A DNA stretch of 64,000 bases. Origin: an uncultured Actinomycetota bacterium (GTDB lineage: Bacteria > Actinomycetota > Actinomycetes > Actinomycetales > Dermatophilaceae). The notes below the pieces were generated by a model. That model was not told the DNA's origin and searched no databases. It saw only the letters and a list, made by a program, of their open reading frames with translations. Where the stretch lies: the NCBI GenBank assembly GCA_963771015.1, contig CAVYRN010000013.1, forward strand, positions 25,211 to 89,210, given 5' to 3'. The translations under genes and the position numbers were made by a program. Within the stretch, counting starts at the first letter, position 1; every line of letters begins with the position of its first letter. This document shows positions 1-64,000 of this stretch, in pieces.

Positions 1-238
1 CGAGTCGGCCGACGATCTCGGCGAGCAGGTCGGCGTTCGAGCCGCGCCCGAAGGCCGCGTCGAGGTCGACGAGATGGAGCCACTGGGAGCCCTGCTCCTG
101 CCAGGCGAGCGCCGCCTCGACGGGGTCACCGAACTCGCCGCCACTGCCGGCCACGCCCTGGACGAGCTGGACGGCTCGCCCGTCGGCGACGTCGACCGCC
201 GGGAGCAGCTCGAGGACGGGGGCGGCGGCGGTGCTCAC
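1..238 (-). CDS. hisA: Phosphoribosyl isomerase A (HisA/PriA), 5' part only; gene runs off the window start
   Basis: Hand translation of the minus strand from GTG at 236-238 gives [28 protein letters not shown]...[16 protein letters not shown], a HisA/PriA N-terminal signature. It lies directly downstream of hisH. It is missing from the ORF track because the window edge cuts it. Confidence 0.8.
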
Positions 239-269
239 GGGATCTGCTCCAGGGTGGTCGGATGGGCGG

Positions 270-911
270 TCACAGCGACCGCACCCAGTTCGCGAGAAGG
301 GCGAGTCCGGCGTCGCCGGACTTCTCGGGGTGGAACTGGGTGGCCGCCAGCGGACCGTTCTCGACGGCGGCGACGAACGGGTTCCCGTGGGTCGCATAGG
401 TCACCAGGGGCGCCTGTCCGGCGAAGCTGCCGGTGGGCACGGGCATCGTCCACTCGGCCACCGCATAGGAGTGGACGAAGTAGAAGCGCTCGTCGGCGAC
501 GCCCTCGAACAGGGCCGAGCCGGCCGGCACGTCGACGAGCGACCACCCCATGTGGGGGACGACCGGAGCCTGGAGCCGGGTCACCGTCCCGGGCCACTGC
601 CCGAGCCCCTCCTGCGGGGCCTCGCTCGGCTCGGTGGACCCCTCGAACATCACCTGGAGTCCCACGCAGACCCCGAGGACCGGGCGCCCCCCCGCCAGAC
701 GCAGGTCGACGACCCGCGGGCCGTCGGCCGCCCGGAGCCCGACCATGCAGGCGTGGAAGTTGCCGACGCCGGGGACGAACAGCCCGTCAGCGGCCAGCGC
801 CGCATCGACATCGGCGGTGAGGATGACCTCGGCCCCGACCCGTTCGAGGGCGCGCACGGCCGACCGTACGTTCCCGCTGCCGTAGTCGAAGACGACGACC
901 CGTGCGCTCAC
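270..911 (-). CDS. hisH: Imidazole glycerol phosphate synthase, glutamine amidotransferase subunit HisH
   Basis: This is the C-terminal 213 aa of ORF 270..1463: [13 protein letters not shown]...[10 protein letters not shown]...FVHSY...FHPEKS. The GTG start at 911 overlaps the upstream stop (GTGA). The N-terminal part of the track ORF is Arg/Pro-rich and not credible. Confidence 0.9.
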
Positions 912-1540
912 CTGGCTCCCCCGCCGAGCTCGGCGCGATGTACCGCGTCGTCGGCGACGAGTGCGTCGAAGGTACGAACGGACCGCTCGGTGGGCTCGAC
1001 GATCCGGTCCTCGGGCGAGGGGCCCCTGAGGAGGAGATCCTCCCCGGGCAGGCCGAGCAGGCGGATGACCTCGACAAGCATCTCGATCGGACGGCCCGAG
1101 GGGTTCTTGACGGTCGTGACGATGGCGCCCGGCCGGGTCCTGGCCCCGGCGGCCGCGATGAGCTGGTCGGGGGCCAGCAGCGGCAGGTCCGGGGCGCGCC
1201 GGATCCCGTGCCCGGGCTCCCAGACGAGCCATCGCTGGTCGCGGCGCATGCCCTTGGGCTGGACCGCGATGACCCCGCGGCTCTTCATGACGAAGAACCC
1301 GAGCGACGGGCGGGCGCCGCCGGGCGCCGGACGTGCCGCGAGCATCTCGAGGCCCACGTCGTAGGGCGCGGTGCTTCGGGCCCGCTCCTCCGCGACCGTC
1401 ACGCCGGTCCACCCCTTGGCCAACGGGGTGAGGTGGGTCGCCACGAGTCCCCGGCGGGCCCACCGGGCCACCCGCTCGGGACGGCCGTGGACGAGGAGGA
1501 GGCCGAGCGCGGCGTCGGAGTCGTGGCCGTCGGTGCCCAT
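908..1540 (-). CDS. Conserved hypothetical protein inserted between hisB and hisH (210 aa)
   Basis: This is the C-terminal 210 aa of ORF 908..1894, starting at ATG 1540 (MGTDGHDSDAALGLLLVHG...), 4 nt after the hisB stop. Third-position GC is high. I recognise no family. Confidence 0.55.
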   Translation of the reverse strand: MGTDGHDSDAALGLLLVHGRPERVARWARRGLVATHLTPLAKGWTGVTVAEERARSTAPYDVGLEMLAARPAPGGARPSLGFFVMKSRGVIAVQPKGMRRDQRWLVWEPGHGIRRAPDLPLLAPDQLIAAAGARTRPGAIVTTVKNPSGRPIEMLVEVIRLLGLPGEDLLLRGPSPEDRIVEPTERSVRTFDALVADDAVHRAELGGGAR

Positions 1541-1544
1541 GGCT

Positions 1545-2168
1545 CTAGAGCGCGCCCTTGGCACTGGGGACGCCGCCGACCCGCGGGTCGAGCGCGACGG
1601 CCGTCCGCAGTGCTCGGGCCAGCGCCTTGAACTGTGCCTCGACGATGTGGTGGGGGTCGCGGCCGGCGAGGACCCGCACGTGGAGGGCGACTCCGGCGTT
1701 GGTCGCGAACGACTCCAGGACGTGGCGGGTGAGCGAGCCGACGTAGCCGCCGCCGATGACGACGTATGCCTGTCCCTCCGGCTCGCCGGTGTGGACGACG
1801 TAGGGTCGGCCGGCGACATCGACGACGGCCTGGACGAGCGCCTCGTCGAGCGGGACGGTCGCGTCGCCGAACCGGGTGATGCCGCGCTTGTCACCGAGCG
1901 CCTCGGCGACGGCCTGGCCGAGAACGATGGCGACGTCCTCGACGGTGTGGTGGGCGTCGACCTCGAGGTCGCCGGTCGCGCTCACCTGCAGGTCGATGAG
2001 GGAGTGCTTGGCGAGGCTGAGGAGCATGTGGTCGTAGAAGGGCACCCCGGTGCTGACCTCGCCCCGCCCGGAGCCGTCGAGGTCGACGGTGACCAGGACC
2101 TTGCTCTCGGAGGTCTCCCGGCTCAGGGTGGCCGTCCGGTGCGCGCCAGTGGTGGCGTCGACGCTCAC
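1545..2168 (-). CDS. hisB: Imidazoleglycerol-phosphate dehydratase
   Basis: Full 207-aa ORF with the HisB motifs [25 protein letters not shown] and DLDGSG. It overlaps hisC by 4 nt. Confidence 0.93.
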
Positions 2169-3286
2169 GATGCTCCCTCCTTCGCCGGGTCCGACACGAG
2201 CTCGCCAAGCGCGTCAAGGAACCTCGTGGTTTCCTCAGGCGTACCTGCCGTAACACGAAGATAGTGGGAAATGCCCACATCTCTCACGAGAACACCACGA
2301 TCAAGCAGGTCGAGCCATGCCGAGTGGCTGTCCGCGAGGCCGCCGAAGAGGACGAAGTTCGCGTCACTCGGGACCGGCTCGAGCCCGAGCGGCGGGAGCG
2401 CCTCGACGATTCGGTCGCGCTGCTCCTTGATGACGCCGACCGTGTCGAGCATCGCGTCGGCGTGCCGGAGCGCGGCCAGCGCGACGGCCTGGGTCAGCGA
2501 GGACAGGTGGTACGGCATCCGGACCAGCCGCAGGGCGTTGACGAGCTCGGGGTCGGCCGCCAGGTAGCCGAGCCGGCCCCCGGCGAGAGCGAAGGCCTTG
2601 CTCATCGTCCGGGTGACGACGAGCCGCGGACGCCCCTGCAGGAGGGTGAGCGCGCTCGGCGTCCCGACCCGGGCGAACTCGGCATACGCCTCGTCGACGA
2701 CGACGACGGCCCGAGGCGCCGCCTCGTACACCGCCTCGACGACCTCGAGGGACAGCGCGGTCCCGGTCGGGTTGTTCGGGGAGCAGAGGAAGACGATGTT
2801 GGGGTCGGCGTCCCTGGCCTGGCGGGCCGCCGACTCGGGGTCGAGGTCGAACCTGCCGCCGCCGGGCACGCCGCGCAGGCCGTCGACCCAGCCGGTGCCG
2901 CTCGTCGAGGTGATGATCGGGTGCATCGAGTAGGCCGGGGTGAACCCGAGGGCCACCCGTCCGTTGCCCCCGAACGCCTGGAGCAGGTGGAGCAGGACCT
3001 CGTTGGACCCGTTGGCCGCCCAGACCTGGTCGGTCGCGATCGCCGTGCCGGACCGGGACAGGTATGCCGCGAGCGCCTCGCGCAGGGAGGTGAAGTCCCG
3101 GTCGGGATAACGGTTGAGGCCGGGGGCGATGGCCGCGACGCTGGCGACGATGTCGGCGACGACCTCGCTCGGCACGGGGTAGGAGTTCTCGTTCGTGTTG
3201 AGGGCCACCGGCACCTCGAGCTGGGGTGCGCCGTACGGCGTGAGGCCGCGCAGGTCCGGGCGCATGAGGTCGTCGATCTGGCTCAT
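2165..3286 (-). CDS. hisC: Histidinol-phosphate aminotransferase
   Basis: 373-aa ORF with class-II aminotransferase features (NENSYP, NPNNPTG-like [20 protein letters not shown]-lysine motif) in his operon context. Confidence 0.92.
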
Positions 3287-3307
3287 CGGTACGGTCCTCG
3301 GCTCTCG

Positions 3308-4639
3308 TTAGCCCAGCTCGGGTAGGCGGGCGATGATCGCCTCGCCGTGGGCCGGAAGATCCTCGGCCCGGGCCAGCGTGACGACCCTCTCGCCGACCTC
3401 GCGCAGTGCCGCCTCGGTGTAGTCGACGACGTGGATGCCGCGAAGGAAGGACTGGACCGACAGCCCGCTGCTGTGGGTGGCACTTCCGCCGGTCGGCAGC
3501 ACGTGGTTGGAGCCCGCGGCGTAGTCACCGAGGCTCACCGGGGCGAACGGGCCGACGAAGATCGCCCCGGCGTTGCGCACCCGGGCGGCGAGCGCAGCGG
3601 CGTCCCGGGTGTGGATCTCGAGGTGCTCGGCGGCATACGCGTCGACGACGGCCAGCCCGGCCTCGATGTCGTCGACGAGGACCACCGCCGACTGCGGCCC
3701 GGACACCGCCTCGGCCACCCGCTCGGTGTGCTTCGTCGTGGCGACGCGGCGGTTCAGGGCCTCGGTGACGGCCTCGGCCAGCTCGGCGCTGTCGGTGACG
3801 AGGACGGCGGCGGCCATCGGGTCGTGCTCGGCCTGGCTGACGAGGTCGGCGGCGACGTGGTCCGGGTCCGCGGTCTCGTCGGCGAGGATGGCGATCTCGG
3901 TCGGCCCGGCCTCGGCGTCGATGCCGATGAGCCCCTTGAGGAGCCGCTTGGCGGCGGCCACGTAGATGTTGCCCGGCCCGGTCACCATCCCGACCGGCTC
4001 GCACTCGACCGCCACCCCGCCCGCCTCGTCGGCGAACCCGTATGCGAAGGCCGCCACCGCCTGGGCCCCCCCGACGGAGTAGACCTCGTCGACGCCGAGC
4101 AGGGCGCAGGCGGCGAGGACCGTCGGGTGCGGCCAGCCGCCGTGGTCGCGCTGCGGCGGGGAGGCGACGGCGATCGAACCGACGCCGGCGATCTGGGCGG
4201 GGACGACGTTCATGACGACGCTGCTGGGGTAGACCGCGAGCCCACCGGGGACGTAGAGGCCGACGCGGTCGACGGGAACCCACCTCTCGGTGACCGTCCC
4301 GCCCTCGGTGACGATGGTCGTCGTGTCGGTCCGGCGCTGGTCGGCGTGGACGAGCCGGGCGCGGCGGATGGCCTCCTCGAGGGCGTCGCGGACCGCGGGG
4401 TCAAGAGCCTCGACGGCAGCGGCCATGACCTCCGCCGGGACCCGGAGGGCCGGCGGACGGACGCCGTCGAGACGCTCGGCGGCGGCATACAGCGCCGCGG
4501 CGCCGCGGTCCTGGACGTCGTCGCAGATCGGCCGGACGGCGGCGAGCGCCGCCTCGACGTCGAGCTCGGCTCGGGGCAGCACGCCGCGCAGCTCTCGGCG
4601 GCTCAGCCGACGGCCGCGCAGGTCGAGCACGGGGATCAT
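3308..4639 (-). CDS. hisD: Histidinol dehydrogenase
   Basis: 443-aa ORF with GPGNIYV, SQAEHD and HLEIH-type HisD motifs. It is the first gene of the his cluster. Confidence 0.93.
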
Positions 4640-4733
4640 GGCGGAAGTCTAGGTGGGCCTCGGGCTACCGGCTCCTCGTCGTCCGCCCGCCGACCACCCC
4701 GTGATCCGCGCCGCGGTCGTCGTAGGAGACTGG

Positions 4734-7700
4734 TCAGGAACCGTAGAAGACCTGTTCGGCCGCCTGCCGGGCCCGGCGAGCCACCCGGCGGTACCGCTCG
4801 GCGAGCTCCTGTCCCGAACGGGGCGGCAGCCCGAGGATCCGGGCGATCCCCTCCGCGTCGCGCAGGTCGGTCGGCAGCGCCTCGATCGTGCGGCTGCGGA
4901 AAAGGGTCCCCGCGTTGCGCATCGCCGACGCGAGCCGCCACGCCTCGCCGAGGGCGGCGGCCGAGGCCTCGTCGATGAGACCGAGCCTCTCGGCCGCCGC
5001 GAGCCCGTCGAGGGTCGAGGTCGTGCGCAGTTCCGGATGAGCGTCGGCGTGGCCGAGCTGGACCAGCTGGACACACCACTCGACGTCGGAGAGCCCGCCG
5101 TGCCCGAGCTTGAAGTGGGTCTTGCGGTCGGCGCCGCGGGGCAGCCGCTCGGCCTCCATCCGGGCCTTGAGGGTCCGGATCTCGCGGACCTGCTCCGGGG
5201 CGAGGCCGCCCTTCGGCCACCGGATCGGGGCGACGAGCCGGAGGAACCGCTCGCCGAGGTCCGCGTCCCCGGCGATCGGCTTGGCACGCAGCAGCGCCTG
5301 CGCCTCCCAGACCAGAGACCACCGGTCGTAGTACTGCCCGTATGCCGCGAGCGAGCGGACGAGGGGCCCGCTCTTGCCCTCCGGGCGCAGGGCGGCATCG
5401 ACGTCGAGCTTCCGGTCCGGGCCGGCCGCCCCGAGCAGGGCGATGAGCTCCTTGACGACCTCGGTCGCCTGCTCCTGGGCCGCGGTGTCGTCGGCCCCGG
5501 GCACCGGGTCGTGGACGAAGATGACGTCGGCGTCCGAGCCGTACCCGATCTCGCCCCCGCCGAGCCGGCCCATGCCGACGATGAGCACCCGCGTCACCGG
5601 CGGCGCGCCGGTCCGGGCCTCGAGGCCCCGCAGGCACACGTCGAGCGTCACCTGCAGCAACGCCCCGGTGAGGTCGGTGAGCGCGGCGCCCACCTCGTCG
5701 AGCGTGATGACACCGGTGAGGTCGGCGACGGCGACCCGGAACAGCTCCGAGCGCCGGATGGCGCGGGCCGCGAGCACCGCCGAGGCCGGGTCGTCCTTGC
5801 GCCCGGCGGCGGCCCGCATCCGCCGCTCGATCTCACCTCGGCCACGCGGCTCGACCCCGCCGGGGTCGCCGAGGAACTGGACGCACTCGGGCGCGGACTC
5901 GAGCAGGTCCGCGGCATACCGGCTCCGGGCCAGGGTGTGCGCGAGGTTCTCCGCCGCCTGGCCCTCGTCACGCAGCAGCCGGAGGTACCAGTGGGTCGAC
6001 CCCAGCTCGTCGCTGATCCTCCGGAAGGCGAGCAGCCCCGCATCGGGGTCGGCCTCGTCGGCGAACCAGCCGAGCATGACCGGCAGCAGCTGGCGCTGGA
6101 TCGCCGCCCGACGGCTCAGCCCGTCGCTCAGTGCCTTGAGGTGTCCGAGCGCACCCCGCGGGTCGGCGTACCCGAGGGCCGACAGCCGCTCACGGGCCGC
6201 CTTCGACGTAAGTCGCACCTCCGTCGTGCTGAGCCGCGCGACGGCGGACAGGAGGGGCCGGTAGAAGATCCGCTCGTGCAGGCGGCGCACCTCGCGGGCC
6301 TGGGCGCGCCACTCGTGCACGACGTCGGCCGCCGGGTCGCGACGGAAGCCGACGGCCCGGCCGAGCCGCCGCAGGTCGGCGTCGGCGGTCGGCATGAGGT
6401 GGGTGCGCCGCAGTCGGTGGAGCTGGATCCGGTGCTCGAGGGTCCGCAGGAACCGGTATGCCGCGTCGAGGACCGCCGCGTCGTCCCGGCCGACGTAGCC
6501 GCCCCGGCTCAGCGCCGCGAGCGCCTCGAGTGTCGTGCGCGACCGGAGGGAGTCGTCGGCCCTGCCGTGGACGAGCTGCAGCAGCTGGACGCTGAACTCG
6601 ACGTCGCGCAGACCGCCGGGGCCCAGCTTGAGCTGCCGGTCCGCCTCCGCGGCCGGCACGTGCTCCTCGACCCGGCGTCGCATCGCCTGGACGTCGTCGA
6701 CGAAGTTCTCCCGTGAGGCCGCCTGCCACACCATCGGCTGGACGACGGCGAGGTACTCCTCACCCAGCTCACGGTCGCCGGCGAGCGGGCGGGCCTTGAG
6801 GAGCGCCTGGAACTCCCAGGTCTTCGCCCAGCGCTCGTAGTAGGCCCGGTGGCTCGACACCGTCCGGACGAGCGGCCCCTGCTTCCCCTCGGGTCGCAGG
6901 GCGGGGTCGACCGGCCACAGCGAGCCGGCCGCGGTCGAGGCCGAACAGACCCGCATGAGCCGGGTGGCCAGGTCGGTGGCGACGGCCAGGGCCTCCTCCT
7001 CGGCCACGCCCTCGGCCGGCGCGGCGACGAAGATGACGTCGACGTCGCTGATGTAGTTGAGCTCTCGGCCACCGGCCTTCCCCATGCCGATGACGGCCAA
7101 CCTGCAGCGGCCCGCCCGCTCCTCGCCGACGGCCTCCTCGGCGACGACGAGCGCCGCCTCGAGCGCCCCCTCGGCGAGGTCCGCGAGAGCGGCGGACGCC
7201 GCGGGCATCCCGGCCACCGGGTCGGCGCTGGTGAGGTCGAGCGCGGCGATCCCGAGGAGCTGCCGTCGGTACTCGACCCGCAGGGCGTCCATCGCCTCGG
7301 CCTCGGGGAGCCCTCGGACCGCCGCGACGAGGGCGGCGACCCGGTCCGGCGCACCGATCGGCTCGGCCCGGGCGGCCGAGGCCCAGTGGCCCGGGTGGGC
7401 GACGAGGTGGTCGGCGAGCGCCGTCGACCCGCCGAGGACGGCCAGGACCCGGTCGCGGGGCGCGCCGGACGCGGTGAGCGCCGCGGTGAGCCCGGCCTGG
7501 GCGTCAGCGTCCGTCCGGACCGCGGCCTCCATGAGCCGGACCAGGGCGAGCAGCGCCTGGTCGGGGTCGGCCACCTCGACGAGCCCGCGCGCGAGCCCGT
7601 CGGACTCGACCCGCTCGAGGTCGTGGATGAGCGGGGCGATGACCTCCTCGTCGAGGAGGGCGCGGGCGCGGCCGGGGTCGGCGAACCCGAGACGAGTGAG

Positions 7701-7736
7701 CGCTCCGGGGACGGTTTCCCCGCGATGGGGGGTCAC
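4734..7736 (-). CDS. glnE: Bifunctional glutamine synthetase adenylyltransferase/adenylyl-removing enzyme
   Basis: This is the C-terminal 1000 aa of ORF 4734..8204. It has two nucleotidyltransferase repeats (GMGKAGGRELNYISDVDVIFV and GMGRLGGGEIGYGSDADVIFV). The GTG start at 7736 overlaps the glnA2 stop (GTGA). The extra N-terminus of the track ORF overlaps glnA2 out of frame. Confidence 0.9.
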   Translation of the reverse strand: MTPHRGETVPGALTRLGFADPGRARALLDEEVIAPLIHDLERVESDGLARGLVEVADPDQALLALVRLMEAAVRTDADAQAGLTAALTASGAPRDRVLAVLGGSTALADHLVAHPGHWASAARAEPIGAPDRVAALVAAVRGLPEAEAMDALRVEYRRQLLGIAALDLTSADPVAGMPAASAALADLAEGALEAALVVAEEAVGEERAGRCRLAVIGMGKAGGRELNYISDVDVIFVAAPAEGVAEEEALAVATDLATRLMRVCSASTAAGSLWPVDPALRPEGKQGPLVRTVSSHRAYYERWAKTWEFQALLKARPLAGDRELGEEYLAVVQPMVWQAASRENFVDDVQAMRRRVEEHVPAAEADRQLKLGPGGLRDVEFSVQLLQLVHGRADDSLRSRTTLEALAALSRGGYVGRDDAAVLDAAYRFLRTLEHRIQLHRLRRTHLMPTADADLRRLGRAVGFRRDPAADVVHEWRAQAREVRRLHERIFYRPLLSAVARLSTTEVRLTSKAARERLSALGYADPRGALGHLKALSDGLSRRAAIQRQLLPVMLGWFADEADPDAGLLAFRRISDELGSTHWYLRLLRDEGQAAENLAHTLARSRYAADLLESAPECVQFLGDPGGVEPRGRGEIERRMRAAAGRKDDPASAVLAARAIRRSELFRVAVADLTGVITLDEVGAALTDLTGALLQVTLDVCLRGLEARTGAPPVTRVLIVGMGRLGGGEIGYGSDADVIFVHDPVPGADDTAAQEQATEVVKELIALLGAAGPDRKLDVDAALRPEGKSGPLVRSLAAYGQYYDRWSLVWEAQALLRAKPIAGDADLGERFLRLVAPIRWPKGGLAPEQVREIRTLKARMEAERLPRGADRKTHFKLGHGGLSDVEWCVQLVQLGHADAHPELRTTSTLDGLAAAERLGLIDEASAAALGEAWRLASAMRNAGTLFRSRTIEALPTDLRDAEGIARILGLPPRSGQELAERYRRVARRARQAAEQVFYGS

Positions 7737-9079
7737 AGTCTGGGAAGGTACCGCTCCAGCTCGAACGCCGTCACCTGGTTCCGGTAGTCGGCCCACTCGG
7801 CGCGCTTGTTGCGGAGGAAGAAGTCGAAGACATGCTCGCCGAGGGTCTCTGCGACGAGCTCGCTCGCCTCCATGGCCGCGATCGCCGCGTCGAGTGACTC
7901 GGGGAGCGGCTTGATCCCCATCGCGCGCCGCTCGCCGTCGGTGAGGCCCCACACGTCGTCCTCGGCCTCCGGTGGCAGCTCGTAGCCCTCCTCGATCCCC
8001 TTGAGCCCGGCGGCCAGGATGACGCCGAAGGCGAGGTACGGGTTGCAGGCGGCGTCGATGGTCCGGACCTCGATCCGGGTGCTGTTGCCCTTGCTCGGCT
8101 TGTACATGGGGACGCGCACCATGGCGGAGCGGTTGTTGTGGCCCCAGGTCAGGTGCGCCGGGGCCTCTCCCCCGCCCCAGAGCCGCTTGTAGCTGTTGAC
8201 CCACTGGTTGGTCACCGCGGTGATCTCGGGACCATGGGTGATGAGGCCGGCGATGAACTGCCGCGCCGTCTTGGACAGCTGGTACGGGGCGCCGGCCTCG
8301 TAGAAGGCGTTGGTGTCGCCCTCGAAGAGCGAGACGTGGGTGTGCATGCCCGAGCCCGGGTGCTCGGCGAACACCTTCGGCATGAACGTCGCGTAGACGC
8401 CCTGCTCGAGGGCCACCTCCTTGACGACGGTCCGGAAGGTCATGATGTTGTCCGCCGTGGTCAGGGCGTCGGCGTAGCGCAGGTCGATCTCGTTCTGTCC
8501 CGGCCCACCCTCGTGGTGGCTGAACTCGACCGAGATCCCCATCGACTCGAGCATGGTGATCGCGGCGCGGCGGAAGTCGTGGGCCGTCCCTTGCGGAACG
8601 TGCTCGAAGTAGCCGGCCGCGTCGACCGGACGTGGCGGCTGGCCGGGCTCGAAGCCCCGCTCGAGGAGGAAGAACTCGATCTCGGGGTGGGTATAGAAGG
8701 TGAACCCCATGTCGGAGGCGCGGGCGAGGGCGCGCTGGAGGACGTGCCGCGGGTCGGCCATGCTCGGCGTCCCGTCAGGCAGGGTGATGTCGCAGAACAT
8801 CCGGGCCGTTCCGGGAGCCTCCCCGCGCCAGGGCAGCACCTGGAACGTCGCCGGGTCGGGGTGCGCCAGCATGTCTGCCTCGAAGACGCGGGCGAAGCCC
8901 TCGATGGCCGAGCCGTCGAAGCCGATGCCCTCGGCGAACGCCCCCTCGAGCTCGGCCGGCGCGACGGCAACCGACTTCAGGGTGCCCAGGACGTCGGTGA
9001 ACCAGAGCCGGACGAAGCGGATGTCCCGCTCCTCGATCGTCCGAAGGACATACTCCTGCTGTCGATCCATGGCTCGCAT
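7733..9079 (-). CDS. glnA2: Type I glutamine synthetase, GlnA2 type
   Basis: 448-aa ORF beginning MDRQQEYVLRTIEERDIRFVRLWFTDVLGTLKSVAVAPAELEGAF..., near-identical in pattern to mycobacterial GlnA2. It pairs with glnE as in Rv2221c/Rv2222c. Confidence 0.9.
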   Translation of the reverse strand: MRAMDRQQEYVLRTIEERDIRFVRLWFTDVLGTLKSVAVAPAELEGAFAEGIGFDGSAIEGFARVFEADMLAHPDPATFQVLPWRGEAPGTARMFCDITLPDGTPSMADPRHVLQRALARASDMGFTFYTHPEIEFFLLERGFEPGQPPRPVDAAGYFEHVPQGTAHDFRRAAITMLESMGISVEFSHHEGGPGQNEIDLRYADALTTADNIMTFRTVVKEVALEQGVYATFMPKVFAEHPGSGMHTHVSLFEGDTNAFYEAGAPYQLSKTARQFIAGLITHGPEITAVTNQWVNSYKRLWGGGEAPAHLTWGHNNRSAMVRVPMYKPSKGNSTRIEVRTIDAACNPYLAFGVILAAGLKGIEEGYELPPEAEDDVWGLTDGERRAMGIKPLPESLDAAIAAMEASELVAETLGEHVFDFFLRNKRAEWADYRNQVTAFELERYLPRL

Positions 9080-9093
9080 CCTGCCCCATCCAC

Positions 9094-9109
9094 GTTTCGC
9101 CGGGGTAAC
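9094..9109 (-). promoter_or_regulatory. Candidate GlnR box (GTTAC-N6-GAAAC) upstream of glnA2
   Basis: The minus strand reads GTTACcccggcGAAAC 15-30 nt upstream of the glnA2 ATG. This matches the gTnAc-n6-GaAAc GlnR consensus described for Streptomyces. It is a pattern match only. Confidence 0.4.
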
Positions 9110-9187
9110 GGCATCGGCCGTCGGTCACCGCGGGCGGCCGGAGACGGCCTCAGCCCGTCCGCCGTGCGTCCGACCTAGGATGACGGC

Positions 9188-10081
9188 ATGACCGAGCCCG
9201 CCCAGCAGCCCGCCCCGAGACCCGAGCCCGCTGCGGCCGAGGCGGTCGCCCCCTACGGCACCGGGGTCCAGGCCGCACCCCAGCGCAGGGTGCGGGTCCC
9301 CCACCTGATCCAGATGAAGGAGCGGGGCGAGAGGTGGGCCATGCTCACGGCATACGACATGTATGCCGCCGAGATCTTCGACGAGGCCGGCATCCCGGTC
9401 CTGCTCGTCGGCGACTCGGCCGGCAACAACGTCTACGGCTTCGAGACGACCGTCCCGGTCACCGTCGACCACCTCGTTCCGCTGTGCCGCGCCGTCACCC
9501 TCGCGGCGAAACGGGCCATGGTCGTCGCCGACCTTCCCTTCGGCTCCTACCAGGCCAGCCCCCAGCAGGCACTCGCGACCGCGACCCGCTTCATGAAGGA
9601 GGGCATGGCGCACGCCGTCAAGCTCGAAGGGGGACGGGCCATGGTCCCCGAGGTGGAGCTCCTCGTCCGAGCCGGCATCCCCGTCATGGGCCACATCGGC
9701 TTCACCCCGCAGAGCGAGCACGTCCTGGGCGGCTACAAGGTCCAGGGACGGGGCGAGGGCGCGGACCGGCTCCTCGACGACGCCCTGGCCCTGCAGGAGG
9801 CCGGCTGCTTCGCCGTCGTCATCGAGATGGTCCCCGAGGCGGTCGCCGAGCGGGTGACCGCCGCGCTGCGGATCCCCACGATCGGCATCGGCGCGGGGCC
9901 GCACTGCGACGCCCAGGTCCTCGTCTGGCAGGACATGGCCGGGCTGCGCGGCGGGCGGGCCCCGCGTTTCGTCAAGAAGTACGCCGACCTGCGCGGCGCC
10001 CTCGGCGGGGCCGCCAGGGCGTATGCCGCCGACGTGGCCGCCGGCACCTTCCCCGACGCCGAGCACTCCTTCGAGGCCTGA
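9188..10081 (+). CDS. panB: 3-methyl-2-oxobutanoate hydroxymethyltransferase
   Basis: 297-aa ORF with [33 protein letters not shown] and VKLEGG, typical PanB motifs. Confidence 0.92.
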
Positions 10082-10082
10082 G

Positions 10083-10784
10083 ATGCCCGACAGCGTGACC
10101 GACCCGACGCCGCCACGCGGTGAGGACCCGCGGCAGGACCCGCGGCGCCGGTGGGACCTCAACCCGCCCGTCGACCCGTTCACCCGGTGGGCCGAGATCG
10201 CCGACGGCTCCGGCGGCGCCGGGGCCTACCAGCGGCGCTTCGACGAGCTCGAGGAGGGTGGCGCTGACATCCACGGCGAGGCACGGCTCGTCGCTTCGCT
10301 CATCCCGCCACCGGCGCGCGTCCTCGACGCCGGATGCGGCACGGGCCGGGTCGCCTCGACCCTGGCCCGGCTCGGCTACCGGTGCACCGGGGTCGACGCC
10401 GACCTCGACATGATCGGGTTCGCCCGCGAGCGAGACCCGGCGTCGCACTACATCCATGCCGACCTCAGCGAGCTGTACCTGCGCAGCCAGGCCTTCGAGG
10501 CCATCGTGCTCGCCGGCAACGTCATCCCGCTCCTCGAACCCGGCACCCTGACCCGGGTCGTCGAACGGCTCGTGGCTCACACGACGCCGGACGGCCTCGT
10601 CATCGCCGGCTTCGGCCTGGACGCGGCGCACCTGCCCCCGGGCTGCCCGGTCACCCCGCTCACCGACTACGACGCGGCCTGCGGCCCGGCCGGGCTGACG
10701 CTCGTCGAGCGGTGGTCCACGTGGGACAGACAGCCGTGGACGACGGATGCCGGGTACGCCGTGTCCGTGCACCGGCGCCGCTGA
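10083..10784 (+). CDS. Class I SAM-dependent methyltransferase
   Basis: The in-frame ATG at 10083 lies just after the panB stop. SAM motif I is VLDAGCGTGRV. The first 20 codons of the track ORF overlap panB. Confidence 0.75.
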   Translation: MPDSVTDPTPPRGEDPRQDPRRRWDLNPPVDPFTRWAEIADGSGGAGAYQRRFDELEEGGADIHGEARLVASLIPPPARVLDAGCGTGRVASTLARLGYRCTGVDADLDMIGFARERDPASHYIHADLSELYLRSQAFEAIVLAGNVIPLLEPGTLTRVVERLVAHTTPDGLVIAGFGLDAAHLPPGCPVTPLTDYDAACGPAGLTLVERWSTWDRQPWTTDAGYAVSVHRRR

Positions 10785-10816
10785 GCCGGTCGCGCCGATC
10801 CGCGCGCGGCGACCGC

Positions 10817-11014
10817 TCAGGCGTCCTCGCCCTTGTCCTCGCCCTCGTTCCAGCGACGGTCCTCCTCGTCCCACTTCTCGCTCTTCTCGTGGGCGAGCTC
10901 GAGGGCATGCGCGGCCTCGTCGGCACTGTCGTAGGGGCCCATGACGAAGGCGCCCTGGCTGCGGGTCTCCTCGGTTTCCACCGTGCCGGTGTCGACGTTG
11001 AACCAGTAGGCCAT
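10817..11014 (-). CDS. Small acidic conserved hypothetical protein (65 aa)
   Basis: ATG at 11014: [57 protein letters not shown]... Codon bias is good. The upstream part of the track ORF is not protein-like. Confidence 0.55.
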
Positions 11015-11087
11015 CGAACCACTCCTTCGTCGAGCCGGGCCGGACGCATGCGCCCGTCCTCCCGAGCTGCTGCCTAGACTCCACCGT

Positions 11088-11951
11088 ATGCCGGTCCAGC
11101 ATGCAACCCTCGCCCCGGGCGTCGTCTCACCCCGCCGCCAGGTACCCGCCAGCATCCCCCGACCGGAGTACGTCGACCGGCCCTCGCCCGAGCGCTACGC
11201 CGGCCCGGAGGTCAAGGACGCCGAGACGATCGCGAAGATGCGGGTCGCGGGCCGCGTCGCCGCCCAGGCGATGGAGGCCGCGGCGGCGGTCATCGCTCCC
11301 GGCGTGACGACCGACGAGATCGACCGGGTGGGCCACGAGTTCATGCTCGACCACGGCGCGTACCCCTCGACGCTGGGGTACCGCGGCTTCCCGAAGTCCC
11401 TGTGCACGTCGGTCAACGAGGTCGTCTGCCACGGCATCCCCGACTCTCGCCCGCTCGAGGACGGCGACATCGTCAACATCGACATCACGGCATACCTCGA
11501 CGGGGTCCACGGGGACACCGACGCGACCTACCTCGTCGGCGAGGTCGACGAGGAGGCGAGGCTGCTCGTCGAGCGGACCCGCGAGGCGATGCTGCGCGGG
11601 ATCAAGGCGGCGATCCCGGGGCGGGAGATCAACATCATCGGCCGGGTCATCGAGAGCTACGCGCGGCGGTTCGGCTACGGGGTGGTCCGCGACTTCACCG
11701 GCCACGGGATCGGGACCGCCTTCCACTCCGGTCTCATCATCCCGCACTACGACGCGGCCCCCGACTACAACACGGTCATCGAGCCCGGGATGACCTTCAC
11801 CATCGAGCCCATGCTCAACCTCGGTACGCAGGAGTGGGAGATGTGGGCGGACGGCTGGACGGTCGTCACGAAGGACAGGCGTCGCTCGGCCCAGTTCGAG
11901 CACACGATCCTCATCACCGAGACCGGCAACGAGGTCCTCACCCTGCCGTGA
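11088..11951 (+). CDS. map: Type I methionine aminopeptidase (N-terminally extended class)
   Basis: 287-aa ORF with metal-ligand contexts [19 protein letters not shown] and FTIEPM. Confidence 0.92.
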
Positions 11952-11983
11952 CGGGCGGGTCAGGACGGAACGGAGCACACGAC

Positions 11984-12766
11984 GTGGCACGACAGCGGTT
12001 GGCGCTCGGCGTCGACGTCGGCGGGAGCGGCATCAAGGGCGCGCCCGTCGATCTCGACCGGGGGGAGCTGACACAGGACCGCCACCGGATCGACACGCCC
12101 GCCCCCTCGACGCCCGAGGCGGTGAGTGACGTCATCCATCGCGTCGTCGACCACTTCGACGGGATCGACGCCGGCACCCCCATCGGGGTGACGATCCCCG
12201 GCGTCGTCACCCGGGGCGTCGTCCGCACCGCCGCGAACATCGACAAGTCGTGGATCGACACCGACATCGCGGCCCTGCTCGAGGACCGGCTGCAGCGGGA
12301 CGTCGTCGTCGTCAACGACGCCGACGCGGCAGGCGTCGGCGAGCTGGAGTTCGGCGCGGCCAGGGGGCAGGACGGCCTCGTCGTCGTGACAACGCTCGGC
12401 ACCGGGATCGGGACCGCGCTCCTCTACGACGGCCGCCTCGTGCCGAACTCCGAGCTCGGCCACCTCGAGCTCGACGGGTTCGACGCGGAGACGCGAGCGG
12501 CGAGCTCCATCAAGACCAAGGAGAACCTGTCCTACCCCGAGTGGGCGAAGCGGCTGCAGCGCTACTACAGCCACCTCGAAGGCCTGCTGTGGCCGGACCT
12601 GTTCGTCGTCGGCGGCGGGGTGTCCCGCAAGTCGGAGAAGTTCCTCCCGCTGCTCGACCTGCGTACCCCGATCGTCGCGGCGCAGCTGCGCAACGCCGCC
12701 GGGATCATCGGTGCGGGCGTCCTCGCGGCACAGGCCCAGGAGCGCCACGGCCGGCACACCAGCTGA
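11984..12766 (+). CDS. ppgK: Polyphosphate glucokinase (ROK family)
   Basis: The in-frame GTG at 11984 gives ARQRLALGVDVGGSGIKGAPVDL...VVVNDADAAG...ELGHLE, a ROK/PpgK pattern. The earlier part of ORF 11402..12766 overlaps map out of frame. Confidence 0.85.
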   Translation: MARQRLALGVDVGGSGIKGAPVDLDRGELTQDRHRIDTPAPSTPEAVSDVIHRVVDHFDGIDAGTPIGVTIPGVVTRGVVRTAANIDKSWIDTDIAALLEDRLQRDVVVVNDADAAGVGELEFGAARGQDGLVVVTTLGTGIGTALLYDGRLVPNSELGHLELDGFDAETRAASSIKTKENLSYPEWAKRLQRYYSHLEGLLWPDLFVVGGGVSRKSEKFLPLLDLRTPIVAAQLRNAAGIIGAGVLAAQAQERHGRHTS

Positions 12767-12787
12767 CGCGGGCGTGTGTCGATGGCC

Positions 12788-13036
12788 TCAGTCGCGCAGG
12801 TAGGCGGGGCTCCCCCAGAGCCGGTCCGCGATCCGCCAGGTGCCGTCCGGCCAGTACTGAAGGCCGAGGGTCTGCCAGAGCGTGGGTCGATACTCGCCGT
12901 CGTCGAGCAGGTGACCGGCCATCGACCGCTCGGTCCCGGCTCCGAGCCGGTAGAGACCGTCGGGCCACGGGCGCAGCAGCCACTGCTCACGCCAGGTGGG
13001 GGCGAAGTCGGCGGTGATCTCATCGGCGGTGCTCAC
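12788..13036 (-). CDS. Hypothetical small Trp-rich protein (82 aa)
   Basis: GTG at 13036 is preceded by AGGAGG with 6-nt spacing. Third-position GC is strong. No family recognised. Confidence 0.45.
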   Translation of the reverse strand: MSTADEITADFAPTWREQWLLRPWPDGLYRLGAGTERSMAGHLLDDGEYRPTLWQTLGLQYWPDGTWRIADRLWGSPAYLRD

Positions 13037-13168
13037 GAAGAGCCTCCTGGCGCTCAGGAACCGGAACACCGTTCACGCTAGCCCCGGCTCGGGGCCACGC
13101 CGCGGCGGATCGCCGAGGAGTCGCCGGTTCGGTCGGGCGGCCGTCGGCCGTTCACCCGAGGGTGGCTC

Positions 13169-13819
13169 TCACCGGGAGAACTCGACGGCCCCTGCCCCGG
13201 CGAGGTCGCGGATCTCGGTGTCGGTCCCACCGAAGGTCGCCGCGTGCCCGAGGTAGAGGTCGCGGCCACGTTGGGCGAGGAGGCGGTCGTGGATGGGCAC
13301 GGCATACGGCGGGTTGTGGCGCCGCAGGAAGGCGGTCATCTCCTTGCTGGCCTGCCACGGGGCGTTGAGCGGGAAGGCGAGGACATCGACGTCGCCGAAC
13401 TCCGCGTCGAGCGCGTCACCCGGGTGGTAGAGGCTCGGCTCGCCGTCGGCGTCGAGGCGCACGCCGAGGTTGCCGATCCGGGGCAGGTCCTCGTGGATGA
13501 CGGCGTGCCGGTCGCCGTACGGGGTCACGGTCACCCCGCCGATCCGGCTCGGGCCGTCGTGGACGCTCGCCTCGACCGCGATCCCGGCGAGCACCGGCAG
13601 CGAGTCGGGGTCGCAGATGACCGGAGCGCCGGGGTTGGCGGCGACGAGGGCGGGCATCCGGGAGGTGTCGAGGTGATCGGGGTGCTGATGGGTGATGACG
13701 ATGGCGTCGAGGCCGCTCAGGGCCGTGAAGTCATCGGCGAAGGTGCCCGGGTCGAGGAGGATCCGTGCGTCGGCGATCTCGACGAGGAGGCAGGCGTGGC
13801 CGAGGTGGGTGATCCGCAT
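13169..13819 (-). CDS. MBL-fold metallo-hydrolase
   Basis: ATG at 13819 gives MRITHLGHACLLVE...VITHQHPDHLD, the HxHxDH metallo-beta-lactamase motif. Length is 216 aa. Confidence 0.85.
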   Translation of the reverse strand: MRITHLGHACLLVEIADARILLDPGTFADDFTALSGLDAIVITHQHPDHLDTSRMPALVAANPGAPVICDPDSLPVLAGIAVEASVHDGPSRIGGVTVTPYGDRHAVIHEDLPRIGNLGVRLDADGEPSLYHPGDALDAEFGDVDVLAFPLNAPWQASKEMTAFLRRHNPPYAVPIHDRLLAQRGRDLYLGHAATFGGTDTEIRDLAGAGAVEFSR

Positions 13820-13866
13820 GACCCCACCGTATGCCGAGCGCCCGGCCGCTCGCGCGGCCCCCGATG

Positions 13867-13923
13867 CCCCGGTTCGAGGTATTCCGGTCCCGTCTGGGGG
13901 TACCCGAATACCTCGAACCGGGG
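13867..13923 (-). terminator. Perfect 18-bp hairpin about 20 nt downstream of the RNase P RNA 3' end
   Basis: ccccggttcgaggtattc (13867-13884) pairs perfectly with gaatacctcgaaccgggg (13906-13923) around a 21-nt loop. There is no U-tract. Confidence 0.5.
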
Positions 13924-13941
13924 CGCAGCGACCCCGGAGGG

Positions 13942-14338
13942 GGACGAGCCGGCCTGTAAGCCGGGTTCTGTTCCACGGCCTCGTTACCGAGGCCGTGGCG
14001 ACGGTCATCCATCTGGGACGGCCGTCTCCGACCGCCTCTAGCGCCCTACCCGCGTGCTCGGGCGGGCCGCCCTCGAACGCACGCTGTCTGGACTTGCTCC
14101 GGGTGGGGTTTGCCGAGCCGACCCCGTCACCGGGGCCGCTGGTGGTCTCTTACACCACCGTTTCACCCTTGCCTCGACGCCCGGCTGCACCGGACGCTGA
14201 GGCGGTCTGTTCTCTGTGGCACTGTCCCGCGGGTTGCCCCGGGTGGCTGTTGGCCACCACCTTGCCCTGTGGAGCCCGGACTTTCCTCGACAGCCACGGC
14301 CTGAGCCGCGAGCCGCCGCGACCGTCCGGCCGACTCAT
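13942..14338 (-). ncRNA. rnpB: RNase P RNA (bacterial type A); ends are +/-5 nt
   Basis: The minus strand contains GAGGAAAGTCCGGGCTCC (plus-strand 14271-14288) and ACAGAACCCGGCTTACAGGCCGGCTC near the 3' end. P1 can form between GAGTCGGCC (5') and GGCCGGCTC (3'). Length is about 400 nt. Confidence 0.9.
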
Positions 14339-14349
14339 CCGCACCCAGT

Positions 14350-15804
14350 CTAGGCGAGTACCAGCCCGAGCCGTCCGGTCGCGACATCGGCCGACTCCAC
14401 CCGGACCGACACCGTCTCGCCGAGCCGGGCGCCGCCCGTGGCGAGGGCAAGGATGGGCAGGTCGCTCAGCTGGACGACCGCGCCCCTCTCCTGGGCGTCG
14501 ACGACCACCGCGGCATAGGTCCTGCCCACATGAGCGCCGAGCAGGGCCGCCTCGACCGCGTCGTTGCTCGCCCGTTCGATCGCCCTGGCCCGGTGGTCGG
14601 ACTCGGTCATCAGCCGAGGCAGGTGAGGCAGGGCCACCCGAGCCCACTCGGGCACCTCCGAGCCGGCGGCGACGGCCGCGCAGACGGCGAGGCCGAAGCG
14701 GTCGACGAGCCGGCGCAGCGGTGCCGTCACATGCGCATAGGCGTCGGCGACAGCGGCGTGCTCGACCTGCTCGGGAACCGCTCCGTCGAAGGGCGTGTAC
14801 CCCGCGCCACGGAAGAGGGCGGTCGCCGCGTGGATGAGCGCGAGGTGCCGCGGGTCGCGCCGGTCGAGGCCGCGGATGAAGTCACCGTAGGCCTGCTCCG
14901 CGGGCCAGCTCGCCCCCAGCGCCCGGGCCTGCCGACGGAACCGGCGCACGGCCTCCGGCTGCGGAGCGGGCATGGTCCGCAGGATCCCGACCTGGGCATG
15001 CAGCATGAGGTCGGCCCCCGCCATCCCGGCGAGCAGCGAGATCTGCGCGTTCCACTCCTCGGCCGGGCGGGGCGGCCGGAAATGCAGCGTGAAGCGGCCG
15101 TCGGGGTCCTCGTAGACCTCCTGTTCGGGCATCGGCAGGCTGGCGCCACCGCGAAGCTGCTCCTGGCGCACCCGCCGGGCACCGACCTCGCGGAGCAGGA
15201 CGAGCCGCTCGTCGTCGGTTCCGGCGTCGAGCGCGTCCTGGACGGTGTCGTAGTCGAGCCGGTCGACGCTGCGGACGAGCGCCCGGTAGAGGTCGGTCCC
15301 GGTCAGCTCGCCGTCGGCGGCGAGCCGCAGGTCCCACACGTAGGCCGGGCGCACCTGTCCCGGCAGCAGGCTCGACGCACCCTCGCTGAGCCGCAGGGGG
15401 TGCAGGGGAACGCGCTCGTCGGGGCAGTAGATCGTCTGGCCGCGTCGGCGGACCTCCGCGTCGAGTGCCTGGCCCGGCGAGACGACACAGGTCAGGTCGG
15501 TGATGGCGTACCGGACCCGGAAGCCGTCTCCGTCCCGGTCCAGGCACATCGCCTGGTCCAGGTCGAGCGAGCGGGCCGGGTCGATCGTGACGAACGGGAC
15601 GGCCGTCTCATCCCGGTCGGGCAGGCCGTGCGGCTGCGCGCCCGCGGCCACGGCCTCGGCCAACGCGTCGGCGGGGTACTCCGCGCTGACGTCGAGCTCG
15701 GCACGGATCGCGGCGAAGCGCTCGAGGAGCACCCCGTGGACCCCGTTGGAGGTGGTGGCCTGCGAGGCTCCGAGCCGGATGTGACGATGCGGCATACCGG
15801 TCAA
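14350..15804 (-). CDS. RNB domain-containing ribonuclease (RNase II/R family)
   Basis: 484-aa ORF with FVTIDPARSLDLDQAM, an RNB-type catalytic Asp cluster, and AYAHVTAPLRRLVDR, an RNB motif IV-like segment. Confidence 0.8.
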   Translation of the reverse strand: MTGMPHRHIRLGASQATTSNGVHGVLLERFAAIRAELDVSAEYPADALAEAVAAGAQPHGLPDRDETAVPFVTIDPARSLDLDQAMCLDRDGDGFRVRYAITDLTCVVSPGQALDAEVRRRGQTIYCPDERVPLHPLRLSEGASSLLPGQVRPAYVWDLRLAADGELTGTDLYRALVRSVDRLDYDTVQDALDAGTDDERLVLLREVGARRVRQEQLRGGASLPMPEQEVYEDPDGRFTLHFRPPRPAEEWNAQISLLAGMAGADLMLHAQVGILRTMPAPQPEAVRRFRRQARALGASWPAEQAYGDFIRGLDRRDPRHLALIHAATALFRGAGYTPFDGAVPEQVEHAAVADAYAHVTAPLRRLVDRFGLAVCAAVAAGSEVPEWARVALPHLPRLMTESDHRARAIERASNDAVEAALLGAHVGRTYAAVVVDAQERGAVVQLSDLPILALATGGARLGETVSVRVESADVATGRLGLVLA

Positions 15805-15863
15805 CCTACAAGCGTGGGGGGCGGCTCGGGCCGAGTCGGCGGGCCACCTAGGGTGGCCCCGTG

Positions 15864-16613
15864 ATGATCCTCCTGCCGCCCTCGGAGTCCAAGACGGGGC
15901 GACGGAGAGGACACCCGGTCGATCCGGCCGCCCTCAGCTACCCCGAGCTCGCCGGTACCCGCCGGCGGGTAGCCGAGGCGCTGCGCGCGGTGAGCCTGTC
16001 CCCCAAGGCCCCCGAGCTGCTCGGCGTCAGCCCGAACCTCCTCGACGACATTGCGCGGAACCTCGCGCTGGACACCGCGCCCGGGACGCCGACGGCCGAG
16101 GTCTACACCGGGGTCCTCTACGACGCTCTCGACCTCGCCACCCTCGACCCGGCCTCCCGGCGCCGGGCAACCCGGTGGGTCGTCGTCGTGTCGGCGCTCT
16201 ACGGGGCGGTGCGGCTGACCGACCGGATCGCGCCGTACCGCCTCTCGATGGGTGTCTCGCTCCCCGGGGTCGGACCGCTTGCCCCGGTATGGCGCCCGGA
16301 GCTGTCCCCGGTGCTGTCCGCCTCCGTCGGCGGCGGGGTCGTCGTCGACTGCCGGTCCTCGCCGTATGCCGCGGCCTGGCCGGCGGGCGGAGACCTGGCG
16401 CGGCGCTGGGTCGCCGTCCGGGTTCCGGGGGCCAGCCACTTCGCCAAGCACACCCGGGGCCTGGTCGCCCGGCACCTGTGCCTCGAGGGTGTGGCCCCCC
16501 GCAGCGTGCCGGAACTGGCCGAGGTCGTCGCTGGCAGGTTCGACGTCACCCTCCACGAGCCCGGCCGACCCGGCGCCGCGTGGGTCCTCGACGTCGCTGC
16601 CCCGACCCGCTGA
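15864..16613 (+). CDS. yaaA: YaaA/UPF0246 (DUF328) peroxide-stress protein
   Basis: MILLPPSESK...YTGVLYDAL...APYRLSM...AKHTRG is the characteristic YaaA pattern. I prefer ATG 15864 over the adjacent GTG 15861. Confidence 0.8.
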   Translation: MILLPPSESKTGRRRGHPVDPAALSYPELAGTRRRVAEALRAVSLSPKAPELLGVSPNLLDDIARNLALDTAPGTPTAEVYTGVLYDALDLATLDPASRRRATRWVVVVSALYGAVRLTDRIAPYRLSMGVSLPGVGPLAPVWRPELSPVLSASVGGGVVVDCRSSPYAAAWPAGGDLARRWVAVRVPGASHFAKHTRGLVARHLCLEGVAPRSVPELAEVVAGRFDVTLHEPGRPGAAWVLDVAAPTR

Positions 16614-16638
16614 GTGGGCCCGGGCAGCGACGACGAGG

Positions 16639-17331
16639 CTACCCGCCGGTGCGGACGAGCCGGGACGTCTCGATGAGCTCGCGGACGGGCCGGCGCCTGA
16701 GCCGATGGACGGCCCACCCGACACCGAGGACGAGCAGGAGCGCCGCACCACCGAACCCGAGTGTGAAGCCGAGCCTGATCCGGGTCATCGGGTCGTGGGA
16801 GCCGAGGGCGATCGCGACGGGCAGACCGTGCGGGCCGGTGGCGGACACCTCGTACTCGCCGGCCACCGGAACGTCGACCTCGGCCAGCGAGGCGTCGGTC
16901 CGGCCGAACAGCGAGAAGCCCTCGTCGGAGGCGGCCGGTCGGACGGTCACCGGCACCCCGTGCCGGGACAGCGTGACGGCGACCTGGCCGGGCGTCAGCC
17001 GGTAGCCGCCCTCGGCATACACGACGTAGCGCTCCTGCCCGAGGGCGACGGTGGTCGCCATCCCCGCGGGGACGCGTGCGAACCCCTCGACGGTCACCCA
17101 GCCCCAGGCGGCACCACCGAGGGCGATCAGGATGCCGGCGAGGAGGCCGACGTTGACCATCATCAGGACCGGTCGCAGTCCCAGCCCGTCGAGGAGCCGG
17201 CCGGCGTGGACGGACCGGGAGGCCCGAGGGTCGACCGTCGCCGCCGACGGCCGGGCAGGCCCGCCCCTCGGCTGCCACGCGGCCGCGCTGACGAGGAGGC
17301 GGCTCAGCTCCTCGTGGGTTCCTTCGGTCAC
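16639..17331 (-). CDS. Hypothetical membrane protein (two TM segments flanking an extracytoplasmic domain)
   Basis: The TM segments are VLMMVNVGLLAGILIALGGAAWGWV and LGFTLGFGGAALLLVLGVGWAV. The start is uncertain (GTG 17331 or the internal Met). Confidence 0.5.
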   Translation of the reverse strand: MTEGTHEELSRLLVSAAAWQPRGGPARPSAATVDPRASRSVHAGRLLDGLGLRPVLMMVNVGLLAGILIALGGAAWGWVTVEGFARVPAGMATTVALGQERYVVYAEGGYRLTPGQVAVTLSRHGVPVTVRPAASDEGFSLFGRTDASLAEVDVPVAGEYEVSATGPHGLPVAIALGSHDPMTRIRLGFTLGFGGAALLLVLGVGWAVHRLRRRPVRELIETSRLVRTGG

Positions 17332-17425
17332 CGCGACAGTCTGGGCGCCACCCCGGCTCCCGGGCGGGAGAAACGCGCGCAAACGGTCCGTTCGGCTGAT
17401 GCCCGGTGCCGCCGTTTCGGCCGGC

Positions 17426-18637
17426 TCAGCCGTGCCTGGCCCTCAGCGCCGCGTCGAGGTCCGCCACGAGGTCGGCCGGGTCCTCGAGACCGACCGAGAC
17501 GCGCACCGTGCCGTCGGTGATCCCGACCGCGGCCCGGGCCTGCGGGGTGAGCCGCCGATGGGTCGTCGTCGCAGGATGGGTGGCGAGGGACTTGGCATCG
17601 CCGAGGTTGTTCGAGATGTCGATGATCTCGAGGGCGTCGAGAAGCGCGAACGCCTCGGCCTTCCCGCCGTCGATGTCGAACGTGACGACGGTGCCCCCGC
17701 CGAGCATCTGACGCCGGGCCAGCTCGTGCTGCGGGTGGGACGCCAGCCACGGGTAGACGACCCGGCGGATCCCCGGCGCCCCCTCGAGGTGATGAGCGAC
17801 CGCGAGGGCGCTCGAGGCCATCCGGGCCACGCGCAGCGACAGCGTCTCCAGGCCCTTGGTCATGACCCAGGCGTTGAACGGCGACATCGCCGGTCCGGTA
17901 TGCCTCATGAGGTTCTTGACCGGCCCGTCGACGAACTCCCGCGGCCCCAGCACGGCTCCACCGAGCGCGCGCCCCTGGCCGTCGATGTGCTTCGTCGCGG
18001 AGTAGACGACGATGTCGGCGCCGTGCTCCAGCGGCCGCGAGAACACCGGTGTGCCGAAGACGTTGTCGACGACGACCTGGGCGCCGGCCCGGTGGGCGAG
18101 CTCGGAGACGGCCGCGATGTCGACGAGCTCCTGCATCGGGTTGCTCGGCGTCTCGAAGAACACCGCGGTCGTGGGCCGGTCGAGAGCGGCCTCCCACTGC
18201 GCGACGTCGGGGCCGTCGACGAAGACGGTCTCGACACCCCATCGCGGGAGGATCTCGTCGAGGATGACGAAGCAGGACCCGAAGAGCGCCCGTGAGGCGA
18301 CGACCCGAGAGCCCTGACCGCACAGCGCCGCCAGGGCGACGAAGACGGCCGACATCCCCGAGGCGGTCGCGAAGCACGCCTGCGCGCCCTCGAGCAGACG
18401 CAACCGCTCCTGAAAGACCGCGACGGTGGGGTTGCCGTAGCGGCTGTAGACGAACCGGTCGACGTCCTCGGCGAACGCAGCCTCGGCCTCGGCTGCGGAG
18501 CCGTAGACGAACCCGGAGGTGAGGAAGAGCGCCTCGGCCGTCTCGTCGAACCCGCTGCGGGCGAGCCCGCCCCGGACCGCGAGGGTGTCGGGACGCCACC
18601 CGGGCCGGTCCGGACCCGGCGTCAGCCCTGGCGCCAC
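17426..18637 (-). CDS. metZ: O-succinylhomoserine sulfhydrylase
   Basis: This is the C-terminal 403 aa of ORF 17426..18940: RPDTLAVRGG...ALFLTSGFVY...YSRYGNPT...YSATKHIDGQG (PLP lysine). The GTG at 18637 lies inside the last codons of the rhodanese gene. Confidence 0.85.
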   Translation of the reverse strand: MAPGLTPGPDRPGWRPDTLAVRGGLARSGFDETAEALFLTSGFVYGSAAEAEAAFAEDVDRFVYSRYGNPTVAVFQERLRLLEGAQACFATASGMSAVFVALAALCGQGSRVVASRALFGSCFVILDEILPRWGVETVFVDGPDVAQWEAALDRPTTAVFFETPSNPMQELVDIAAVSELAHRAGAQVVVDNVFGTPVFSRPLEHGADIVVYSATKHIDGQGRALGGAVLGPREFVDGPVKNLMRHTGPAMSPFNAWVMTKGLETLSLRVARMASSALAVAHHLEGAPGIRRVVYPWLASHPQHELARRQMLGGGTVVTFDIDGGKAEAFALLDALEIIDISNNLGDAKSLATHPATTTHRRLTPQARAAVGITDGTVRVSVGLEDPADLVADLDAALRARHG

Positions 18638-19035
18638 GGCAGTCCGTCGTTCTTCCACCCGGTGACGACCCGTCGGCCGGTACGGTCCTGGGAGCCCTCG
18701 AAGCCGTCGATGACGTTGTATGCCGGCCCCAGGCCGGCCGCGGTGGCCGCGCCCGCTGCCGCCCGCGAGCGGACACCGGACCGGCAGATGAAGTACAGGG
18801 AGATCCCGTCGTGCAACCCCTGACGCCGCAGCTCGTCGACGAACTCGTGGTTGACCTCGCCGGAGGGGTAGCGCTGCCACTCGACGAAGATGACCTGGCG
18901 TTCGACCGTCGACAGGTCCGGAACCCCGACATAGGCCCACTCGGCCCGGGTCCGCACGTCGATGAGGACCGCGTCCTCCTCGACGGACACGGCGGCATAC
19001 GCCTCCTGCGGGGTCACGTCGCCGGCGTAGCTCAT
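18622..19035 (-). CDS. Rhodanese-like sulfurtransferase domain protein
   Basis: 137-aa ORF. The active-site loop CRSGVRS sits in a typical single-domain rhodanese context (VLIDVRT..EW). Confidence 0.8.
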   Translation of the reverse strand: MSYAGDVTPQEAYAAVSVEEDAVLIDVRTRAEWAYVGVPDLSTVERQVIFVEWQRYPSGEVNHEFVDELRRQGLHDGISLYFICRSGVRSRAAAGAATAAGLGPAYNVIDGFEGSQDRTGRRVVTGWKNDGLPWRQG

Positions 19036-19226
19036 GCCGGCGCCGCCCGCACCTCGAAGCCGCGGGCGAGGACGACGGCCTGGGCGACGATGACCCGCGC
19101 GCCGTCGAAGGTGATCGCCGGGTCCCCGTGCAGACGGTAGCCGTCGGCGAGGGCCTGGCTCACCCGCCGGCAGAACTCGGTGTCGTCGGGCCCGGTGAGC
19201 AGGCGGTACGGGAGTCGCTCGTCCAT
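19032..19226 (-). CDS. DUF1737-like small protein (64 aa)
   Basis: ATG at 19226 gives MDERLPYRLLTGPDDTEFCRRVSQALADGYRLHGDPAITFDG..., as I recall the DUF1737 pattern. Its stop overlaps the rhodanese ATG (ATGA). Confidence 0.6.
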   Translation of the reverse strand: MDERLPYRLLTGPDDTEFCRRVSQALADGYRLHGDPAITFDGARVIVAQAVVLARGFEVRAAPA

Positions 19227-19282
19227 GCCCTCCAGCCTATGCGCGGAACGCTGTGGCCCGGCGCTCCCGTCCGCGCGGGAGG

Positions 19283-20446
19283 TCACACCCGGTTGGCGAA
19301 GGCCACCGACACCTGGCCGTTCCGCCACGCCTCGACCGCGGACAGCGAACCGGGGGCCGCGGCCAGGCGCCACATCTTGTCGTGCGGCATCCCGAGCAGG
19401 TGGGCCAGGACGACCATGATCGGCTTGCGGTGACAGACGACGATGGTCGTCCCGCCATCGGCGAGAAGCCGGTCGAAGGCCGGGATGACCCGCCGCGTCA
19501 GGTCCTCGTGAGACTCCCCGCCCGGTCGGGCGTAGGCCGGGTCGTCGCGGAACCGCCGGAACTCGTCGCGGAAGTCCGTCAGGAGGTCGTGGATGGAGGC
19601 GCCGTCCCAGTCGCCGAAGCTCTGCTCGTCCCAGTCCGCATCGACGGAGGGCTCGATCCCGAGCGCCGCGGCGACGACGGCACCGGTCTCCCGGGCCCGG
19701 GCCAGCGACGAGGTGATGACCCGGGCCCGGGAGTCCTCCACGAACGACGCCACGGCGGCACCCGCGGCCCGTGCCTGGGCCCGGCCGACGGCGTTGAGGG
19801 AGGGGTCCGGGCCGCCGCGCCCGTCGAGACGGCCGGTCGTCGTGAAGTCCGTGACGCCGTGTCGGACGAGGACGACGCGACTGGGGACGCCGTCACCCGC
19901 GACGGCAGCGACATCGCCGCTGGCCGGCCGCCGGGCGGCGGGCGGATCCTCGCCGCCCGAAGCCGGCTGTTCGGGGACGGGGATCTCGTCGAGGGCGGGC
20001 TCTCCACCGAGGACCCGGTCGACAATGCGCCCGTCCATGGCAACGTTCGAGAGGGCGTCGGCGGCCTTGTTCTGCTCGCGGGGCACCCAGCGGAAGCTCA
20101 CCGAGCCGCCCGCCCTGGTGATCTCGGCGGCGACGTCACGCGCCTGGAGTGCGAGCCGGCGCATGTCCTCGTGCTTGATCTTCCAGCGCCCGGACATCTG
20201 CTCGACGACGAGCTTGGAGTCCATCGCCGCGACGACGTCGGCCCCGGGGTCGACCGCTTGAGCCGCGCGCAGCCCGGCGATGAGCCCGCTGTACTCGGCG
20301 ACGTTGTTCGAGGCGATGCCGAGCGGCTCTGCGCACTCGGCGAGCAGGGCCCCGGTCTCGGTGTCCCGGACCAGGGCTCCGTAGCCGGCCACCCCGGGGT
20401 TGCCGCGGGACCCGCCGTCCGCCTCGACCGTCAGCCGTCGTCCCAT
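19283..20446 (-). CDS. Bifunctional RNase H / acid (histidine) phosphatase, Rv2228c-like
   Basis: ATG at 20446. The N-terminal RNase H domain reads EADGGSRGNPG...NNVAEY...NKAAD. The C-terminal histidine phosphatase domain reads VLVRHGVT...HRKPI. Only the last 387 aa of the 661-aa track ORF are real. Confidence 0.85.
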   Translation of the reverse strand: MGRRLTVEADGGSRGNPGVAGYGALVRDTETGALLAECAEPLGIASNNVAEYSGLIAGLRAAQAVDPGADVVAAMDSKLVVEQMSGRWKIKHEDMRRLALQARDVAAEITRAGGSVSFRWVPREQNKAADALSNVAMDGRIVDRVLGGEPALDEIPVPEQPASGGEDPPAARRPASGDVAAVAGDGVPSRVVLVRHGVTDFTTTGRLDGRGGPDPSLNAVGRAQARAAGAAVASFVEDSRARVITSSLARARETGAVVAAALGIEPSVDADWDEQSFGDWDGASIHDLLTDFRDEFRRFRDDPAYARPGGESHEDLTRRVIPAFDRLLADGGTTIVVCHRKPIMVVLAHLLGMPHDKMWRLAAAPGSLSAVEAWRNGQVSVAFANRV

Positions 20447-20499
20447 CGTCGTTCGCCGCGCCTTCCTGTGGAGTTGGAATGCCGCCCGTCGGCGGAGGG

Positions 20500-21240
20500 T
20501 CAGAGCCCGGACTCGGGGGTCCGGACGAGGATGCGTCGGCACTCCTCGCAGCGGAGCACCTCGTCCTCGGCGGCCGACCGGATGTGGTCGAGGTCGACCT
20601 GGTTGAGCTCGAGCTGACATCCCCCGCACCGGCGCAGCCGCAGCGTCGCGGCCCCGAGTCCCCCACTGGTGGACCGGATCTTCTCGTAGAGGGCCAGCAG
20701 GTCCTCGCCGACCTGCTCGGCGAGGACCCCGCGCGGCGCGGCGACCTGGACGGCCTCGGCGTCGAGGTCGGCGAGCGCTGCGTCGCGCTCCGCGGCCGTG
20801 GCGGTGATCCGGCCGTCGAGGTCGGCCATGCCGCGTTCGAGCTCGGCGACGTCGTGCTCGAGGTTCTCGGCGCGTTCCATGACCTCGAGCTCGACCTCCT
20901 CGAGCTCGCCCTGGCGTCGGGCCAGGGACTCGAGCTCGTGCTGGAGGGCCTGGAGGTCCTTGGCGGTACCGACACCGACGTCCAGACGGCCCTGGTCGCG
21001 GGCGGCCCGCTCCCGGACGAGCTGGACGTCCGCCTCGGCCTTGGCAACCTCGCGCTGGACGTCGCCGAGGGCGGCCCGGGCCCGGATCAGCTCGTCCCCG
21101 AGGACGCTCGCCTTGTTGGCGAGGTCCGCGTACACCGCGAGCTGCGGCAGATGTGCGCGGGCATGAGCGATCTGGTCCAGTCGGGTGTCGACCGCCTGGA
21201 GGTCGAGCAGACGCAGCTGGCGCTGGGGCTCGGCTTTCAC
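20500..21240 (-). CDS. Zinc-ribbon coiled-coil protein (DUF164, Rv2229c-like)
   Basis: 246-aa ORF consisting of a long coiled coil followed by CGGC...CEEC. Confidence 0.8.
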   Translation of the reverse strand: MKAEPQRQLRLLDLQAVDTRLDQIAHARAHLPQLAVYADLANKASVLGDELIRARAALGDVQREVAKAEADVQLVRERAARDQGRLDVGVGTAKDLQALQHELESLARRQGELEEVELEVMERAENLEHDVAELERGMADLDGRITATAAERDAALADLDAEAVQVAAPRGVLAEQVGEDLLALYEKIRSTSGGLGAATLRLRRCGGCQLELNQVDLDHIRSAAEDEVLRCEECRRILVRTPESGL

Positions 21241-22091
21241 GACGGCATGCCTCCCGGCGGTTCAGCACCGATGGTGAAGTCCCACGGATCGGTGCGCACT
21301 GTGCTCATGGACGTCCCCACCCTAGGCGAGCCGCCCTCGTCGTCGGCAAGCGCCGCCCGCAGGTCCCGCTCGAGGGAGGCGAGCCAGTACGCCTCGGTCG
21401 ACCAGTGCCCGGCGTCGATGAGGTAGGGGCGGCCGCCCCGGGCCTCCTCCCGGGCCTCGATCGCCGGGTGGTGGCGCAGGTCGGCGGTGACGTAGACGTC
21501 GGCCCCACTCGCCCGGACCTCGTCGAACAGGTCGTCCCCCGCCCCGCCCATCGCGGCCACCCGGCGGATCGGCGCGTCGGCGGGCCCGGCGACCCGGATG
21601 CCGCCGGCCGCCTTCGGCAGCCTCTCGCGCAGCCGGGTGGCGAAGGCGGCGAGGGTCGTCGGCTCGGCCAGGTCGCCGACCCGGCCGAGCGGCTGGCCCT
21701 CGACCACGGCGAGCGGCTCGGTGCTCGCGAGGCCGCACGCCTCGGCGAGTGCGTCGCTGACCCCGGGCGTGGCGACGTCGGCGTTGGTGTGGGCCACGTA
21801 GAGCGCGATGTCCCCGACGACGAGGTTCGTCACGCTCGCTCCCTTCGCGGTCGTCGTCGCGACGCTGTTGACCCCCCGCAGCAGCAGCGGGTGATGGGTG
21901 ATGACGAGGTCGGCCTGGGCCGTCCGCGCCTCCTCGATGACGGCGAGGGTCGGGTCGAGGGCGAGGTGGATGCGGGTGACGGGCTGGTCGAGGTCGCCGG
22001 TGACGAGGCCGACCCGGTCCCAGGACTGAGCGGTCTGCGGCGGATAGATGCGCTCGAGGGCGGCCACGACATCGCGAAGGGTCAGGTCCAT
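21237..22091 (-). CDS. Nif3-like dinuclear metal centre protein
   Basis: 284-aa ORF with SWDRVGL, ITHHPLL and DAGHW motifs. It overlaps the next gene by 4 nt. Confidence 0.85.
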   Translation of the reverse strand: MDLTLRDVVAALERIYPPQTAQSWDRVGLVTGDLDQPVTRIHLALDPTLAVIEEARTAQADLVITHHPLLLRGVNSVATTTAKGASVTNLVVGDIALYVAHTNADVATPGVSDALAEACGLASTEPLAVVEGQPLGRVGDLAEPTTLAAFATRLRERLPKAAGGIRVAGPADAPIRRVAAMGGAGDDLFDEVRASGADVYVTADLRHHPAIEAREEARGGRPYLIDAGHWSTEAYWLASLERDLRAALADDEGGSPRVGTSMSTVRTDPWDFTIGAEPPGGMPS

Positions 22092-22092
22092 G

Positions 22093-22165
22093 TGGGCCCG
22101 GCCGGTTTCGAACCGACGACAACCGCGGTGTAAGCGCGGTGCTCTACCAGCTGAGCTACAGGCCC
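22093..22165 (-). tRNA. tRNA-Val (anticodon TAC)
   Basis: Minus strand reads GGGCCTGTAGCTCAGCTGGTAGAGCACCGCGCTTACACCGCGGTTGTCGTCGGTTCGAAACCGGCCGGGCCCA. It folds as a cloverleaf with anticodon loop CTTACAC. Confidence 0.9.
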
Positions 22166-22246
22166 TCGGGAGCGCAGCGGCTTGGCGTGGCCGGCCCGCT
22201 CCCGGCGGTCATTGTGTCAGCAGCGCGGCCGAGCCAGGGCCGGGCG

Positions 22247-22723
22247 TCAGCCGAGCTGGGCCAGGGCGTCGTGATAACCGCCGAAGTCACGCGCTGCACC
22301 GGGCGGGTTGACGAGGGTCCAGCGGATGGTTCCCTCGGTGTCGACGAGGAAGGTGCCGCGGACCGCGAGGCCGGCCCGGTCGTCGAAGACGCCGTACGCC
22401 TGGGCCACGGCGCCGTGCGGCCAGAAGTCGGACAGCAGCGGGAAGAAGTAGCCCTCCTTGTCGGCGAAGCCGCGCTGGGCGTACATGGGGTCGCACGAGA
22501 TGGCGAGGACCTGGACCTTGTCGGAGACGAAGCCGCCGAGGTTGTCGCGGATCTCGCACAGCTCGCCGGTGCAGATGCCCGAGAAGGCGAACGGGAAGAA
22601 GACGATGACGACGTTCTTGCGGCCACGGAACGAGCTGAGGGTGACCTCCTGGCCGTTCTGGTCCTTGAGGGTGAAGTCCGGGGCGATCTCACCGACGGAC
22701 ACGGGAGGGATGGTGTCGCTCAT
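22247..22723 (-). CDS. ahpE: Peroxiredoxin, AhpE-like
   Basis: ATG at 22723 gives MSDTIPPVSVGEIAPDFTLKDQNG...VFFPFAFSGICTGE (peroxidatic Cys context). Length is 158 aa. Synteny matches Rv2238c. Confidence 0.85.
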   Translation of the reverse strand: MSDTIPPVSVGEIAPDFTLKDQNGQEVTLSSFRGRKNVVIVFFPFAFSGICTGELCEIRDNLGGFVSDKVQVLAISCDPMYAQRGFADKEGYFFPLLSDFWPHGAVAQAYGVFDDRAGLAVRGTFLVDTEGTIRWTLVNPPGAARDFGGYHDALAQLG

Positions 22724-22794
22724 GGCGGAAGTCTGCCAGTCGGTCCCGGCTGGGTCGCATGGAGGGTCGGCCGCCGCGGGAGCATGGCGTCGGG

Positions 22795-23244
22795 CTAGCG
22801 ACGGCCCTTCGGCGACCCGAGCTTGGTCGCCCGCCAGAGGTCGCCGGCGTTGGCGCTGCCGCCCCCGTGCAGCCCCGCGGTCACCGCCGCCTCGTCGATC
22901 TCGCTGGCCTCGACCTCGCCGGGCTGGCCGGGCTTGGGGGTGATGACGACGACGAAGCCTCCGTCGCCGAGCATCCCGACCGTATCGACGAGCGCGTCGG
23001 TGAGGTCGCCGTCGTCGGCGCGCCACCACAGGACGACGGCATCGATCTCGCCGGTGTAGTCCTCGTCCTCCAGCTCGGAACCGCAGGTCTCCTCGATGAG
23101 GAACCGGAAGGCGTCGTCGACGTCCGTGTCGTATCCGAACTCCTGGATGACCTGGCCGGCGGCGAACCCGAGCTTCTCCACTCCCGCGTGGGCACCACCG
23201 GGCCCCCGGTCGGCGCTGGCCTGCGCCTCAGCTGGGGCGTTCAC
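22795..23244 (-). CDS. DUF3052 protein (Rv2239c-like)
   Basis: 149-aa ORF containing KLGFAAGQVIQEFGYDTDVDD...VVLWWRADDGDL...VVITPKPGQPG. Confidence 0.8.
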   Translation of the reverse strand: MNAPAEAQASADRGPGGAHAGVEKLGFAAGQVIQEFGYDTDVDDAFRFLIEETCGSELEDEDYTGEIDAVVLWWRADDGDLTDALVDTVGMLGDGGFVVVITPKPGQPGEVEASEIDEAAVTAGLHGGGSANAGDLWRATKLGSPKGRR

Positions 23245-24808
23245 GTACCTGGTCCTCCATCCACGGGTCGCCAGCGGGTTGCGGTCCTGCGGGTCCTAGT
23301 CCACTGGGTTCGGGGCCAGGTTCGCAAGTGGTGACCCGCCGTCGGCGCGCCACCCGCGCCCGGAAGGCCTCCTCGTTGAGCAGTCGCTCCGCCTCCGCCA
23401 CGGTGAGGTGGGGCATGGCCGGGTGCACCGGGCCAGGGGTGGACACGAGCGTGACCGAGGCCAGGCCGAGGGCCCGCTCGAGAACGCCCTGGCTGAGCGT
23501 GAGGGACTGGATCCGTGCGTGTGGGATGACGACCGCGGCCCGGTGCAGGCGTCCCCGGCGGGTGATGACGGAGCTCGGCGACACGGCATACCCGTTCCGC
23601 CGCCAGCTCAGCGGGTCGAGCAGCCGCGAGCGCTCCCCGGCGGCGGTCCAGCCCGGCTCGGCCCCGGACCCCAGGACCGCTGCGTCCAGTGACTCCGCCG
23701 CGACGTGGGCGTCCAGGACCCCGAGCACCGTGGTCACATCGGCGAAGGTGCCGACCGGAAGCACCGTCGTGTCCTCCCGTGACCCCGGCTCGTCGTGGAC
23801 CCCGGCGACGTTGACACGGACCCGCCACCACCCGAGCGGGCGCCACCACATCGGTTGCAGCACCTCGACGGCCTGGAGGCGGTGCAGGGGGACGGTCGTC
23901 GTCCGCAGGTCGGTGAGCCCGTGGCGGATGCGAAGGCTGTCGGGGAGCTCGGCGAGGGTGAAGTTGCCGTGCTTGAGCAGCTCGCCGACCCGGTTGCCGC
24001 CGATGCCGATGACCATCGGGAGGAGCCCGGTGAGGACTCCCACGGTGCCCAAGCCCGCGGCGGCCGACCCGAGCAGGACGCCCAGCCCGAGGATGAGCGT
24101 CGAGGTATGCAGCAGGGTGGCGACGAAGAGCCGAGCGTTGGGGACGGCCAGGACGGGCCGTTCGCCGGGGGACCGGTCGTCGGCCACCGCCAGAGGGCCA
24201 CCCCAGGCGAGGTCGGCCGGCGGGCCCGGTATGCCGTCCGGCCGCGCGGCCCGGGCCTCTTCGTCACTGCGCCCGGCCAGGGCGAGCAGGTGGTCTCGAA
24301 GCTCGTGGGCCCGAGCCAGGGCGAGGAAGGACAACGTCAGGTGCGACCCGCGACCGCCGGCGGACTGGACGATGACCTGGGCAAGCCCGAAGACCCGGGC
24401 AAGCAGTGGCCGGCTGATCTCCACCGCCTGGACCCGCTCGAAGCGCACCTGACGGTGCTGCCGGAAGAGAACGCCGGTCCGCAGCTCGACCTGGTCGGCG
24501 CTCACCCGGAACCGGGCGAACCGCCAGCTCAGCCACGAGCCTCCCGCGATGACCGCGACGATCCCCAGCGCGCCGAGCCCGAACCAGATCGGGTGGGCGA
24601 ACACCTCCTGGGTCTGCGGGTCGCCGGTGTAGTCGCCGGACACGGTGCCCATCACCGAGTCCACGCCCTGGGTGACGAGCCAGCCGCCGAGTGCGAGCAT
24701 GACGAAGCCGCCGCGCAGCAGCGGCGACAGCGGGTGCAGGTGCTGCCAGCCACCGGCCCCCTCCGGTGGCGGGCCGCCGAGCTCCGGACCGCGGTCCTGC
24801 TGGCTCAC
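23228..24808 (-). CDS. PH (bPH_2/YdbT-like) domain membrane protein
   Basis: GTG at 24808 overlaps the upstream stop (GTGA). The 526-aa product has repeated membrane hairpin plus PH-like modules (RFRVSADQVELRTGVLFRQHRQVRFERVQAVE...). Confidence 0.75.
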   Translation of the reverse strand: MSQQDRGPELGGPPPEGAGGWQHLHPLSPLLRGGFVMLALGGWLVTQGVDSVMGTVSGDYTGDPQTQEVFAHPIWFGLGALGIVAVIAGGSWLSWRFARFRVSADQVELRTGVLFRQHRQVRFERVQAVEISRPLLARVFGLAQVIVQSAGGRGSHLTLSFLALARAHELRDHLLALAGRSDEEARAARPDGIPGPPADLAWGGPLAVADDRSPGERPVLAVPNARLFVATLLHTSTLILGLGVLLGSAAAGLGTVGVLTGLLPMVIGIGGNRVGELLKHGNFTLAELPDSLRIRHGLTDLRTTTVPLHRLQAVEVLQPMWWRPLGWWRVRVNVAGVHDEPGSREDTTVLPVGTFADVTTVLGVLDAHVAAESLDAAVLGSGAEPGWTAAGERSRLLDPLSWRRNGYAVSPSSVITRRGRLHRAAVVIPHARIQSLTLSQGVLERALGLASVTLVSTPGPVHPAMPHLTVAEAERLLNEEAFRARVARRRRVTTCEPGPEPSGLGPAGPQPAGDPWMEDQVRERPS

Positions 24809-25323
24809 AGGCCCGCCCGCTGCGCCTCGCCGCGAGCCGCGAGCCGCGACCGCAGCGCCTCGGCCTCCGGAAGGTCGAGCCCGGGGATGGTCCCACCGCT
24901 CTCCGGCGAGGCGGTGTGGATCTGGACCGAGGCCACCCCGAAGGCACGGGACAGGGGGCCGCTCTGGAGGTCGACGTACTGAAGCCGGCCGTACGGGATG
25001 CTGACGAGCCTGCGGAACATCCGGCCGCGGCGGATGACGAGCTCCTCGTCGAGCTCGACCCAGCTCGTGGCGCTCACCTGGCGGACGATGACCCACCATC
25101 CCCAGGCTCCGCCGATGGCGAGGACGACAAGACCGAGGAACACCCACCCGCTGAGGAGGACGCCGAGCACGACGGCCGCGAGGGTGGGCACCAGCAGCAC
25201 CGCGGCGAGGATGATGAGCCGGATCGTGGCCAGGGCGGGCGAGACCCGTCGCCACCGAGGTCCGTCTCCGAACAGGGTGATCTGGTCCTCGGCCGACGTG
25301 GGCGGCGGGGCAGCGTCGCTCAT
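24805..25323 (-). CDS. PH (bPH_2/YdbS-like) domain membrane protein
   Basis: ATG at 25323. The 172-aa product has two TM segments followed by LVIRRGRMFRRLVSIPYGRLQYVDLQSGPL. Confidence 0.75.
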   Translation of the reverse strand: MSDAAPPPTSAEDQITLFGDGPRWRRVSPALATIRLIILAAVLLVPTLAAVVLGVLLSGWVFLGLVVLAIGGAWGWWVIVRQVSATSWVELDEELVIRRGRMFRRLVSIPYGRLQYVDLQSGPLSRAFGVASVQIHTASPESGGTIPGLDLPEAEALRSRLAARGEAQRAGL

Positions 25324-25372
25324 GACCCCAGTCTGCCCGACCGCCGGGGCCCTTCCTGACCGCAGGACCGGT

Positions 25373-26224
25373 TCAGGCGAGGAAGTCGCCGACGATCCGG
25401 TTGAACTCGTCGGCGTGCTCGATCTGGCTCCAGTGCCCACAGCGGCCGAACACGTGGAGCTGGCTGTCGTCGATGAGGCTCAGCAGTCGGTAGGCGTTCT
25501 CGAGCGGGATGACCCGGTCGTCACGGCCGTGGACCACGAGGGTGCGGTGCCGAAGAGCCCGAATCTGGTCCTCCGGGGTCGCGAGGTCCTCGACGCCGTC
25601 CTGACGGGGGGCCGGGAACATCGCCGAGAACGACTCCTGGAAGCCCGGCCGGATGGAGGCGGCATACCGCAGCCGAGCCAGCTCGTCGGTCACGAGCGAG
25701 CGGTCGTACGCGAAGATGTCGAGCAGGCTCCGCATCGTCTCCAGCGACGGCTCGTATCCCCACACCGCGTCCAGCCCGGCTGTGATGGGGAAGGACACCC
25801 CGACCGAGCCCATGAGGACGAGCCGGTCGACCCGCTCCGGGGCGTGGACCGCCATCGACAGAGCCAGCCCCCCGCCGAAGCTGTTGCCGACGATCGAGAA
25901 CCGCTCCAGTCCGAGTGCGTCGGCGAAGGCGAGCAGATGGGTCCGCCAGCCCGCCATCGTGTAGGGCTGTCCCTCGGGCCGGTCGGTGAAGCCGAAACCG
26001 ACGATGTCGGGTGCATAGACGGTGAACCGCTCCGCCAGGGACGGGATGGTCAGCCGCCAGTTCGAGTACGCGGAGACCCCTGGGCCAGACCCGTGGACGA
26101 GGAGCACGGCGGGCCCGTCACCCGCCCGGAGGTAGTTGGTCCCGACTCCCCCGGCGTCGATGCGCCGGCCGATCTCCGGGTCGTGGTTCGGGGCGGGCGT
26201 GGGGGTGTCCGGGCTCCTGCTCAT
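25373..26224 (-). CDS. Alpha/beta hydrolase (meta-cleavage-product hydrolase-like)
   Basis: 283-aa ORF with HGSGPG, the nucleophile elbow GNSFGG and the C-terminal CGHW. Confidence 0.8.
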   Translation of the reverse strand: MSRSPDTPTPAPNHDPEIGRRIDAGGVGTNYLRAGDGPAVLLVHGSGPGVSAYSNWRLTIPSLAERFTVYAPDIVGFGFTDRPEGQPYTMAGWRTHLLAFADALGLERFSIVGNSFGGGLALSMAVHAPERVDRLVLMGSVGVSFPITAGLDAVWGYEPSLETMRSLLDIFAYDRSLVTDELARLRYAASIRPGFQESFSAMFPAPRQDGVEDLATPEDQIRALRHRTLVVHGRDDRVIPLENAYRLLSLIDDSQLHVFGRCGHWSQIEHADEFNRIVGDFLA

Positions 26225-26317
26225 GCGCCCAGGCTAGGGACGGCCGGCGCACGCCGGACAGGGACGTTCCGCACGCCGCAACGCCCGGGTTCCGGCGCCG
26301 CGGCATACGCTGCCGTG

Positions 26318-27148
26318 ATGGGCCGACGAACCGCACGGGTGCCGAGCACTCGCCTGGACGTCGACACCGGCGCGGTCGTTCGCCGCCCGGACACCGTGGC
26401 GGTCGAGGAGCCGCTCGAGATCCGGGTGGGCGGGGAGTCGCTGACGACCACGATGCGGACGCCTGGGGACGACTTCGACCTCACCCTCGGCCACCTCGTC
26501 ACGGAGGGCCTCTTGCACGACGGGTCCGAGGTGCGCGGGCTGATGCACTGCACCGACACCGACGCCGACGGCTCCCCCACCTTCAACGTCGTCGACGTCA
26601 CACTGGCCCCCGGCGCCGCCCTGCACGGGCGGCCGCGGGCCCGAGCCGAGTCGATGACGAGCGCGTGCGGGATCTGTGGGACGGCGACCATCGACGCCAT
26701 CCGGACCGCATCCCGGTATGCCGTGGCCGAGGACGCGACACCCCTCGCGGCAGATGTGCTCGCGTCGCTCCCACAGCGGCTGCGCGCCCGCCAGCCGACC
26801 TTCGACCGGACCGGCGGCGTCCACGCCGCGGCGCTGTTCACGCCCGGCGGCGGCCTCCTGGCCGTTCGTGAGGACGTGGGGCGCCACAACGCCGTCGACA
26901 AGGTCGTCGGCTGGGCCGTCCGCGAGGACCGGCTTCCGCTGAGCGGCACCGTCCTCGTGGTCAGCGCCCGGGCCAGCTTCGAGATCGTCCAGAAGGCCGT
27001 GATGGCCGGGATCCCGGCCGTCGTCGCCGTCTCCGCCCCGTCCTCGCTGGCCGTCGGCCTGGCCACCGAGACGGGCCTGACCCTTGTCGCGTTCGCCCGC
27101 GCACCGCGCCTTGTCGTGTACGCCGGTGAGCACCGGCTCGGTGGCTAG
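26318..27148 (+). CDS. fdhD: Formate dehydrogenase accessory sulfurtransferase FdhD
   Basis: ATG at 26318. The product contains SACGICG and EDVGRHNAVDK motifs. Only the last 276 aa of the 716-aa track ORF are credible. Confidence 0.85.
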   Translation: MGRRTARVPSTRLDVDTGAVVRRPDTVAVEEPLEIRVGGESLTTTMRTPGDDFDLTLGHLVTEGLLHDGSEVRGLMHCTDTDADGSPTFNVVDVTLAPGAALHGRPRARAESMTSACGICGTATIDAIRTASRYAVAEDATPLAADVLASLPQRLRARQPTFDRTGGVHAAALFTPGGGLLAVREDVGRHNAVDKVVGWAVREDRLPLSGTVLVVSARASFEIVQKAVMAGIPAVVAVSAPSSLAVGLATETGLTLVAFARAPRLVVYAGEHRLGG

Positions 27149-27244
27149 TCACCGAGACCGCTTTCCGGGGCAGGATGGCCAGCCCTCGTCCGGACGGGTG
27201 ATATTCCACCGAATCCGGGGCGCGCGCCGCCATCTCTTCCTAAC

Positions 27245-27874
27245 ATGACGCCCATGAAGACTGGGGTCCGCTCGGTGGGCTTCGCCGCCGCAACGGTCGG
27301 CGCGGTCCTGATGTGGCTGTATGCCACATCGGCCTGGTGGACGGCCCACCTGCCCACCCAGCAGGCGCTGCCGTCCCCCGTCGCCATCGTCATCGACATG
27401 CCGCACGCCCATCTCGCGCGGACCATGGCCGCGGCGATCGCCGTGGCCCTGACAACCGTCGTCGGCTTCCGCATGCTTCAGACGACCGGGGCGTTCCTCG
27501 CCGTATGGGTGTCCCTCTTCGCCTTCCTCGCCCTCTACTTCGCCGGCCCGAACCGGTCGGCCGACCTCATCTACGAGGCCCACCGTTCGGACTTCACGAC
27601 GCTTGCCACGATGGCCAAGGACGGGCAGCTGACGGACCGGACGGCGTACGGCAACACCCTCTCGCTCCGGCTGCGCTACCTCTCCACCACCGGTCGGGTG
27701 AACTGGGTCGGCGGGTCGCTCTTCGTGCCGCGCCGCGTCGTCTTCCCCGACAACTCGGCCGGGTTCTGGTATGTGCCCAAGGGCTCGCCGGTCGGCAAGG
27801 ACATGTTCGGTACCCAGTGCTCCTCCCCGGTCCACCTCGACACCCAGTGGTGGGCCTGCGGGCTCCCGACCTAG
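27245..27874 (+). CDS. Hypothetical membrane protein
   Basis: 209-aa ORF with several hydrophobic helices followed by a Cys-containing soluble tail. No family recognised. Confidence 0.5.
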   Translation: MTPMKTGVRSVGFAAATVGAVLMWLYATSAWWTAHLPTQQALPSPVAIVIDMPHAHLARTMAAAIAVALTTVVGFRMLQTTGAFLAVWVSLFAFLALYFAGPNRSADLIYEAHRSDFTTLATMAKDGQLTDRTAYGNTLSLRLRYLSTTGRVNWVGGSLFVPRRVVFPDNSAGFWYVPKGSPVGKDMFGTQCSSPVHLDTQWWACGLPT

Positions 27875-28028
27875 CCCGCCCGGTCGCTCCCCGCGCCCAC
27901 CGATCCCGGCTACCGGACGGTAGCCGTCCGACCCTTCGACGGAATTGTCGGTTGCCAGGCCTCGGGGGGAGGATGGGACGACGCGCCGCCCCCTGGTCGC
28001 GCCCGATCTCCCGACGAGAGGACCGCTC

Positions 28029-30794
28029 GTGACGTTCCGCGAGGAAGCCGGACCCATCCTCAACGGCATCCCGGCCCACCTGCCCGACACCGACCCCGGT
28101 GAGACCCAGGAGTGGCTCGACTCGCTCGACCAGGTCCTGGACGCCGGCGGTCGCACCCGGGCGCGCTACGTCATGCTCCGCCTGCTCGAGCGGGCCCGCG
28201 AGAAGCAGATCGGCGTCCCCTCGCTGACTGCCACGGACTTCGTCAACACGATCGGCCCGGAACAGGAGCCGTGGTTCCCCGGTGACGAGGACGTCGAGCG
28301 GCTCTACCGCAGGATGATCCGCTGGAACGCCGCCGTCATGGTCCACCGCGCACAGCGGCCGGGCGTCTCTGTGGGCGGTCACATCTCGACGTACGCGTCG
28401 GCGGCGACGCTCTACGAGGTCGGGATGAACCACTTCTTCCGCGGCCCGGACCACCCCGGCGGCGGGGACCAGGTCTTCTTCCAGGGTCACGCCTCACCCG
28501 GCATGTACGCCCGGTCCTTCCTCGAGGGCGTCCTGGGCGAGGAGGACCTCATGGGCTTCCGCCAGGAGAAGAGCCACGTCGTCGACGGCAGGATCCGGGC
28601 TCTGTCGTCCTACCCGCACCCTCGGATGATGCCGTCGTACTGGCAGTTCCCGACCGTGTCGATGGGCCTGGGGCCGCTCAACGCGATCTACCAGGCACAG
28701 TTCAACAAGTACCTGCAGAACCGCGGCATCAAGGACACCAGCGAGCAGCGGGTCTGGGCCTTCCTCGGCGACGGCGAGATGGACGAGGTCGAGGCCCGGG
28801 GAGCCCTGCAGATCGCCGCGTACGAGGAGCTCGACAACCTCACCTTCGTCGTCAACTGCAACCTCCAACGGCTGGACGGCCCGGTCCGGGGCAACGGGAA
28901 GATCATCCAGGAGCTCGAGGCCCAGTTCCGTGGTGCCGGCTGGAACGTCATCAAGGTCATCTGGGGCCGCGGGTGGGACCCGCTGCTGGCCGCCGACCGC
29001 GACCACGCGCTCGTCCACATCATGAACACGACGACCGACGGCGACTACCAGACCTTCCGGGCCAACGACGGCGCCTATGTGCGCGAGCACTTCTTCGGCC
29101 GTGACCCGCGCACCCGCAGGCTCGTCGAGCCGTGGAGCGACGAGGACATCTGGTACCAGCTCAAGCGCGGCGGCCACGACTACCACAAGGTGTTCGCGGC
29201 ATACCAGGCAGCCGCCCACCACACCGGCCAGCCGACGGTCATCCTCGCGCACACCATCAAGGGCTACACGCTCGGTTCCTCCTTCGCCGGCCGCAACGCG
29301 ACCCATCAGATGAAGAAGATGACCGTCGACGACCTGAAGAACTTCCGCGACCTGCTCCGGCTGCCGATCACGGACTCCCAGCTCGAGGCCGACCCCTACC
29401 AGCCGCCCTTCTTCCACCCGGGCATGGACGACCCCGCCATCGACTACATGGTCGAGCGGCGCCGGGAGCTCGGCGGGTCGCTCCCCCAGCGGCGCAGCAG
29501 GTACACCCAGCTCTCACTTCCGGACGACGACGCCTACGCCCAGGTCAAGAAGGGCTCCGGCAAGCAGCAGGTCGCCACGACGATGGCCTTCGTCCGGCTG
29601 CTCAAGGACCTCATGCGCGACAAGGAGTTCGGCAAGCGCATCGTCCCGATCATCCCCGACGAGGCGCGGACCTTCGGGATGGACAGCTTCTTCCCGACCC
29701 TGAAGATCTACAACCCGCACGGGCAGAACTACACCCCGGTCGACGCCGAGCTCATGCTCAGCTACCGCGAGTCCGTCACGGGGCAGATCCTTCACCTCGG
29801 CATCAACGAGGCCGGCTCGACCGCGTCCTTCACCGCGGCGGGGACCTCCTACGCCACCCACGGCGAGCCGATGATCCCCATCTACATCTTCTACTCGATG
29901 TTCGGGTTCCAGCGGACCGGCGACTCGATCTGGGCCGCGGCCGACCAGCTGACCCGGGGCTTCCTCATCGGGGCGACAGCGGGCCGGACCACCCTGACCG
30001 GCGAGGGCACCCAGCACGCCGACGGCCACTCCCCCCTGCTCGCCTCGACCAACCCGGCCGTCGTCACCTACGACCCGGCCTTCGGCTACGAGGTCGCGCA
30101 CATCATCCGTGGCGGCCTGGAGCGGATGTACGGCGAGAACCCCGAGAACGTCATCTACTACGTCACCGTCTACAACGAGCCGATCGCCCAGCCCGCCGAG
30201 CCCGACGACGTCGACGCCGAGGGCATCGCGCGCGGGATGTACCTGCTCAAGGAGGCCGACACCTCGACATGGCAGCACGAGCCCGCTCGGGCACAGCTGC
30301 TCGCCTCGGGCGTCGGGGTGCCATGGGCGCTCGAGGCCCAGGAGCTGCTCGCGACCGACTGGGGTGTCGCCGCCGACGTGTGGTCGGTGACCTCGTGGAG
30401 CGAGCTGCGGCGCGACGGCCTCGCCTGCGACGAGCAGACGTTCCTCCACCCCCAGGGAGAGGCGCGCGTGCCCTATGTCACCGAGCGGCTGCTCACCGCG
30501 CCCGGCCCGGTCCTGGCGACCTCGGACTACATGCGGGCCGTCCCGGACCAGATCGCCCAGTGGGTCCCCGGCGACTTCGTCTCCTTGGGAGCCGACGGCT
30601 TCGGGTTCGCCGACACCCGGGCCGCCGCCAGGCGCTACTTCCACATCGACGGGCCCTCGCTCGCGGTCCGCACCCTGCAGGTCCTCGCCCGCCGCGGCGA
30701 GATCGAGGCGTCGGTGGCCCGGGAGGCCGCCGACAGGTACCACCTCCTCGACGTCACCGCCGGCAGCTCGGGCACCGAGGGTGGCGACGCCTGA
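28029..30794 (+). CDS. aceE: Pyruvate dehydrogenase E1 component (homodimeric AceE type)
   Basis: [14 protein letters not shown] at the N-terminus, the thiamine-PP region GDGEMDE...NLQRLDG, and a length of 921 aa from GTG 28029. ATG/GTG 27945 is an alternative start. Confidence 0.9.
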
Positions 30795-30809
30795 GCCGCA
30801 CCCCCGACG

Positions 30810-30860
30810 CACCGGTGGGGTATGCCGCGCACCGAGCGGGCGCGGCATACCCCACCGGTG
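30810..30860. terminator. Perfect 21-bp hairpin between convergent aceE and cbbM (bidirectional terminator candidate)
   Basis: caccggtggggtatgccgcgc (30810-30830) pairs with gcgcggcataccccaccggtg (30840-30860). Each arm contains one copy of the GTATGCCG/CGGCATAC octamer. Confidence 0.65.
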
Positions 30861-30867
30861 TCCGAAG

Positions 30868-32249
30868 CTAGCTGCTCGGGACGAGCAGCCGCTCCCGCCA
30901 GCCGGGGTAGAGCTGGTCGGCGTCCTGGGGGAAGGACTCGAACGCCCGGCCGAACTCGCCGTGCGCCGTTGCCCACTCGACCGGGTCGGCCCCGGCCCTC
31001 CAGCACTCGTAGGCCTGGCGCAGTGAGCGGGCGCCCGCGGCCGGGCTGTCGAGATGGCCGTACGCGCCGCCGCCGGCGGTGTTGATGACGTTGCCGTGGC
31101 CGAGGTTCTCGAAGAAGCCGGGCAGCCGGAGCGCGTTCATCCCGCCCGAGATGATCGGCGTCGTCGCGCGCATGCCGTCCCACCGCTGGTAGTAGACGGG
31201 TCCCTGCGCCTCGTCACGCTCGATCATGTAGGCGATGATCCGGTCGTCGCCCTCGCCCTCCATCTTCCCGTATCCCATCGTGCCGACGTGGATGCCCGAG
31301 GCGCCCTGCAGGCGCGACATCTTGGCCAGGACGAAGGCGGTGTAGCCGCGCTTGGCGCTCGGCGAGGTGACCGCGCCGTGACCGGCCCGGTGGTAGTGGA
31401 GGAACTGGCCGGGGTAGTTGCGCCGGGCCGTCGTCACCATCCCGGGGCCGCCGACGTACCCGTCGACGAGGAACGCGAGCTTGTTCGCGTCGGGGCCGAA
31501 GGTCTCCAGCGCGAAGTCGGCACGGGCCAGCATCTCGTGGTGGTCGTCGGCGGTGATGTTCATCGAGAAGAGCTTGGCCTCACCGGTCTCGTCCATCGCC
31601 CGCTTCATCGCGTCGTAGACCAGGGGGATCGTCGTCCTGAGCGGCGCGAAGACCTGGTTGCCCTGCGGCTCGTCGTTCTTGATGAAGTCCCCGCCCAGCC
31701 AGAACTGGTACGCCGCCTCGGCGAAGGGCTCGGGGCGCAGCCCGAGCTTCGGCTTGATGATCGTCCCCGAGATATAGCCGCCGTCCCTGACCGGGCGGCC
31801 GAGGATGCGCCACAGGTCCTCGATGTTCATCGACGGCCCGTCGAACTGCCGGATCGCCTCGGGCGGGACGAAGAAGTCGACCATCTTGGCGTACTCGATG
31901 TCGCCCATGCCCTGGTTGTTGCCGATCGTCAGGGTGAGGAAGGAGACCATCATCATCCGGCCGTCGGTGACGTTGCGGTCGAACAGCTCCAGTGGGTAGG
32001 CGATCCGCATGTCCTCGCTCGCCTCGTCGACGTGGTAGACGAGGGCGTCGACGCCCTTGGTGAAGTCGTCGGTCGTCGACACCTCGACGTTCGTGCCGGT
32101 CGAGGACTCGGCGGCGAAGTGGGCCGCCGATGCGAGGTAGGCGTACCCCGCCTTCGGCTTCATCCGGTAGGCGCACAGGATGTGCCTCCCGCCGGCGATG
32201 AGCTCCTCCTCGGTGAGGCTCAGGTCGGCATACCGTGCTGACTGGTCCA

Positions 32250-32253
<4 letters not shown>
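30868..32253 (-). CDS. cbbM: Ribulose-1,5-bisphosphate carboxylase/oxygenase, form II large subunit
   Basis: ATG at 32253 (second ATG at 32250), 461 aa. It resembles R. rubrum CbbM over its full length from memory (MDQSxRYAxLxLxEExLIAGGxHxLCAYxMKPKAGY...). Motifs present: [80 protein letters not shown]. Confidence 0.88.
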
Positions 32254-34162
<1,909 letters not shown>

Positions 34163-34182
34163 GGCGGCGACCCCCGTTTCCC

Positions 34183-34262
34183 AACCTCTGCTAGCAGAGG
34201 TTCATCGACTCAGCAGAGGGCGCAACCTCTGCTGAGTGGTCCAACGTCTGCTAGCAGAGGTT
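34183..34262. promoter_or_regulatory. Three palindromic operator-like sites sharing the CCTCTGCT/AGCAGAGG arms
   Basis: aacctctgctagcagaggtt (34183-34202) is a perfect 20-nt palindrome. actcagcagagg-N6-cctctgctgagt spans 34208-34237. aacgtctgctagcagaggtt (34243-34262) has one mismatch. All lie upstream of the regulator gene. Confidence 0.6.
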
Positions 34263-34280
34263 AGTGAACCGGGCGGGCGG

Positions 34281-34338
34281 CATCCCCCGGTGTTGTCGGC
34301 GGCGTACAACATCCCCCGGTGTTGTTGGCGGCATACAA
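34281..34338. repeat. Tandem repeat, 2 x 29 nt, ending 14 nt before the regulator start codon
   Basis: catcccccggtgttgtcggcggcgtacaa is followed by catcccccggtgttgttggcggcatacaa. There are two differences, one of which converts CGGCGTAC to CGGCATAC. Confidence 0.95.
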
Positions 34339-34352
34339 ATAGACTTCCGCGT

Positions 34353-35543
34353 ATGCCGTCCAGCCGCGCAGCGTCCAGCGGTGCCCGTTCGCGCCCGTCG
34401 TCGGCCACGCTGCGCCGGGTCGAGCAGTCGGCCGGGGCGCTCGGGGCGGCCGCGGTCCAGCAGATGGAGGCCGACCACGAGTGGTACCGCGCACTGTCCG
34501 CCGAGAACCGCTCATGGGTCGGGCTCGTCGCCCAGGCCGGCATCCGCTCGTTCATCGACTGGTTCACCGACGGGCAGTCACCGATCCACGTCACCGCGGA
34601 CGTCTTCGGGACCGCCCCCCGCGAGCTGACCCGGTCCATCAGCCTGCGGCAGACGCTCGACCTGGTCCGCACGGTGGTCGACGTCGCCGAGCGCGAGGTC
34701 ACCGGCCTGGCGGCCCCCGGGGACGACGCCGACGCCCGCGAGGCCGTCCTGCGCTACAGCCGGGAGGTGGCGTTCGCGGCGGCCGAGGTCTATGCCCACG
34801 CCGCCGAGACCCGCGGGGCATGGGACGCCCGGCTGGAGTCCCTCGTCGTCGACGCGGTCGTCCGGGGCGAGGCCGACGAGTCGATCCAGTCCCGGGCGGC
34901 GGCCCTCGGTTGGGGGTCGACGTCCCAGGTCACCGTCATCGTCGGCACGACCCCGCCGGGAAGTCCCGAGCTCGTCGTCGAGGCCGTACATCGGGCGGGC
35001 CGCCGGTCCGGGGTCGAGATCCTCGTCGCCATCCACGGGCGTCGACTCGTCTGCATCGCCGGGCCGGTCACCGACGACCTCGAGCTCGCCACCGCGCTGG
35101 CCCCCGTCCTCGCCGAGGGTCCCATCGTCGTCGGGCCGGTCGTCCCCCACCTGTTCGCGGCCGGGCGCAGCGCCCGGGCGGCGATCTCCGGGCACGGCGC
35201 CGCCGCGGCCTGGCCGCAGGCGCCGCGACCGGTCCGCGCCGAGGACCTGCTCGCCGAGCGTGCCCTCGTCGGCGACCAACCGGCCCGCAACGCCCTCATC
35301 TCCCGGATCTTCGTCCCCCTGCGGGACAGCCCCGGCGGCTCGCTCCTCGCGACGGCGGCGGCATACCTCGACGAGGGGCTCGGCGTCGAGGGCACGGCCC
35401 GAGCGCTCTTCGTCCACGCCAACACGGTCCGATACCGCCTGACGAGCATCGCCAAGCTGACCGGCTACGACCTCGCCGACCCCCACGACGCCCAGGCGGT
35501 CCGGATCGCCCTTGCCTTCGGTCGGCTGAGCACGCCCTTGTAG
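34353..35543 (+). CDS. fasR: PucR/CdaR-family transcriptional regulator upstream of the FAS-II operon (FasR / Rv2242-like)
   Basis: In-frame ATG at 34353, 396 aa. The C-terminal HTH reads FVHANTVRYRLTSIAKLTGYDL. The position immediately upstream of fabD matches S. coelicolor and M. tuberculosis. Confidence 0.75.
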   Translation: MPSSRAASSGARSRPSSATLRRVEQSAGALGAAAVQQMEADHEWYRALSAENRSWVGLVAQAGIRSFIDWFTDGQSPIHVTADVFGTAPRELTRSISLRQTLDLVRTVVDVAEREVTGLAAPGDDADAREAVLRYSREVAFAAAEVYAHAAETRGAWDARLESLVVDAVVRGEADESIQSRAAALGWGSTSQVTVIVGTTPPGSPELVVEAVHRAGRRSGVEILVAIHGRRLVCIAGPVTDDLELATALAPVLAEGPIVVGPVVPHLFAAGRSARAAISGHGAAAAWPQAPRPVRAEDLLAERALVGDQPARNALISRIFVPLRDSPGGSLLATAAAYLDEGLGVEGTARALFVHANTVRYRLTSIAKLTGYDLADPHDAQAVRIALAFGRLSTPL

Positions 35544-35621
35544 GAAACCCACAAAACCCGCGCCCCACATTCGTCGCCACTCGTCACGACACCGGCCGCC
35601 CCGCGCAGGGACGCTGGACGG

Positions 35622-36806
35622 GTGCTTGTCATCGTGTGTCCCGGACAGGGATCGCAGACCCCCGGCTTCCTGGCCCCCTGGCTCGAGATCCCCGGGGTCC
35701 CGGACCGGCTGAGCTGGCTCTCCGCCGTCGCCGGCATCGACCTGGTGAGGCACGGCACCGAGTCCGACGCCGCGACGATCAAGGACACCGCGGTGGCCCA
35801 GCCGCTCATCGTCGCTGCCGGCCTGGTCTCACTCCTCAGCCTCTTCGAGCACCCCGCCGATGGGTTCCGCCGGGTCGGCGCCGGCGCCGGCCACTCGGTG
35901 GGCGAGATCACCGCGGCCGCGGCTGCCGGAGTCGTCTCGGCCGAGCAGGCCATGGTCTTCGTCCGCGAGCGCGGGGCGGCGATGGCTGCAGCCAGCGCCG
36001 TCCGGCCGACCGGGATGAGCGCCGTCATCGGCGGCGACCCCGCGGAGGTGCTGGCCGCCATCGAGCGTCACGGGCTGACCCCCGCGAACAAGAACGGCGC
36101 CGGCCAGGTCGTCGCCGCCGGAACGAGCGAGCAGCTCGCCGCCCTCGCCGCCGACCCACCCGCCAAGGCCAGAGTCATCCCGCTGCAGGTCGCGGGGGCG
36201 TTCCACACCGTGCACATGGCGCCCGCCGTCGACACCCTCGCCGGCTACGCCCGGGCGATGTCGACGCACGACGCCCGGGTCCCCCTCGTCTCGAACCGGG
36301 ACGGCGCCGTCGTCCACGACGGCCGGGAGGTGCTGCGCCGGCTCGTCGGCCAGGTGAGCAGCCCCGTCCGCTGGGACGCGACGATGGAGACCTTCGCCGA
36401 CCTCGGCGTCACCGGGCTCATCGAGATCCCACCCGCCGGGACGCTCACCGGTCTGGCCAAGCGCGCACTGCCCGGGGTCGAGCTGCTCGCCCTGAGGTCG
36501 CCCGACGACCTCGAGACGGCGCACCGGATGGTCCTCGAGCACGGCGAGTCGACCCAGACCGCCCAGGACCCGACGTGGCGCCTCGTCGTCGCCCCGGCCA
36601 AGGGCACCGTCTCGATCTCCGGCGGCGCCACCGAGACCGGGGCCGCCGTGGTCGCCGGTGCGGTGATCGCCACGGTCGGCACCCTGCGCGACACCTACGA
36701 CGTCTCCGCCCCGCACGGCGGGCGGGTCGTCGAGTGGCTCGTCGAGGACGGCGACCCCGTCTCGCCGGGCCAGCCCCTGCTCCGCCTGCACCCCCTCGAG
36801 GGTTGA
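35622..36806 (+). CDS. fabD: ACP S-malonyltransferase fused to a C-terminal biotinyl/lipoyl-like barrel domain
   Basis: PGQGSQ, the GHSVGE nucleophile and AFHT identify the FabD core (residues 1-310). Residues about 319-392 (VVAPAKGTV...IATVGTLRDTYDVSAPHGGRVVEWLVEDGDPVSPGQPLLRL) resemble BCCP/lipoyl domains but lack the (A/E)MKM lysine. Confidence 0.85.
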   Translation: MLVIVCPGQGSQTPGFLAPWLEIPGVPDRLSWLSAVAGIDLVRHGTESDAATIKDTAVAQPLIVAAGLVSLLSLFEHPADGFRRVGAGAGHSVGEITAAAAAGVVSAEQAMVFVRERGAAMAAASAVRPTGMSAVIGGDPAEVLAAIERHGLTPANKNGAGQVVAAGTSEQLAALAADPPAKARVIPLQVAGAFHTVHMAPAVDTLAGYARAMSTHDARVPLVSNRDGAVVHDGREVLRRLVGQVSSPVRWDATMETFADLGVTGLIEIPPAGTLTGLAKRALPGVELLALRSPDDLETAHRMVLEHGESTQTAQDPTWRLVVAPAKGTVSISGGATETGAAVVAGAVIATVGTLRDTYDVSAPHGGRVVEWLVEDGDPVSPGQPLLRLHPLEG

Positions 36807-36820
36807 CCCGAAGGTTGACG

Positions 36821-37825
36821 ATGTCTCCTGTCACGATCGCCGCGCCCGAGGGCGCTCGGCATGCCCGCATCTGGGGAATCGGCGCCTACCGTCCGCGCCG
36901 GGTCGTCCCCAACGCCGAGATCGTCGACGCGATCGACTCCTCCGACGAGTGGATCCGCGAGCGCTCCGGGATCATCGAGCGCCGCTTCGCCGGTGAGGGC
37001 GAGGGCGTCGTCGAGATGTCCGAGGCCGCCTGCCGGGACGCCCTGGCCATGGCCGGCGTCACTGCGGAGCAGGTCAGCGCCGTCATCGTCGCGACGGTGA
37101 GCCACCCGTACCAGACGCCCGCGGCCGCTCCGCTCCTCGCGCATCGCCTCGGCGCCACGGATGCGGCGGCATTCGACATCTCGGCCGCCTGCGCCGGCTA
37201 CTGCCACGCCGTCTCGCTGGCCAACGACATGGTCCGCGGCGGAAGCGCCGAGTACGTCCTGGTCGTCGGCGTCGAGCGGCTCTCCGACTTCACCGACAAG
37301 CACGACCGGGGCACCGCCTTCATCTTCGCCGACGGCGCCGGCGCCGCCGTCGTCGGACCGTCCGACACCCCCGGGATCGGGCCGACCGTCTGGGGCTCGG
37401 ACGGTGCCCAGTGGGACGTCATCGCCCAGCGGGACAGCTGGATCGACGTCCACGACAAGGACCTGGGCTGGCCGGCCATCCTCATGCAGGGCCAGAGCGT
37501 CTTCCGGTGGGCGGTGTGGGGCATGGCACCAGTGGCCCAGAAGGCGCTCGACCTCGCGGGGATCACGGCCGAGGACCTCGACGCCTTCATCCCCCACCAG
37601 GCCAACGTCCGGATCATCGACGCGATGGCCAAGCAGCTGAAGCTGCCGGCCGACCTGCCGATCGCCCGGGACATCGCCCAGGCCGGCAACACCTCCGCGG
37701 CGTCCGTCCCCCTCGCGACCGAGCGGATGCTCCGCGAGGGATCCGCACCCCACGGAGGACTGGCGCTCCAGATCGGCTTCGGTGCCGGACTGGTCTACGC
37801 CGCCCAGGTCGTCGTCCTGCCCTGA
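36821..37825 (+). CDS. fabH: Beta-ketoacyl-ACP synthase III
   Basis: ATG at 36821, 334 aa. It carries the active-site ACAGY Cys, HQAN and GNTSAAS motifs. The 1114-aa track ORF containing it is otherwise an artefact. Confidence 0.9.
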   Translation: MSPVTIAAPEGARHARIWGIGAYRPRRVVPNAEIVDAIDSSDEWIRERSGIIERRFAGEGEGVVEMSEAACRDALAMAGVTAEQVSAVIVATVSHPYQTPAAAPLLAHRLGATDAAAFDISAACAGYCHAVSLANDMVRGGSAEYVLVVGVERLSDFTDKHDRGTAFIFADGAGAAVVGPSDTPGIGPTVWGSDGAQWDVIAQRDSWIDVHDKDLGWPAILMQGQSVFRWAVWGMAPVAQKALDLAGITAEDLDAFIPHQANVRIIDAMAKQLKLPADLPIARDIAQAGNTSAASVPLATERMLREGSAPHGGLALQIGFGAGLVYAAQVVVLP

Positions 37826-37945
37826 CCAACGACCACACCCACCCACCAACTCCCGTCGGCCCACGGGTACCCGGGCCAAGCAACCAGCACCACCGATGGG
37901 CATCCGCGAAAGACGTGGACCCGACCGATGAAGGAGCACACCACC

Positions 37946-38194
37946 ATGGCTGCTAGCGAGCAGGAGATCCTCTCGGGCCTCGCCGAGATCATCAACGAGG
38001 AGACCGGTCTGGACCCGGCCGAGGTCCAGACGGACAAGAGCTTCACCGACGACCTCGACATCGACTCGCTGTCGATGATGACGATCGTCGTCGCCGCCGA
38101 GGACAAGTTCGGGGTCCGGATCCCCGACGAGGAGGTCAAGAACCTTCTCACCGTCGGCGACGCCGTCGGCTACATCACGGCCAACCAGGGCTGA
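37946..38194 (+). CDS. acpP: Acyl carrier protein
   Basis: DLDIDSLSMM is the phosphopantetheine Ser motif. ATG 37946 is preceded by AAGGAG (37931-37936). The product is 82 aa. Confidence 0.9.
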   Translation: MAASEQEILSGLAEIINEETGLDPAEVQTDKSFTDDLDIDSLSMMTIVVAAEDKFGVRIPDEEVKNLLTVGDAVGYITANQG

Positions 38195-38199
38195 GCACC

Positions 38200-38234
38200 G
38201 GCGGCGGGGGCGGTGGTATGCCGCCCCCGCCGCC
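38200..38234 (+). terminator. Intra-operon GC hairpin after acpP (attenuator/partial terminator candidate)
   Basis: ggcggcgggggcgg (38200-38213) pairs with ccgcccccgccgcc (38221-38234). The loop and 3' arm carry GTATGCCG. Confidence 0.5.
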
Positions 38235-38353
38235 GCAGCATCCGGGCCCGTCCCCACCATGCCGCCCGTTCCGGCAGCACGGCCGTCCGGCCGGACCTCG
38301 GCCGGACCACACCATCGGCTGACCCGCCCCATCACCCAAGGAGCGAGACCCAC

Positions 38354-39598
38354 ATGAGCAACGAACGCCGCGTCGTCGTGACCGGCCTCGGCGCGACCAC
38401 CCCCGTCGGGGGCACCGTCGCCGAGACCTGGGAGGCGATTCTCGCGGGCCGGTCCGGCGCCCGCACCCTCGACAACGACTGGGCCGAGACCTACGGACTG
38501 CCGGTCACCTTCGGCGCCCAGATCCACACCCCCGCGTCGGAGGTGCTCACCAAGGTCGAGGTCCGCCGGATGGACCCGAACGCCCAGTACGCCCTCATCG
38601 CCTCGCGGGAGGCCTGGGCCGACGCAGGCGAGCCCGAGGTCGAGCCCGAGCGGCTCGGCGTCGCCATCGGCACCGGCATCGGCGGTGTGTGGACGCTCCT
38701 GGACCAGTGGGACACCCTCCGCGAGCGAGGCGCCCGTCGGGTCTTCCCGCTGGCCGTGCCCATGCTCATGCCGAACAGCGCGAGCGGCAACGTCTCGCTC
38801 GCCCTCGGCGCCCGGGCCGGCGCCCACACGACGGTCTCGGCGTGCGCGTCCGGCGCCGAGGCGATGGGCTTCGCCGCCCAGATGATCCGCGACGGCCGCG
38901 CCGACGTCGTCGTCGCCGGCGGGACCGAGGCCGCCATGCACCCGCTCCCGTTCGCCGGGTTCGCGGCCATGCAGGCCCTCTCGACCCGCAACGACGAGCC
39001 GGAGAAGGCATCCCGTCCCTACGACACCGGTCGCGACGGGTTCGTCCTCGGCGAGGGGGCGGGCGTCATCGTCCTCGAGGCCGAGGAGCATGCCCGGGCC
39101 CGCGGCGCGAAGATCTATGCGGTCTTCGCGGGACTCGGCATGTCCGCCGACGCCCACCACATCGCCGCTCCCGAGCCCGAGGGCGCCGGGGCCTCGCGGG
39201 CGATGGCCGAGGCCGTCCAGAGCGCCGGGCTCTCCCCCGCCGACATCATCCACATCAACGCCCACGCCACGTCGACGCCGGTCGGCGACGTCGCGGAGTC
39301 CAACGCCATCCGCCGGGCCTTCGGCGATGCGGCCGACGGGATGTGCGTCAGCGCGACGAAGTCGATGACCGGCCACCTGCTCGGTGCCGCCGGGGCCCTC
39401 GAGGGGGTACTGACGATCCTGTCGGTGCACCACCGCATCGCGCCCGCGACGATCAACCTCGACAGCTTCGACCCCGAGATCCGCCTCGACGTCGTCCACC
39501 AGGAGCACCGTGCCCTCCCGAGCGGGGACATCGCGGCACTCAACAACTCCTTCGGGTTCGGCGGTCACAACGTCGCCCTCACGATCACGAGCGTCTGA
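38354..39598 (+). CDS. fabF: Beta-ketoacyl-ACP synthase II (KasA/FabF type)
   Basis: ATG at 38354, 414 aa. Features are the active-site Cys (SACASG), INAHATSTPVGD and NSFGFGGHN. Confidence 0.9.
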   Translation: MSNERRVVVTGLGATTPVGGTVAETWEAILAGRSGARTLDNDWAETYGLPVTFGAQIHTPASEVLTKVEVRRMDPNAQYALIASREAWADAGEPEVEPERLGVAIGTGIGGVWTLLDQWDTLRERGARRVFPLAVPMLMPNSASGNVSLALGARAGAHTTVSACASGAEAMGFAAQMIRDGRADVVVAGGTEAAMHPLPFAGFAAMQALSTRNDEPEKASRPYDTGRDGFVLGEGAGVIVLEAEEHARARGAKIYAVFAGLGMSADAHHIAAPEPEGAGASRAMAEAVQSAGLSPADIIHINAHATSTPVGDVAESNAIRRAFGDAADGMCVSATKSMTGHLLGAAGALEGVLTILSVHHRIAPATINLDSFDPEIRLDVVHQEHRALPSGDIAALNNSFGFGGHNVALTITSV

Positions 39599-41046
39599 TG
39601 GCTCACCAGCCGAACGCCGCCTCGGCCCTCGCCTCGGCCTCGGCCAGACCGAAGGTCGACCGGGCGACCGACCCGCGCAACCCCGTCACGCGGCTCACCG
39701 AGTTCTTCGACGACGGCAGCCTCGAGCTGCTCACCGAGTTCGACGACTCGGGGATGCTCGCCGCCTGCGGCACGGTGCGGGGCACCGACGTCGTCGCCTT
39801 CGCCTCGGACGCCACCGTCATGGGCGGCGCGATGGGCGAGGTGGGCTGCGGCGTCATCGTCGCGGCCTACGAGCACGCGTTGGCCGCGGGCGTCCCCATC
39901 GTCGGCATCTGGCACTCCGGCGGCGCCCGGCTCCCCGAGGGGGTCAGCTCGCTGCACGCCGTCGGCGAGGTGTTCGCCATCATGACCCGCGCATCGGGCA
40001 AGATCCCGCAGATCTCGGTCGTCGTGGGCGCGGCGGCCGGCGGGGCGGCATACGGACCCGCACTCACCGACATCGTCGTCCTCGCTCCCGAGGGCCGGAT
40101 CTTCGTCACCGGGCCCGACGTCGTCCGGTCGGTGACCGGCGAGGCCGTCGACGCGCTTCGGCTCGGCGGCCCGGAGCCGCACGGGCGCCGGTCCGGCGTC
40201 GTCCACGTCGTCACCGACTCGATCGAGGCGGCCTTCGAGCGCGGCCAGGACCTATGTGTCCTTCTCGGCAGCCAGGGCACGATCGACGTGGACGCCATCG
40301 ACGACGTCGACCTCGCGGCGACCTTCCCCGAGTCGGCCAAGCGGGCGTACGACGTCCACCCGCTCGTCGCCAACGTCCTCGACAAGGGCTCCGAGGCCGT
40401 CGAGCTCCATCCGCGGTGGGCACCGAACATCGTCACGACGCTCGGCCGCTTCGGCGGGCGCACCGTCGGCGTCATCGCCAACAACCCGATGCGCCTCGGC
40501 GGCTGCCTGGACTCGCCGTCCGCCGAGAAGGCCTCACGGTTCGTCCGGATGTGCGACGCCTTCGGCGTGCCGCTCATCGTGCTCGTCGACGTGCCGGGCT
40601 ACCTCCCCGGGGTGGGGCAGGAGTGGGACGGCGTGGTCCGACGCGGCGCCAAGCTGCTCCACGCGTTCGCAGAGGCGGTCGTCCCGCGGGTGACCCTCAT
40701 CACTCGCAAGACCTACGGCGGCGCCTACGTCGCGATGAACTCGCGCTCGCTCGGTGCGACGAAGGTGTTCGCATGGCCGACGGCCCAGGTGGCCGTCATG
40801 GGCTCGGTGGCGGCCGTCCGGATCCTGCACAGGCGCCGGCTCGCCGAGATCGACGACGCCGAGCGTCCGGCCGTGGAGGCCGAGCTCGCCGCGGAGCACG
40901 ACACGCTCTCCGGCGGTCTGCCCCGGGCGGTCCAGATCGGGGTGGTCGACGAGATCATCGAGCCGACCAAGACGCTCACCGCGCTGGCCCGGGCGATCGC
41001 CGAGGCCCCACAGCGCCGCGGCGCCCACGGCAACATCCCGCTCTAG
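39598..41046 (+). CDS. accD6: Acyl-CoA carboxylase carboxyltransferase (beta) subunit, AccD6-like
   Basis: The ATG overlaps the fabF stop (TGATG). The 482-aa product has carboxyltransferase motifs MGGAMGE, GGARLPEG and TRKTYGGAYVAM. It occupies the same operon position as M. tuberculosis accD6. Confidence 0.8.
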   Translation: MAHQPNAASALASASARPKVDRATDPRNPVTRLTEFFDDGSLELLTEFDDSGMLAACGTVRGTDVVAFASDATVMGGAMGEVGCGVIVAAYEHALAAGVPIVGIWHSGGARLPEGVSSLHAVGEVFAIMTRASGKIPQISVVVGAAAGGAAYGPALTDIVVLAPEGRIFVTGPDVVRSVTGEAVDALRLGGPEPHGRRSGVVHVVTDSIEAAFERGQDLCVLLGSQGTIDVDAIDDVDLAATFPESAKRAYDVHPLVANVLDKGSEAVELHPRWAPNIVTTLGRFGGRTVGVIANNPMRLGGCLDSPSAEKASRFVRMCDAFGVPLIVLVDVPGYLPGVGQEWDGVVRRGAKLLHAFAEAVVPRVTLITRKTYGGAYVAMNSRSLGATKVFAWPTAQVAVMGSVAAVRILHRRRLAEIDDAERPAVEAELAAEHDTLSGGLPRAVQIGVVDEIIEPTKTLTALARAIAEAPQRRGAHGNIPL

Positions 41047-41120
41047 CCGGCCCGCTTCAGCCGGCCCCGCTCTTGCCGACGCGGCTGGTTGCCGGAGCGG
41101 CCCGGTTGGGGGTGGTGCCT

Positions 41121-41145
41121 GCCCGGCCCGGCCCGGCCCGACCCG
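41121..41145. repeat. Pentanucleotide microsatellite (GCCCG)x4 plus ACCCG
   Basis: gcccggcccggcccggcccgacccg lies in the convergent intergenic spacer. Confidence 0.9.
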
Positions 41146-41175
41146 GCCTCGACCGGGTCGGCTCGCCGCCGAGGC

Positions 41176-41691
41176 TCACCCCACCTTGTGGAGCCAGCGC
41201 ACGGGGGCCCCGTCACCGGCATACCGGAAGACCTCGAGCTCGCGGTCCCAGTCGACCCCGAGCAGCTCCTCGATCATGTCCGTCATCGCCTCGGGCGAGT
41301 CCTGGGCGAGGACGAGGATCTCCCGCAGCCGGTCCTCGTTGATGACGGCGTCGCCGCTCGCCGAGGTCCAGGTGTGGTGGATGCCGAGGCTCGGCGTGTG
41401 TGACCAGCGTGAGCCGTCGCATCCCGGGCTCGGGTCCTCGGTGACCTCGTAGCGCAGGTTGTCCCAGCCGCGCAGCGCGGAGGCCAGACGGGCGCCCAGG
41501 CCGGTGCCACCGGACCATGACAGCTCGGTGCGAAGCAGCCCCTGGCCGGCCGGCTGGGGGGTCCAGTCGAGGGTGACCTGGGAGCCCAGGACAGCCTCGA
41601 TCGCCCACTGGATGTGCGGGCATAGCGCCGCAGGGGTCGAGTGGATGAACACCACCCCACGGGTCATGGCGCGCGGCATTGCGACGGACAT
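41176..41691 (-). CDS. DUF3145 domain protein
   Basis: ATG at 41691 (alternatives 41679 and 41667). TRGVVFIHSTPAALCPHIQWAIEAVLG...LDWTPQP...LSWSG is the DUF3145 pattern as I recall it. Confidence 0.7.
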   Translation of the reverse strand: MSVAMPRAMTRGVVFIHSTPAALCPHIQWAIEAVLGSQVTLDWTPQPAGQGLLRTELSWSGGTGLGARLASALRGWDNLRYEVTEDPSPGCDGSRWSHTPSLGIHHTWTSASGDAVINEDRLREILVLAQDSPEAMTDMIEELLGVDWDRELEVFRYAGDGAPVRWLHKVG

Positions 41692-41963
41692 CCGGGCCTC
41701 CTTCGGTGCGAGGGACGTCTTCCCCAACGCCAATGCACCGTGTGTGGTCCGGCCGTGCTGCGGAGGTGGGCGGCCCTGCTGTCGTGGACCACTGCCTCGG
41801 TATGCCGTGCGGCTTGCTTTGCGGGCGCGGGTCACCCCGCGCCGGTTGTGCGGCCCATTGTGCACCACGAGGCGCTCTCACACCAGGCGCCACGAGCGAC
41901 ACATGTGCATTCGGTCACCTCAGCAGTGTCAGAGGCACCTGGGGCCTCAGGTCAGGCCGCCGG

Positions 41964-42032
41964 CGCACGCCGAAGGGTGGCGATCCGCCCCTTCGGCGTG
42001 CGTAATGGGGCGGATCCCCACCCTTCGTGGGG
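41964..42032. other. Structured intergenic element with mutually exclusive helices (sRNA or regulatory RNA candidate)
   Basis: A 14-bp perfect stem forms between 41964-41977 and 41989-42002. Its loop and 3' arm (gatccgcccc, 41982-41991) is also complementary to ggggcggatc (42007-42016), and that segment overlaps a ccccac/gtgggg hairpin at 42016-42032. Confidence 0.4.
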
Positions 42033-42235
42033 TCGACCGAGGCGGCCCGGCGCGACGCAGGCCCCCGGCCCGCGGGTCAGGCGGCCGGCGTAGGGACGGG
42101 CTGTGCCTCTGCGACCTCGTCCACATGCCTGTGTGGGCCATGTGGAGCGGTAGTCCGGGCGCCGACGCCGGTAGGCTGACCGCCGGCCCGGGCGGCCGTC
42201 GAGGCGCATCGCGTTCGTATGCCGTCCCTGGCCAC

Positions 42236-42312
42236 GGGGCGTTAGCTCAGCTGGTCAGAGCAGCGGACTCATAATCCGTCGGTCCCGGGTTCAAGCCCCG
42301 GACGCCCCACCA
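42236..42312 (+). tRNA. tRNA with CAT anticodon (elongator Met, or Ile2 if lysidinylated); CCA encoded
   Basis: GGGGCGTTAGCTCAGCTGGTCAGAGCAGCGGACTCATAATCCGTCGGTCCCGGGTTCAAGCCCCGGACGCCCCACCA folds as a clean cloverleaf. It lacks the initiator features (C1:A72 mismatch, three GC pairs in the anticodon stem). Confidence 0.88.
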
Positions 42313-42485
42313 GACATCTTTGCAGGTCAGAGCCCCAGGCCCGGTCCCCGATCGGGCCGTCGCACGCTGCGCGGGTGGCCCGGCGCTCTGCCATGACGCG
42401 CCCTGCCAACACGTCGGCCGTGCCGGGGCCCACACGACCGTCCGTGGCGCGGCCGACGCCTGCACTGACGTCTGCCGTGTTCAGC

Positions 42486-42749
42486 TCACCTGGCGCGACG
42501 GACGTAGATGCGGTCGTAGCCAGCGTCGGCAGCGAAGCCGAGGAAGTCGTGTCGGGCCTTCTTCGCCCACGCGCGCACGATGGTCCTGCACCGCTTGTCG
42601 TTCACCCACAGCTCCAGAACCTCCCCGATGCCCACGTGGACGATCTCGCGCCGCACGCCGAGGAGCGGCAGCGGACAGCGGGAGCCACGCGTGTCGACGA
42701 CCCTCGCCGCCACTCGTGCAGGCTCCTGCTCGTTGAGCGCAAGGCTCAT
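42486..42749 (-). CDS. TusA/SirA-family sulfur carrier-like protein
   Basis: ATG at 42749, 87 aa. DTRGSRCPLPLL matches the TusA CPxP active-site motif. Confidence 0.7.
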   Translation of the reverse strand: MSLALNEQEPARVAARVVDTRGSRCPLPLLGVRREIVHVGIGEVLELWVNDKRCRTIVRAWAKKARHDFLGFAADAGYDRIYVRRAR

Positions 42750-42839
42750 GTCACTCACGTCCTCTGGTAGCCGAACTGGTGGTTGTCGACGCGAGAGCGA
42801 CACCGGAAGAGTCCGCTGCGTCGCTTTCGACCATCTCTT

Positions 42840-42880
42840 CTTGGGGTTCTCCGGTTCTTGGGGTTCTCCGGTTCTTGGTG
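42840..42880. repeat. Tandem repeat, 2.4 x 17 nt (cttggggttctccggtt)
   Basis: Copies lie at 42840-42856 and 42857-42873, with a partial copy at 42874-42880, in the lower-GC divergent spacer. Confidence 0.9.
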
Positions 42881-42971
42881 CACGGCTCCGGCGATTTCAC
42901 GATCCTCGATGGGGTCGATACGGGGCCGCTTGGCTAACTGCATGTTACATCTAGCGGTCACTATATGCTAG

Positions 42972-43427
42972 ATGCATGGGCAGGGGAGGCGAAGCACGTT
43001 ATCGTCGATGAGCGTGAGTGAAGATCCGGTAGATCCCTGCCAGGAGCGCGGTCAGGTCACCGATGGTGATGACGAGCCCGGCAGGACGGCCGATGGCCGG
43101 GGACGGCAGCTGCTCCTCGAGGCTGCCGTGCTCGTCGCGCTTGCCGAGCACAAGTCCGCCCACGGCTACGACATCCGCCGCATCATCGCGGATCTCACCG
43201 ACGGGTTCATGCAGGTCGACTCGGCCAACCTCTACCGCTTGCTCCGGCGTCTCGAGACGGAGGGCCTGGTCACGTCGACCTGGGTCGAGGGCGAGTACGG
43301 ACCGCAGCGTCGCCAGTACCGGCTGACCCGTGAGGGCTGCCGACATCTCGACGCGCTGCGCAAGCCCCTCGAGAACCGCGAACGGGCGTTCCGCGCGGTG
43401 CTCGAAGCCATCGGCCGCTCGGGGTAG
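42972..43427 (+). CDS. PadR-family transcriptional regulator
   Basis: AHGYDIRRII...NLYRLLRRLETEGLVTSTW...GPQRRQYRLT is a winged-helix PadR signature. The start is uncertain (42972 or ATG 43008). An 8-bp inverted repeat catctagc/gctagatg overlaps position 42972. Confidence 0.8.
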   Translation: MHGQGRRSTLSSMSVSEDPVDPCQERGQVTDGDDEPGRTADGRGRQLLLEAAVLVALAEHKSAHGYDIRRIIADLTDGFMQVDSANLYRLLRRLETEGLVTSTWVEGEYGPQRRQYRLTREGCRHLDALRKPLENRERAFRAVLEAIGRSG

Positions 43428-43502
43428 CCGTCACCTCCAGCGGCAGCCGCGTGGGTAGCGAACGACCCCTCCTGGTCGAGCGCGCGCTCGTCCGCGGACG
43501 GC

Positions 43503-44575
43503 TCACGGGCCCGAGCGGGAGGAGGCCGTCACCGCCGACACGAGCGGGTCCAGCGCCGCAGGGAGCTGGGAGCAGCTCGCCCCGGTTCCGGCGTTGCCGT
43601 TGACGAACAGGCCCACGGACATGCCTCCGTCCCGCGCCTGAGGCTCGAGCGGCACGAGGATCTCGCAGACGCGCTGAGCGGCCTTCTCCAGGGCGCCGTG
43701 GCCGGCGATGGTGATGACCCGGGCCCCGCCGAACCCCTGCCGAACGTCGGCCAGTCGACGATCGAGAAGGCTAGCCGGCCGAACCGGGTCTTCGCCGGAG
43801 CCGTCCAGCAGACCCGCCCGTCGGCTCGGGAGCGGAACGGCTTGACCGGCAGGCTCGTGAGGACACCGGATGACTCGACGGCACCGCAGAGATCGACCTG
43901 CAGCAGGGTCCCAACCGAGGGGGCCGACGCCGCCGGCCCGGCGGCCAGGTTGGCGAGCGCCACCTGGGACAGGGCGGCGAGCACCGGGCAGACATCGCCG
44001 CCGGCGGAACCGGGATCGGGCTCGATGGAGAGGACCTACCCGGCGGCGCCGACGGCGTACCCGTTACGACACGCCGGGTCGTGGATCAGCAGGCCGTGCG
44101 GCAGCTCGACGGCCTGGTCGATGCCCAGGTCCGTGGTGCGCACCTCGGCCGGCAGGTCGGGTCGGCTACTGGCCACGGAGACGCGGGCGGACCAGCCCGC
44201 CTGCCCGAGGTCGAGGAGGCAGCCGCCCGGCGACGACGACCGGACGACGACCTTCGTGGAGCCGGCCGTCGGCTCCGTCGCGCCCCAGACGGCGTGGATC
44301 TCGGCGGCCGGGACGAGGCCACAGACATCGAGCGCCCGGTATGCCGCAGCGCCCGGATCCGGACCGAGGTCGCGGACCGTTGTGGCCGAGGCCGCAGCCG
44401 AGGTCAAGGCCGACGGCGAGCCTGACCCGGAGGCCGAACTGGCCGATGAGCACCCAGCGAGGATGACGCGTGCGGCACATCCGGTGGCGGCGGCACGCAG
44501 GGCGTGGCGCCGGCATGTCGATGGGCGGCTCGGAGTCGCGCAGGCCGACGGCATCCCGAGCGAGGCCGGCGGCAC
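43503..44575 (-). pseudogene. DUF3558-like lipoprotein locus (two Cys-motif modules) broken by an in-frame TAG and at least one frameshift
   Basis: Lipobox VILAGCSS, then LDVCGLVPAAEI...GGCLLDL...DPACRNGYAVGAAG, then TAG (44036-44038). The same frame continues VLSIEPDPGSAGGDVCPVLAALSQVALANL...VDLCGAVESS. The C-terminal module (RVCEILVPLE...GMSVGLFVNG...ASCSQLPAALDPLVSAV, stop 43503) is in another frame that has no start codon. Confidence 0.45.
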
Positions 44576-44848
44576 TTCTGGGCATACCCTCCCCTCTTCA
44601 TCGTTGGGTCGTCGATCGCAGACTCGGGGACCCGATGAGAATCGGTCGTACGGTTCGCTCTCGCGGTTCTCTTGACATCAGGCGGGAAGCGCACGTTACC
44701 GACGGCCTACCGTATGGGATCGATCTGCGACCCCCGGGGGGCCCCGTCCTGGTCGCCCGCGGGGCTCGAGGTCGTGGCATCTTTGTCGCACACGGCGCCG
44801 GGCGCGCGAGCCACCGCACGGCCACCACCGCACCGCAGGAGGCATCCG

Positions 44849-45892
44849 ATGACCCCGACCGGCCCGCTGGCCGCCGCTGCCCCTGCCCATGCGCCTGCCG
44901 AGGCCCCCGCGCCGGCCCGGGAGATGACGCTCCGCTTCCTGGCCGCCCCGACCGACGCCGGCTACTCCGGAGGTGTCGACGGCGGACGGGTCCTGGAGTG
45001 GATCGACAAGGCCGGGTACGCCCTCGCCGCGGCCTGGAGTGGCCGGTACTGCGTGACGGCATACGTGGGGAACGTCCGGTTCGCGAGCCCGGTGAGAACC
45101 GGCGACCTCGTCGAGGTGACCGCCCGGCTCATCCACACCGGCCGGAGCAGCATGCACATCGAGACCATCGTCCGGTCCGGGCCGCCCACGGGCGGCGACC
45201 TGGAGCAGCGCACCCAGTGCCTCATCATCTTCGTCGCCCTGGACGGGGACGGCCGGTCGACCAACGTCCCGGCGTGGGTCGCCGCGACCGACGAGGACCG
45301 CGCCCTCGAGAGCGGTGCGGTGCGGCGGATCGCCGTCCGGGCCGAGATCGAGGCGGCGATGGCCGCCCAGAGCTACACCGACGCCGGCACCGCGCCGCGG
45401 ATCGTCCTGCGCTTCCTCGCGGCACCGACGGACGTCAACTGGGGCGGAAAGGTCCACGGCGGCATCGTCATGCGCTGGATCGACGAGGCGGCACACACCC
45501 TGGCGACCAGGTGGACCGAGAGCGCCGAGAACGTCGCGGTGTATGCCGGCGGGTTCCGGTTCTACCGGCCGCTTCTCATCGGTCACCTCGTCGAGGTGGA
45601 GGCCCGGCTGCTGCATACCGGCACCAGCAGCATGCACATCGGCGTCCACGTCCGCTCGGGCGACCCCCGGCAGCCCGACCTCGGCGTGACGACACACTGC
45701 ACCATCGTGTTCGTCGCGCTCGGGGACGACGGGACGGGCGTGCCGTGCCGCACCTGGGCGCCGGCCTCCCCCGAGGATGTCGCCCTCGAGGCGCACGCCC
45801 TGGACCTGATCCGGCTTCGCGCCGGCCTCCAGGACGCGGGCCGCAGCCGCTCGGGCCGGGCCCCCGTGCCGCCGCCGCCGATGACGGGGTAG
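44849..45892 (+). CDS. Acyl-CoA thioesterase, tandem hot-dog domains
   Basis: ATG at 44849 preceded by AGGAGG. The module LRFLAAPTD...GG.V.GG.V..WID.A......VRF..P...G.LVEV.ARL.HTG.SSMHI occurs twice. Length is 347 aa. Confidence 0.8.
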   Translation: MTPTGPLAAAAPAHAPAEAPAPAREMTLRFLAAPTDAGYSGGVDGGRVLEWIDKAGYALAAAWSGRYCVTAYVGNVRFASPVRTGDLVEVTARLIHTGRSSMHIETIVRSGPPTGGDLEQRTQCLIIFVALDGDGRSTNVPAWVAATDEDRALESGAVRRIAVRAEIEAAMAAQSYTDAGTAPRIVLRFLAAPTDVNWGGKVHGGIVMRWIDEAAHTLATRWTESAENVAVYAGGFRFYRPLLIGHLVEVEARLLHTGTSSMHIGVHVRSGDPRQPDLGVTTHCTIVFVALGDDGTGVPCRTWAPASPEDVALEAHALDLIRLRAGLQDAGRSRSGRAPVPPPPMTG

Positions 45893-46027
45893 ACGAGCGG
45901 GTTTCCCTCGGTGACGGCCCCGGCTCGAACGCCAGGACGCCGGCGTCGTCCCTCACGCGCCACCGGCCCGGGGAATTCGCACGTGTCCAACCCGCCACAC
46001 GCGGCACAAAGACGGCAGGATGTGCGC

Positions 46028-46903
46028 ATGGGACGCGTGCTGGCCTGCGGCCTGGCGACGGTGGACGTCGTGCAGACCGTGGCCGCGCCCCCGGGCGCCA
46101 ACGACAAGATCCTCGCGTCCTCGGCCACGGTCGAGGGCGGTGGGCCCGCGCTCAACGGCGCCGTCACGGCCGCCGTGCTGGGCGCCTCGGCGGTCCTCGT
46201 CTCGGCCGTCGGTGACGGTCCCCTCAGTCACATCGTCCGCTCCGACCTCTATCAGTATGCCGTCGAGCTCGCCGACTGCGGCGTCCCCGGCTACGACCCG
46301 CCGCTGTCGACGGTCCTCGTCACCGCGTCCACGGGCGCACGGGCCGTCGTGTCGCGCAACGCCCTCGGAGCCGAGGGCTACCTGCCGATCCACGACAACG
46401 TCCTCGATGGCGTCGGTGCCGTCCTCGTCGACGGCCACCACCTCCCCCTGTGCCGCGAGATCGCCTTCCAGGCCCGGCGCCGCGGCATACCGGTCATCCT
46501 CGACGGCGGCTCGTGGAAGCCCGGGCTGGAGTCCCTGCTGCGCGAGGTCGACATGGCCGTCGTCTCGGCCGACTTCACCACGCCCAACGGCGACGGGCTC
46601 GACGTCGTGCTGCGCTACGGCCCCACCTTCGTCGCACGCACCCACGGCGACGGCCCCGTTCAGTGGCGCGCCCGCGACGGCTCCTCGGGGTCGATCGACC
46701 CGCCGCGGGTCCGGGTCGTCGACACCCTCGGCGCCGGGGACGTGCTCCACGGGGCGATCGCGGCGCGGCTCGCCGAGCATGGCTGGTCCGACCCGGTGGC
46801 CGTCCTCGAGTACGGCATCCGCGTCGCGAGCCGGTCGGTCGGGTATGCCGGCGCCCGCGGCTGGGCTCGGCGGGACCCGGCGTCGGGCCAGGCAGCCGGG
46901 TAG
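46028..46903 (+). CDS. PfkB-family carbohydrate/nucleoside kinase
   Basis: ATG at 46028, 291 aa. The C-terminal DTLGAGD motif and GGGPALN are typical of ribokinase-like kinases. Confidence 0.75.
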   Translation: MGRVLACGLATVDVVQTVAAPPGANDKILASSATVEGGGPALNGAVTAAVLGASAVLVSAVGDGPLSHIVRSDLYQYAVELADCGVPGYDPPLSTVLVTASTGARAVVSRNALGAEGYLPIHDNVLDGVGAVLVDGHHLPLCREIAFQARRRGIPVILDGGSWKPGLESLLREVDMAVVSADFTTPNGDGLDVVLRYGPTFVARTHGDGPVQWRARDGSSGSIDPPRVRVVDTLGAGDVLHGAIAARLAEHGWSDPVAVLEYGIRVASRSVGYAGARGWARRDPASGQAAG

Positions 46904-46917
46904 GCCATCATCGAGGC

Positions 46918-47535
46918 GTGACCGACTTCGATGCCGAGGCAGACACGTGGGACGACCAGCCGCACCGCGTGGAGCGTGCCCAGGCCGTCGCCGAGGTGAT
47001 CCGCCAGGCGCTGACCCTGCGTCCCGACATGGCCACCCTCGAGTACGGCGCCGGCACCGGCCTGCTCGGCCGCGAGCTGGTGGCGGAGCTGGGCGCCGTC
47101 ACCCTGGCCGACGCCTCGACCGGGATGACCGACGCGGCGGTGCGCAAGATCGCCGAGCATCCCGCGGCGGAGCGGCTGCGGGCGGTCCGGCTCGACCTGA
47201 TGAGCGACCCGGTCCCCACCGAGCGCTACGACCTCATCCTGTCGATGATGGCCCTGCACCACGTGGCCGACGTGCCCGGCCTGCTCGCGTCGTTCCACAC
47301 GATGTTGCGGTCCGGCGGACAGGTGGCGCTCGTCGACCTCGACCACGAGGACGGCAGCTTCCACGACGGCGACTTCGACGGGCACCACGGGTTCCCCCGG
47401 GACACCTTCGGGCAGTGGCTGGCGAGTGCGGGTTTCGACGACATCGGGTTCCGGACCGCCTATACGCTCGACAAGGAGGTCGACGGCGAGGAGCGCAGCT
47501 ACACCCTCTTCCTCGCCACGGCACGCCGACCCTGA
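46918..47535 (+). CDS. Class I SAM-dependent methyltransferase
   Basis: GTG at 46918, 205 aa. SAM motif LEYGAGTGLLG. Confidence 0.75.
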   Translation: MTDFDAEADTWDDQPHRVERAQAVAEVIRQALTLRPDMATLEYGAGTGLLGRELVAELGAVTLADASTGMTDAAVRKIAEHPAAERLRAVRLDLMSDPVPTERYDLILSMMALHHVADVPGLLASFHTMLRSGGQVALVDLDHEDGSFHDGDFDGHHGFPRDTFGQWLASAGFDDIGFRTAYTLDKEVDGEERSYTLFLATARRP

Positions 47536-47614
47536 CCGGCCGCCGTGCCGATGCCGACGCTCGTCGCCGCTCCCGTGCGACGTCGGCGAACTCCGTGCCG
47601 TCGCGGGAGCGACG

Positions 47615-49030
47615 TCAGCTGTCGAACCCCACCCCGAACCGGTCGAGCGTCTTGAGCCACAGCCCCCGTCGGCCGGTGCGGTCCTCGGCGGCGAGCGCCG
47701 AACGCGTGGCACGGACCGCGGCATACCGGATCGGCTCCGGCGGGAACGGCACCGGCTTGCGCCGCACCATGCCCAGCGAGGTCAGCTCGGTCGACCGTCC
47801 GGAGAGCAGGTCGAGCCCGACCCGGGCACCGAACCGGGTCGAGGCGACCCCGAGCCCGGTGTAGCCGACGGCGTAGGCGAGCCGGCCGCCGAACGCGGTC
47901 CCGAACACGGGGGTGAACCGTGAGGTCGTGTCGATGACGCCGCCCCACCGATGGGTGAAGCGCAGCCCCTCGAGCTGGGGGAAGATCTCGAAGAAGTGCT
48001 TGGCCAGCAGCCCGTGCGAGGCCTCGGACTGCTCGAGGTCGGCGTCGATCCGACCCGGGAAGTGGTAGTTGGCGTCGTAGCCACCGAAGAGGATCCGGTC
48101 CTCGCCGGTGAGCCGGTAGTAGTGGAACTGGTTGCCCGCGTCAGCGAGCCCCTCGCGGCCCGCCCAGCCGAGCGAGCCCAGCTGGGCGCCCGTCAGCGGC
48201 TCGGTCATCAGAACATGGTCATAGACCGGGAGGACATACGCGCGGAGCCGACGCAGGACGCCCTGGTAGGCGTTGGTCCCGACGAGGACCGCCCCCGCCG
48301 ACACACTGCCCCACTCGGTGCGAACCCGGAGCCCGGACCCGTCGCGCTCGAAGCCGCGCACGGCCGTGTCCTCGTGCAGCCGGACGCCGAGCGACTCGGC
48401 GGCGTCGGCGAGGCCCCAGACCAGCCGCGCCGGGTCGACGAGGCCGACGGTGGGGTCGGTCCAGCCGGCGAGGTAGGCCGGCGAGCTCACCCGCGACCGC
48501 GCCGCCTCGGCGTCAAGGTACTCCGCGGCCACCCCGTGCTGCCGGTGCAGCTCGTAGGCCGCGCGGACCGCCGGGACCTGGTGCTCGGTGAGGGCGAGGG
48601 TCATCTCGCCGGGGACGTGGAAGTCGGCGTCGATGCCGTATGCCGCGACCGTGGCCGCGATCCCCGCCATGTTCTCGGCGCCGAGCCGTTCCAGGGTGGC
48701 GACCTCGTCGGGCCACTGGGCCAGGCCCTGGGCGAGACCGTGGGTCAGCGACGGCGAGACGAAGCCGCCGTTGCGGCCGGAGGCGCCGACGCCGAGGCGG
48801 CCCGCCTCCAGGACGACGACGTCGCGCGACGGATCCTCCTCCTTGGCCTGGATCGCCGCCCACAGACCGGTGAACCCGCCGCCGACGACGACGAGGTCGG
48901 CGCGGTGCCCCGAGCCGGTCAGCGGCGACCTTGCGACCGGCCGAAGTGTCGGGCGATCGGTCCAGAAGACCTGCGGGACCGCATCGGCAAGTGCGGTCCG
49001 GGCCGCGGCGTCCGTCCTCATGGACACCAT
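47615..49030 (-). CDS. FAD-dependent oxidoreductase (DAO family)
   Basis: VVVGGGFTGLWAA is a dinucleotide-binding motif. The start is ATG 49030 or 49021. Confidence 0.8.
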   Translation of the reverse strand: MVSMRTDAAARTALADAVPQVFWTDRPTLRPVARSPLTGSGHRADLVVVGGGFTGLWAAIQAKEEDPSRDVVVLEAGRLGVGASGRNGGFVSPSLTHGLAQGLAQWPDEVATLERLGAENMAGIAATVAAYGIDADFHVPGEMTLALTEHQVPAVRAAYELHRQHGVAAEYLDAEAARSRVSSPAYLAGWTDPTVGLVDPARLVWGLADAAESLGVRLHEDTAVRGFERDGSGLRVRTEWGSVSAGAVLVGTNAYQGVLRRLRAYVLPVYDHVLMTEPLTGAQLGSLGWAGREGLADAGNQFHYYRLTGEDRILFGGYDANYHFPGRIDADLEQSEASHGLLAKHFFEIFPQLEGLRFTHRWGGVIDTTSRFTPVFGTAFGGRLAYAVGYTGLGVASTRFGARVGLDLLSGRSTELTSLGMVRRKPVPFPPEPIRYAAVRATRSALAAEDRTGRRGLWLKTLDRFGVGFDS

Positions 49031-49197
49031 GGTGCCCGCCCCGCGCCGAATTTTCGAACTTCCACACGAAAATGCCACGGCGCGGCGTCACGGGTCTCCG
49101 GAGACGCGGTGGGGGCAAGGTCTCGATTGGGTCTCGCCCGACCCCGGGGTGCCGCCCTGCGGTTGACCATCTGGGGATTGGCTGACAGGTTGCTGAG

Positions 49198-49938
49198 ATG
49201 CCAACCCCACTGGTGGCCCTGCACAAGGTCAACAAGCACTTCGGCGACCTCCACGTCCTGAAGGACATCGACCTCGAGATCGACCCGGGCGAGGTCGTCG
49301 TCGTCATCGGCCCCTCGGGGTCGGGGAAGTCCACGCTGTGCCGGACGATCAACCGCCTCGAGACGTTCGAGTCCGGAACGATCGAGATCGACGGCAGCCC
49401 GCTCCCCGAGGAGGGCAAGGCCCTCGCCCAGCTCCGCGCCGACGTCGGCATGGTGTTCCAGAGCTTCAACCTCTTCGCCCACAAGACGATCCTCGAGAAC
49501 GTCACCCTCGGGCCGATCAAGGTCCGCAAGATGGGCAAGGAGGCCGCCGAGGCGCGGGCGATGGAGCTCCTGGAGCGGGTCGGGGTCCAGGAGCAGGCGG
49601 GCAAGTACCCCGCCCAGCTCTCCGGCGGCCAGCAGCAGCGGGTCGCCATCGCCCGGTCCCTCGCCATGGACCCCAAGGTCATGCTCTTCGACGAGCCGAC
49701 CTCGGCCCTGGACCCCGAGATGATCAACGAGGTCCTCGACGTGATGACCGGGCTCGCCACGAGCGGCATGACGATGGTCGTGGTCACCCACGAGATGGGC
49801 TTCGCCCGGCGCGCCGCCAACCGCGTCATCTTCATGGCCGACGGCCAGATCGTCGAGCAGGCCGACCCCGAGACCTTCTTCACCAAGCCCCAGAGCACGC
49901 GGGCCAAGGACTTCCTCGGAAAGATCCTCACCCACTGA
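49198..49938 (+). CDS. gluA: Glutamate/polar amino acid ABC transporter, ATP-binding protein
   Basis: Walker [10 protein letters not shown], signature LSGGQQQR and Walker [11 protein letters not shown]. It is the first gene of a gluABCD-like operon. Confidence 0.88.
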
Positions 49939-50023
49939 CTCCCACGCCGACGTACGGCGCTTGGGCCACTGACTGAACCCGCGGCATACGACCGTCTGCC
50001 GCAGAACCAGGAAGGGAACCCAG

Positions 50024-50848
50024 ATGAACGCACGACGCAACGCGGCCCTGGCCGGTGCGGCCGCGGTCGCCCTCGCCCTGTCCGCCTGCGGTGGCGGAAG
50101 CTCCGCGGGATCGGGCGGCGACTCGATCAAGATCGGCATCAAGTTCGACCAACCCGGCCTCGGCCTGAAGACCGGCGACACCTATGCCGGCCTCGACGTC
50201 GACGTCGCGACCTACATCGCCGACAAGCTCGGCTATGCGGCCGACAAGATCCAGTGGGTCCAGGCCCCGAGTGCCCAGCGCGAGACCCTCATCTCGACGG
50301 GCCAGGTCACGCTCGTGGCGGCGACCTACTCCATCACCGACTCCCGCAAGGAGAAGGTCTCCTTCGCCGGTCCGTACTTCATCGCCGGCCAGGACCTGCT
50401 CGTCCGCTCCGACGACTCCTCGGTCACCGGTCCGGACTCCCTCGCGGGCAAGAAGCTGTGCTCGGTCACCGGCTCGACCTCGGCCCAGAAGGTCACGGAG
50501 AAGGTTCCCGGGGTGAACCTCCAGGAGTTCGGCACGTACTCCGAGTGCGTGGCAGCGCTCGTCTCCGGCACGATCGACGCCGTGACGACCGACGACACGA
50601 TCCTCGCCGGCTACGCCGCCCAGGACCAGTACAAGGGCAAGCTCAAGGTCGTCGGCCAGACCTTCTCGGTCGAGAACTACGGCATCGGCCTGAAGAAGGG
50701 CGATACCGCTCTGTGCCAGAAGGTCACCGACGCCATCACGTCGATGGTGAGCGACGGGTCGTGGCAGAAGTTCGTCGACGCGAACCTCGGACCCGCGGGC
50801 TACCAGCCGGGACCGGACAACCCGCCGACCCCGGCGGCCTGCTCCTGA
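50024..50848 (+). CDS. gluB: Glutamate ABC transporter substrate-binding lipoprotein
   Basis: Signal peptide with lipobox LSACGG, followed by a family-3 solute-binding domain. Confidence 0.85.
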   Translation: MNARRNAALAGAAAVALALSACGGGSSAGSGGDSIKIGIKFDQPGLGLKTGDTYAGLDVDVATYIADKLGYAADKIQWVQAPSAQRETLISTGQVTLVAATYSITDSRKEKVSFAGPYFIAGQDLLVRSDDSSVTGPDSLAGKKLCSVTGSTSAQKVTEKVPGVNLQEFGTYSECVAALVSGTIDAVTTDDTILAGYAAQDQYKGKLKVVGQTFSVENYGIGLKKGDTALCQKVTDAITSMVSDGSWQKFVDANLGPAGYQPGPDNPPTPAACS

Positions 50849-50859
50849 CCCACGCGTGA

Positions 50860-50901
50860 CCCGGTATGCCGCCCGCTCACCGGAGCGGGCGGCATACCGG
50901 G
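50860..50901 (+). other. Perfect 19-bp, 4-nt-loop hairpin between gluB and gluC
   Basis: cccggtatgccgcccgctc (50860-50878) pairs with gagcgggcggcataccggg (50883-50901). Each arm carries one copy of the octamer. Confidence 0.7.
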
Positions 50902-50928
50902 TCGGCCCGCTCTTCGAAGGAGACCCTC

Positions 50929-51594
50929 GTGGGCGACATCTTCGGCACGTACGACATCCTCGGCGCCTTCTGGGTGACCATCCAGCTCGCCGTCCTCTCG
51001 ACGCTGGGCGCTCTGGTCATCGGAACCGTCTTCGCCGTCCTGCGGGTGTCCCCCGTGACGGTGCTCCGGGTGGTCGGGACGAGCTACGTCAACATCGTCA
51101 GGAACACCCCGCTGACGCTCCTCATGGTGTTCAGCGTGCTCGGTCTGACGTTCATCATGGGCCTGGAGATCTCCAACGACCTCTCCCGCAACGCGTACTG
51201 GTGGGCCATCGTCATGCTCGCGGTCTACCACGGGGCGTTCGTCTGCGAGTCGCTGCGCAGCGGGGTCAACACGATCCCCCTCGGTCAGGCCGAGGCCGCC
51301 CGGTCGATCGGGCTGACGTTCGGCCAGTCGCTTCGCGAGGTGCTCCTCCCCCAGGCGTTCCGAGGAGCCATCGCGCCGCTCGGCTCCACCCTCATCGCGC
51401 TCATCAAGAACACGACGGTGGCGGCCGTCATCCTGGGGTCGCGTGAGGCCGCAGGCCTGCTGGCACAGGTGACCGAGAACGAGGGGGCGAGCCTCGGCAC
51501 GTTCTTCTTCTTCGCCCTCGGCTTCGTCGTCCTCACCCTTCCGATCGGGGTCTATCTCACCCGGCTGTCCCAGCGGCTGGCGGTGCAGCGATGA
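50929..51594 (+). CDS. gluC: Amino acid ABC transporter permease
   Basis: GTG at 50929 preceded by GAAGGAG, 221 aa. It has a His/Glu/Gln/Arg-type permease EAA-like loop (GQAEAARSIGLT). Confidence 0.85.
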   Translation: MGDIFGTYDILGAFWVTIQLAVLSTLGALVIGTVFAVLRVSPVTVLRVVGTSYVNIVRNTPLTLLMVFSVLGLTFIMGLEISNDLSRNAYWWAIVMLAVYHGAFVCESLRSGVNTIPLGQAEAARSIGLTFGQSLREVLLPQAFRGAIAPLGSTLIALIKNTTVAAVILGSREAAGLLAQVTENEGASLGTFFFFALGFVVLTLPIGVYLTRLSQRLAVQR

Positions 51595-52547
51595 GCGCCC
51601 TGGCCCTCTTCGACGCGCCGGGACCACGAGCCCGGCGTCGCCATGCCGTCCTCACCGTCATCGGCATCGGGCTCGTCCTCGTCGTCATCGGCCTCGCCGC
51701 GTGGAAGATGAGGCAGGCGAACCAGCTCCAGGGCTATATGTGGAAGCCGTTCGTCACCGACCCGCAGGTGTGGACCGAGTACCTGCTGCGCGGCCTGTGG
51801 GGCACCCTCAAGGCCGCCCTCCTCTCGGTCGTGTTCGCCGGGATCTTCGGGATCATCTTCGGGATGGGACGACTCTCGGCCAACCCCGTCACCCGGTGGG
51901 CATGCGGGATCGTCGTCGAGTTCTTCCGGTCCGTGCCGGTGCTCCTCATGATGGTCTTCGCCTACTTCGGATGGTTCGCCCGGAGCAGCTGGCTGTCGAA
52001 CGACATCGCACCGCTCGCCGCGGTCGTCCTCGCCCTCACCCTCTACAACGGCTCGGTCATCGCCGAGCTGGTCCGCTCCGGGGTGCACTCGCTGCCCAAG
52101 GGACAGTCCGAGGCGGGCCTGTCGATCGGGCTCACCCGGAGCCAGACGCTCCGCTCGATCCAGCTCCCCCAGGCCCTGACGGCGATGCTTCCCGCGCTCA
52201 TCAGCCAGCTCGTCGTCGTTCTCAAGGACAGCGCCCTCGGCACGGTCATCACGTACCAGGAGCTACTCACCTGGTCCAAGACGCTGGGGTCGGCCTACGC
52301 CAACACCGTCCCGGCCTACCTCGTCGCGGCCCTGCTGTTCATCGGGATGAACTACTCGCTGACCAAGATCGCCGCGAAGGCCGAGCGGCAGCTCAGCCGC
52401 CGTGGCCACACCACGGCGACGATGACCACCGAGGCACCGAACATCATCCAGGGGGGCGCCGAGCCCGGTGGCCCGGCCACCGTGGGCGCCGACGTGATCG
52501 CGCACAAGTTCGAGGACATCGCGGAGTCGCGCCACCACCACGAGTGA
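51591..52547 (+). CDS. gluD: Amino acid ABC transporter permease with C-terminal extension
   Basis: ATG overlaps the gluC stop (ATGA). It has the GQSEAGLSIGLT loop and is 318 aa. Confidence 0.85.
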   Translation: MSALALFDAPGPRARRRHAVLTVIGIGLVLVVIGLAAWKMRQANQLQGYMWKPFVTDPQVWTEYLLRGLWGTLKAALLSVVFAGIFGIIFGMGRLSANPVTRWACGIVVEFFRSVPVLLMMVFAYFGWFARSSWLSNDIAPLAAVVLALTLYNGSVIAELVRSGVHSLPKGQSEAGLSIGLTRSQTLRSIQLPQALTAMLPALISQLVVVLKDSALGTVITYQELLTWSKTLGSAYANTVPAYLVAALLFIGMNYSLTKIAAKAERQLSRRGHTTATMTTEAPNIIQGGAEPGGPATVGADVIAHKFEDIAESRHHHE

Positions 52548-52616
52548 CGGCGGCCGCGCCGGCGGTGGGGACCACACCGCGCGGTGTCCGCTTGGTCATG
52601 GTCCGACCCCCCAAGG

Positions 52617-53780
52617 TCAGATCGTGTGGGTCGCGGTGAACGTCGGTGTGTTGGTGAAGGGGTTGCTGGCGGTCGCCGTGGACGAGATCGTCCCCCCGCC
52701 GTTGCCGCTGAGGCCGACGGTGAAGGCGAGATTGCTCGTCGCGGTGTACGGCGCCAGGGAACCCGTCCAGGCGAACGTGTAGACCCGCTCGGACCCCACA
52801 TGGGCCACGCTCTGGTATGCCCACCCGGTCCCGGACACCCCGGTCGGGGCGGCCCCGGAGACCCACGCGTCGGGGAAGGCCACCGTCACCGTCAGCGAGT
52901 TGAGTGTCCGTAGCGTCGAGCCGCCCGCGTTCTGCACCGACAGCTCCCCCGCCAGCGCGGTGGGCCGCCCTTGTCCGTTGTACGCGCTCCCGTAGAAGGT
53001 GTAGAAGGTGAAGCCGATGGTGCTCGTCGCGCCTGCCGACACGGTGATGGCGGCGCTGCAGCTGCTCGTGCTGGCGAGGTTGTAGCCGTCGGCCGGGCTG
53101 TAGGTCGCACGCCAGTGGTAGGTGCCGGCGGCAGGTTGGAGCGCGGCCGTGGCGGCTCCTCCCGACAGGGTCTTGGCGGGGCTCGTGTAGCTGGGGGTGC
53201 CGGTGCACGTCGCGCTGGTGTACAGCGCCAGAACGACCGTCCCGGCCGGCGTGCCATAGCCGGCGTTGCCGCTGACGGTGGCCGTGGCACTGAAGCTGGT
53301 GCCGGAGGTGCCTGTCGTGGGGGTGATGGTGCCGAGCGTCGTCGTCGTCGCCTGCCTGCTGGTGGTCGCCGTCACCGTCGCCGGACTGACCCACGAGTGG
53401 AACGACGCCGCGAGGGTCCAGGTGTACGAGGTGTTCGGGGTCAACGAGGTCGCGGTGCAGCCGGTCGAGGCGGTCGCCGGGGCAGCGGGGCAGCCGGTCA
53501 GCGTGCCCGGGGACTGGCTCAGGACGTATGCCGTCGGCGTGAAGGGAGACGTCCAGGCCAGACCGGCCGAGGTGGCGGTGACCGAGGCGGTCGAGAGGGC
53601 GGGGGTTGCCAACGTGCCTGCCTGGGCCCGGCCGTACGTCCCGGTGGAGGTCACGGTCCAGTAGCTGTAGGCGGGTCCGGCCATGATGACGAGCAACCCG
53701 GCCGTGATGGCCGTGACAAGGCGGCCCCGGACTCGACGGCGGGGAGCCGTCGAGCGTCGCCGGGGCGCGGCCGCCGTCAT
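52617..53780 (-). CDS. Secreted multi-domain protein (FN3-like plus Ig-like) with GPAYSYWT-type signal end; operon gene 4
   Basis: ATG at 53780 overlaps the upstream stop (ATGA). The N-terminus reads RRRVRGRLVTAITAGLLVIMAGPAYSYWTVTSTG. It is followed by an FN3-like segment (SLTPNTSYTW) and an Ig-like segment (GTVVLALYTS..GTYHWRATYSPADGY). Length is 387 aa. The 613-aa track ORF is an over-extension. Confidence 0.65.
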   Translation of the reverse strand: MTAAAPRRRSTAPRRRVRGRLVTAITAGLLVIMAGPAYSYWTVTSTGTYGRAQAGTLATPALSTASVTATSAGLAWTSPFTPTAYVLSQSPGTLTGCPAAPATASTGCTATSLTPNTSYTWTLAASFHSWVSPATVTATTSRQATTTTLGTITPTTGTSGTSFSATATVSGNAGYGTPAGTVVLALYTSATCTGTPSYTSPAKTLSGGAATAALQPAAGTYHWRATYSPADGYNLASTSSCSAAITVSAGATSTIGFTFYTFYGSAYNGQGRPTALAGELSVQNAGGSTLRTLNSLTVTVAFPDAWVSGAAPTGVSGTGWAYQSVAHVGSERVYTFAWTGSLAPYTATSNLAFTVGLSGNGGGTISSTATASNPFTNTPTFTATHTI

Positions 53781-54352
53781 TGCCGCACCGTGACGGTCAC
53801 GGGGATCCGGAACGAGGCCCCCTGGCAACCCGACGCCGACGCGGTGCTCATCAACGCCCCCGCGGGCACGTGGACCACGGACGTGGCTCCGCCCGCAACC
53901 GGGATGCTCAACGCGGTCAAGGAGGCCACCGAGACGCCGGAGTTGCCGCTTGTTCCCGGCCAGGCCGGGTCGCTGGTGCACCCGGCCCCGCCCTGGACGC
54001 TCACCCCGCCGCCCTGGGAGACACTCACGATGGTCACCGGGGCCGGGTTCGGGTTCGTCACGTTCAGCAGCAGATCCGCGCTGGTTCCCGGCATCAGGGA
54101 GGACGACGGCGAGCCGGTCACCGCGGACAGGATCGCCAGGGGCTGCAGGCTGCCGGTGGTGGCCGTACCCGGGCCCGCACCGACCAGTGCCGTGAAGTAT
54201 CCGAACGCCGGTCCGGTCACCAGACCCACGGCAAGGACCGACGTGCCGGCGGTGTACAGCGCCCGTTTCCGCAGACGCGGCAGCCGACGCCCGGTCACCG
54301 CCGGTCTCCGGTGCCGCCCGGCCACGGCGCCTCTCCGATGCCGCCCGGTCAC
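53777..54352 (-). CDS. Secreted paralog with GPAFGYFT-type signal end; operon gene 3
   Basis: GTG at 54352 overlaps the upstream stop (GTGA); in-frame alternatives are 54325 and 54298. The signal region reads RLRKRALYTAGTSVLAVGLVTGPAFGYFTA. A Cys pair (GGAGCTSD...SASGCQGASF) is shared with genes 1 and 2. Confidence 0.6.
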   Translation of the reverse strand: MTGRHRRGAVAGRHRRPAVTGRRLPRLRKRALYTAGTSVLAVGLVTGPAFGYFTALVGAGPGTATTGSLQPLAILSAVTGSPSSSLMPGTSADLLLNVTNPNPAPVTIVSVSQGGGVSVQGGAGCTSDPAWPGTSGNSGVSVASLTALSIPVAGGATSVVHVPAGALMSTASASGCQGASFRIPVTVTVRQ

Positions 54353-54966
54353 GGCGACTCCCCCGTCCGGCGCCGGGCGCGGCGGCCAGCGAGAACCAGG
54401 GCCACTCCCCACAGCGACAGGGCCAGCCCGAAGAGCGCCTCGCGGATCGGGTCCGCACCCGTGAACGCGAGCGATCCTGTCGTCTCCGTCTTGTCAGCGG
54501 TCCCGGTGAAGACGAAATGCAGCACCGTCTGCTTGCAGCCGTCCTGGTTGAGCGAGGTGTCCTTCAGCGTGACGGGAAGTCCCGGGCTGAGTGCGCTGCC
54601 CAGCCCGGGCACGGTCAACGTGCCGGCGAACGCGGGCAGATCGAGCTCACCCGACGAACACCCCGACGGGGGCGGTGGGTAGCTCGGGTCGAGGCTCATG
54701 CTCATGGTCCGGACCGTGATGGGAACATCGAGGTAGTTCTCGACCCGGTAGACCAGACAGCGGGTGACGCCCGGCGCCAGCGGTGCCGCCGGCCCGACGC
54801 ACGCAGCGGCCGGGAACGTCATCGACGCGGCGGCGTGCACGGTGCCGCTGATGGAGAACGTTTGGGTCCCGGAGGCCAGCGACCACGACGGCTCGTTCGC
54901 CGCGGGGACCGCTGCCAGGAGCAGCAGGCCGCTCGCCGCAAGACCGGTGAGGGTGCGCGGCGCCAT
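54349..54966 (-). CDS. Cell-wall-anchored paralog with LAFTG sorting signal; operon gene 2
   Basis: ATG at 54966. The signal peptide is MAPRTLTGLAASGLLLLAAVPA. The C-terminus is LAFTG + ADPIREALFGLALSLWGVALVLAG + RRARRR, a classic sortase sorting signal of the LAxTG flavour. Confidence 0.7.
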   Translation of the reverse strand: MAPRTLTGLAASGLLLLAAVPAANEPSWSLASGTQTFSISGTVHAAASMTFPAAACVGPAAPLAPGVTRCLVYRVENYLDVPITVRTMSMSLDPSYPPPPSGCSSGELDLPAFAGTLTVPGLGSALSPGLPVTLKDTSLNQDGCKQTVLHFVFTGTADKTETTGSLAFTGADPIREALFGLALSLWGVALVLAGRRARRRTGESP

Positions 54967-55074
54967 GGCGACGAACCATCGCTGCCCGATCTGGCGCACC
55001 ACCCCTCCTTCCCGCACGACGACGTCGACAACAGGCCGAGCCCATGCGGTGGTCGCATGGGCTCGGCCGACGGC

Positions 55075-55551
55075 CTAGCTGACGGCGTAGGCGAGGTTGA
55101 CGGTGGCTCCCTTGCAGGCGTCCTGGTTGGTGGCCTTGTTGTTGAAGATGATCGTGGCGCCGGTCCATGCGCCCTGCGCCGTTCCGGCGGGCACCTCGGC
55201 GTTGACGGTCATCGCGGCATTGGCCAGGGTGTAGTCGCTCGCGTCGCAGGTCCCTGACGGGGCGCCGACGGCCTTGGTGACGGAGGCGATGCTGGCCGTC
55301 ACTTTCGACACGTAGACCGGGCCGGCATTGGGGTTGTCGAAGCTGCCGGAGAGGGCCTGGGCGGCGACTCCCGGTCCCATGGCGGTCACCGTCGTCGTCT
55401 GCACGACGGTGATGGCCACGGTGGACCCGGTCGCGGCGGAGCCCGTCCCCGAGCCGCCCACCGTCCAGTACGCGAACGCCCCGCCGCTGCCGACCAGCAT
55501 CAGCGCGAGGGTGACCAGGGCGGTCTTCTTCTTCTTCGACCACGTACTCAC
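55075..55551 (-). CDS. Small secreted paralog with GGAFAYWT-type signal end; operon gene 1 (putative major subunit)
   Basis: GTG at 55551 lies 7 nt after GAGAAGGAG. The N-terminus reads STWSKKKKTALVTLALMLVGSGGAFAYWTVGGSGTGSAATG. The Cys pair is SGTCDASD...NQDACKGATV. Length is 158 aa. Confidence 0.65.
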   Translation of the reverse strand: MSTWSKKKKTALVTLALMLVGSGGAFAYWTVGGSGTGSAATGSTVAITVVQTTTVTAMGPGVAAQALSGSFDNPNAGPVYVSKVTASIASVTKAVGAPSGTCDASDYTLANAAMTVNAEVPAGTAQGAWTGATIIFNNKATNQDACKGATVNLAYAVS

Positions 55552-55857
55552 TGCGAACTCCTTCTCGGTGGGCCGGGTCGCCGTGAGAATGTTCAGCTCA
55601 GGTGCCGGTCTTGGTATGGGGCGAGTATCGAAACTTCCTTGCATTGGTAAAGATAGGGCTCGCCCCGCGGGCGGATGCGCGTCCCCGGAGAAGGTGGCTG
55701 AACAGCCGACAAGGGCCTAGCCTGAACGCGGTCAGGCCCATCACCACGTCAGCCGACCGGGACCCGCGGGCCCGGTAGCGGGCCGGCACGAGGGCGGGTC
55801 GGGGAGGGACCTGGAACGACGCGGGCCCCGAACCGCATGGCGCGGTCGGGGCCCTAT

Positions 55858-55893
55858 CGCTCCCCCGGTTGGACTCGAACCAACGATCCGTAT
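55858..55893 (-). other. tRNA 3'-fragment (T-arm plus acceptor 3' strand): candidate att site at the island border
   Basis: The minus strand reads cggatcGTTGGTTCGAGTCCAACCGGGGGAGcg, which is T-stem/loop plus CGGGGGA plus G. No matching 5' acceptor strand, D-arm or anticodon arm follows. A72/G73 would fit a tRNA-Gln-like gene. Confidence 0.5.
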
Positions 55894-56019
55894 TGTTGGA
55901 CTCCTGTGGACACAAGAGGCAGAAGTGGCCTCTGACCTGCGAGAACGTTGGCTGAGACTACGACTCCAACAGTCCGCCAAGTGACGACAGAGGCCACAAA
56001 CCGCCGTACGATCCGATGC

Positions 56020-57255
56020 ATGGCCGATGCAAAATCGCCCCGCCGCCGGTTCGGGCAGCTGGCGCGGATGCGGTCCGGACGGTGGCAGGCACGCTTCACC
56101 GTCCCGCTGGGCCACCCCTCGGGACGTGGCGGTCAGACGATCACCGCGCCGCACACGTTCGAGCCGACGACGTACGGCAAGGAGGCCGCAGGCGACTGGC
56201 TTCGCGACGAGGAACGACGTCTGGTCGCCGAAGGGGCGGCATGGGCCACCCTGGCGGAGCACGCCGCGGCCGAGCGGGCGCAGGCCGAGCGCGCGGCCAT
56301 GGTCACCTTCGCCGAGTTCTCCGCGACGTGGCTTCGGACGCGTCGGACCAAGAACGGACCATTGCAGGAGTCCACGCGACGTGGCTACCGGCTCTGGCTC
56401 GACAAGTACCTCCTGCCGACCCTGGGCGACCTGCCCCTGGACGAGATCACCCCGAGCGTCATCCTGCGGTGGTACGAGGACGCCCTCCCTCACGACAAGC
56501 CGAAGACGACGCGTGAGTGCTACGCCCTGGGGTCGGCCATCATGCGGACGGCGACGGCCGCGGACGGCATGCTGGCTGGAGCCGTGAACCCCTTCAAGAT
56601 CGACGGTGCCGGCTCCATCGGTGCCCGCTCACGCGCCCGTACGGAAGTGCTCGACGACCACGACCTGCGGGTGATCATGTCGACCATCCGGCCCGAATGG
56701 CGGGCCATGGTCGCGCTCGCCCTCGGATGTGGCCTGCGCTTCGGCGAGATCATCGCGCTCCGCCGGTCCGACATCGACCTGAAGGCGAACTCTCCCGTCG
56801 TCCGCATCACTCGCGCCGTGGGCACCGGTCCCGGCGGCCGTCGCTACGAGAAGGACCCAAAGAGCGCCGCCGGAAAGCGGGACCAACGGATACCGGCCTC
56901 CGTCGTCGATGCGTTGGCCGAGCACCTCCGCACCTACGTCACCGGTAGGGACGGGCTACTCTTCCCCGCCCCGGACGGCGGGTGGCTCTCCGAGACCCGG
57001 TTCCGGAAGGCGTCCGGAGGCTGGCTCGCTGTCCGTGAAGCGGTCGGTCGCCCGGTCAACTTCCACGACCTGCGAGCGACCGGCGCCACGCGGATGGCGC
57101 AGCGGGGGGCGCACGTCGACGAGGTCAAGGTGTTCCTCGGGGACAGCTCGACCCAGGCCGCCGAGCGCTATGTCAGAGCAACGCAGAGCCGGATGGACGA
57201 CCTCACCGCGGCCGCGTTCGCAACCGTCGACTTCGGAACCGCTCGCGAACGGTGA
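56020..57255 (+). CDS. int: Tyrosine-type site-specific integrase
   Basis: ATG at 56020, 411 aa. It has an SAM-like N-terminal core-binding domain and the catalytic residues in context: GLRFGE (Arg), HDLRATGAT (His-x-x-Arg), ERY (Tyr). Confidence 0.88.
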   Translation: MADAKSPRRRFGQLARMRSGRWQARFTVPLGHPSGRGGQTITAPHTFEPTTYGKEAAGDWLRDEERRLVAEGAAWATLAEHAAAERAQAERAAMVTFAEFSATWLRTRRTKNGPLQESTRRGYRLWLDKYLLPTLGDLPLDEITPSVILRWYEDALPHDKPKTTRECYALGSAIMRTATAADGMLAGAVNPFKIDGAGSIGARSRARTEVLDDHDLRVIMSTIRPEWRAMVALALGCGLRFGEIIALRRSDIDLKANSPVVRITRAVGTGPGGRRYEKDPKSAAGKRDQRIPASVVDALAEHLRTYVTGRDGLLFPAPDGGWLSETRFRKASGGWLAVREAVGRPVNFHDLRATGATRMAQRGAHVDEVKVFLGDSSTQAAERYVRATQSRMDDLTAAAFATVDFGTARER

Positions 57256-57309
57256 ACCGAAACGGACCGCTACGTGCGGTCCGCGCAGCGGCCGTCGAGA
57301 CCTTCCGGG

Positions 57310-57777
57310 TCAGCGTTCCCACGGTGGTCGCCACTGCCTCGTTGTACGGCGGTCCAGGGCTGCGACCAGCTCGGCGACCGCGGGGGTGAGGGCGGGCAGG
57401 TCGCGGTCGTAGATCCGCCCGGTATCGACGCGGCGGGTGAGGTCTGCGAGGACCTCGACGAACTCTCCGACGCTGCCGGGCAGCACCGGGACCGGGATTT
57501 CTGTGGTGTGGTGCTGGACCACGGTGACGGTCTTGACGGTCTCGACGATGCGGTCCTTGACCTCGACCGCGGCGAACCCGTTGGCGGCCGCGCGGCGCTG
57601 TTCCCAGGCCCGGTGACGGCACGCGGGCGAGCACCATTTCGGCACCCGCCCCCGCGCCGGGACGAGCACGTCCTGGCCGCACCAGCCGCAGGCGACGCTC
57701 TGTCCTGGAGCGCGCGGGGACGACCGTCTCCCGGGACTGGCCGGCCCCTTGTCAGTTGTGTCTGATCGGCCGCTCAT
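57310..57777 (-). CDS. Zinc-ribbon protein, paralog 1 of a divergent pair
   Basis: ATG at 57777, 155 aa. It contains ACGWCGQDVLVPARGRVPKWCSPACRHRAWEQRRAAANG. The upstream 48 codons of the track ORF are doubtful. Confidence 0.6.
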   Translation of the reverse strand: MSGRSDTTDKGPASPGRRSSPRAPGQSVACGWCGQDVLVPARGRVPKWCSPACRHRAWEQRRAAANGFAAVEVKDRIVETVKTVTVVQHHTTEIPVPVLPGSVGEFVEVLADLTRRVDTGRIYDRDLPALTPAVAELVAALDRRTTRQWRPPWER

Positions 57778-57913
57778 GGCCACCTCCCCTGGTCGGCCCT
57801 CGCCGGTCGTTGTCGTCACAACGATAGGACACGCACCGGGGGTGCAAGAGGTGTGTGGAATTCGTCGTGACAGGTTATGGTGCGTCGGTGGCGAGGAGCG
57901 GGGGAAGCGGCTG

Positions 57914-58300
57914 ATGGTCACGGGAGCGCAGGCTGCGGGTCGTCGGGTGCCGGGTCAGGTGCTGGCGTGTGGGTGGTGCGGGCAGCCGGTCACGGTGAAG
58001 GCACGGGGGCCGGTGCCGAAGTGGTGCTCGGCGTCGTGTCGGCAACGAGCCTGGGAGGCGTCCCGGGCCGCGGCCTCGGGGAAGGCCGCGGTGCGGGTGG
58101 TCGACCGGGAGGTGCTGGTGGTCCCTGGGGACGCGGCCGGCTGGGTCCAGCACCTGGGCCTGCTCGCCCGTCAGCTGGGGCAGGGGCCGGCTGTGGTCGC
58201 CGACCACGACCTCGACGGCGTCGCTGACGCGCTCGACATGGTCAGCGACGCGCTGGCCGAGCGGGTGCGGTGGCGGGGCAGGTTCGAACCCTGGGAGTAA
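57914..58300 (+). CDS. Zinc-ribbon protein, paralog 2 of a divergent pair
   Basis: ATG at 57914, 128 aa. It contains ACGWCGQPVTVKARGPVPKWCSASCRQRAWEASRAAASG and is collinear with paralog 1. Confidence 0.6.
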   Translation: MVTGAQAAGRRVPGQVLACGWCGQPVTVKARGPVPKWCSASCRQRAWEASRAAASGKAAVRVVDREVLVVPGDAAGWVQHLGLLARQLGQGPAVVADHDLDGVADALDMVSDALAERVRWRGRFEPWE

Positions 58301-58431
58301 CGCCGCGACGGTCCTTCGGCGAGCCCTCTCGACGACGAGTGGCGGACTCATCTCACCCGGGCAGCCGCCAGCCAGACCACTACTGACATGTGGGACACGT
58401 GATCTCGGCCCCGAGTGTGGCCGTGGCGGCG

Positions 58432-58728
58432 TCAGGCGGTGGCTTCGAAGTGCAGCCGTAGGCCGAGCGCGTGGGCGACTTTCAGGACCGTGGCCAACGA
58501 GGGGTTGCCGTCCGCGGAGAGGGCCTTGTACAGACCTTCGCGACTCATCCCCGCCTCGCGAGCGATCTGGCTGAAGTTGCGGGATCGGGCGATCGCGCCG
58601 AGGGCGGCGGCGATGACCTGGGGGTCGTCGTCGGCGTCGTCGAGGACGGCCTCGAGGTAGGCGGTGACGTCCGCGAAGCTGTTCAGGTAGTCGGCGCTGT
58701 CGAAGGGGGTGAACGTCTCGTCGCTCAT
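58432..58728 (-). CDS. higA: HigA-type antitoxin (HTH, addiction-module antidote)
   Basis: ATG at 58728 overlaps the toxin stop (ATGA). The product contains NFSQIAREAGMSREGLYKALSADGNPSLATVLKVAHALG. Confidence 0.75.
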   Translation of the reverse strand: MSDETFTPFDSADYLNSFADVTAYLEAVLDDADDDPQVIAAALGAIARSRNFSQIAREAGMSREGLYKALSADGNPSLATVLKVAHALGLRLHFEATA

Positions 58729-59030
58729 GGTCGGCTTCCTCTCCATTCGTCAGCGATCTGGTGCGCGGCCCGGATGTCGGCGTCCTGGCTGGACTTGTCA
58801 CCGCCGGTGAGCAGCAGGATGACCCGGTCGCCGTCCTTCAGGTAGTAGATGCGGTAGCCGGGGCCGTAGCTGATCCGCAGTTCGGAGACGCCGCGGCCGA
58901 CGGGTTTGACGTCTCCGGGGTTGCCGGCCGTCAGCCGGTTGATCCGGACCAGTACCCGTGCCCGGGCGCGGGGGTCTTTGAGTCTTCTGAGCCATCGGTC
59001 GAAGGTGCCCGATCGGATGACCTCAACCAT
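58725..59030 (-). CDS. higB: RelE/ParE-superfamily toxin (addiction-module killer, HigB-like; toxin gene first)
   Basis: 101-aa ORF with FDRWLRRLKD..ARARV..RINRL..GNPGDVKPVG.GVSELRI..GPGYRIYY, the killer-protein pattern. Confidence 0.75.
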   Translation of the reverse strand: MVEVIRSGTFDRWLRRLKDPRARARVLVRINRLTAGNPGDVKPVGRGVSELRISYGPGYRIYYLKDGDRVILLLTGGDKSSQDADIRAAHQIADEWRGSRP

Positions 59031-59146
59031 GTGTTAACTGTAGTTGACATCTCTGGCTGCGGCAACACGCGACCCGTCATCCAAGCCGACGTGGACGACG
59101 TAGGTCGACCGGCGACCGAAGACGCAGCCGGTCGGCCTTCACATCG

Positions 59147-59617
59147 TCATGGCAACTCGGGTTCTGGGTGCGCTCGCTCGAACTCCTGGACGGCGCTCCC
59201 GTCGATCAACGCCTCCGCAGCAAGCCAGCTCACTGCTCGGCCCACTGCCCGGGCATCCCTGAAGCCGTGCCAAACAGAGATCAGGTCCGGATGGCGCTGA
59301 TAGAGCTCGTTCTTGAAACGCCGGAACGCGCCCGTGCCCCGCAGAGCAAGGTGCAGGGCCTCGCCGGCGGCCCTGTCACTGATGCCGTCCGCGAAGTCGG
59401 CCATGTCCTGGTACCAGACGTATGGAGGAAGGGGGCCGATAAGAATGAGATCCAACTCGTCGAGCTCGAGGGGGTTCTCACCGTCCACGCCGGTGTCGCT
59501 GGTCCAGAACGCGATCTCGCCGGTCCTTGGGTCGATCAGCCACCGATGCTCGTAGTCGGTCTGGTCCGCCAACGCAGTCGCGATCTCCTGAACATCGATC
59601 GCGTTCAGGTCGAGCAT
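59147..59617 (-). CDS. UPF0158-family protein
   Basis: ATG at 59617, 156 aa. GTGAFRRFKNELYQRHPDLISVWHGF is the family's signature region as I recall it. Confidence 0.6.
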   Translation of the reverse strand: MLDLNAIDVQEIATALADQTDYEHRWLIDPRTGEIAFWTSDTGVDGENPLELDELDLILIGPLPPYVWYQDMADFADGISDRAAGEALHLALRGTGAFRRFKNELYQRHPDLISVWHGFRDARAVGRAVSWLAAEALIDGSAVQEFERAHPEPELP

Positions 59618-59700
59618 CGGATCAGCGTATGACGCCAGCCGGCCGCCCAACAGGCGGCGGTAGGGGAACTTTGATGGCCGAGCATCGAGGGTTTGCCAGC

Positions 59701-59982
59701 TCACAGGGGGCGGTAGGCCTCGCTGCGGTGATCGATGCGCAGCACGACGACCTCACCGCGCTCCTCGTTGATGCGGTACAGAACGCGGTAGGTGCCACGC
59801 CGCGCTGAGTAGATGCCCGAGAGATCCCCCCGCAGCCGCTTGCCGACCCGGTGGGGGTTGTCCACCAGGGCCCCGGTGAGGAACTCGATCACGGCGACGG
59901 CCACGGCCTCGGGAAGGCCGGTGCGGATTGCGCGTACCGCCGGTGGGGTGAGGACCAGCTCGTAGGCGACAGGCGCAGTCAC
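59701..59982 (-). CDS. relE: RelE/ParE-family toxin
   Basis: 93-aa ORF with L.G.L.G.YSARRG.YRVLYRI.....VVVLRI.HR. It overlaps the antitoxin by 4 nt. Confidence 0.8.
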   Translation of the reverse strand: MTAPVAYELVLTPPAVRAIRTGLPEAVAVAVIEFLTGALVDNPHRVGKRLRGDLSGIYSARRGTYRVLYRINEERGEVVVLRIDHRSEAYRPL

Positions 59983-60245
59983 CGGCGCAGGGCGCGGACC
60001 GCGTCGACGCCGCGGACGACGTCACCGGCGGCATACGCCGCGTCCGCCTCGCGGATGTCCGCCAGGGCGGCCGCGTCGCTGAGGACGGCCAGGGTCTCCT
60101 CGAGCTCGGCCAGGTCCTCGGGGCTGATGATCACCGCGGCGGCACGCCCGTTGCGGGTCACGGTCACCCGGTCGTGTTCGCGCTCGACCCGGTCGACGAC
60201 ATCGCTGAAGTGGTCGCGGACCTCGCGCAGCGGCTCAACACTCAT
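59979..60245 (-). CDS. Phd/YefM-family antitoxin
   Basis: ATG at 60245, 88 aa. It contains REVRDHFSDVVDRVEREHDRVTVTRNGRAAAVIISPEDLAELEETL. Confidence 0.8.
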   Translation of the reverse strand: MSVEPLREVRDHFSDVVDRVEREHDRVTVTRNGRAAAVIISPEDLAELEETLAVLSDAAALADIREADAAYAAGDVVRGVDAVRALRR

Positions 60246-60350
60246 GGCCACAATTGTGGCGCCTTCCAAGGATCCTCGCAAGGCTGCGTATCGCGGCGAA
60301 GTGCAGCACCTTCAGCCGACGGGTGGACTGTCTCTTCGGGAGGCGGCGGG

Positions 60351-61200
60351 CTACGGCACTGCCCGGATGTCGGTCCAGGTCTGGGTTTCGCACTGGTGGT
60401 CGGTGTTGTTCCCGGCGCTCAGGATGGTGCCGTCGGCACGGAGGCCCAGGGTGTGGGTGGAGCCGGCTGCCACGGCGATGACATCGCGCCAATGGTGTAC
60501 GTCGCACTGGCCATGGGTGTTGTCACCCGTGGCCAGGACTCGTCCGGAGGCGGTGAGCGCGACGGTGTGGTAGCTGCCCGCGGCCACCATCTCCACGTCC
60601 CGCCAAGCCTCGACCGCGCACGCACCCATCGACCGGTCACCGGTCGCGGCGAGACGGCCGTCGGCGCGCACCCCGACCGTGTGCAGGTACCCCGCCGCGA
60701 TAGCGGTCGGCCCCGCCAGGTGTCGACATCGCACTGCCCCCGACGGTTGACACCCGCGGCCACCGCGGTCCCGTCGGCACGGACCCCGACCGAATGCCAG
60801 TCACCACAGGAGATGGCCACGACCTCACGCCAGGGGTCCACATCGCACGCACCCTCGGCGGTGCGACCAGCAGCAACGACGGTGCCGTCACCGTGCAACC
60901 CCAGGGTTCGCCGCCACCCGCGGCCACCGCCACGACGCCCCGCCAGGAGCCCAGGTCGCACTGCCCGTCACCGTTCCACCCCGTCGCCACCACCGTGCCG
61001 TCCCCGCGCAGCCCCACCGTGTGCGAGCGTCCCGTGTTGGCGGCGGCATGCACGTTGCCCGCAGCAACCGCCACGACGTGCTCCCACCGGCCGACCTCCA
61101 GCTCCCCAGCGGCGCCGCCGCCCACCGCCACGACCCTGCCGTCGCACCGCCGCCCCACCGAGTGACGCCTCCCGGCCGCCAGAGCTGTCCGAGGTCGCAT
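60351..61200 (-). pseudogene. RCC1-repeat (beta-propeller) protein gene split over three frames
   Basis: ATG at 61200 follows GAGGAGGAGAG. About six to seven repeats of the type VAAG..HTVGLR.DGTVVA.G.N..GQC.V..W continue from ORF 60637..61380 into 60419..60961 and then into 60351..60734. This implies two frameshifts, near 60900 and 60730. Confidence 0.65.
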
Positions 61201-61494
61201 CTCTCCTCCTCGCCCGGCACCAAGATCGCCCATCGCATTCAACACCGCCGCGCCCACGCCGTCCCCCAGCTGACCGGCCGGCCCCAGGCCGAGCCGCCCA
61301 GCACGCGGCGGAGTGGGGCAGGCGCGAACCGCCCGACGCTGATGAGCCCGAACCGGGGGTGCCGCCGCGACTGTCAGCACATGGTCCGCCCGCTTTGGGA
61401 GGGGGTGCGCGTTGTCCTGGATGTGGTGGCCGTCACCGTAGCTCGTCGTCGCCAGCCCCCAGGGATAGCGTGGTGACTGGGTCTGGGAGGCGGT

Positions 61495-62330
61495 ATGTGG
61501 ACTCGAACAGGGGCAGCGAGGCGACGCGGCCGCCTGCGCGCCATCCCCGCATCGATCGTGGGCGCAGCGGTCCTGCTGGTCGGCTGTGGGACGTCTGGCT
61601 CCGCGCCCAGTTCCCCGGGTGCTCAGTCGTCCACCTCGGCGGTCCCGGCCTGGGACATCGTCCTGATGGGCGACTCGGTGTGGCCGCGGGGGACCTTCCG
61701 CGGCGGCTCGAGGATGAGCTCAAGGTGAGTCTGGTCATGCACGACTGGATCAACCCCGACCTCAGCACGTACAACGGGAACGGCGGAGAGCGCAGCGGTG
61801 ACCTCCTGGTCCGGCTGCGCACCGACGAGAACCTGCGCCGGGACCTGCGCGGGGCGGAGATCATCGGCTTCGACGTCCCGACTGGCCTGACCCTTGATGT
61901 ATGCACCGTCAACCCCAGCATGGCAACCGCCGCCGAGGTGAAGACCTGCATGGACACGGCGGTGACGCGGTACCAGGACGACGTCACCGCGATCTTCGAC
62001 GAGATCGTGGCGCTGCGTGACCCGGCCGATGCGATCATCCGCGCGACCACGGTCTGGCAGTTCCTGATGCCGACCTTCCAGAGGGCCGGCACCTACGACG
62101 TCATGCGGCCCAGGTGGCAAGCCATGAACCAGGCCGTCGTGCGCGCCGCCGCCCAGCACCACATCACCGTCCTGCCCGCCTATGACACCTTCTGCGGCCC
62201 GGACGGCAGCCGAGACCCCGTCGCGGCCGGCGACGTGTCGGGCGACGAGAAACACCTCAGTGCGCAAGGTATCGACCGCTTCGTCGACCTGTTCATGGCC
62301 TCGGGCCTGCCCGCCGTGGGGGCGCAGTAG
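61495..62330 (+). pseudogene. SGNH/GDSL hydrolase lipoprotein gene with one frameshift
   Basis: The signal peptide, lipobox LLVGCG and block I IVLMGDSVW are in frame 61495..61728. The rest of the domain (…VMHDWINPD…, ending DEKHLSAQG) is in the frame that ends at 62330. The shift lies at the G-run near 61685-61695. Confidence 0.6.
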
Positions 62331-62448
62331 GAGCCACGACGCTGCTCCCATCTGCCGCCGCCGCGATCGCCGACTGGCGGCGGAGTGGGTCAGCCCGTTG
62401 GCGACCCGGGCCCCCGACGACCGCCTGCTACCGGTCGTGACCTGTCCG

Positions 62449-63174
62449 TCACGTCTGCGAAGTGCCCAGGCGCGTCAGTTTGTCCAGATCCCGTTTGCAG
62501 AACCGATGGTGGGCCCATTCCTCGTTGAGTGCGGTGCCGAGGCATTGCCGCACTGTCCGCCCCTTGGCGTACGGGGGCCACCTGTCGTCGTCCGGGACCG
62601 GGGCGATGTCCGCGAGCCGACCGGGTGTGACCTCGGCCAGCCATGCCTCGATCTCGGTGGCCTGCCGGACTCGTACGGCAAGCACCTCGTCCAGGGCCGG
62701 TCGGGCGGACGGGTCGAGCTCGTCCTCCTGGCCCATGACCGACGGCGGGCCAAGTCCCATGGCGGTGAACGGCTCGGTGAGCCCGAGCACGCAGCGTCGG
62801 AACCAGGAGTCGTGCACGAAGACGAGGTGGCGCAGGGTCTCGACCATCGACCACTCGCCGTCGACACCGCGCAGTTCGCTGTGCTCGGGCATGGACCGGA
62901 CCCGTTCGATGGTGGTGGCCCACTCGTCCCTCAGTCGCCGCCAGGCCTCGCGCAGGTCCTCCGGCTCATCGGAGCGGATCAGCAGTCGCACCGGATGACG
63001 GCGGTCGAGCTCCGCCTCGACGTAGGCCGTCACCTCGACCCCGTTGACCACAAGACCGGTGACCAGGCCGTCGATCTCGGCGCCCTTCATGACGACGCCG
63101 ACCATCCGGGCACCGCTCAGGTCGCATTCGCGGAACTCCGCTCCGGTCAGGTCCTCGTCGTGGAAGCGTCGCAT
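62449..63174 (-). CDS. DinB-family protein with N-terminal pentapeptide repeats
   Basis: 241-aa ORF. The N-terminus EDLTGAEFRECDLSGARMVGVVMKGAEIDG is pentapeptide-like. It is followed by a DinB-like four-helix region with His ligands (LRHLVFVHD, EEWAHHRF). Confidence 0.65.
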   Translation of the reverse strand: MRRFHDEDLTGAEFRECDLSGARMVGVVMKGAEIDGLVTGLVVNGVEVTAYVEAELDRRHPVRLLIRSDEPEDLREAWRRLRDEWATTIERVRSMPEHSELRGVDGEWSMVETLRHLVFVHDSWFRRCVLGLTEPFTAMGLGPPSVMGQEDELDPSARPALDEVLAVRVRQATEIEAWLAEVTPGRLADIAPVPDDDRWPPYAKGRTVRQCLGTALNEEWAHHRFCKRDLDKLTRLGTSQT

Positions 63175-63228
63175 CCAGACAGCGTAGGTCGCACGGCAGA
63201 CGCCCCACGGCCCTGGACCTGTGGGGGC

Positions 63229-63534
63229 GTGGCATCTCTCCCAGCCACAGACGACTCGCTGTTGGTGCGGACCGACTTCGGCGACCAGTCGGCCTGGGTG
63301 CGTACTCGCGAGTCAGCCCTTGCCCCGATCGAGGATGGGTTCCGCGCCTACGTCGCCGTGGTCGACGAGCACCCGATTCACGTCGTCGACCTCAGCGGCG
63401 AGCAGCGCCCACCGTTCAGGTGCGCGGCGGCTGCGCTGTGGTCGGTCGACAACCACCTGAACCTCGCCAATCTGGACGGGGAAGAGTCTGCCTCCGCAGT
63501 CAGCGACGATGGCGTGCACCGGGGTTTCGGCTGA
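63229..63534 (+). CDS. Hypothetical small protein (DUF6924-like pattern)
   Basis: In-frame GTG at 63229, 101 aa. SLLVRTDFGDQSAWVRT...AYVAVVDE...FRCAAAALWSVDNHLNLANLDGEE...DDGVHRGF resembles a family I only half remember. The rest of the 450-aa track ORF is antisense to DinB. Confidence 0.4.
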   Translation: MASLPATDDSLLVRTDFGDQSAWVRTRESALAPIEDGFRAYVAVVDEHPIHVVDLSGEQRPPFRCAAAALWSVDNHLNLANLDGEESASAVSDDGVHRGFG

Positions 63535-63610
63535 GCGGATGCGCGCGCTTCGCGGCGGAAGGGGCTACATCGACGCGCTGGACTCTCGTTCAAGGGCCGC
63601 GCCGAAGGCG

Positions 63611-63943
63611 TTAGAGGTCCAGCAGCAAAGCGAGGGTCTCTCGACCTCGCCGAGTACTACGGGGGCGATATTTCCGGAGCGGTGCTGAATACGCGTGGTG
63701 GCTACAGAACGCACGTGCTGGCACTGCGCCGAGGAACGCTCTGCAAGACGGTTGCCGCGATCAGGGCCGATGACCACTTCGGTGCTGCTGGACGGATGGT
63801 GCGGGTCAGCGGCACCACCTGCACGACGTTGGGTCCACCCCCCAGAACCCGTGCGGCGGTGACGACGACTGCGGCGGCAGCCCCGCCTCGCTACCGGCCG
63901 GAAAGCCGAGGTCGAGCTCAACGACGTCACCCGGCGTCAGCAT
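63611..63943 (-). pseudogene. mazF: MazF/PemK-family toxin gene with at least 3 frame changes
   Basis: By hand translation, the gene reads through four frames in turn. (1) MLTPGDVVELDLGFPAGSEAG. (2) AAAAVVVTAARVLGGGPNVVQVVPLTRTIRPAAP. (3) EVVIGPDRGNRLAERSSAQCQHVRSVATTRIQHRSGNIAPVVLGEVER. (4) LALLLDL, ending at stop TAA 63611-63613. Confidence 0.5.
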
Positions 63944-64000
63944 CGAGCAGCCTGTCTCATCCTGAGTGAGCTCTCGGCCAGGTCGCGGCCCATGCCGTCC
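63937..64000 (-). CDS. Possible antitoxin (MazE-like) 3' end; gene runs off the window
   Basis: An open frame ends in TGA at 63937-63939, overlapping the mazF ATG (ATGCTGA). Only about 20 codons are visible and they carry no diagnostic motif. Confidence 0.25.
   Translation of the reverse strand, partial: DGMGRDLAESSLRMRQAARC

Follow-up and report, generated by a model that had tools for sequence, protein, structure and literature searches.

The 8-base word CGGCATAC (GTATGCCG in the opposite orientation) is about 30–50 times too frequent in the window, the 64-kb stretch of DNA analyzed here, and in related soil and wastewater actinobacteria. In the Intrasporangiaceae/Ornithinimicrobiaceae clade (Micrococcales) it is a "self" word found genome-wide, and the data show that a lineage-specific, trans-acting recognition system, acting on the DNA, makes and keeps it wherever coding needs and other constraints leave room. 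From the comparative analysis we tentatively favor, with somewhat less than even confidence, the reading that it is an uptake-signal-like word for self DNA, spread by biased uptake and recombination. No earlier report of CGGCATAC as a hyper-abundant word was found in the literature, and an uptake-signal-like word of this kind has not previously been described in this actinobacterial group.

Abundance and codon context in the window

An exact search recovered 50 copies (26 forward, 24 reverse; Table 1), where the original prediction had counted at least 49 with a split of about 27 to 23. Of these, 49 fall within positions 2680–53533 and one is at 60029, the only copy in the last 10 kb, as had been noted. 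The claimed excess holds against every null model used. Dinucleotide-preserving shuffles (n = 100) averaged 1.02 copies and never exceeded 4, and an order-3 Markov model, under which CGGCATAC is the top deviant 8-mer of the whole window, expects 3.2 (z = 24). Shuffling synonymous codons, with proteins and codon usage held fixed, gave 2.4 ± 1.5 copies (maximum 9) versus the 37 coding copies observed. The unit is exactly 8 bases long (GGCATA occurs 60 times, GGCATAC 56 and CGGCATAC 50), and the extension CGGCATACCGG, described as frequent, is found 11 times.

Coding copies mostly occupy two frames, [NCG]-GCA-TAC (Ala-Tyr, 13 of the 50) and, in the other strand's reading, TAT-GCC-G (Tyr-Ala, 21 of the 50), and 34 of the 37 encode these dipeptides. 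GGC-ATA-CCG is used by two copies (24229 and 46483) and GGT-ATG-CCG by one. Another 11 copies are non-coding, and two overlap the ATG start codons of map (11086) and a fasR-like gene (34351), both kinds of location having been predicted. The word needs the non-preferred codons GCA, TAT and ATA, the last a very rare Ile codon. These rare-codon builds were correctly foreseen, except that the copy at 46483 had been placed at 46491.

Codon choice depends on the neighboring bases. In the window, Ala-Tyr is written GCA-TAC in 13 of 25 cases after an NCG codon versus 4 of 45 in other contexts, and Tyr-Ala is written TAT-GCC in 23 of 40 cases before a G-initial codon versus 2 of 22 elsewhere. Across the ingroup, 35% of the synonymous-permissive Ala-Tyr sites and 60% of the Tyr-Ala sites are filled (80–100% in three Phosphoribacter-type genomes), compared with 2–3% in outgroups. 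Because permissive sites are occupied above the outgroup level and the codon shuffle yields so few copies, the cause lies in the DNA and not in the protein, as originally argued. Permissive Ala-Tyr/Tyr-Ala contexts are themselves 1.3–1.7 times commoner per codon in the ingroup, comparable to the proteome effect of uptake sequences (PMC2817400).

Table 1. Copies of CGGCATAC and associated features in the window
Feature	Position	Strand	Remark
hisC (2165-3286, -)	2680..2687	+	Tyr-Ala TAT-GCC
hisC	3062..3069	-	Ala-Tyr GCA-TAC
hisD (3308-4639, -)	3631..3638	+	Tyr-Ala
hisD	4483..4490	+	Tyr-Ala
glnE (4734-7736, -)	5340..5347	-	Ala-Tyr
glnE	5912..5919	+	Tyr-Ala
glnE	6456..6463	-	Ala-Tyr
panB inverted pair CGGCATACgacatGTATGCCG (9348/9361)	9348..9368	.	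codes T-A-Y-D-M-Y-A-A
panB	10021..10028	-	Tyr-Ala
map start codon (GT-ATG-CCG)	11086..11093	-	spans ATG
map	11488..11495	+	Ala-Tyr
metallo-beta-lactamase-fold gene (13169-13819, -)	13300..13307	+	Tyr-Ala
non-coding, just upstream of gene 13169-13819	13829..13836	-	
RNase II/R-like gene (14350-15804, -)	15790..15797	+	GGT-ATG-CCG
yaaA-like gene	16364..16371	-	orthologous site occupied in 10/12 aligned relatives
CDS 16639-17382 (-)	17013..17020	+	Tyr-Ala
rhodanese-like gene (18622-19035, -)	18718..18725	-	Ala-Tyr
rhodanese-like gene	18993..19000	+	Tyr-Ala
bPH_2 protein gene (23228-24808, -)	23584..23591	+	Tyr-Ala
bPH_2 protein gene	24229..24236	-	GGC-ATA-CCG, very rare Ile codon ATA
alpha/beta hydrolase gene	25660..25667	+	Tyr-Ala
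non-coding, divergent spacer	26301..26308	+	
fdhD	26716..26723	-	orthologous site: motif in 7 relatives, CCGCATAC in L007
aceE	29197..29204	+	Ala-Tyr
aceE/RubisCO-like hairpin, terminator-type	30808..30862	.	motif 30820-30827 (-), 30843-30850 (+)
RubisCO-like gene	32226..32233	+	Tyr-Ala
argG	33916..33923	-	orthologous site: motif in 11/17 aligned relatives
fasR-like inverted pair CGGCATAC-N14-GTATGCCG (34329/34351)	34329..34358	.	upstream of and across start codon
fasR-like gene	35359..35366	+	Ala-Tyr
non-coding, acpP to kasA/fabF-type gene spacer	38216..38223	-	
carboxyltransferase gene	40046..40053	+	Ala-Tyr
DUF3145 gene	41217..41224	+	Tyr-Ala
non-coding	41800..41807	-	
non-coding, tRNA-Met 12 bases downstream	42217..42224	-	
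weakly scoring predicted CDS 44036-44407 (-)	44339..44346	-	
thioesterase gene	45057..45064	+	Ala-Tyr
thioesterase gene	45541..45548	-	Tyr-Ala
pfkB kinase gene	46255..46262	-	Tyr-Ala
pfkB kinase gene	46483..46490	+	GGC-ATA-CCG
pfkB kinase gene	46843..46850	-	Tyr-Ala
FAD oxidoreductase gene	47719..47726	+	Tyr-Ala
FAD oxidoreductase gene	48638..48645	-	Ala-Tyr
non-coding, ABC ATPase to solute-binding gene spacer	49982..49989	+	
solute-binding/permease spacer hairpin	50854..50910	.	motif 50864-50871 (-), 50890-50897 (+)
final copy ahead of motif-poor region	53526..53533	-	Ala-Tyr
motif-poor region	53700..64000	.	1 copy vs about 9 expected
lone copy within motif-poor region	60029..60036	+	Tyr-Ala

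Orientation, spacing, hairpins and probably acquired DNA

No strand skew is seen in the window or in the aceE-oriented loci (170:162 pooled), and because orientation is balanced there is no need to redirect the interpretation to Chi or KOPS, as a skew would have suggested. Relative to transcription, 100 copies are sense and 152 antisense, and pooled density is 1.69 per kb in non-coding versus 0.53 per kb in coding DNA. Copies are spread more evenly than chance would place them. Spacings between like-oriented copies have coefficients of variation (CVs) of 0.57 and 0.60 for the two orientations (P = 0.002 and 0.004) and are never shorter than 417 bp, and neighboring copies alternate in orientation in 34 of 45 cases in the window (P = 0.001); elsewhere the alternation is weaker (z about 2, the loci not being independent).

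As predicted, some copies form inverted pairs in hairpins; the window holds four (9348/9361, 30820/30843, 34329/34351 and 50864/50890). The hairpin between the convergent aceE and RubisCO-like genes (-54.6/-58.2 kcal/mol, z about -6.5) and that at 50854..50910 (-53.7 kcal/mol, z -8.2, with an uninterrupted 21-bp core stem) each carry one copy per arm. A motif pair just after aceE also occurs in L004, L015, L019 and L039; five genera have it in a post-aceE hairpin, the remainder of which differs. Among pooled copies, 36 of 380 (9.5%) are in inverted pairs, and pairs within 60 bp comprise 18 inverted and no direct ones.

The motif-poor region is significantly depleted (P = 0.001). It encodes a tyrosine integrase (56020-57255) and an addiction-module antitoxin (58432-58746), its codon scores are low, and it is probably acquired DNA. 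Tetrasphaera phage TJE1, for which a host from the family is recorded, has two copies of CGGCATAC in 49 kb and none at its 17 permissive sites.

A clade-specific word with a dialect and a loss

Around aceE, 25 independent relatives, short-read assemblies included, carry CGGCATAC at 0.3–1.5 copies per kb; they belong to Knoellia, Terrabacter, Humibacillus, Phycicoccus, Ca. Phosphoribacter, Lapillicoccus and Ornithinimicrobium. The word ranks first among 8-mers in most of the 25 relatives having at least five copies, and is at about zero in Dermacoccaceae, Kytococcus, Propionibacteriaceae, Arthrobacter, Microbacteriaceae and Actinoplanes. Pooling the loci gives 790 copies per Mb for the strict ingroup and about 23 per Mb for the outgroups. 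This enrichment is 34-fold for the perfect word and about onefold for all 24 one-mismatch variants (pooled). The word is conserved at orthologous sites in independent assemblies, where 50–73% of copies are conserved versus 25–29% of phase-matched 8-mers. Positions turn over among close relatives, and the same orthologous site can show scattered gains from CGGCCTAC, CGGCGTAC and CCGCCTAC.

Two lineages depart from this pattern. L007 has 11 copies of CCGCATAC and two of CGGCATAC, and its orthologous sites hold CCGCATAC where relatives have CGGCATAC, a concerted switch. L011 has no CGGCATAC in 15.9 kb; it is placed with Humibacillus/Terrabacter in the AceE tree, its DNA identity to them (81–82%) equals their mutual closeness, and all sites conserved among its relatives are changed. 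That one lineage has a dialect and another lacks the word means that CGGCATAC is maintained through a trans-acting factor specific to the lineage.

Possible origins of the word

If the factor is a sequence-biased step in the uptake and recombination of relatives' DNA, fragments with CGGCATAC would be preferentially taken up or recombined; word-gaining alleles would be propagated through homologous recombination, a molecular drive, with word-losing alleles being replaced. Protein selection would restrict the word to synonymous Ala-Tyr/Tyr-Ala codings and non-coding DNA, a copy on one arm of a terminator hairpin would force a partner on the opposite arm, and newly acquired DNA would have yet to accumulate it. 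A change in recognizer specificity would be followed by the genome, as in the CCGCATAC dialect, and after recognizer loss the word would decay to preferred codons. The word behaves like the DNA-uptake signals of Neisseria and Haemophilus, a likeness already proposed and strengthened by the comparative data: it is clade-specific, has dialects and terminator inverted pairs, shows no skew and a non-coding excess, and has few copies in an integrated element. Known uptake sequences (DUS/USS) have dialects with a constant core, terminator inverted pairs with about 10% of copies in inverted repeats, a non-coding excess and no orientation bias, and are missing where a gene has no homologue in relatives (PMC3630211, PMC1939737, PMC2817400). 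Within Micrococcales, natural transformation exists in Micrococcus luteus (PMC4322843).

Several points count against uptake. Any strong drive or selection that works inside the cell through a trans factor would produce all of these comparative features as well. We would expect an uptake-bias drive to be a less sharp and weaker force, and the flat one-mismatch variants and near-saturated permissive sites argue for a sharper, stronger one. Same-orientation avoidance and neighbor alternation are not predicted by orientation-independent uptake, and CGGCATAC requires non-preferred codons, unlike known uptake sequences, which favor frames with preferred codons (PMC2817400). A literature search found no report of competence in the clade's genera, and a search of the window for competence, pilus and DNA methyltransferase genes found none. 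We know of no receptor for CGGCATAC.

A repair drive of the kind proposed for the cyanobacterial 8-mer HIP1, like protein binding one of the options in the original prediction, seems to us rather unlikely, if credible. Here an orphan methyltransferase or very-short-patch-type mismatch correction would turn near-cognate heteroduplexes into CGGCATAC inside the cell, so that the chromosome acquires the word without DNA uptake. The very sharp specificity (24 of 24 variants at outgroup level), the filling of permissive sites in some genomes, and a concerted switch and loss, as fits a single enzyme being gained, altered or lost, favor it, and Elhai's repair model, with alternate HIPs tracking alternate methyltransferases, is a precedent (PMC4390886). 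However, gains come from several neighbors, transversions included (CGGCCTAC, CCGCCTAC), and not from one mismatch type; the deamination-type neighbors TGGCATAC, CGGTATAC, CAGCATAC and CGACATAC show no consistent shift from the outgroup (ratios 1.05–2.8, on very small counts). TJE1 replicates in a clade host and is unenriched, although the phage might escape host repair and the check covered the phage genome only. E. coli Vsr, which acts in very-short-patch repair at CCWGG, recognizes 5 bp and shifts word frequencies only modestly. We consider it improbable that CGGCATAC is the binding site of an abundant chromosome-organizing or genome-maintenance protein, its density kept by selection; candidates include a nucleoid protein, a repair strand-discrimination or nicking signal, and an unskewed Chi-like helicase-nuclease signal. 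Conservation above background, the regular spacing per orientation, the alternation and the absence of decayed copies agree with such a site, as do the selection and nucleoid role argued for HIP1 by Xu et al. (PMC5861425) and Karlin's similar reading of even USS spacing, as cited in PMC1939737. Against it stand about 0.8 sites per kb, scaling to thousands per genome, at a 34–50-fold excess; the turnover of positions; the confinement of strong alternation to the window; and a whole lineage (L011) with no copy and no evident replacement. Site density and excess in the known protein-site systems are far below those of CGGCATAC, and Chi and KOPS are skewed whereas this word is not.

Two further explanations have next to no probability. 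One is technical: base-calling or polishing errors at modified CGGCGTAC, as the original prediction had allowed, or Illumina adapter remnants (GTATGCCG lies within the P7 adapter). A G-to-A change at position 5 is synonymous in both main frames and yields exactly the rare codons, the closest relatives are MAGs in long contigs, and CGGCGTAC is at 0.42 times its outgroup level in the pooled ingroup. This shortfall, about 80 per Mb, is nevertheless too small for 790 copies per Mb, and in the window CGGCGTAC is undepleted (8 observed, 3.5–6 expected). At orthologous sites, word-lacking relatives mostly have CGGCCTAC or CCGCCTAC, which are transversions away and no G-to-A change, dialect and loss lineages exist, the adapter-extended form GTATGCCGTCTTC occurs 0 times, and orthologous copies are present in isolate genomes and in short-read contigs (megahit/SPAdes). 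The word is not an assembly artefact, because it is the top 8-mer in most of 25 independent relatives that include short-read assemblies; the comparative data refute this origin. The other places the cause in proteins or translation, as selected Ala-Tyr/Tyr-Ala codon pairs or an RNA motif. The dipeptides do predominate, but codon choice varies with the previous codon's last bases or the next codon's first base, non-coding DNA is three-fold denser in the word, both orientations occur relative to transcription, and the same dipeptides in outgroups use ordinary codons, which together refute it.

Individual loci

At the aceE site (29197), CGGCCTAC or CCGCCTAC is the usual state among relatives, the motif occurs in scattered lineages and L007 has CCGCATAC. 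The orthologous argG site (33916) is CCGCATAC in both L007 and L008. The non-coding copy at 13829..13836 is shared with three Knoellia loci and Ornithinimicrobium L031, and L001 has both copies of the fasR-like inverted pair. Among 379 pooled copies, the flanks show a weak purine preference at -1 and not-T at +9, with no other preference.

Abundance and coding context of the octamer

An exact search of the window found 50 copies of CGGCATAC or its reverse complement GTATGCCG, 26 on the + strand and 24 on the - strand. The original prediction had claimed about 50 copies, far above chance and in balanced orientation, and both claims hold. Dinucleotide-preserving shuffles of the window contained 1.0 copies (maximum 4), the order-3 Markov expectation was 3.2, and by that model no 8-mer of the window deviates more than CGGCATAC. 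Shuffling synonymous codons, with all proteins and codon usage held constant, gave an expectation of 2.4 +/- 1.5 copies, against 37 present in coding regions. The unit is exactly eight bases long (GGCATA occurs 60 times in the window, GGCATAC 56 times and CGGCATAC 50 times). The flanks of 379 pooled copies from relatives show only a weak purine signal at -1 and a tendency against T at +9, and no marked excess is seen in the window for any of the 24 one-mismatch neighbours.

The window (71.8% G+C) is an actinobacterial housekeeping region. Genes were called with a codon log-odds model, and those identified are hisC, hisD, glnE, glnA, panB, map, RNase P RNA, a metZ-type sulfhydrylase, tRNA-Val, aceE, a RubisCO-like gene, argG, a fasR-like regulator, fabD, fabH, acpP, a kasA/fabF-type gene, a carboxyltransferase, tRNA-Met and an ABC transporter. 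Most copies of the word (74%) are intragenic. Thirteen of the 50 are read as [NCG]-GCA-TAC (Ala-Tyr), 21 as TAT-GCC-G (Tyr-Ala, in the opposite-strand reading), two with the very rare Ile codon ATA and one as GGT-ATG-CCG; 11 are non-coding and two span ATG start codons. These frames bear out the earlier claim that the word forces rare codons. At the amino-acid level, the word is carried by 13 of the 33 [APST]-A-Y sites and 21 of the 38 x-Y-A-[ADEGV] sites in the window. Codon choice at the word depends on the adjoining codon, so the cause lies at the level of DNA, as had been proposed.

Clade specificity

An AceE protein search yielded 80 loci of ~22 kb from species-representative genomes. By AceE, the closest relatives are two Danish soil MAGs (91-92% identity), with Knoellia next at 85%. 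Loci of Knoellia, Terrabacter, Humibacillus, Phycicoccus elongatus, Ca. Phosphoribacter and several further Dermatophilaceae have CGGCATAC as their first-ranked 8-mer (0.3-1.5 per kb), and so do some Lapillicoccus, Ornithinibacter and Ornithinimicrobium loci. The word is essentially missing from the aceE loci of Luteipulveratus, Kytococcus, Kineococcus, Propionibacteriaceae, Arthrobacter, Brevibacterium, Microbacteriaceae and Actinoplanes. NCBI taxonomy assigns the carriers to Intrasporangiaceae and Ornithinimicrobiaceae. Pooled density is 790 per Mb in the ingroup loci with the exact word versus 23 per Mb in outgroups, and the pentamer CATAC occurs 11-43 times per 22 kb in the ingroup versus 0-1 times in four outgroups checked. 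Odd top 8-mers in two loci, considered as further variants of the word, were rejected as ordinary tandem repeats.

Contig names indicate that several carriers come from isolates or from megahit/SPAdes assemblies, which excludes a long-read consensus artefact. The suggestion in the original prediction that systematic consensus errors might produce the word therefore falls, as the same word is present in isolate genomes and short-read contigs.

Orthologous sites, dialects and loss

The two closest relatives keep 50% and 73% of the window copies, versus 25-29% for phase-matched control 8-mers. Copies at 16364, 26716 and 33916 are examples common across the family. Where relatives are without the word at an orthologous site, they mostly have CGGCCTAC, CCGCCTAC or CGGCGTAC, and at the aceE site 29197 the word is present in scattered lineages. 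This scattered occupancy, together with the varied alternative states, implies that gains of the word recur, from different neighbours and including transversions.

We determined the occupancy of permissive sites (Ala-Tyr or Tyr-Ala contexts able to carry the word synonymously) on whole loci, since aceE alone has too few. In the pooled ingroup, occupancy is 35% for Ala-Tyr sites and 60% for Tyr-Ala sites, versus 2-3% in outgroups; in three Phosphoribacter-type genomes the figure is 80-100%. Permissive peptide contexts are themselves 1.3-1.7 times as frequent per codon in the ingroup as in outgroups, and uptake sequences have a comparable proteome effect (PMC2817400).

Some lineages use an altered word. 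MFD02840.bin.3.7 (locus L007) has 11 copies of CCGCATAC and four of GCGCATAC but only two of CGGCATAC, and at orthologous positions it has CCGCATAC where relatives show CGGCATAC, a change that is synonymous in both main frames. Lapillicoccus and some Ornithinimicrobium loci have mixed word forms that include AGGCATAC or CGCCATAC; in all, dialects or relaxed forms were found in six of the aceE loci (L007, L008, L016, L031, L037 and L040). Across dialects GCATAC is constant and the first three bases vary.

OH_HDB_167 (locus L011) has lost the word. It clusters with Humibacillus and Terrabacter in an AceE neighbour-joining tree, and its DNA identity to them (81-82%) equals that between those two genera. 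There are 0 copies of CGGCATAC in its 15.9 kb, and at sites conserved by relatives, some of them family-wide, it has CGGCGTAC, ACGCGTAC and similar words. Because switch and loss are both concerted at unrelated loci, a single lineage-specific recognition system, not local functions, must maintain the copies. Dialect and loss are the most informative result, and show dependence on a trans-acting factor. Lying within the word-bearing clade, OH_HDB_167 is a natural knockout for the search for that recognition factor.

Orientation, spacing and inverted pairs

In 25 loci oriented by aceE, the pooled orientation was 170:162, with no strand skew. Word density is 1.69 per kb in non-coding versus 0.53 per kb in coding DNA, and the non-coding density is equal across tandem, divergent and convergent spacers. 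Among 380 copies, pairs within 60 bp comprised 18 inverted and 0 direct. The inverted pairs at 30.8 kb and 50.9 kb of the window form uninterrupted 21-bp core stems within longer imperfect helices (folding energy -54 to -58 kcal/mol, z -6.3 to -8.2). A simple terminator scan did not call the word-pair hairpins in the window, because they are without a T-tail. A word pair directly follows aceE in five genera, and the remainder of the hairpin differs in each.

Within the window, copies of each orientation are spaced more evenly than by chance (+ copies, CV 0.57, P = 0.0016; - copies, CV 0.60, P = 0.004), with a same-orientation interval of ~2 kb and no such pair less than 417 bp apart. Orientation alternates in 34 of the 45 neighbour transitions between copies 2680 and 53533 (P = 0.001). 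Alternation is weak in other loci, which are not mutually independent. Regular spacing and alternation point to orientation-specific reading of the word. For Haemophilus, Karlin (cited in PMC1939737) noted even spacing of USS+ and USS-.

Probably acquired and phage DNA

The last 10 kb of the window, which has poor codon scores, a tyrosine integrase and an addiction module, contains one copy of the word versus ~9 expected (P = 0.001). The region ~53700-61000 is probably an integrated element; no tRNA adjoins it. In the 49 kb of Tetrasphaera phage TJE1 (57.7% G+C), there are two copies, and 0 of 17 permissive sites are occupied. Scarcity of the word in acquired or mobile DNA was thus seen in two cases only, this island and phage TJE1. 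Viral contigs scanned for inverted pairs gave matches compatible with chance, mostly the seeded pair alone and in unrelated G+C contexts, and the island integrase, used as a query for plasmids, led to none of this family.

Comparison with known words

By analogy of kind, CGGCATAC is best filed with the hyper-abundant self-DNA words DUS, USS and HIP1; its sequence places it in none of these families. Density (50 in 64 kb and 790 per Mb in pooled ingroup loci), orientation (26:24 and 170:162), taxon specificity with dialects (Intrasporangiaceae/Ornithinimicrobiaceae, with CCGCATAC/GCGCATAC in L007), hairpins (18 inverted versus 0 direct) and the non-coding excess (1.69 versus 0.53 per kb) are all as in the DUS/USS class.

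Like CGGCATAC, the DUS of Neisseriaceae are short, non-palindromic, family-specific words at ~1 per kb, with dialects around a constant core (here GCATAC), unskewed strands, a non-coding excess, inverted-pair terminator hairpins and permissive core-genome sites (PMC3630211). They differ in having 10-12 bases rather than eight, and in a receptor class, the type IV minor pilin ComP, that is not expected in the Gram-positive actinobacterial host of CGGCATAC; no ComP-type receptor or competence machinery genes were found within the 64-kb window. The sole sequence similarity is the hexamer ATGCCG shared by the AT-DUS of Neisseria and GTATGCCG, and the Illumina P7 adapter contains GTATGCCG. The window does not contain the 10-base DUS core GCCGTCTGAA, and adapter contamination was rejected as no copy in the window extends into adapter sequence; with no copy running into either, we treat both overlaps as coincidences.

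The USS of Pasteurellaceae share with CGGCATAC equal orientations, ~10% of copies in inverted repeats, even spacing, mostly coding positions in few reading frames, encoded peptides enriched in the proteome, and absence from genes without homologues in relatives (PMC1939737, PMC2817400). USS frames favour preferred codons, whereas CGGCATAC imposes rare codons on a genome of 72% G+C, and its one-mismatch variants, in a further difference from USS, are not enriched. The USS consists of a 9-base core with AT-rich flanks, while CGGCATAC has no extended flank signal.

Chi and KOPS/SRS-type 8-mers are, like CGGCATAC, clade-specific and enriched in the core genome. Such words are strongly skewed with replication direction and only few-fold enriched, whereas CGGCATAC is unskewed and 34-50-fold enriched, and an oriented motif of this type was rejected on the lack of skew. 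A REP or MITE-type element was rejected on unrelated flanks and the 74% of window copies in genes.

Possible mechanisms

The results show that the word is created and maintained, wherever constraints allow, by a process that acts on DNA and depends on a trans-acting factor. Sequencing error and a codon-pair or RNA motif were both rejected as explanations; a technical artefact of any kind has next to no chance of being the cause, and a protein-level cause seems extremely improbable. By analogy with DUS and USS, the word may be an uptake signal, with a sequence-biased step in the uptake and recombination of relatives' DNA acting as molecular drive. All measurable properties agree with published DUS/USS: density, lack of skew, ~10% in inverted repeats, non-coding excess, constant-core dialects, proteome effect and absence from acquired genes. 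Natural transformation is known in the same order, in Micrococcus luteus (PMC4322843). Against uptake, we found no report of competence in the word-bearing genera in the literature; in Micrococcus luteus, starvation or the stringent response regulates competence. Also against it, copies with a mismatch show no enrichment, some genomes have almost all permissive sites filled, rare codons are forced, and orientation apparently matters. Given these points on both sides, we rate uptake at a little under an even chance.

HIP1 (GCGATCGC) of cyanobacteria is a hyper-abundant 8-mer, 15- to 300-fold over-represented, whose function is debated between repair drive, nucleoid structure and transformation (PMC5861425, PMC4390886, preprint 10.64898/2026.06.24.733823). 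It resembles CGGCATAC in its conservation at orthologous sites and in its replacement by alternate words or loss in some lineages. HIP1, however, is a palindrome with sites of known orphan methyltransferases, while CGGCATAC differs from its reverse complement GTATGCCG. We know of no methyltransferase for CGGCATAC, and those encoded in the window match methyltransferase-domain families of a generic kind, not specific to DNA. That the word is written by a methylation or repair drive of the HIP1 kind (PMC4390886) appears unlikely to us, and we are similarly doubtful that it is a selected protein-binding site, as has been proposed for HIP1 (PMC5861425). An intracellular sequence-directed conversion system, in place of uptake, is also rather improbable. 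A lineage-specific enzyme would convert near-cognate sites to CGGCATAC in the course of repair or recombination, filling up to 80-100% of permissible synonymous sites, overriding codon preference and reshaping dipeptide usage; its specificity could mutate (the CCGCATAC dialect) or be lost (OH_HDB_167). The alternation of copies and the regular ~2-kb spacing of each orientation would follow if such a system read the word in an orientation-specific way.

Implications

To our knowledge, self-DNA words this dense are established only in Neisseriaceae and Pasteurellaceae, with HIP1 an unresolved third case. We found no report in the literature of CGGCATAC in this family, or of any uptake-type or hyper-abundant word there, and a literature search with the word itself brought up nothing but primers and adapters. 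If Gram-positive, high-G+C actinobacteria are a fourth, independent case, the phenomenon would prove to be general. Strict, dialect and lost lineages at similar divergence amount to natural "experiments" from which comparative genomics could trace the recognition factor. Should the word act as an uptake signal, donor DNA supplied with CGGCATAC could render genetically intractable organisms transformable, among them Ca. Phosphoribacter/Tetrasphaera, the dominant phosphate accumulators of wastewater. Under any mechanism, the word marks native versus acquired DNA, can aid binning and taxonomic assignment of metagenomic contigs, and accounts for puzzling rare-codon use in these genomes.

Other features

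Coordinates of features in the window and in aceE-containing loci of relatives
Feature	Sequence	Position	Strand	Remark
RNase P RNA	window	13941-14337	-	class A, 283 bits
RNase H-like domain (RVT_3/RNase_H) fused to histidine-phosphatase domain	window	19283-20446	-	within longest word-free stretch of core region, 19.0-23.6 kb
Ribulose-bisphosphate carboxylase-like gene	window	30868-32253	-	884 bits vs NCBIfam model PRK13475; convergent with aceE
CGGCATACAAATA	window	34329-34358		upstream of fasR-like gene
CGGCATACAAATA	L001	16060-16088		recurrence
CGGCATACAAATA	L005	16051-16085		recurrence
Word-pair hairpin	window	50854-50910		inside ABC-transporter operon
Tyrosine integrase	window	56020-57255		island
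HI1420-type antitoxin	window	58432-58746		island
Small ORF overlapping antitoxin	window	58725-59030		island
11-bp tandem array (CCCGTACTCGA)n	L046	14220-14300		spurious "top 8-mers"
(GGGGAA)n array	L016	18566-18620		spurious "top 8-mers"

The hairpin in the ABC-transporter operon lies at the junction of the solute-binding-protein gene and the first permease gene, the same between-gene position as the REP elements in E. coli malE-malF and hisJ-hisQ. The second word copy of CGGCATACAAATA provides the ATG start of the fasR-like gene, and CGGCATACAAATA may double as an operator. The ribulose-bisphosphate carboxylase-like gene is unexpected in a Micrococcales genome; we take PRK13475 as a form II model, and the genes identified in the window do not include a phosphoribulokinase. 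A copy of the word lies ~105 bases downstream of RNase P RNA, directly ahead of the next gene.

What the first reader, a model, noticed from the sequence alone, without database searches (positions are those of the whole stretch)
30868..32253. Apparently intact form II RuBisCO (cbbM) in an actinobacterial core-genome context, with no CBB partners in view
The 461-aa product is collinear with R. rubrum-type CbbM as far as I can recall it. It keeps every catalytic motif I can check by eye: [43 protein letters not shown] (carbamyl-Lys and Mg ligands), [27 protein letters not shown] and [10 protein letters not shown]. No prk, small subunit, cbbR, cbbQ/O, cbbX or carboxysome genes occur in the 64 kb. 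The RuBisCOs I know from Actinobacteria are form I, and form II is mainly proteobacterial or dinoflagellate. A lone, intact cbbM here therefore suggests horizontal acquisition. Its role could be a CBB cycle completed elsewhere in the genome, or a non-CBB function such as pentose or nucleoside salvage or a redox sink.
Basis: partly seen in the sequence, partly recalled or inferred. Interest (0 to 1): 0.8.

Follow-up and report, generated by a model that had tools for sequence, protein, structure and literature searches.

The report
Form II RuBisCO gene in an actinobacterium
This is an intact, selectively maintained form II RuBisCO gene in an uncultured Dermatophilaceae-like actinobacterium; it is not a stray gene but one half of a two-locus Calvin-cycle gene set of proteobacterial origin, and that origin has already been noted in surveys of cultured Actinomycetota.

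Summary
Window 30868-32250/32253 (-) encodes a full-length form II RuBisCO (NCBIfam NF010002, 884 bits against a cutoff of 489; about 78% identical to a solved form II structure). Every catalytic residue is present.

"No CBB partners in view" is only partly right. Directly upstream lie an internally deleted cbbY (an 89-aa in-frame stub lacking 169 codons) and a 29-nt motif. Among all loci I fetched, that motif occurs only in front of actinobacterial cbbY/cbbM and rpe-tkt-cbbF-prk operons.

Sister species keep the same argG | cbbY-cbbM | aceE arrangement. They also carry fba, a GAF histidine kinase, a NarL-type regulator and rpe-tkt-cbbF-prk at a second locus with the same genome signature. A matching prk locus occurs in sibling metagenomes of the one holding this species. 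Presence of prk in this genome is therefore likely but not proven.

cbbM has diverged in step with aceE and argG (dS about 0.38, dN/dS about 0.14) and has host-like GC3 (0.97). The transfer from Betaproteobacteria was therefore old.

A 2026 survey already reports form II RbcL in three cultured Actinomycetota and infers horizontal transfer. This is a new member of a known kind, with a regulatory layout I found undescribed.

The parts
30868..32250 (-). cbbM, form II RuBisCO, 460 aa (an alternative ATG at 32253 gives 461 aa)
   Evidence: NF010002 scores 884 bits against a cutoff of 489. About 78% identical to PDB 5c2c over the full length. All catalytic residues are present. dN/dS is 0.14 against syntenic orthologues.
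32257..32263 (-). GAAGGAG, a Shine-Dalgarno-like sequence for cbbM, lying inside the 3' end of the cbbY stub
   Evidence: Read directly from the sequence.
32250..32519 (-). cbbY remnant: an 89-aa in-frame stub made of CbbY residues 1-34 fused to residues 204-258. Its TGA overlaps the cbbM ATG.
   Evidence: The intact orthologue in L004 matches R. sphaeroides CbbY (PDB 4uar, E 2.6e-56). The window copy lacks 507 bp (169 codons). The same deletion is present in two independent assemblies, L001 and L099.
32417..32422 (-). Deletion junction: one CCGGCC copy where the intact gene has two copies 507 bp apart (microhomology)
32528..32533 (-). TAGCGT, a -10-like hexamer 8 nt upstream of the stub ATG. 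This suggests a leaderless or near-leaderless transcript.
   Evidence: Conserved as (C)TAGCGT in four of six cbbY upstream regions (window, L004, L090, L008); L088 (CTAGTCT) and L002 (CTACCGT) diverge. Its promoter role is inferred. The E. coli-type consensus scan finds no promoter here.
32555..32583 (-). Candidate cbb operator TCACCCCCCGATCCCCCCGTAGAGGTGAG, 35 bp upstream of the stub ATG
   Evidence: This is the only match in the window (0.04 expected per 64 kb). In all fetched loci it occurs only upstream of cbbY/cbbM and of rpe/cbbF in actinobacterial loci, and never in the roughly 75 proteobacterial cbbM loci.
30810..30860 (.). Perfect 21-nt inverted repeat (9-nt loop) between the convergent aceE and cbbM; probably a bidirectional terminator
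28029..30794 (+). aceE (pyruvate dehydrogenase E1), a flanking core gene; start as in the relatives
32654..34072 (+). argG (argininosuccinate synthase, 472 aa), a flanking core gene divergent from the cbbY stub

Best explanation
cbbM encodes a catalytically competent form II RuBisCO that serves as the carboxylase of a Calvin-Benson-Bassham gene set split over two chromosomal loci in an uncultured Dermatophilaceae/Intrasporangiaceae-like genus.

Locus A is the one in this window: cbbY-cbbM inserted between argG and aceE. Locus B, seen in sister species, carries fba, a GAF/HisKA_3 sensor kinase, a NarL/GerE-type response regulator and rpe-tkt-cbbF-prk. Both transcription units are preceded by the same motif (TCACCCC-N-CCACCCC/CCCCCC-N-GGGTGAG). 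It is placed where an activator would overlap the -35 region. The regulator therefore probably switches both loci on together, taking the role CbbR plays in Proteobacteria.

cbbY-cbbM came from a betaproteobacterial cbb operon into an actinobacterial cbb island. It was in place before this genus diversified and has been inherited vertically since.

In this species cbbY, the xylulose-1,5-bisphosphate phosphatase that clears a RuBisCO inhibitor, was destroyed by a 507-bp in-frame deletion. The deletion leaves the promoter, the reading frame and the stop/start overlap with cbbM intact.

The physiological role is inferred from established knowledge of form II enzymes: CO2 fixation or CO2 as an electron sink under low-O2, high-CO2 conditions.

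Shown: enzyme identity and intactness, synteny, the deletion, the motif and its distribution, purifying selection, and locus B in relatives.
Inferred: regulator-motif binding, presence of locus B in this exact genome, and physiology.
For: - Enzyme identity. Only 2 deviations at columns at least 95% conserved among 201 form II sequences; the median sequence has 1.
- Synteny: argG | CbbY(258-266 aa)-CbbM | aceE in L002/L003 and L004/L005.
- Full islands (prk-cbbF-tkt-rpe / regulator-kinase / cbbY-cbbM) in Nocardioidaceae, 'Cellulomonas' and Propionibacteriaceae MAGs; the Actinomycetaceae locus L015 keeps cbbM, the kinase, cbbF and prk but no cbbY.
- Locus B in the same samples as locus A, for two sister species. 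With cbb genes masked, tetranucleotide correlation is 0.996 and 0.993, against 0.97 to another actinobacterium from the same sample. Core-protein divergence matches: IlvD 91%, AceE 92%.
- A third locus B (L102/L103) comes from JGI 3300036935 and 3300036925, sibling samples of 3300036918, which holds this species. Its IlvD is 92.5/92.6% identical to the two sisters. That mirrors AceE of the window at 93.4/92.7%.
- Motif.
- Selection and vertical descent: cbbM dS 0.38 against aceE 0.39-0.40 and argG 0.33-0.35; dN/dS 0.14. GC3 is 0.967 against 0.957 and 0.956.
- Origin: all nine labelled actinobacterial sequences fall in one NJ clade (66% bootstrap) next to Rhodocyclaceae, Gallionella and Nitrosomonadales. 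Rhodocyclaceae L006 has cbbR | cbbY-cbbM-cbbQ-cbbO-prk.
Against: - prk, the regulator and the kinase were not found in this 64-kb window, and I could not search the rest of this genome.
- The link between loci A and B rests on co-occurrence in metagenome assemblies, composition and matched divergence, not on one closed genome. One search showed that one of these assemblies (ERZ25039483) is mixed.
- cbbY is inactivated here, which could be a first step towards loss of the pathway.
- The actinobacterial CbbM clade has only moderate bootstrap support. Within it the window groups with the Nocardioidaceae set (67%), not with its syntenic sisters.
- No experiment links the regulator to the motif.
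- No autotrophy has been shown for any form II actinobacterium (PMC12999727).
Confidence: 0.62

Rival explanations
1. Orphan RuBisCO. This species has lost prk and keeps cbbM for a non-CBB role, making ribulose-1,5-bisphosphate another way. One route would be nucleoside/AMP salvage through ribose-1,5-bisphosphate, as with archaeal form III enzymes. Another would be a role in sulfur or methylthioadenosine metabolism, as proposed for R. rubrum.
For: No prk or other CBB gene lies in the 64 kb. cbbY, an accessory of active CBB operation, is deleted. The exact-pattern metagenome scan did not return a locus B from the metagenome that holds this species.
Against: The cbb-specific upstream motif is retained unchanged, identical to that of L004. 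Sister species carry prk at a second locus, and a fitting prk locus occurs in sibling metagenomes. No AMP phosphorylase or ribose-1,5-bisphosphate isomerase domain appeared among the window genes scanned. cbbY is also absent from other actinobacterial islands that still have prk (L015, L100), so losing it does not imply losing the cycle.
Confidence: 0.2
2. Decaying remnant. The pathway is being lost in this species, cbbY went first, and cbbM is intact only because too little time has passed.
For: The 507-bp cbbY deletion is present in all three independent assemblies of this species.
Against: The three-taxon estimate for the window branch gives dN about 0.025 and dS about 0.19, a ratio of about 0.13. 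That is no higher than in the sisters (derived). There are no frameshifts or stops, all catalytic residues are kept, and only 2 unusual substitutions occur at highly conserved columns. The deletion is in frame and preserves the promoter, the Shine-Dalgarno sequence and the stop/start overlap. An in-frame outcome has a one-in-three chance, so this point is weak.
Confidence: 0.1
3. Assembly or binning artefact: a proteobacterial cbbM wrongly joined to actinobacterial DNA.
For: The protein is 85-89% identical to betaproteobacterial CbbM.
Against: The gene sits inside a contig between aceE and argG. The same junctions occur in five independent assemblies of three species. Its GC3 of 0.967 equals that of its neighbours, and its dS equals that of its neighbours.
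Confidence: 0.02

Closest known systems
Betaproteobacterial form II RuBisCO (CbbM) of Rhodocyclaceae/Gallionellaceae type, e.g. PDB 5c2c, in cbbR | cbbY-cbbM-cbbQ-cbbO-prk operons
   Same: 85-89% amino-acid identity with no indels. Identical catalytic residues. The same cbbY-cbbM adjacency with overlapping stop and start.
   Different: The host is an actinobacterium. There is no cbbR and no cbbQ/cbbO activase nearby. The upstream control region is different. prk, cbbF, tkt and rpe lie elsewhere. cbbY is deleted.
Form II RbcL reported in three cultured Actinomycetota; the four genera listed as carrying form IA or II are Flaviflexus, Amorphoplanes, Propionicicella and Propionicimonas (Microbes Environ 2026, PMC12999727)
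   Same: Form II enzyme in Actinomycetota that groups with Pseudomonadota, with horizontal transfer inferred. My Propionibacteriaceae and Actinomycetaceae MAG loci (L008, L015, L037, L068) fall in the same clade as the window.
   Different: This lineage is Dermatophilaceae-like, a family not on that list. Here the gene set is split over two loci and cbbY is inactivated. That paper is a genome survey and, in the passages I retrieved by keyword search, does not mention the island, the two-component regulator or the motif.
Actinobacterial form IE RuBisCO CBB operons (Pseudonocardia, Mycolicibacterium)
   Same: The island Prk is 79-80% identical to Pseudonocardia and Microlunatus Prk but only 60-74% identical to Prk next to proteobacterial cbbM. 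The kinase part of the island therefore looks actinobacterial.
   Different: The carboxylase is a small-subunit-free form II enzyme, not form IE cbbLS.
CbbY xylulose-1,5-bisphosphate phosphatase (R. sphaeroides, PDB 4uar)
   Same: The orthologue in sister species matches at E 2.6e-56 over residues 4-222. The window keeps HAD motif I (DVDGT) and the C-terminal 56 residues.
   Different: Residues 35-203 (cap domain and most of the core) are deleted, so the window copy cannot be a functional phosphatase.

Membership tests
Form II RuBisCO (CbbM) | Scores above the curated cutoff of the form II equivalog model and below the cutoffs of the form I, III and IV models | tested here: met
   NF010002 scores 884.1 against a cutoff of 489. 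The form I/III subfamily model scores 242.8 against 438. Form III scores 232.4 against 497. The RuBisCO-like models (MtnW, OiaX) score 40-100 against 409-700.
Form II RuBisCO (CbbM) | Carbamylated Lys, the Mg ligands and the RuBP-binding residues (R. rubrum K191, D193, E194, K166, K168, H287, R288, H321, K329, S368, G370, G393/394, E48, T53, N111) | tested here: met
   All are present at collinear positions. The alignment to 5c2c and 9rub has no gaps.
Form II RuBisCO (CbbM) | Groups with form II sequences, not with II/III, III or IV | tested here: met
   E 7e-261 to solved form II structures, against 1e-92 to II/III and form III (5mac, 8vgs) and 1e-45 to form I. It lies inside a form II clade in the NJ tree.
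Form II RuBisCO (CbbM) | Carboxylase activity on ribulose-1,5-bisphosphate | not testable with these tools
   Needs expression and a 14CO2 or coupled assay.
Functional CBB cycle gene set | Phosphoribulokinase in the same genome | tested here: inconclusive
   Absent from the 64 kb. Present at a second locus in two sister species. A fitting locus occurs in sibling metagenomes of the one that holds this species.
Proteobacterial-type cbb operon | Divergent LysR-type cbbR, and cbbQ/cbbO downstream of cbbM | tested here: not met
   tblastn found no cbbR or cbbO in the window; cbbQ was not used as a tblastn query. The Pfam tables for L001-L005, L088, L090, L091 and L093 list no HTH_1/LysR_substrate domain, and downstream of cbbM they show convergent aceE, the kinase gene or an unrelated oxidoreductase, with no AAA+ CbbQ or CbbO. 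A GAF-HisKA_3 kinase and a GerE-type regulator are there instead.
CbbY (HAD xylulose-1,5-bisphosphate phosphatase) | Complete HAD core (motifs I-IV) plus cap domain, about 230-260 aa | tested here: not met
   89 aa remain. There is a 507-bp in-frame deletion of residues 35-203. The Pfam HAD models score below their gathering cutoffs.
RuBisCO-like protein (form IV) | Loss of carboxylase active-site residues and a match to the MtnW, OiaX or other RLP models | tested here: not met
   The active site is intact. The RLP models score far below their cutoffs.
Pentose-bisphosphate / AMP salvage pathway (form III-type use of RuBisCO) | AMP phosphorylase and ribose-1,5-bisphosphate isomerase encoded with or near the RuBisCO gene | tested here: not met
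   No such domains appear among the genes of the window and of the syntenic loci. The genome-wide situation is not testable here.

The most novel reading that the evidence does not exclude
Actinobacteria that acquired form II RuBisCO run their CBB genes under a dedicated GAF-domain sensor kinase and a NarL-type response regulator, not under CbbR. The regulator acts through a previously undescribed operator (TCACCCC-N5-CCACCCC-N3-5-GGGTGAG) that ties physically separated loci into one regulon. The system would work as an O2-, redox- or CO2-responsive electron sink or mixotrophic CO2-fixation module in facultatively anaerobic, fermentative actinobacteria of peat, fen and sludge. CbbY would be dispensable, since it has been lost repeatedly.
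Probability: 0.35. Interest if true: 0.6.

Novelty: new member of a known kind. Interest (0 to 1): 0.4.

Why it matters
- It adds a Dermatophilaceae-like genus, uncultured and recovered only from metagenome assemblies, to the few Actinomycetota known to carry form II RuBisCO.
- It shows that an apparently orphan RuBisCO can be half of a split regulon. Scoring gene neighbourhoods alone would misread such genomes as lacking the Calvin cycle.
- The shared upstream motif and the associated two-component system give a concrete, testable handle on CbbR-independent control of CO2 fixation.
- Repeated loss of cbbY is a natural experiment on how far that repair enzyme is needed alongside a form II enzyme.
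- If these organisms fix CO2, or use it as a redox sink, in anoxic soils and sludge, carbon budgets for such habitats would need to include them.

Tried and rejected
- Exact look-up of the 461-aa product found nothing. The collection holds the 460-aa form (P0002).
It returned mostly Proteobacteria and not the source genome, so I could not search that genome for prk.
I inferred taxonomy from AceE neighbours instead.
- I first treated a shared ENA analysis accession as evidence for one genome. One search showed that ERZ25039483 also holds a complete cbb island from a different actinobacterium, so it is a mixed assembly. I then relied on tetranucleotide signature and matched divergence.
- The Prk candidates P0132-P0136 and P0376 belong to that other lineage.
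- The exact-pattern scan of JGI metagenomes with the rpe-type motif returned only 5 loci. None came from the metagenome holding this species.
- The E. coli-type promoter scan found nothing, as expected for DNA of 72% G+C. The one predicted terminator lies inside cbbM, so I discounted it.
- Six literature searches for form II in Actinobacteria were empty or irrelevant before PMC12999727 turned up.
- I considered the RuBisCO-like protein reading and a recent-transfer reading. I rejected them and respectively.
Full report
**1. The observation**

The minus-strand ORF ending at 30868 translates to MMDQSARY...LLVPSS. It scores 884 bits on the NCBIfam form II equivalog NF010002 (cutoff 489) and carries both Pfam RuBisCO large-chain domains. 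It aligns end to end, without gaps, to solved form II enzymes: 5c2c at E 7e-261 (about 78% identity), and R. palustris and R. rubrum at around E 1e-230 to 1e-239. Form II/III and III structures reach only about 1e-92, and form I about 1e-45.

With the second ATG (32250) as start, the protein is 460 aa and collinear with R. rubrum numbering. These residues are all present: E48, T53, N54, N111, K166, K168, K191, D193, E194, H287, R288, H321, K329, S368, G370, G393 and G394. Against 200 other form II sequences, it departs from the majority residue at only 2 of the columns that are at least 95% conserved. The median sequence departs at 1.

**2. The immediate surroundings**

The 89-aa ORF at 32250-32519 (-) begins [31 protein letters not shown], which is HAD motif I. 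In sister genomes the same position holds a 258-266-aa HAD protein. That protein matches R. sphaeroides CbbY, the xylulose-1,5-bisphosphate phosphatase, at E 2.6e-56 (PDB 4uar).

The window copy consists of residues 1-34 joined in frame to residues 204-258. A 507-bp stretch (169 codons) is missing between two CCGGCC copies. The deletion removes the cap domain and most of the catalytic core, so the product cannot be a phosphatase. The reading frame, the GAAGGAG ribosome-binding site and the TGA/ATG overlap with cbbM are all retained.

The same deletion is present in two independent assemblies of the same species: L001 (ENA, 99.7% identical over 21 kb) and L099 (JGI 3300036918, 99.5% over 8.8 kb). 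It is real and probably fixed in the species. A perfect 21-nt inverted repeat separates cbbM from the convergent aceE.

**3. The rest of the window**

tblastn with Prk, class I FBPase, Rpe, Tkt, CbbR, CbbO, Gap and the island regulator and kinase found nothing besides the cbbY remnant. Pfam scans of 30 further ORFs, together with the gene tables of syntenic loci, show these genes:
- hisBCD, glnA, panB, map, RNase P RNA, an RNB-domain (RNase II-type) exonuclease gene and a Cys/Met-metabolism PLP-dependent enzyme gene;
- NIF3, aceE, argG, a PucR-like regulator, fabD-fabH-acpP-fabF-accD and an amino-acid ABC transporter;
- a phage-type integrase.

There are no further CBB, hydrogenase or carboxysome genes. 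The closest named AceE relatives (78-81%) are Intrasporangium, Terrabacter, Pedococcus, Oryzihumus and "Dermatophilaceae bacterium". About five unnamed lineages are 92-93% identical. The host is therefore an uncultured Dermatophilaceae/Intrasporangiaceae-like genus.

**4. Relatives**

Two sister species (CbbM 90-91% identical) have exactly argG | cbbY-cbbM | aceE, with intact cbbY (L002/L003 and L004/L005).

Other actinobacterial MAGs (Nocardioidaceae L088, 'Cellulomonas' L090, Propionibacteriaceae L008) carry a compact island: prk-cbbF-tkt-rpe, a GerE-type response regulator, a GAF-HisKA_3 histidine kinase, and cbbY-cbbM. The Actinomycetaceae locus L015 keeps cbbM, the kinase, cbbF and prk but lacks cbbY. 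None of these loci has cbbR or cbbQ/O.

A Rhodocyclaceae locus with 89% identical CbbM has cbbR | cbbY-cbbM-cbbQ-cbbO-prk.

In an NJ tree of 201 sequences, all nine labelled actinobacterial CbbM fall in one clade. Bootstrap support is 66% for the 69-leaf version, and no labelled proteobacterial sequence lies inside it. The clade sits next to Rhodocyclaceae, Gallionella and Nitrosomonadales. Resolution inside the clade is poor: the window pairs with the Nocardioidaceae group at 67%.

The island Prk is 79-80% identical to Pseudonocardia and Microlunatus Prk, but only 60-74% identical to Prk beside proteobacterial cbbM. This suggests a mosaic island, with proteobacterial cbbY-cbbM grafted onto actinobacterial pentose-phosphate and prk genes. 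That reading is an inference.

**5. Where prk is in this genus**

I searched with the Nocardioidaceae Prk and looked up two hits.
- P0130 lies in JGI 3300017937 and ENA ERZ27257559, the two samples that hold L003 and L002.
- P0142 lies in ERZ25039483, which holds L005.

Both loci read fba | kinase-regulator <- -> rpe-tkt-cbbF-prk, followed by a metallophosphatase, ilvD, VTT, CHAD, LytR_C, VapB and HerA. They are syntenic with each other, and they lack cbbY and cbbM.

ERZ25039483 also contains a complete island from a different actinobacterium (L100). Shared sample accession alone is therefore not proof of one genome. Three further lines support it:
- With cbb genes masked, tetranucleotide correlation is 0.996 (L002 with L091) and 0.993 (L004 with L093). 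The two halves of the window correlate at 0.989, and L100 at about 0.97.
- G+C content matches.
- Core-protein divergence matches: IlvD 91.0%, against AceE 92.1% and ArgG 91.5%.

A third locus B (P0374; L102/L103) comes from JGI 3300036935 and 3300036925. These are sibling samples of 3300036918, which holds this species. Its IlvD is 92.5/92.6% identical to the two sisters. That pattern mirrors the window's AceE (93.4/92.7%) and ArgG (93.0/93.6%). I rate presence of prk in this species as likely (about 0.6) but unproven.

**6. A shared upstream motif**

Aligning the regions upstream of cbbY and of rpe revealed a conserved element:
- window and L004, upstream of cbbY: TCACCCCCCGATCCCCCCGTAGAGGTGAG
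- L002, upstream of cbbY: TCACCCCCCTGTCCCCCCGTGCAGGTGAG
- L091, upstream of rpe: TCACCCCCCGCTCCACCCCCTGGGGGGAG
- L093, upstream of rpe: TCACCCCCACGTCCACCCCTGCGGGGGAG
- similar sites in L008, L015, L088 and L090.

The regular expression TCACCCC-N5-10-CCCC-N3-9-GKGAG hits the window once, at 32583-32555 (-). The expectation is 0.04 per 64 kb. Across all fetched loci it occurs only in actinobacterial ones, and always directly upstream of cbbY/cbbM or rpe/cbbF. It never occurs in the roughly 75 proteobacterial cbbM loci.

Upstream of cbbY the motif ends a constant 34-35 bp before the start codon. A TAGCGT -10-like hexamer (conserved in four of the six cbbY upstream regions) lies 8 nt before the ATG. 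This fits an activator site overlapping the -35 region of a leaderless transcript (inference).

The outer half-sites TCACCCC and GGGGTGA form an inverted repeat, which suits a dimeric GerE/NarL-type regulator. The adjacent regulator-kinase pair is the obvious candidate, but binding is untested. The window's motif is intact and identical to that of L004. This argues that cbbM is still wired into the cbb regulon.

**7. Selection and age**

| Gene | Comparison | dS | dN/dS |
|---|---|---|---|
| cbbM | window vs L002 / L004 | 0.38 / 0.38 | 0.14 / 0.15 |
| aceE | window vs L002 / L004 | 0.40 / 0.39 | 0.10 / 0.12 |
| argG | window vs L002 / L004 | 0.35 / 0.33 | 0.13 / 0.12 |

A three-taxon split puts the window branch of cbbM at dN/dS about 0.13, no higher than the sisters. 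GC3 is 0.967 for cbbM, against 0.957 for aceE and 0.956 for argG.

The gene has therefore co-diverged with its neighbours under purifying selection. The transfer predates the genus, and there is no sign of decay apart from cbbY. cbbY is also missing or vestigial in L015 and in L100/L101, which still have prk. Its loss is recurrent and does not imply loss of the pathway.

**8. Literature**

Reviews list form II as proteobacterial, archaeal and dinoflagellate (PMC7895386). A 2026 survey of culture-collection genomes reports that three Actinomycetota species carry form II RbcL. It names Flaviflexus, Amorphoplanes, Propionicicella and Propionicimonas as the genera with form IA or II, and notes that these sequences group with Pseudomonadota, "which suggests ... 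horizontal gene transfer". None has been tested for autotrophy (PMC12999727).

I found nothing on Dermatophilaceae, on the island architecture, on the two-component regulator or on the motif. The library does not cover most subscription journals.

**9. Verdict**

The gene is a bona fide, selectively maintained form II RuBisCO. The "lone gene" impression comes from a split regulon plus a deleted cbbY. The most likely function is carboxylation in a CBB cycle or shunt, co-regulated with a distant prk operon and suited to low-O2, high-CO2 habitats. That physiology is inferred from the known properties of form II enzymes.

It is a new member of a known kind. The undescribed aspects are the regulatory architecture and the motif. 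Interest is moderate.

Noticed in passing
L091 4128-6196; L093 4076-6148; L088 11409-13430; L090 7099-9130; L008 7135-9134: Every actinobacterial form II cbb island pairs a roughly 400-aa GAF + HisKA_3 + HATPase kinase with a GerE/NarL-type response regulator, transcribed divergently from rpe, and has no CbbR. The best NCBIfam matches (MadS/MadR, MctS/MctR, NarL) are all below their cutoffs, so the pair belongs to no named equivalog.
   Followed up: partly
L100 3948-4162 and L101 (ENA ERZ25039483 / ERZ25039549); L015 512-647: Independent loss of cbbY. In another actinobacterium (its context includes thrS, pdxS/T and SsgA), only a 40-aa ORF remains between the kinase gene and cbbM. The Actinomycetaceae MAG has no cbbY at all, and the motif sits directly upstream of cbbM. 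Both still have prk.
   Followed up: partly
L008 6114-6356: In the Propionibacteriaceae fen_732 island, the transketolase gene between rpe and cbbF is reduced to an 80-aa fragment. L088, L090 and L091 have 669-680 aa at this position. This could be gene decay or an assembly problem.
   Followed up: no
window 32654-34072 and the syntenic loci: A long-type argG (472 aa) sits between aceE and the PucR-like regulator/fabD-acpP-fabF-accD cluster. From my own knowledge, that block is contiguous in mycobacteria (Rv2241-Rv2247). If so, argG may itself be an insertion at the same spot as cbbY-cbbM, marking a local hotspot for rearrangement.
   Followed up: no
window 55936-57255 (+), with lower G+C (0.68-0.70) over roughly 49-64 kb: A phage-type tyrosine integrase is followed by ORFs with no Pfam match in a region of reduced G+C. 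This may be an integrated element. It is unrelated to cbbM.
   Followed up: no
window 13941-14337 (-); 22093-22165 (-); 42236-42309 (+): RNase P RNA (Rfam RF00010, 283 bits) and two tRNA genes. A high-GC3 ORF at 13169-14149 overlaps the RNase P RNA and is probably spurious.
   Followed up: no
L086/L087 1-11374 (P0025; GCA_964583695.1 and ENA ERZ28614953): This cbbM (89% identical to the window) has a downstream LysR gene. Its cbbY and FBPase neighbours are separated from it by about 8 kb that encodes very large ankyrin-repeat proteins and, in one assembly, an IS110 transposase. This is an unusual insertion into a cbb operon.
   Followed up: no
L006 8151-9104: In the Rhodocyclaceae locus closest to the actinobacterial clade, an IS-type transposase-like ORF lies between cbbR and cbbY-cbbM. 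That is the kind of junction at which cbbY-cbbM could have been mobilised.
   Followed up: no
L091-L093 and L102/L103, against L002/L004 and the window: The locus-B cbb genes evolve faster than cbbM and the core genes (Prk 82-89%, CbbF 81-83% and Tkt 81-83% identity; dN/dS 0.19-0.30, against 0.10-0.16). Constraint on the accessory half of the regulon is weaker.
   Followed up: partly

Follow-up and report, generated by a model that had tools for sequence, protein, structure and literature searches.

A four-gene operon that probably builds a TasA-like cell-surface fiber not yet studied in Actinobacteria

Described donor-strand fibers

Fibers of the TasA superfamily have been characterized experimentally in Bacillus and archaea. 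The literature searched yielded no experimental work on actinobacterial members of this superfamily, and no characterization of actinobacterial TasA-like proteins, of DUF6299, or of the TIGR04088 and TIGR04089 families. In the tapA-sipW-tasA system, TapA resembles the donor strand of TasA (PMC9674648, PMC10151520), and TasA occurs as a stable monomer as well (PMC9674648). A generic signal peptidase processes the archaeal bundling pilus protein AbpA, no peptidase of its own being encoded nearby, and a large downstream protein has been proposed to be an initiator or adhesin (PMC9245690). Additionally, donor-strand oligomers have been predicted for bacterial AbpX loci that carry LPXTG anchors, as have tip and minor components for AbpX loci (bioRxiv 10.64898/2026.01.04.697558).

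The four-gene locus

The locus considered here consists of four co-oriented open reading frames, all on the minus strand at positions 52617-55551 of the 64-kb stretch of DNA that was analyzed (the window). The reading frames were verified at these coordinates, and the four-gene operon that the first-pass annotation had proposed is further supported by conservation of the cassette elsewhere. The first gene, G1 (55075..55551), has a GTG start with GAAGGAG 6 nt upstream and encodes a precursor of 158 aa. It is followed by G2 (54349..54999; 216-aa precursor, or up to 222 aa with the other possible starts at 55002 and 55017), G3 (53777..54352; 191 aa), and G4 (52617..53780; 387 aa). Two 4-nt overlaps had been described. 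The ATGA overlap of G3 and G4 agrees with public gene calls, but the GTGA overlap of G2 and G3 is possible rather than certain, because public callers start G3 54 nt further downstream, at 54298, giving a protein of 173 aa. No convincing att-like direct repeats were found on searching the surroundings of the neighboring integrase.

None of the four proteins scores above threshold against NCBIfam or Pfam. Nevertheless, the exact G1 protein is present in public collections, and its family gave 1749 matches. The family comprises 3060 clusters at 50% identity and spans at least 427 species in the phyla Actinomycetota and Chloroflexota. G1 shows 55-82% identity across phyla, which is unusually high conservation for a pilin and counts against a fiber. 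Most of 81 loci from the two phyla keep a core cassette in which G1 is accompanied by a small paralogue and by a large protein with the G1-like N-terminus. Two-component, ABC, pdxS/pdxT, and GNAT genes neighbor related loci as lineage-specific context outside the cassette.

Signal peptides and the N-terminal extension

The precursors of G1, G3, and G4 begin alike, with a basic stretch and a hydrophobic helix followed by A-x-(A/G/S)↓(Y)(W/F)T, where the arrow marks the predicted cleavage site. The N-terminal peptides quoted for them in the first-pass annotation, with the signal ends GSGGAFAYWTVGGSGTGSAATG, VTGPAFGYFTALVGAGPGTATTG, and MAGPAYSYWTVTSTGTYGRAQAG, are exact. In the six frames of the window, a regular expression for the motif matches only at these three sites, and chance matches in the window are roughly estimated at fewer than one. 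The G1 site (A-F-A↓Y-W-T, 55462..55479, minus strand) was assigned from this match and from family frequencies. Among 148 members of the G1 family, Ala is found at -3 in 95% and at -1 in 93%, and small residues are kept at both positions in G3 and G4. Beyond the site, Tyr or Phe occupies +1 (98%), Trp +2 (97%), Thr or Ser +3 (100%), and Gly +6, +8, and +10 (94-100%), with conservation reaching 15 residues past the point of cleavage. The description of this signal end as unusual therefore needs to be amended: the site itself is of the canonical A-x-A signal peptidase I type, and the unusual part is the conservation beyond it. Sequence inspection and the family profile do uphold the distinction from a lipobox, a type IV pilin site, and a Tat motif. 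The n-region of G1 is Lys-rich and the cleavage site has no Cys close by, and a Tat substrate, a lipoprotein, and a type IV pilin were all rejected. A weak N_methyl match was seen in one of 128 family representatives. Judged by sequence, G1, G3, and G4 are substrates of the Sec pathway and carry the canonical A-x-A site of signal peptidase I.

Directly after the 27-aa signal peptide of G1 lies an N-terminal extension (Nte), YWTxGGSGTGSAxTG. The corresponding segments are YFTAxxGxGxGTATTG in G3 and YWTxxSTG... in G4. In G1 and G3, G-x-G-x-G-x-A comes after the Y-W/F-T and has the period of two residues that typifies extended strands. However, the Nte is rich in Gly, Ser, and Thr whereas the donor strands of TasA and of chaperone-usher pili are alternately hydrophobic, and this counts against a role as donor strand. 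In AF2 models of both G1 and G4, the Nte is disordered beside confidently folded domains. In many loci, the Nte is common to large downstream proteins that are otherwise unrelated to G1, paralleling the likeness of TapA to the TasA donor strand.

Domain architecture of the four proteins

The core of G1 is a beta-sandwich with a Cys pair, modeled by AF2 as a confident seven-strand sandwich (core pLDDT 82-94; residues 19-43 disordered). The Cys pair reported for the first three genes was confirmed as C102/C146 in G1 and C125/C176 in G3, and G2 has four Cys, two of them homologous to those of G1. The pI of G1 is about 4.8, with only five acidic residues. Since G1 contains no His, it is not a metalloprotease, and a camelysin-type activity was ruled out. 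Residues 46-128 of the core match DUF6299 (PF19816) at 22.7 bits, below the threshold of 26.8, which the homologue P0090 exceeds at 27.5 bits. As a match to a domain of unknown function, this adds no mechanism.

Profile comparisons relate the other proteins to G1 in different ways. In hhalign, the G1 family aligns with the G3 family (97.7%, E 2.5e-12) and with the G2 family (97.8%, E 8e-13; G1 58-156 with G2 72-163), while its alignment with the G4 family (93%) covers the first 35 residues only. Of the earlier grouping of all four genes as Cys-pair paralogues, the signal and Nte do extend to G4, but G4 falls outside the paralogues of the Cys-pair core. The resulting pattern is modular: G1 and G3 combine the Nte with the Cys-bridged core, G2 combines the core with a sorting signal, and G4 combines the Nte with three FN3/Ig-like domains. 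The layout that these proteins have in common is not due to chance.

G2 has a G1-like core without the Nte. As first annotated, it carries an ordinary signal peptide and, at its C-terminus, a cell-wall sorting signal (54385..54471, minus strand) of LAFTG, a hydrophobic stretch, and RRARRR. Among the four proteins, L(A/P)xTG with a hydrophobic segment and a basic tail occurs in G2 only. G2 weakly matches NF058583 (LAXTG), and 12 syntenic homologues were found; in the G2 homologues of other loci, the layout of L(A/P)xTG, a transmembrane segment, and RR(R/K) is kept. By likeness to actinobacterial LAXTG substrates, LAFTG is presumably recognized by a class E sortase. Only about 15 of 80 loci contain G2, and anchoring through it is therefore no general feature.

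The FN3-like and Ig-like modules assigned to G4 are well supported (AF2 pLDDT 88.5; Foldseek matches to FN3 arrays, E 1e-9). The model contains three beta-sandwich domains, an FN3 domain at about 61-140, an Ig-like domain at 145-248, and a third at 253-386, and residues 36-52 are disordered. Foldseek also matches integrin legs and macroglobulin MG domains. Among homologues, the C-terminal domain of G4 is exchanged.

Seven nucleotides past the stop of G1 is a perfect 15-bp GC-rich stem-loop (55034..55068, minus strand; -44 kcal/mol, z -4.0). At the equivalent position in 81 loci the median z is -2.6, and control genes have a median of 0.05 (Mann-Whitney p 4e-12). The stem-loop between G1 and G2 is likely an intra-operon attenuator or an mRNA-stabilizing hairpin, and its enrichment after G1 homologues fits G1 as an abundant major subunit. 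The roles proposed at first, with G1 as major subunit, G2 as wall anchor, G3 as minor subunit, and G4 at the tip, match both the modular pattern and this hairpin.

Relationship to TasA and other systems

The G1 family aligns with the CalY/TasA family over its full length (91.1%, E 1e-6; 152 colinear columns, G1 1-158 with CalY 1-189). This comparison is informative only with the family profile of CalY/TasA, as the alignment to a single TasA sequence is weak (18%). In the aligned blocks, GGAFA↓YWT corresponds to GGTFA↓FFSD, L.PGD to LKPGD, and NQDxCKGAxVxLxY to DQNxFQGDxLxLEW, which places the predicted cleavage site and first mature residues of G1 in register with the TasA donor strand (residues 28-38). 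G1 itself has no match to PF12389 (Peptidase_M73), the Pfam family of TasA and CalY, at E<=1. However, two homologues about 70% identical to it pass the cutoff of 22.5 bits (P0098, 25.1; P0090, 23.0), and 12 of 128 family representatives match at E<0.01. Searched against PDB sequences, the profile of the G1 family returned only noise. In Foldseek, no PDB structure matched the G1 model significantly; the TasA fiber 8aur_A was in 32nd place (E 0.32), although its query TM-score of 0.43 was the highest of the list.

Both families have a 27-residue signal peptide ending small-aromatic-small, a conserved segment right after cleavage, and a look-alike N-terminus on accessory proteins, TapA in the one and G3 and G4 in the other. 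In contrast, the mature G1 domain is about 130 aa rather than about 170-234 aa, because a central insert is missing. G1 also differs in having a conserved disulfide pair and a Gly-rich Nte and in falling below the Pfam threshold. Moreover, the locus has an acceptor-only paralogue with a sortase signal and no sipW gene nearby, and its hosts are Actinomycetota and Chloroflexota.

The first-pass annotation had placed the signal end in the TasA/CalY 'SipW-type' class. The colinear alignment and the PF12389 homologues sustain the relationship to TasA/CalY, but neither TIGR04088/TIGR04089 membership nor SipW dependence was borne out. The motif around the cleavage site has the same shape as in these 'SipW-dependent / alternate-type signal peptide' families, but none of the four proteins matches either model at E<=1, and each model is weakly matched by one of 128 family representatives. 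As first annotated, neither a signal peptidase nor a sortase signature was found across the 64 kb. Specifically, the window has no SipW-type signal peptidase I (TIGR02228) and no TLxTC signature in a plausible gene, and neither a peptidase cluster nor a sortase is conserved in 80 loci. A SipW-type peptidase lies near the cassette in one of 81 loci, in a Chloroflexia genome (L020), where it is 3 kb away within a separate canonical TasA-like cassette. Since the window and 80 of the 81 loci have none, dependence on SipW is unlikely.

As described, the AbpA/AbpB and AbpX systems of the TasA superfamily share with this locus the lack of a dedicated peptidase, a large downstream protein, and an LPXTG-type anchor. 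They presumably form a separate sequence family, and AbpX is acidic and binds calcium, unlike G1 with its few acidic residues. Chaperone-usher pili (Fim/Pap) likewise combine an N-terminal extension with an incomplete Ig-like fold and include one terminal subunit without the extension. The major-subunit gene comes first in both, and in chaperone-usher pili a hairpin lies 3' of it. However, the families are unrelated, and no chaperone, usher, or outer membrane is involved here. Relative to the cell, the polarity would also be the opposite, because here it is the acceptor-only subunit that is anchored.

Proposed assembly and alternatives

The reading moderately favored here is that the operon encodes a TasA-superfamily donor-strand fiber that is independent of SipW and has an acceptor-only base, anchored by a sortase, and a donor-only tip. 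Cleavage by signal peptidase I would expose an Nte starting with Y-W/F-T, and the Nte of one subunit would complete the beta-sandwich of the next, so that neither a dedicated SipW peptidase nor a chaperone would be required. G1 would form the shaft and be made in excess through the hairpin 3' of its gene. G2, with an acceptor core and no Nte, would be linked to peptidoglycan by a housekeeping class E sortase and provide a fixed acceptor-only end. G4, with an Nte and no acceptor core, may cap or nucleate the opposite end and display its FN3/Ig-like domains, as is thought for TapA and AbpB, and G3 may be a low-abundance adaptor. A polar polymer assembled head to tail, with two distinct ends, would be expected to show the complementary distribution of Nte and core seen among the four proteins.

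It is unlikely, by comparison, that the proteins are a secreted set of monomeric beta-sandwiches with a binding, coat, or camelysin-like function, whose N-terminus serves only for recognition by a SipW-type peptidase encoded elsewhere in the genome. The weak TIGR04088 matches, the Chloroflexia locus with its TIGR02228 peptidase, and the stability of monomeric TasA all speak for it. However, that peptidase belongs to its own cassette and is the sole case in 81 loci, and the absence of His excludes a metalloprotease role. Furthermore, recognition alone leaves unexplained why conservation reaches +15, why one architecture is acceptor-only and another donor-only, and why there is a hairpin suited to excess expression of G1.

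It is similarly improbable that the signals remain uncleaved, making G1, G3, and G4 type II membrane proteins with YWT at the membrane interface and a Gly-rich tether, which with wall-anchored G2 would make up an envelope or adhesion complex that is not filamentous. In favor of this, 16-22 uncharged residues precede YWT, a borderline length for spanning a membrane with the AxA segment included, aromatic residues often sit at membrane interfaces, and AF2 gives a helix followed by a disordered linker. On the other hand, an anchor has no need of the signal peptidase I rule that the residues at -3 and -1 follow so closely, in the CalY/TasA alignment the predicted site coincides with the one at which TasA is known to be cleaved, and the invariant Gly pattern speaks against a mere flexible tether. 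A pilus polymerized covalently by a pilus-specific sortase, as the LAFTG signal of G2 might suggest, is highly improbable and was rejected, given that the shaft candidates and G4 lack a C-terminal sorting signal, no sortase gene lies in the window or is conserved in the 80 loci, and no pilin-family Pfam match was found.

Significance

The cell-surface fiber that the operon probably builds belongs to a type still unstudied in Actinobacteria. More tentatively, and with some doubt, donor-strand fibers of this kind might represent a third widespread class of Gram-positive pilus: a chaperone-free, SipW-independent polymer with built-in polarity, in which an acceptor-only base fixed to peptidoglycan by a housekeeping sortase would carry a disulfide-locked, strongly conserved TasA-like shaft and interchangeable donor-only tip adhesins. 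Soil Actinomycetota and Chloroflexota would commonly carry such a class, which would have spread horizontally. The G1 family numbers some 3000 clusters in two soil-dominant phyla, yet the G1 of the window escapes the thresholds of Pfam and NCBIfam. If these proteins form fibers, a major structure for matrix or adhesion would join the sortase pili and Tad/type IV pili of Actinobacteria, and it would show how a donor-strand polymer can gain defined ends without a chaperone, an usher, or a dedicated peptidase.

Architecture of the operon

The first gene of the putative fiber operon, G1 (55551-55075, minus strand), encodes a proposed shaft subunit of 158 aa and has a GTG start 6 nt 3' of GAAGGAG. 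A 75-nt spacer containing a perfect 15-bp stem-loop at 55034-55068 separates G1 from G2, the proposed wall anchor (minus strand, start 54999, with alternatives at 55002 and 55017, to 54349). G3, on the same strand, starts at either 54352 or 54298, the latter being favored by public gene calls and yielding 173 aa, and is followed by G4 (53780-52617, minus strand, 387 aa). Of the 4-nt overlaps described in the first-pass annotation, the ATGA of G4 with the G3 stop is present, while the GTGA of G3 with the G2 stop depends on the start at 54352. The signal-end peptides quoted there were letter-exact.

When all six frames of the whole window were searched with the pattern A-[aromatic/aliphatic]-[small]-[YFW]-[WFY]-[TS], only three sites were found, one after each of the hydrophobic helices of G1, G3 and G4. 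Additionally, 80 loci around G1 homologues were gathered from species-representative genomes, and their syntenic G2, G3 and G4 proteins were aligned as families for profile-profile comparison. The G1 family matches that of G3 (97.7%, E 2.5e-12) through the signal, the conserved N-terminal extension (Nte) and the first strands, that of G2 (97.8%, E 8e-13) in the core only (G1 58-156), including both Cys, and that of G4 (93%) in the first 35 residues only. Because these matches cover different segments, the profiles resolve G1 and G3 into Nte plus core, G2 into core plus sorting signal, and G4 into Nte plus unrelated domains. The N-terminal layout proposed for G1, G3 and G4 is thus real, and of the four supposed paralogs G1, G2 and G3 are related by profile, while G4 shares only its N-terminus with G1. 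The G2 sorting signal, L(A/P)xTG with a hydrophobic stretch and RR(R/K), is kept in G2 homologues of other loci.

The AlphaFold2 model of G4 (pLDDT 88.5, alignment of 40 homologues) comprises a signal helix (18-33), a disordered segment (36-52) and three beta-sandwich domains. Foldseek matched this model to tandem FN3 arrays (contactin FN1-3, E 1e-9), integrin leg domains and alpha-2-macroglobulin MG domains, which bears out the FN3-like and Ig-like modules first suggested, and it returned no enzyme fold. The sequence itself has a weak fn3 match, below the curated threshold. Among 44 G4 homologues the N-terminal 60% is conserved and the C-terminal domain is often exchanged, a pattern typical of adhesin-like tips.

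Relationship to TasA

None of the four proteins reaches a curated Pfam or NCBIfam threshold, G1 having a sub-threshold match to DUF6299, and the TIGR04088 and TIGR04089 models suggested in the first-pass annotation match none of them. A few G1-family representatives touch the TIGR04088/89/90 and TasA models. Moreover, two homologues that share about 70% identity with G1 exceed the gathering score of PF12389 (camelysin/TasA) over residues 11-89, and 12 of 128 representatives match it at E<0.01. CalY/TasA family members were then gathered, with the TasA sequence checked against PDB 8aur and 5of1, and 26 were aligned for profile-profile comparison with the G1 family. The match (91.1% probability, E 1e-6) runs the full length, first residue to last, in 152 colinear columns. 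It pairs GGAFA/YWT with GGTFA/FFSD, where the slash marks the cleavage site, L.PGD with LKPGD and, at the C-terminus, NQDxCKGAxVxLxY with DQNxFQGDxLxLEW. This end-to-end colinearity argues that G1 is a compact TasA/CalY homologue, from which the central insert of TasA/CalY is missing. The G1 core is confidently predicted by AlphaFold2, and Foldseek returns generic sandwiches only; the TasA fiber has the top query TM-score, yet just 0.43, so that structural confirmation from the predicted model is weak.

Predicted export and cleavage

No SipW-type peptidase or sortase signature is present in the window, in agreement with the first reading, and none is conserved across the 80 loci. The products could instead be secreted monomers cleaved by a SipW encoded at a distance, which appears fairly unlikely. 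The single TIGR02228 peptidase (90 bits) is found at one locus, L020, in a Chloroflexia MAG. Positions 13258-15246 of this locus, which separate the G1 cassette from the next conserved gene, hold a canonical TasA-like gene (...SLALFSS... motif), this SipW/archaeal-type signal peptidase I and a further small secreted protein. This layout places two TasA-superfamily systems side by side, the peptidase being part of a distinct, canonical TasA-like cassette inserted beside that of G1.

Among 148 G1-family members, with a median signal length of 27 residues, the positions before the predicted site are A (-3, 95%), F/Y (-2, 84%) and A (-1, 93%), a classic A-x-A site for signal peptidase I as judged from sequence. 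It is followed by Y/F (+1, 98%), W (+2, 97%) and T/S (+3, 100%), then Gly at +6 (100%), +8 (95%) and +10 (94%) and A at +12 (83%). What is unusual about this signal end is the conservation downstream and not the site, which is canonical. The N-terminal helices of G1, G3 and G4 could also be uncleaved membrane anchors, a reading we consider unlikely. Because Gly/Ala recurs with period 2 after the site, the Nte of a cleaved subunit would form an extended strand that is flat on one side. The donor strand of TasA is residues 28-38, directly after cleavage, and TapA, with a look-alike N-terminus, nucleates fibers (PMC9674648, PMC10151520). Archaeal AbpA is cleaved by a generic peptidase, and AbpB, a large protein downstream of it, is a proposed initiator or adhesin (PMC9245690).

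Conservation and possible mobility

G1 has 1749 word-index matches, and a profile search recovered 3060 representatives of 50%-identity clusters at E<=1e-3, 1203 of them at E<=1e-10. Two peptide patterns place the family in at least 427 species genomes, with hosts including Nocardioidaceae, Micrococcaceae, Microbacteriaceae, Solirubrobacterales and Iamia, as well as Chloroflexia and Limnocylindrales. Identity to G1 in the best 80 loci is 54-82%, whereas secreted structural proteins are usually less conserved. The conserved order is G1, one or two small paralogs and a large protein of 340 to >1300 aa, which in many loci begins with the same A-x-[AGS]/[YF]W[TS]. The cassette is thus real and conserved, and it is uncharacterized.

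The flanking genes vary with lineage. In L010, L011, L031, L035, L037, L043 and L047, several of them titled Nocardioides or Nocardioidaceae, the cassette lies between pdxS and pdxT/yebC, which are normally neighbors, whereas in the window it is flanked by an ABC transporter and an integrase. This difference suggests that the cassette moves as one unit. The four-gene amino-acid transporter (49198-52547, plus strand; ATPase, SBP_bac_3 binding protein, two BPD_transp_1 permeases) is convergent and lies downstream, with 70 nt between its end and the G4 stop, and is probably unrelated to the cassette. The tyrosine integrase (55948-57255, plus strand) is directly upstream of G1 on the opposite strand. 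At least two toxin-antitoxin pairs come after it, one made up of a Gp49/HigB-like toxin and an HTH antitoxin (58432-59030) and another, by sequence inspection only, of a RelE/ParE-like toxin and a Phd/YefM-like antitoxin (59701-60281). With a UPF0158 gene, the region 55948-60281 looks like a small integrated islet; a search for att direct repeats gave no convincing candidates. At 60351-61380, a DNA unit of ~113-114 nt is repeated five times in tandem (60-70% identity) and encodes RCC1-like repeats on the minus strand (...HTVxLxxDGxVxAxGxNxxGQCDV...). The frame is broken into three ORFs that overlap, pointing to frameshifts, a pseudogene or errors in the assembly.

In about 14 loci, including L021, L022, L029, L032, L038 and L042 and many from Micrococcaceae, a response regulator, in some cases accompanied by a histidine kinase, is beside or divergent from the G1 homologue and may control the cassette; the window has none. 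The stem-loop after G1 has a folding energy of -44 kcal/mol (z -4.0). In the 80 nt 3' of G1 homologues the median z is -2.6 (81 loci), compared with 0.05 for 140 control genes of the same loci, and z<-3 occurs in 40% versus 6% (Mann-Whitney p 4e-12). The hairpin persists although the sequences differ. It fits attenuation or transcript stabilization through which the product of the first gene would outnumber the others, as a shaft subunit should.

Proposed assembly

Following Sec export, the subunits would be cleaved by a housekeeping signal peptidase I and a disulfide would form within the core, after which each G1 would insert its Nte into the subunit that follows. G2 would act solely as acceptor at the end anchored to the wall, with G3 as an adaptor and G4 as a donor-only cap or nucleator bearing the FN3/Ig-like domains. 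The modules and their homology, the cleavage-site rule, the sorting signal and the hairpin are seen in the sequences; cleavage, polymerization, polarity and stoichiometry are inferred. G2 is found in about 15 of the 80 loci. A sortase pilus is a very improbable alternative to donor-strand polymerization. A 2026 preprint links bacterial AbpX loci to LPXTG anchors, predicts tip and minor components in AbpX loci generally and reports AF3-predicted donor-strand oligomers (bioRxiv 10.64898/2026.01.04.697558), so this architecture has computational precedent in Firmicutes. Overall, we propose with moderate confidence that the cassette encodes a SipW-independent, sortase-anchored variant of the donor-strand fibers of the TasA superfamily.
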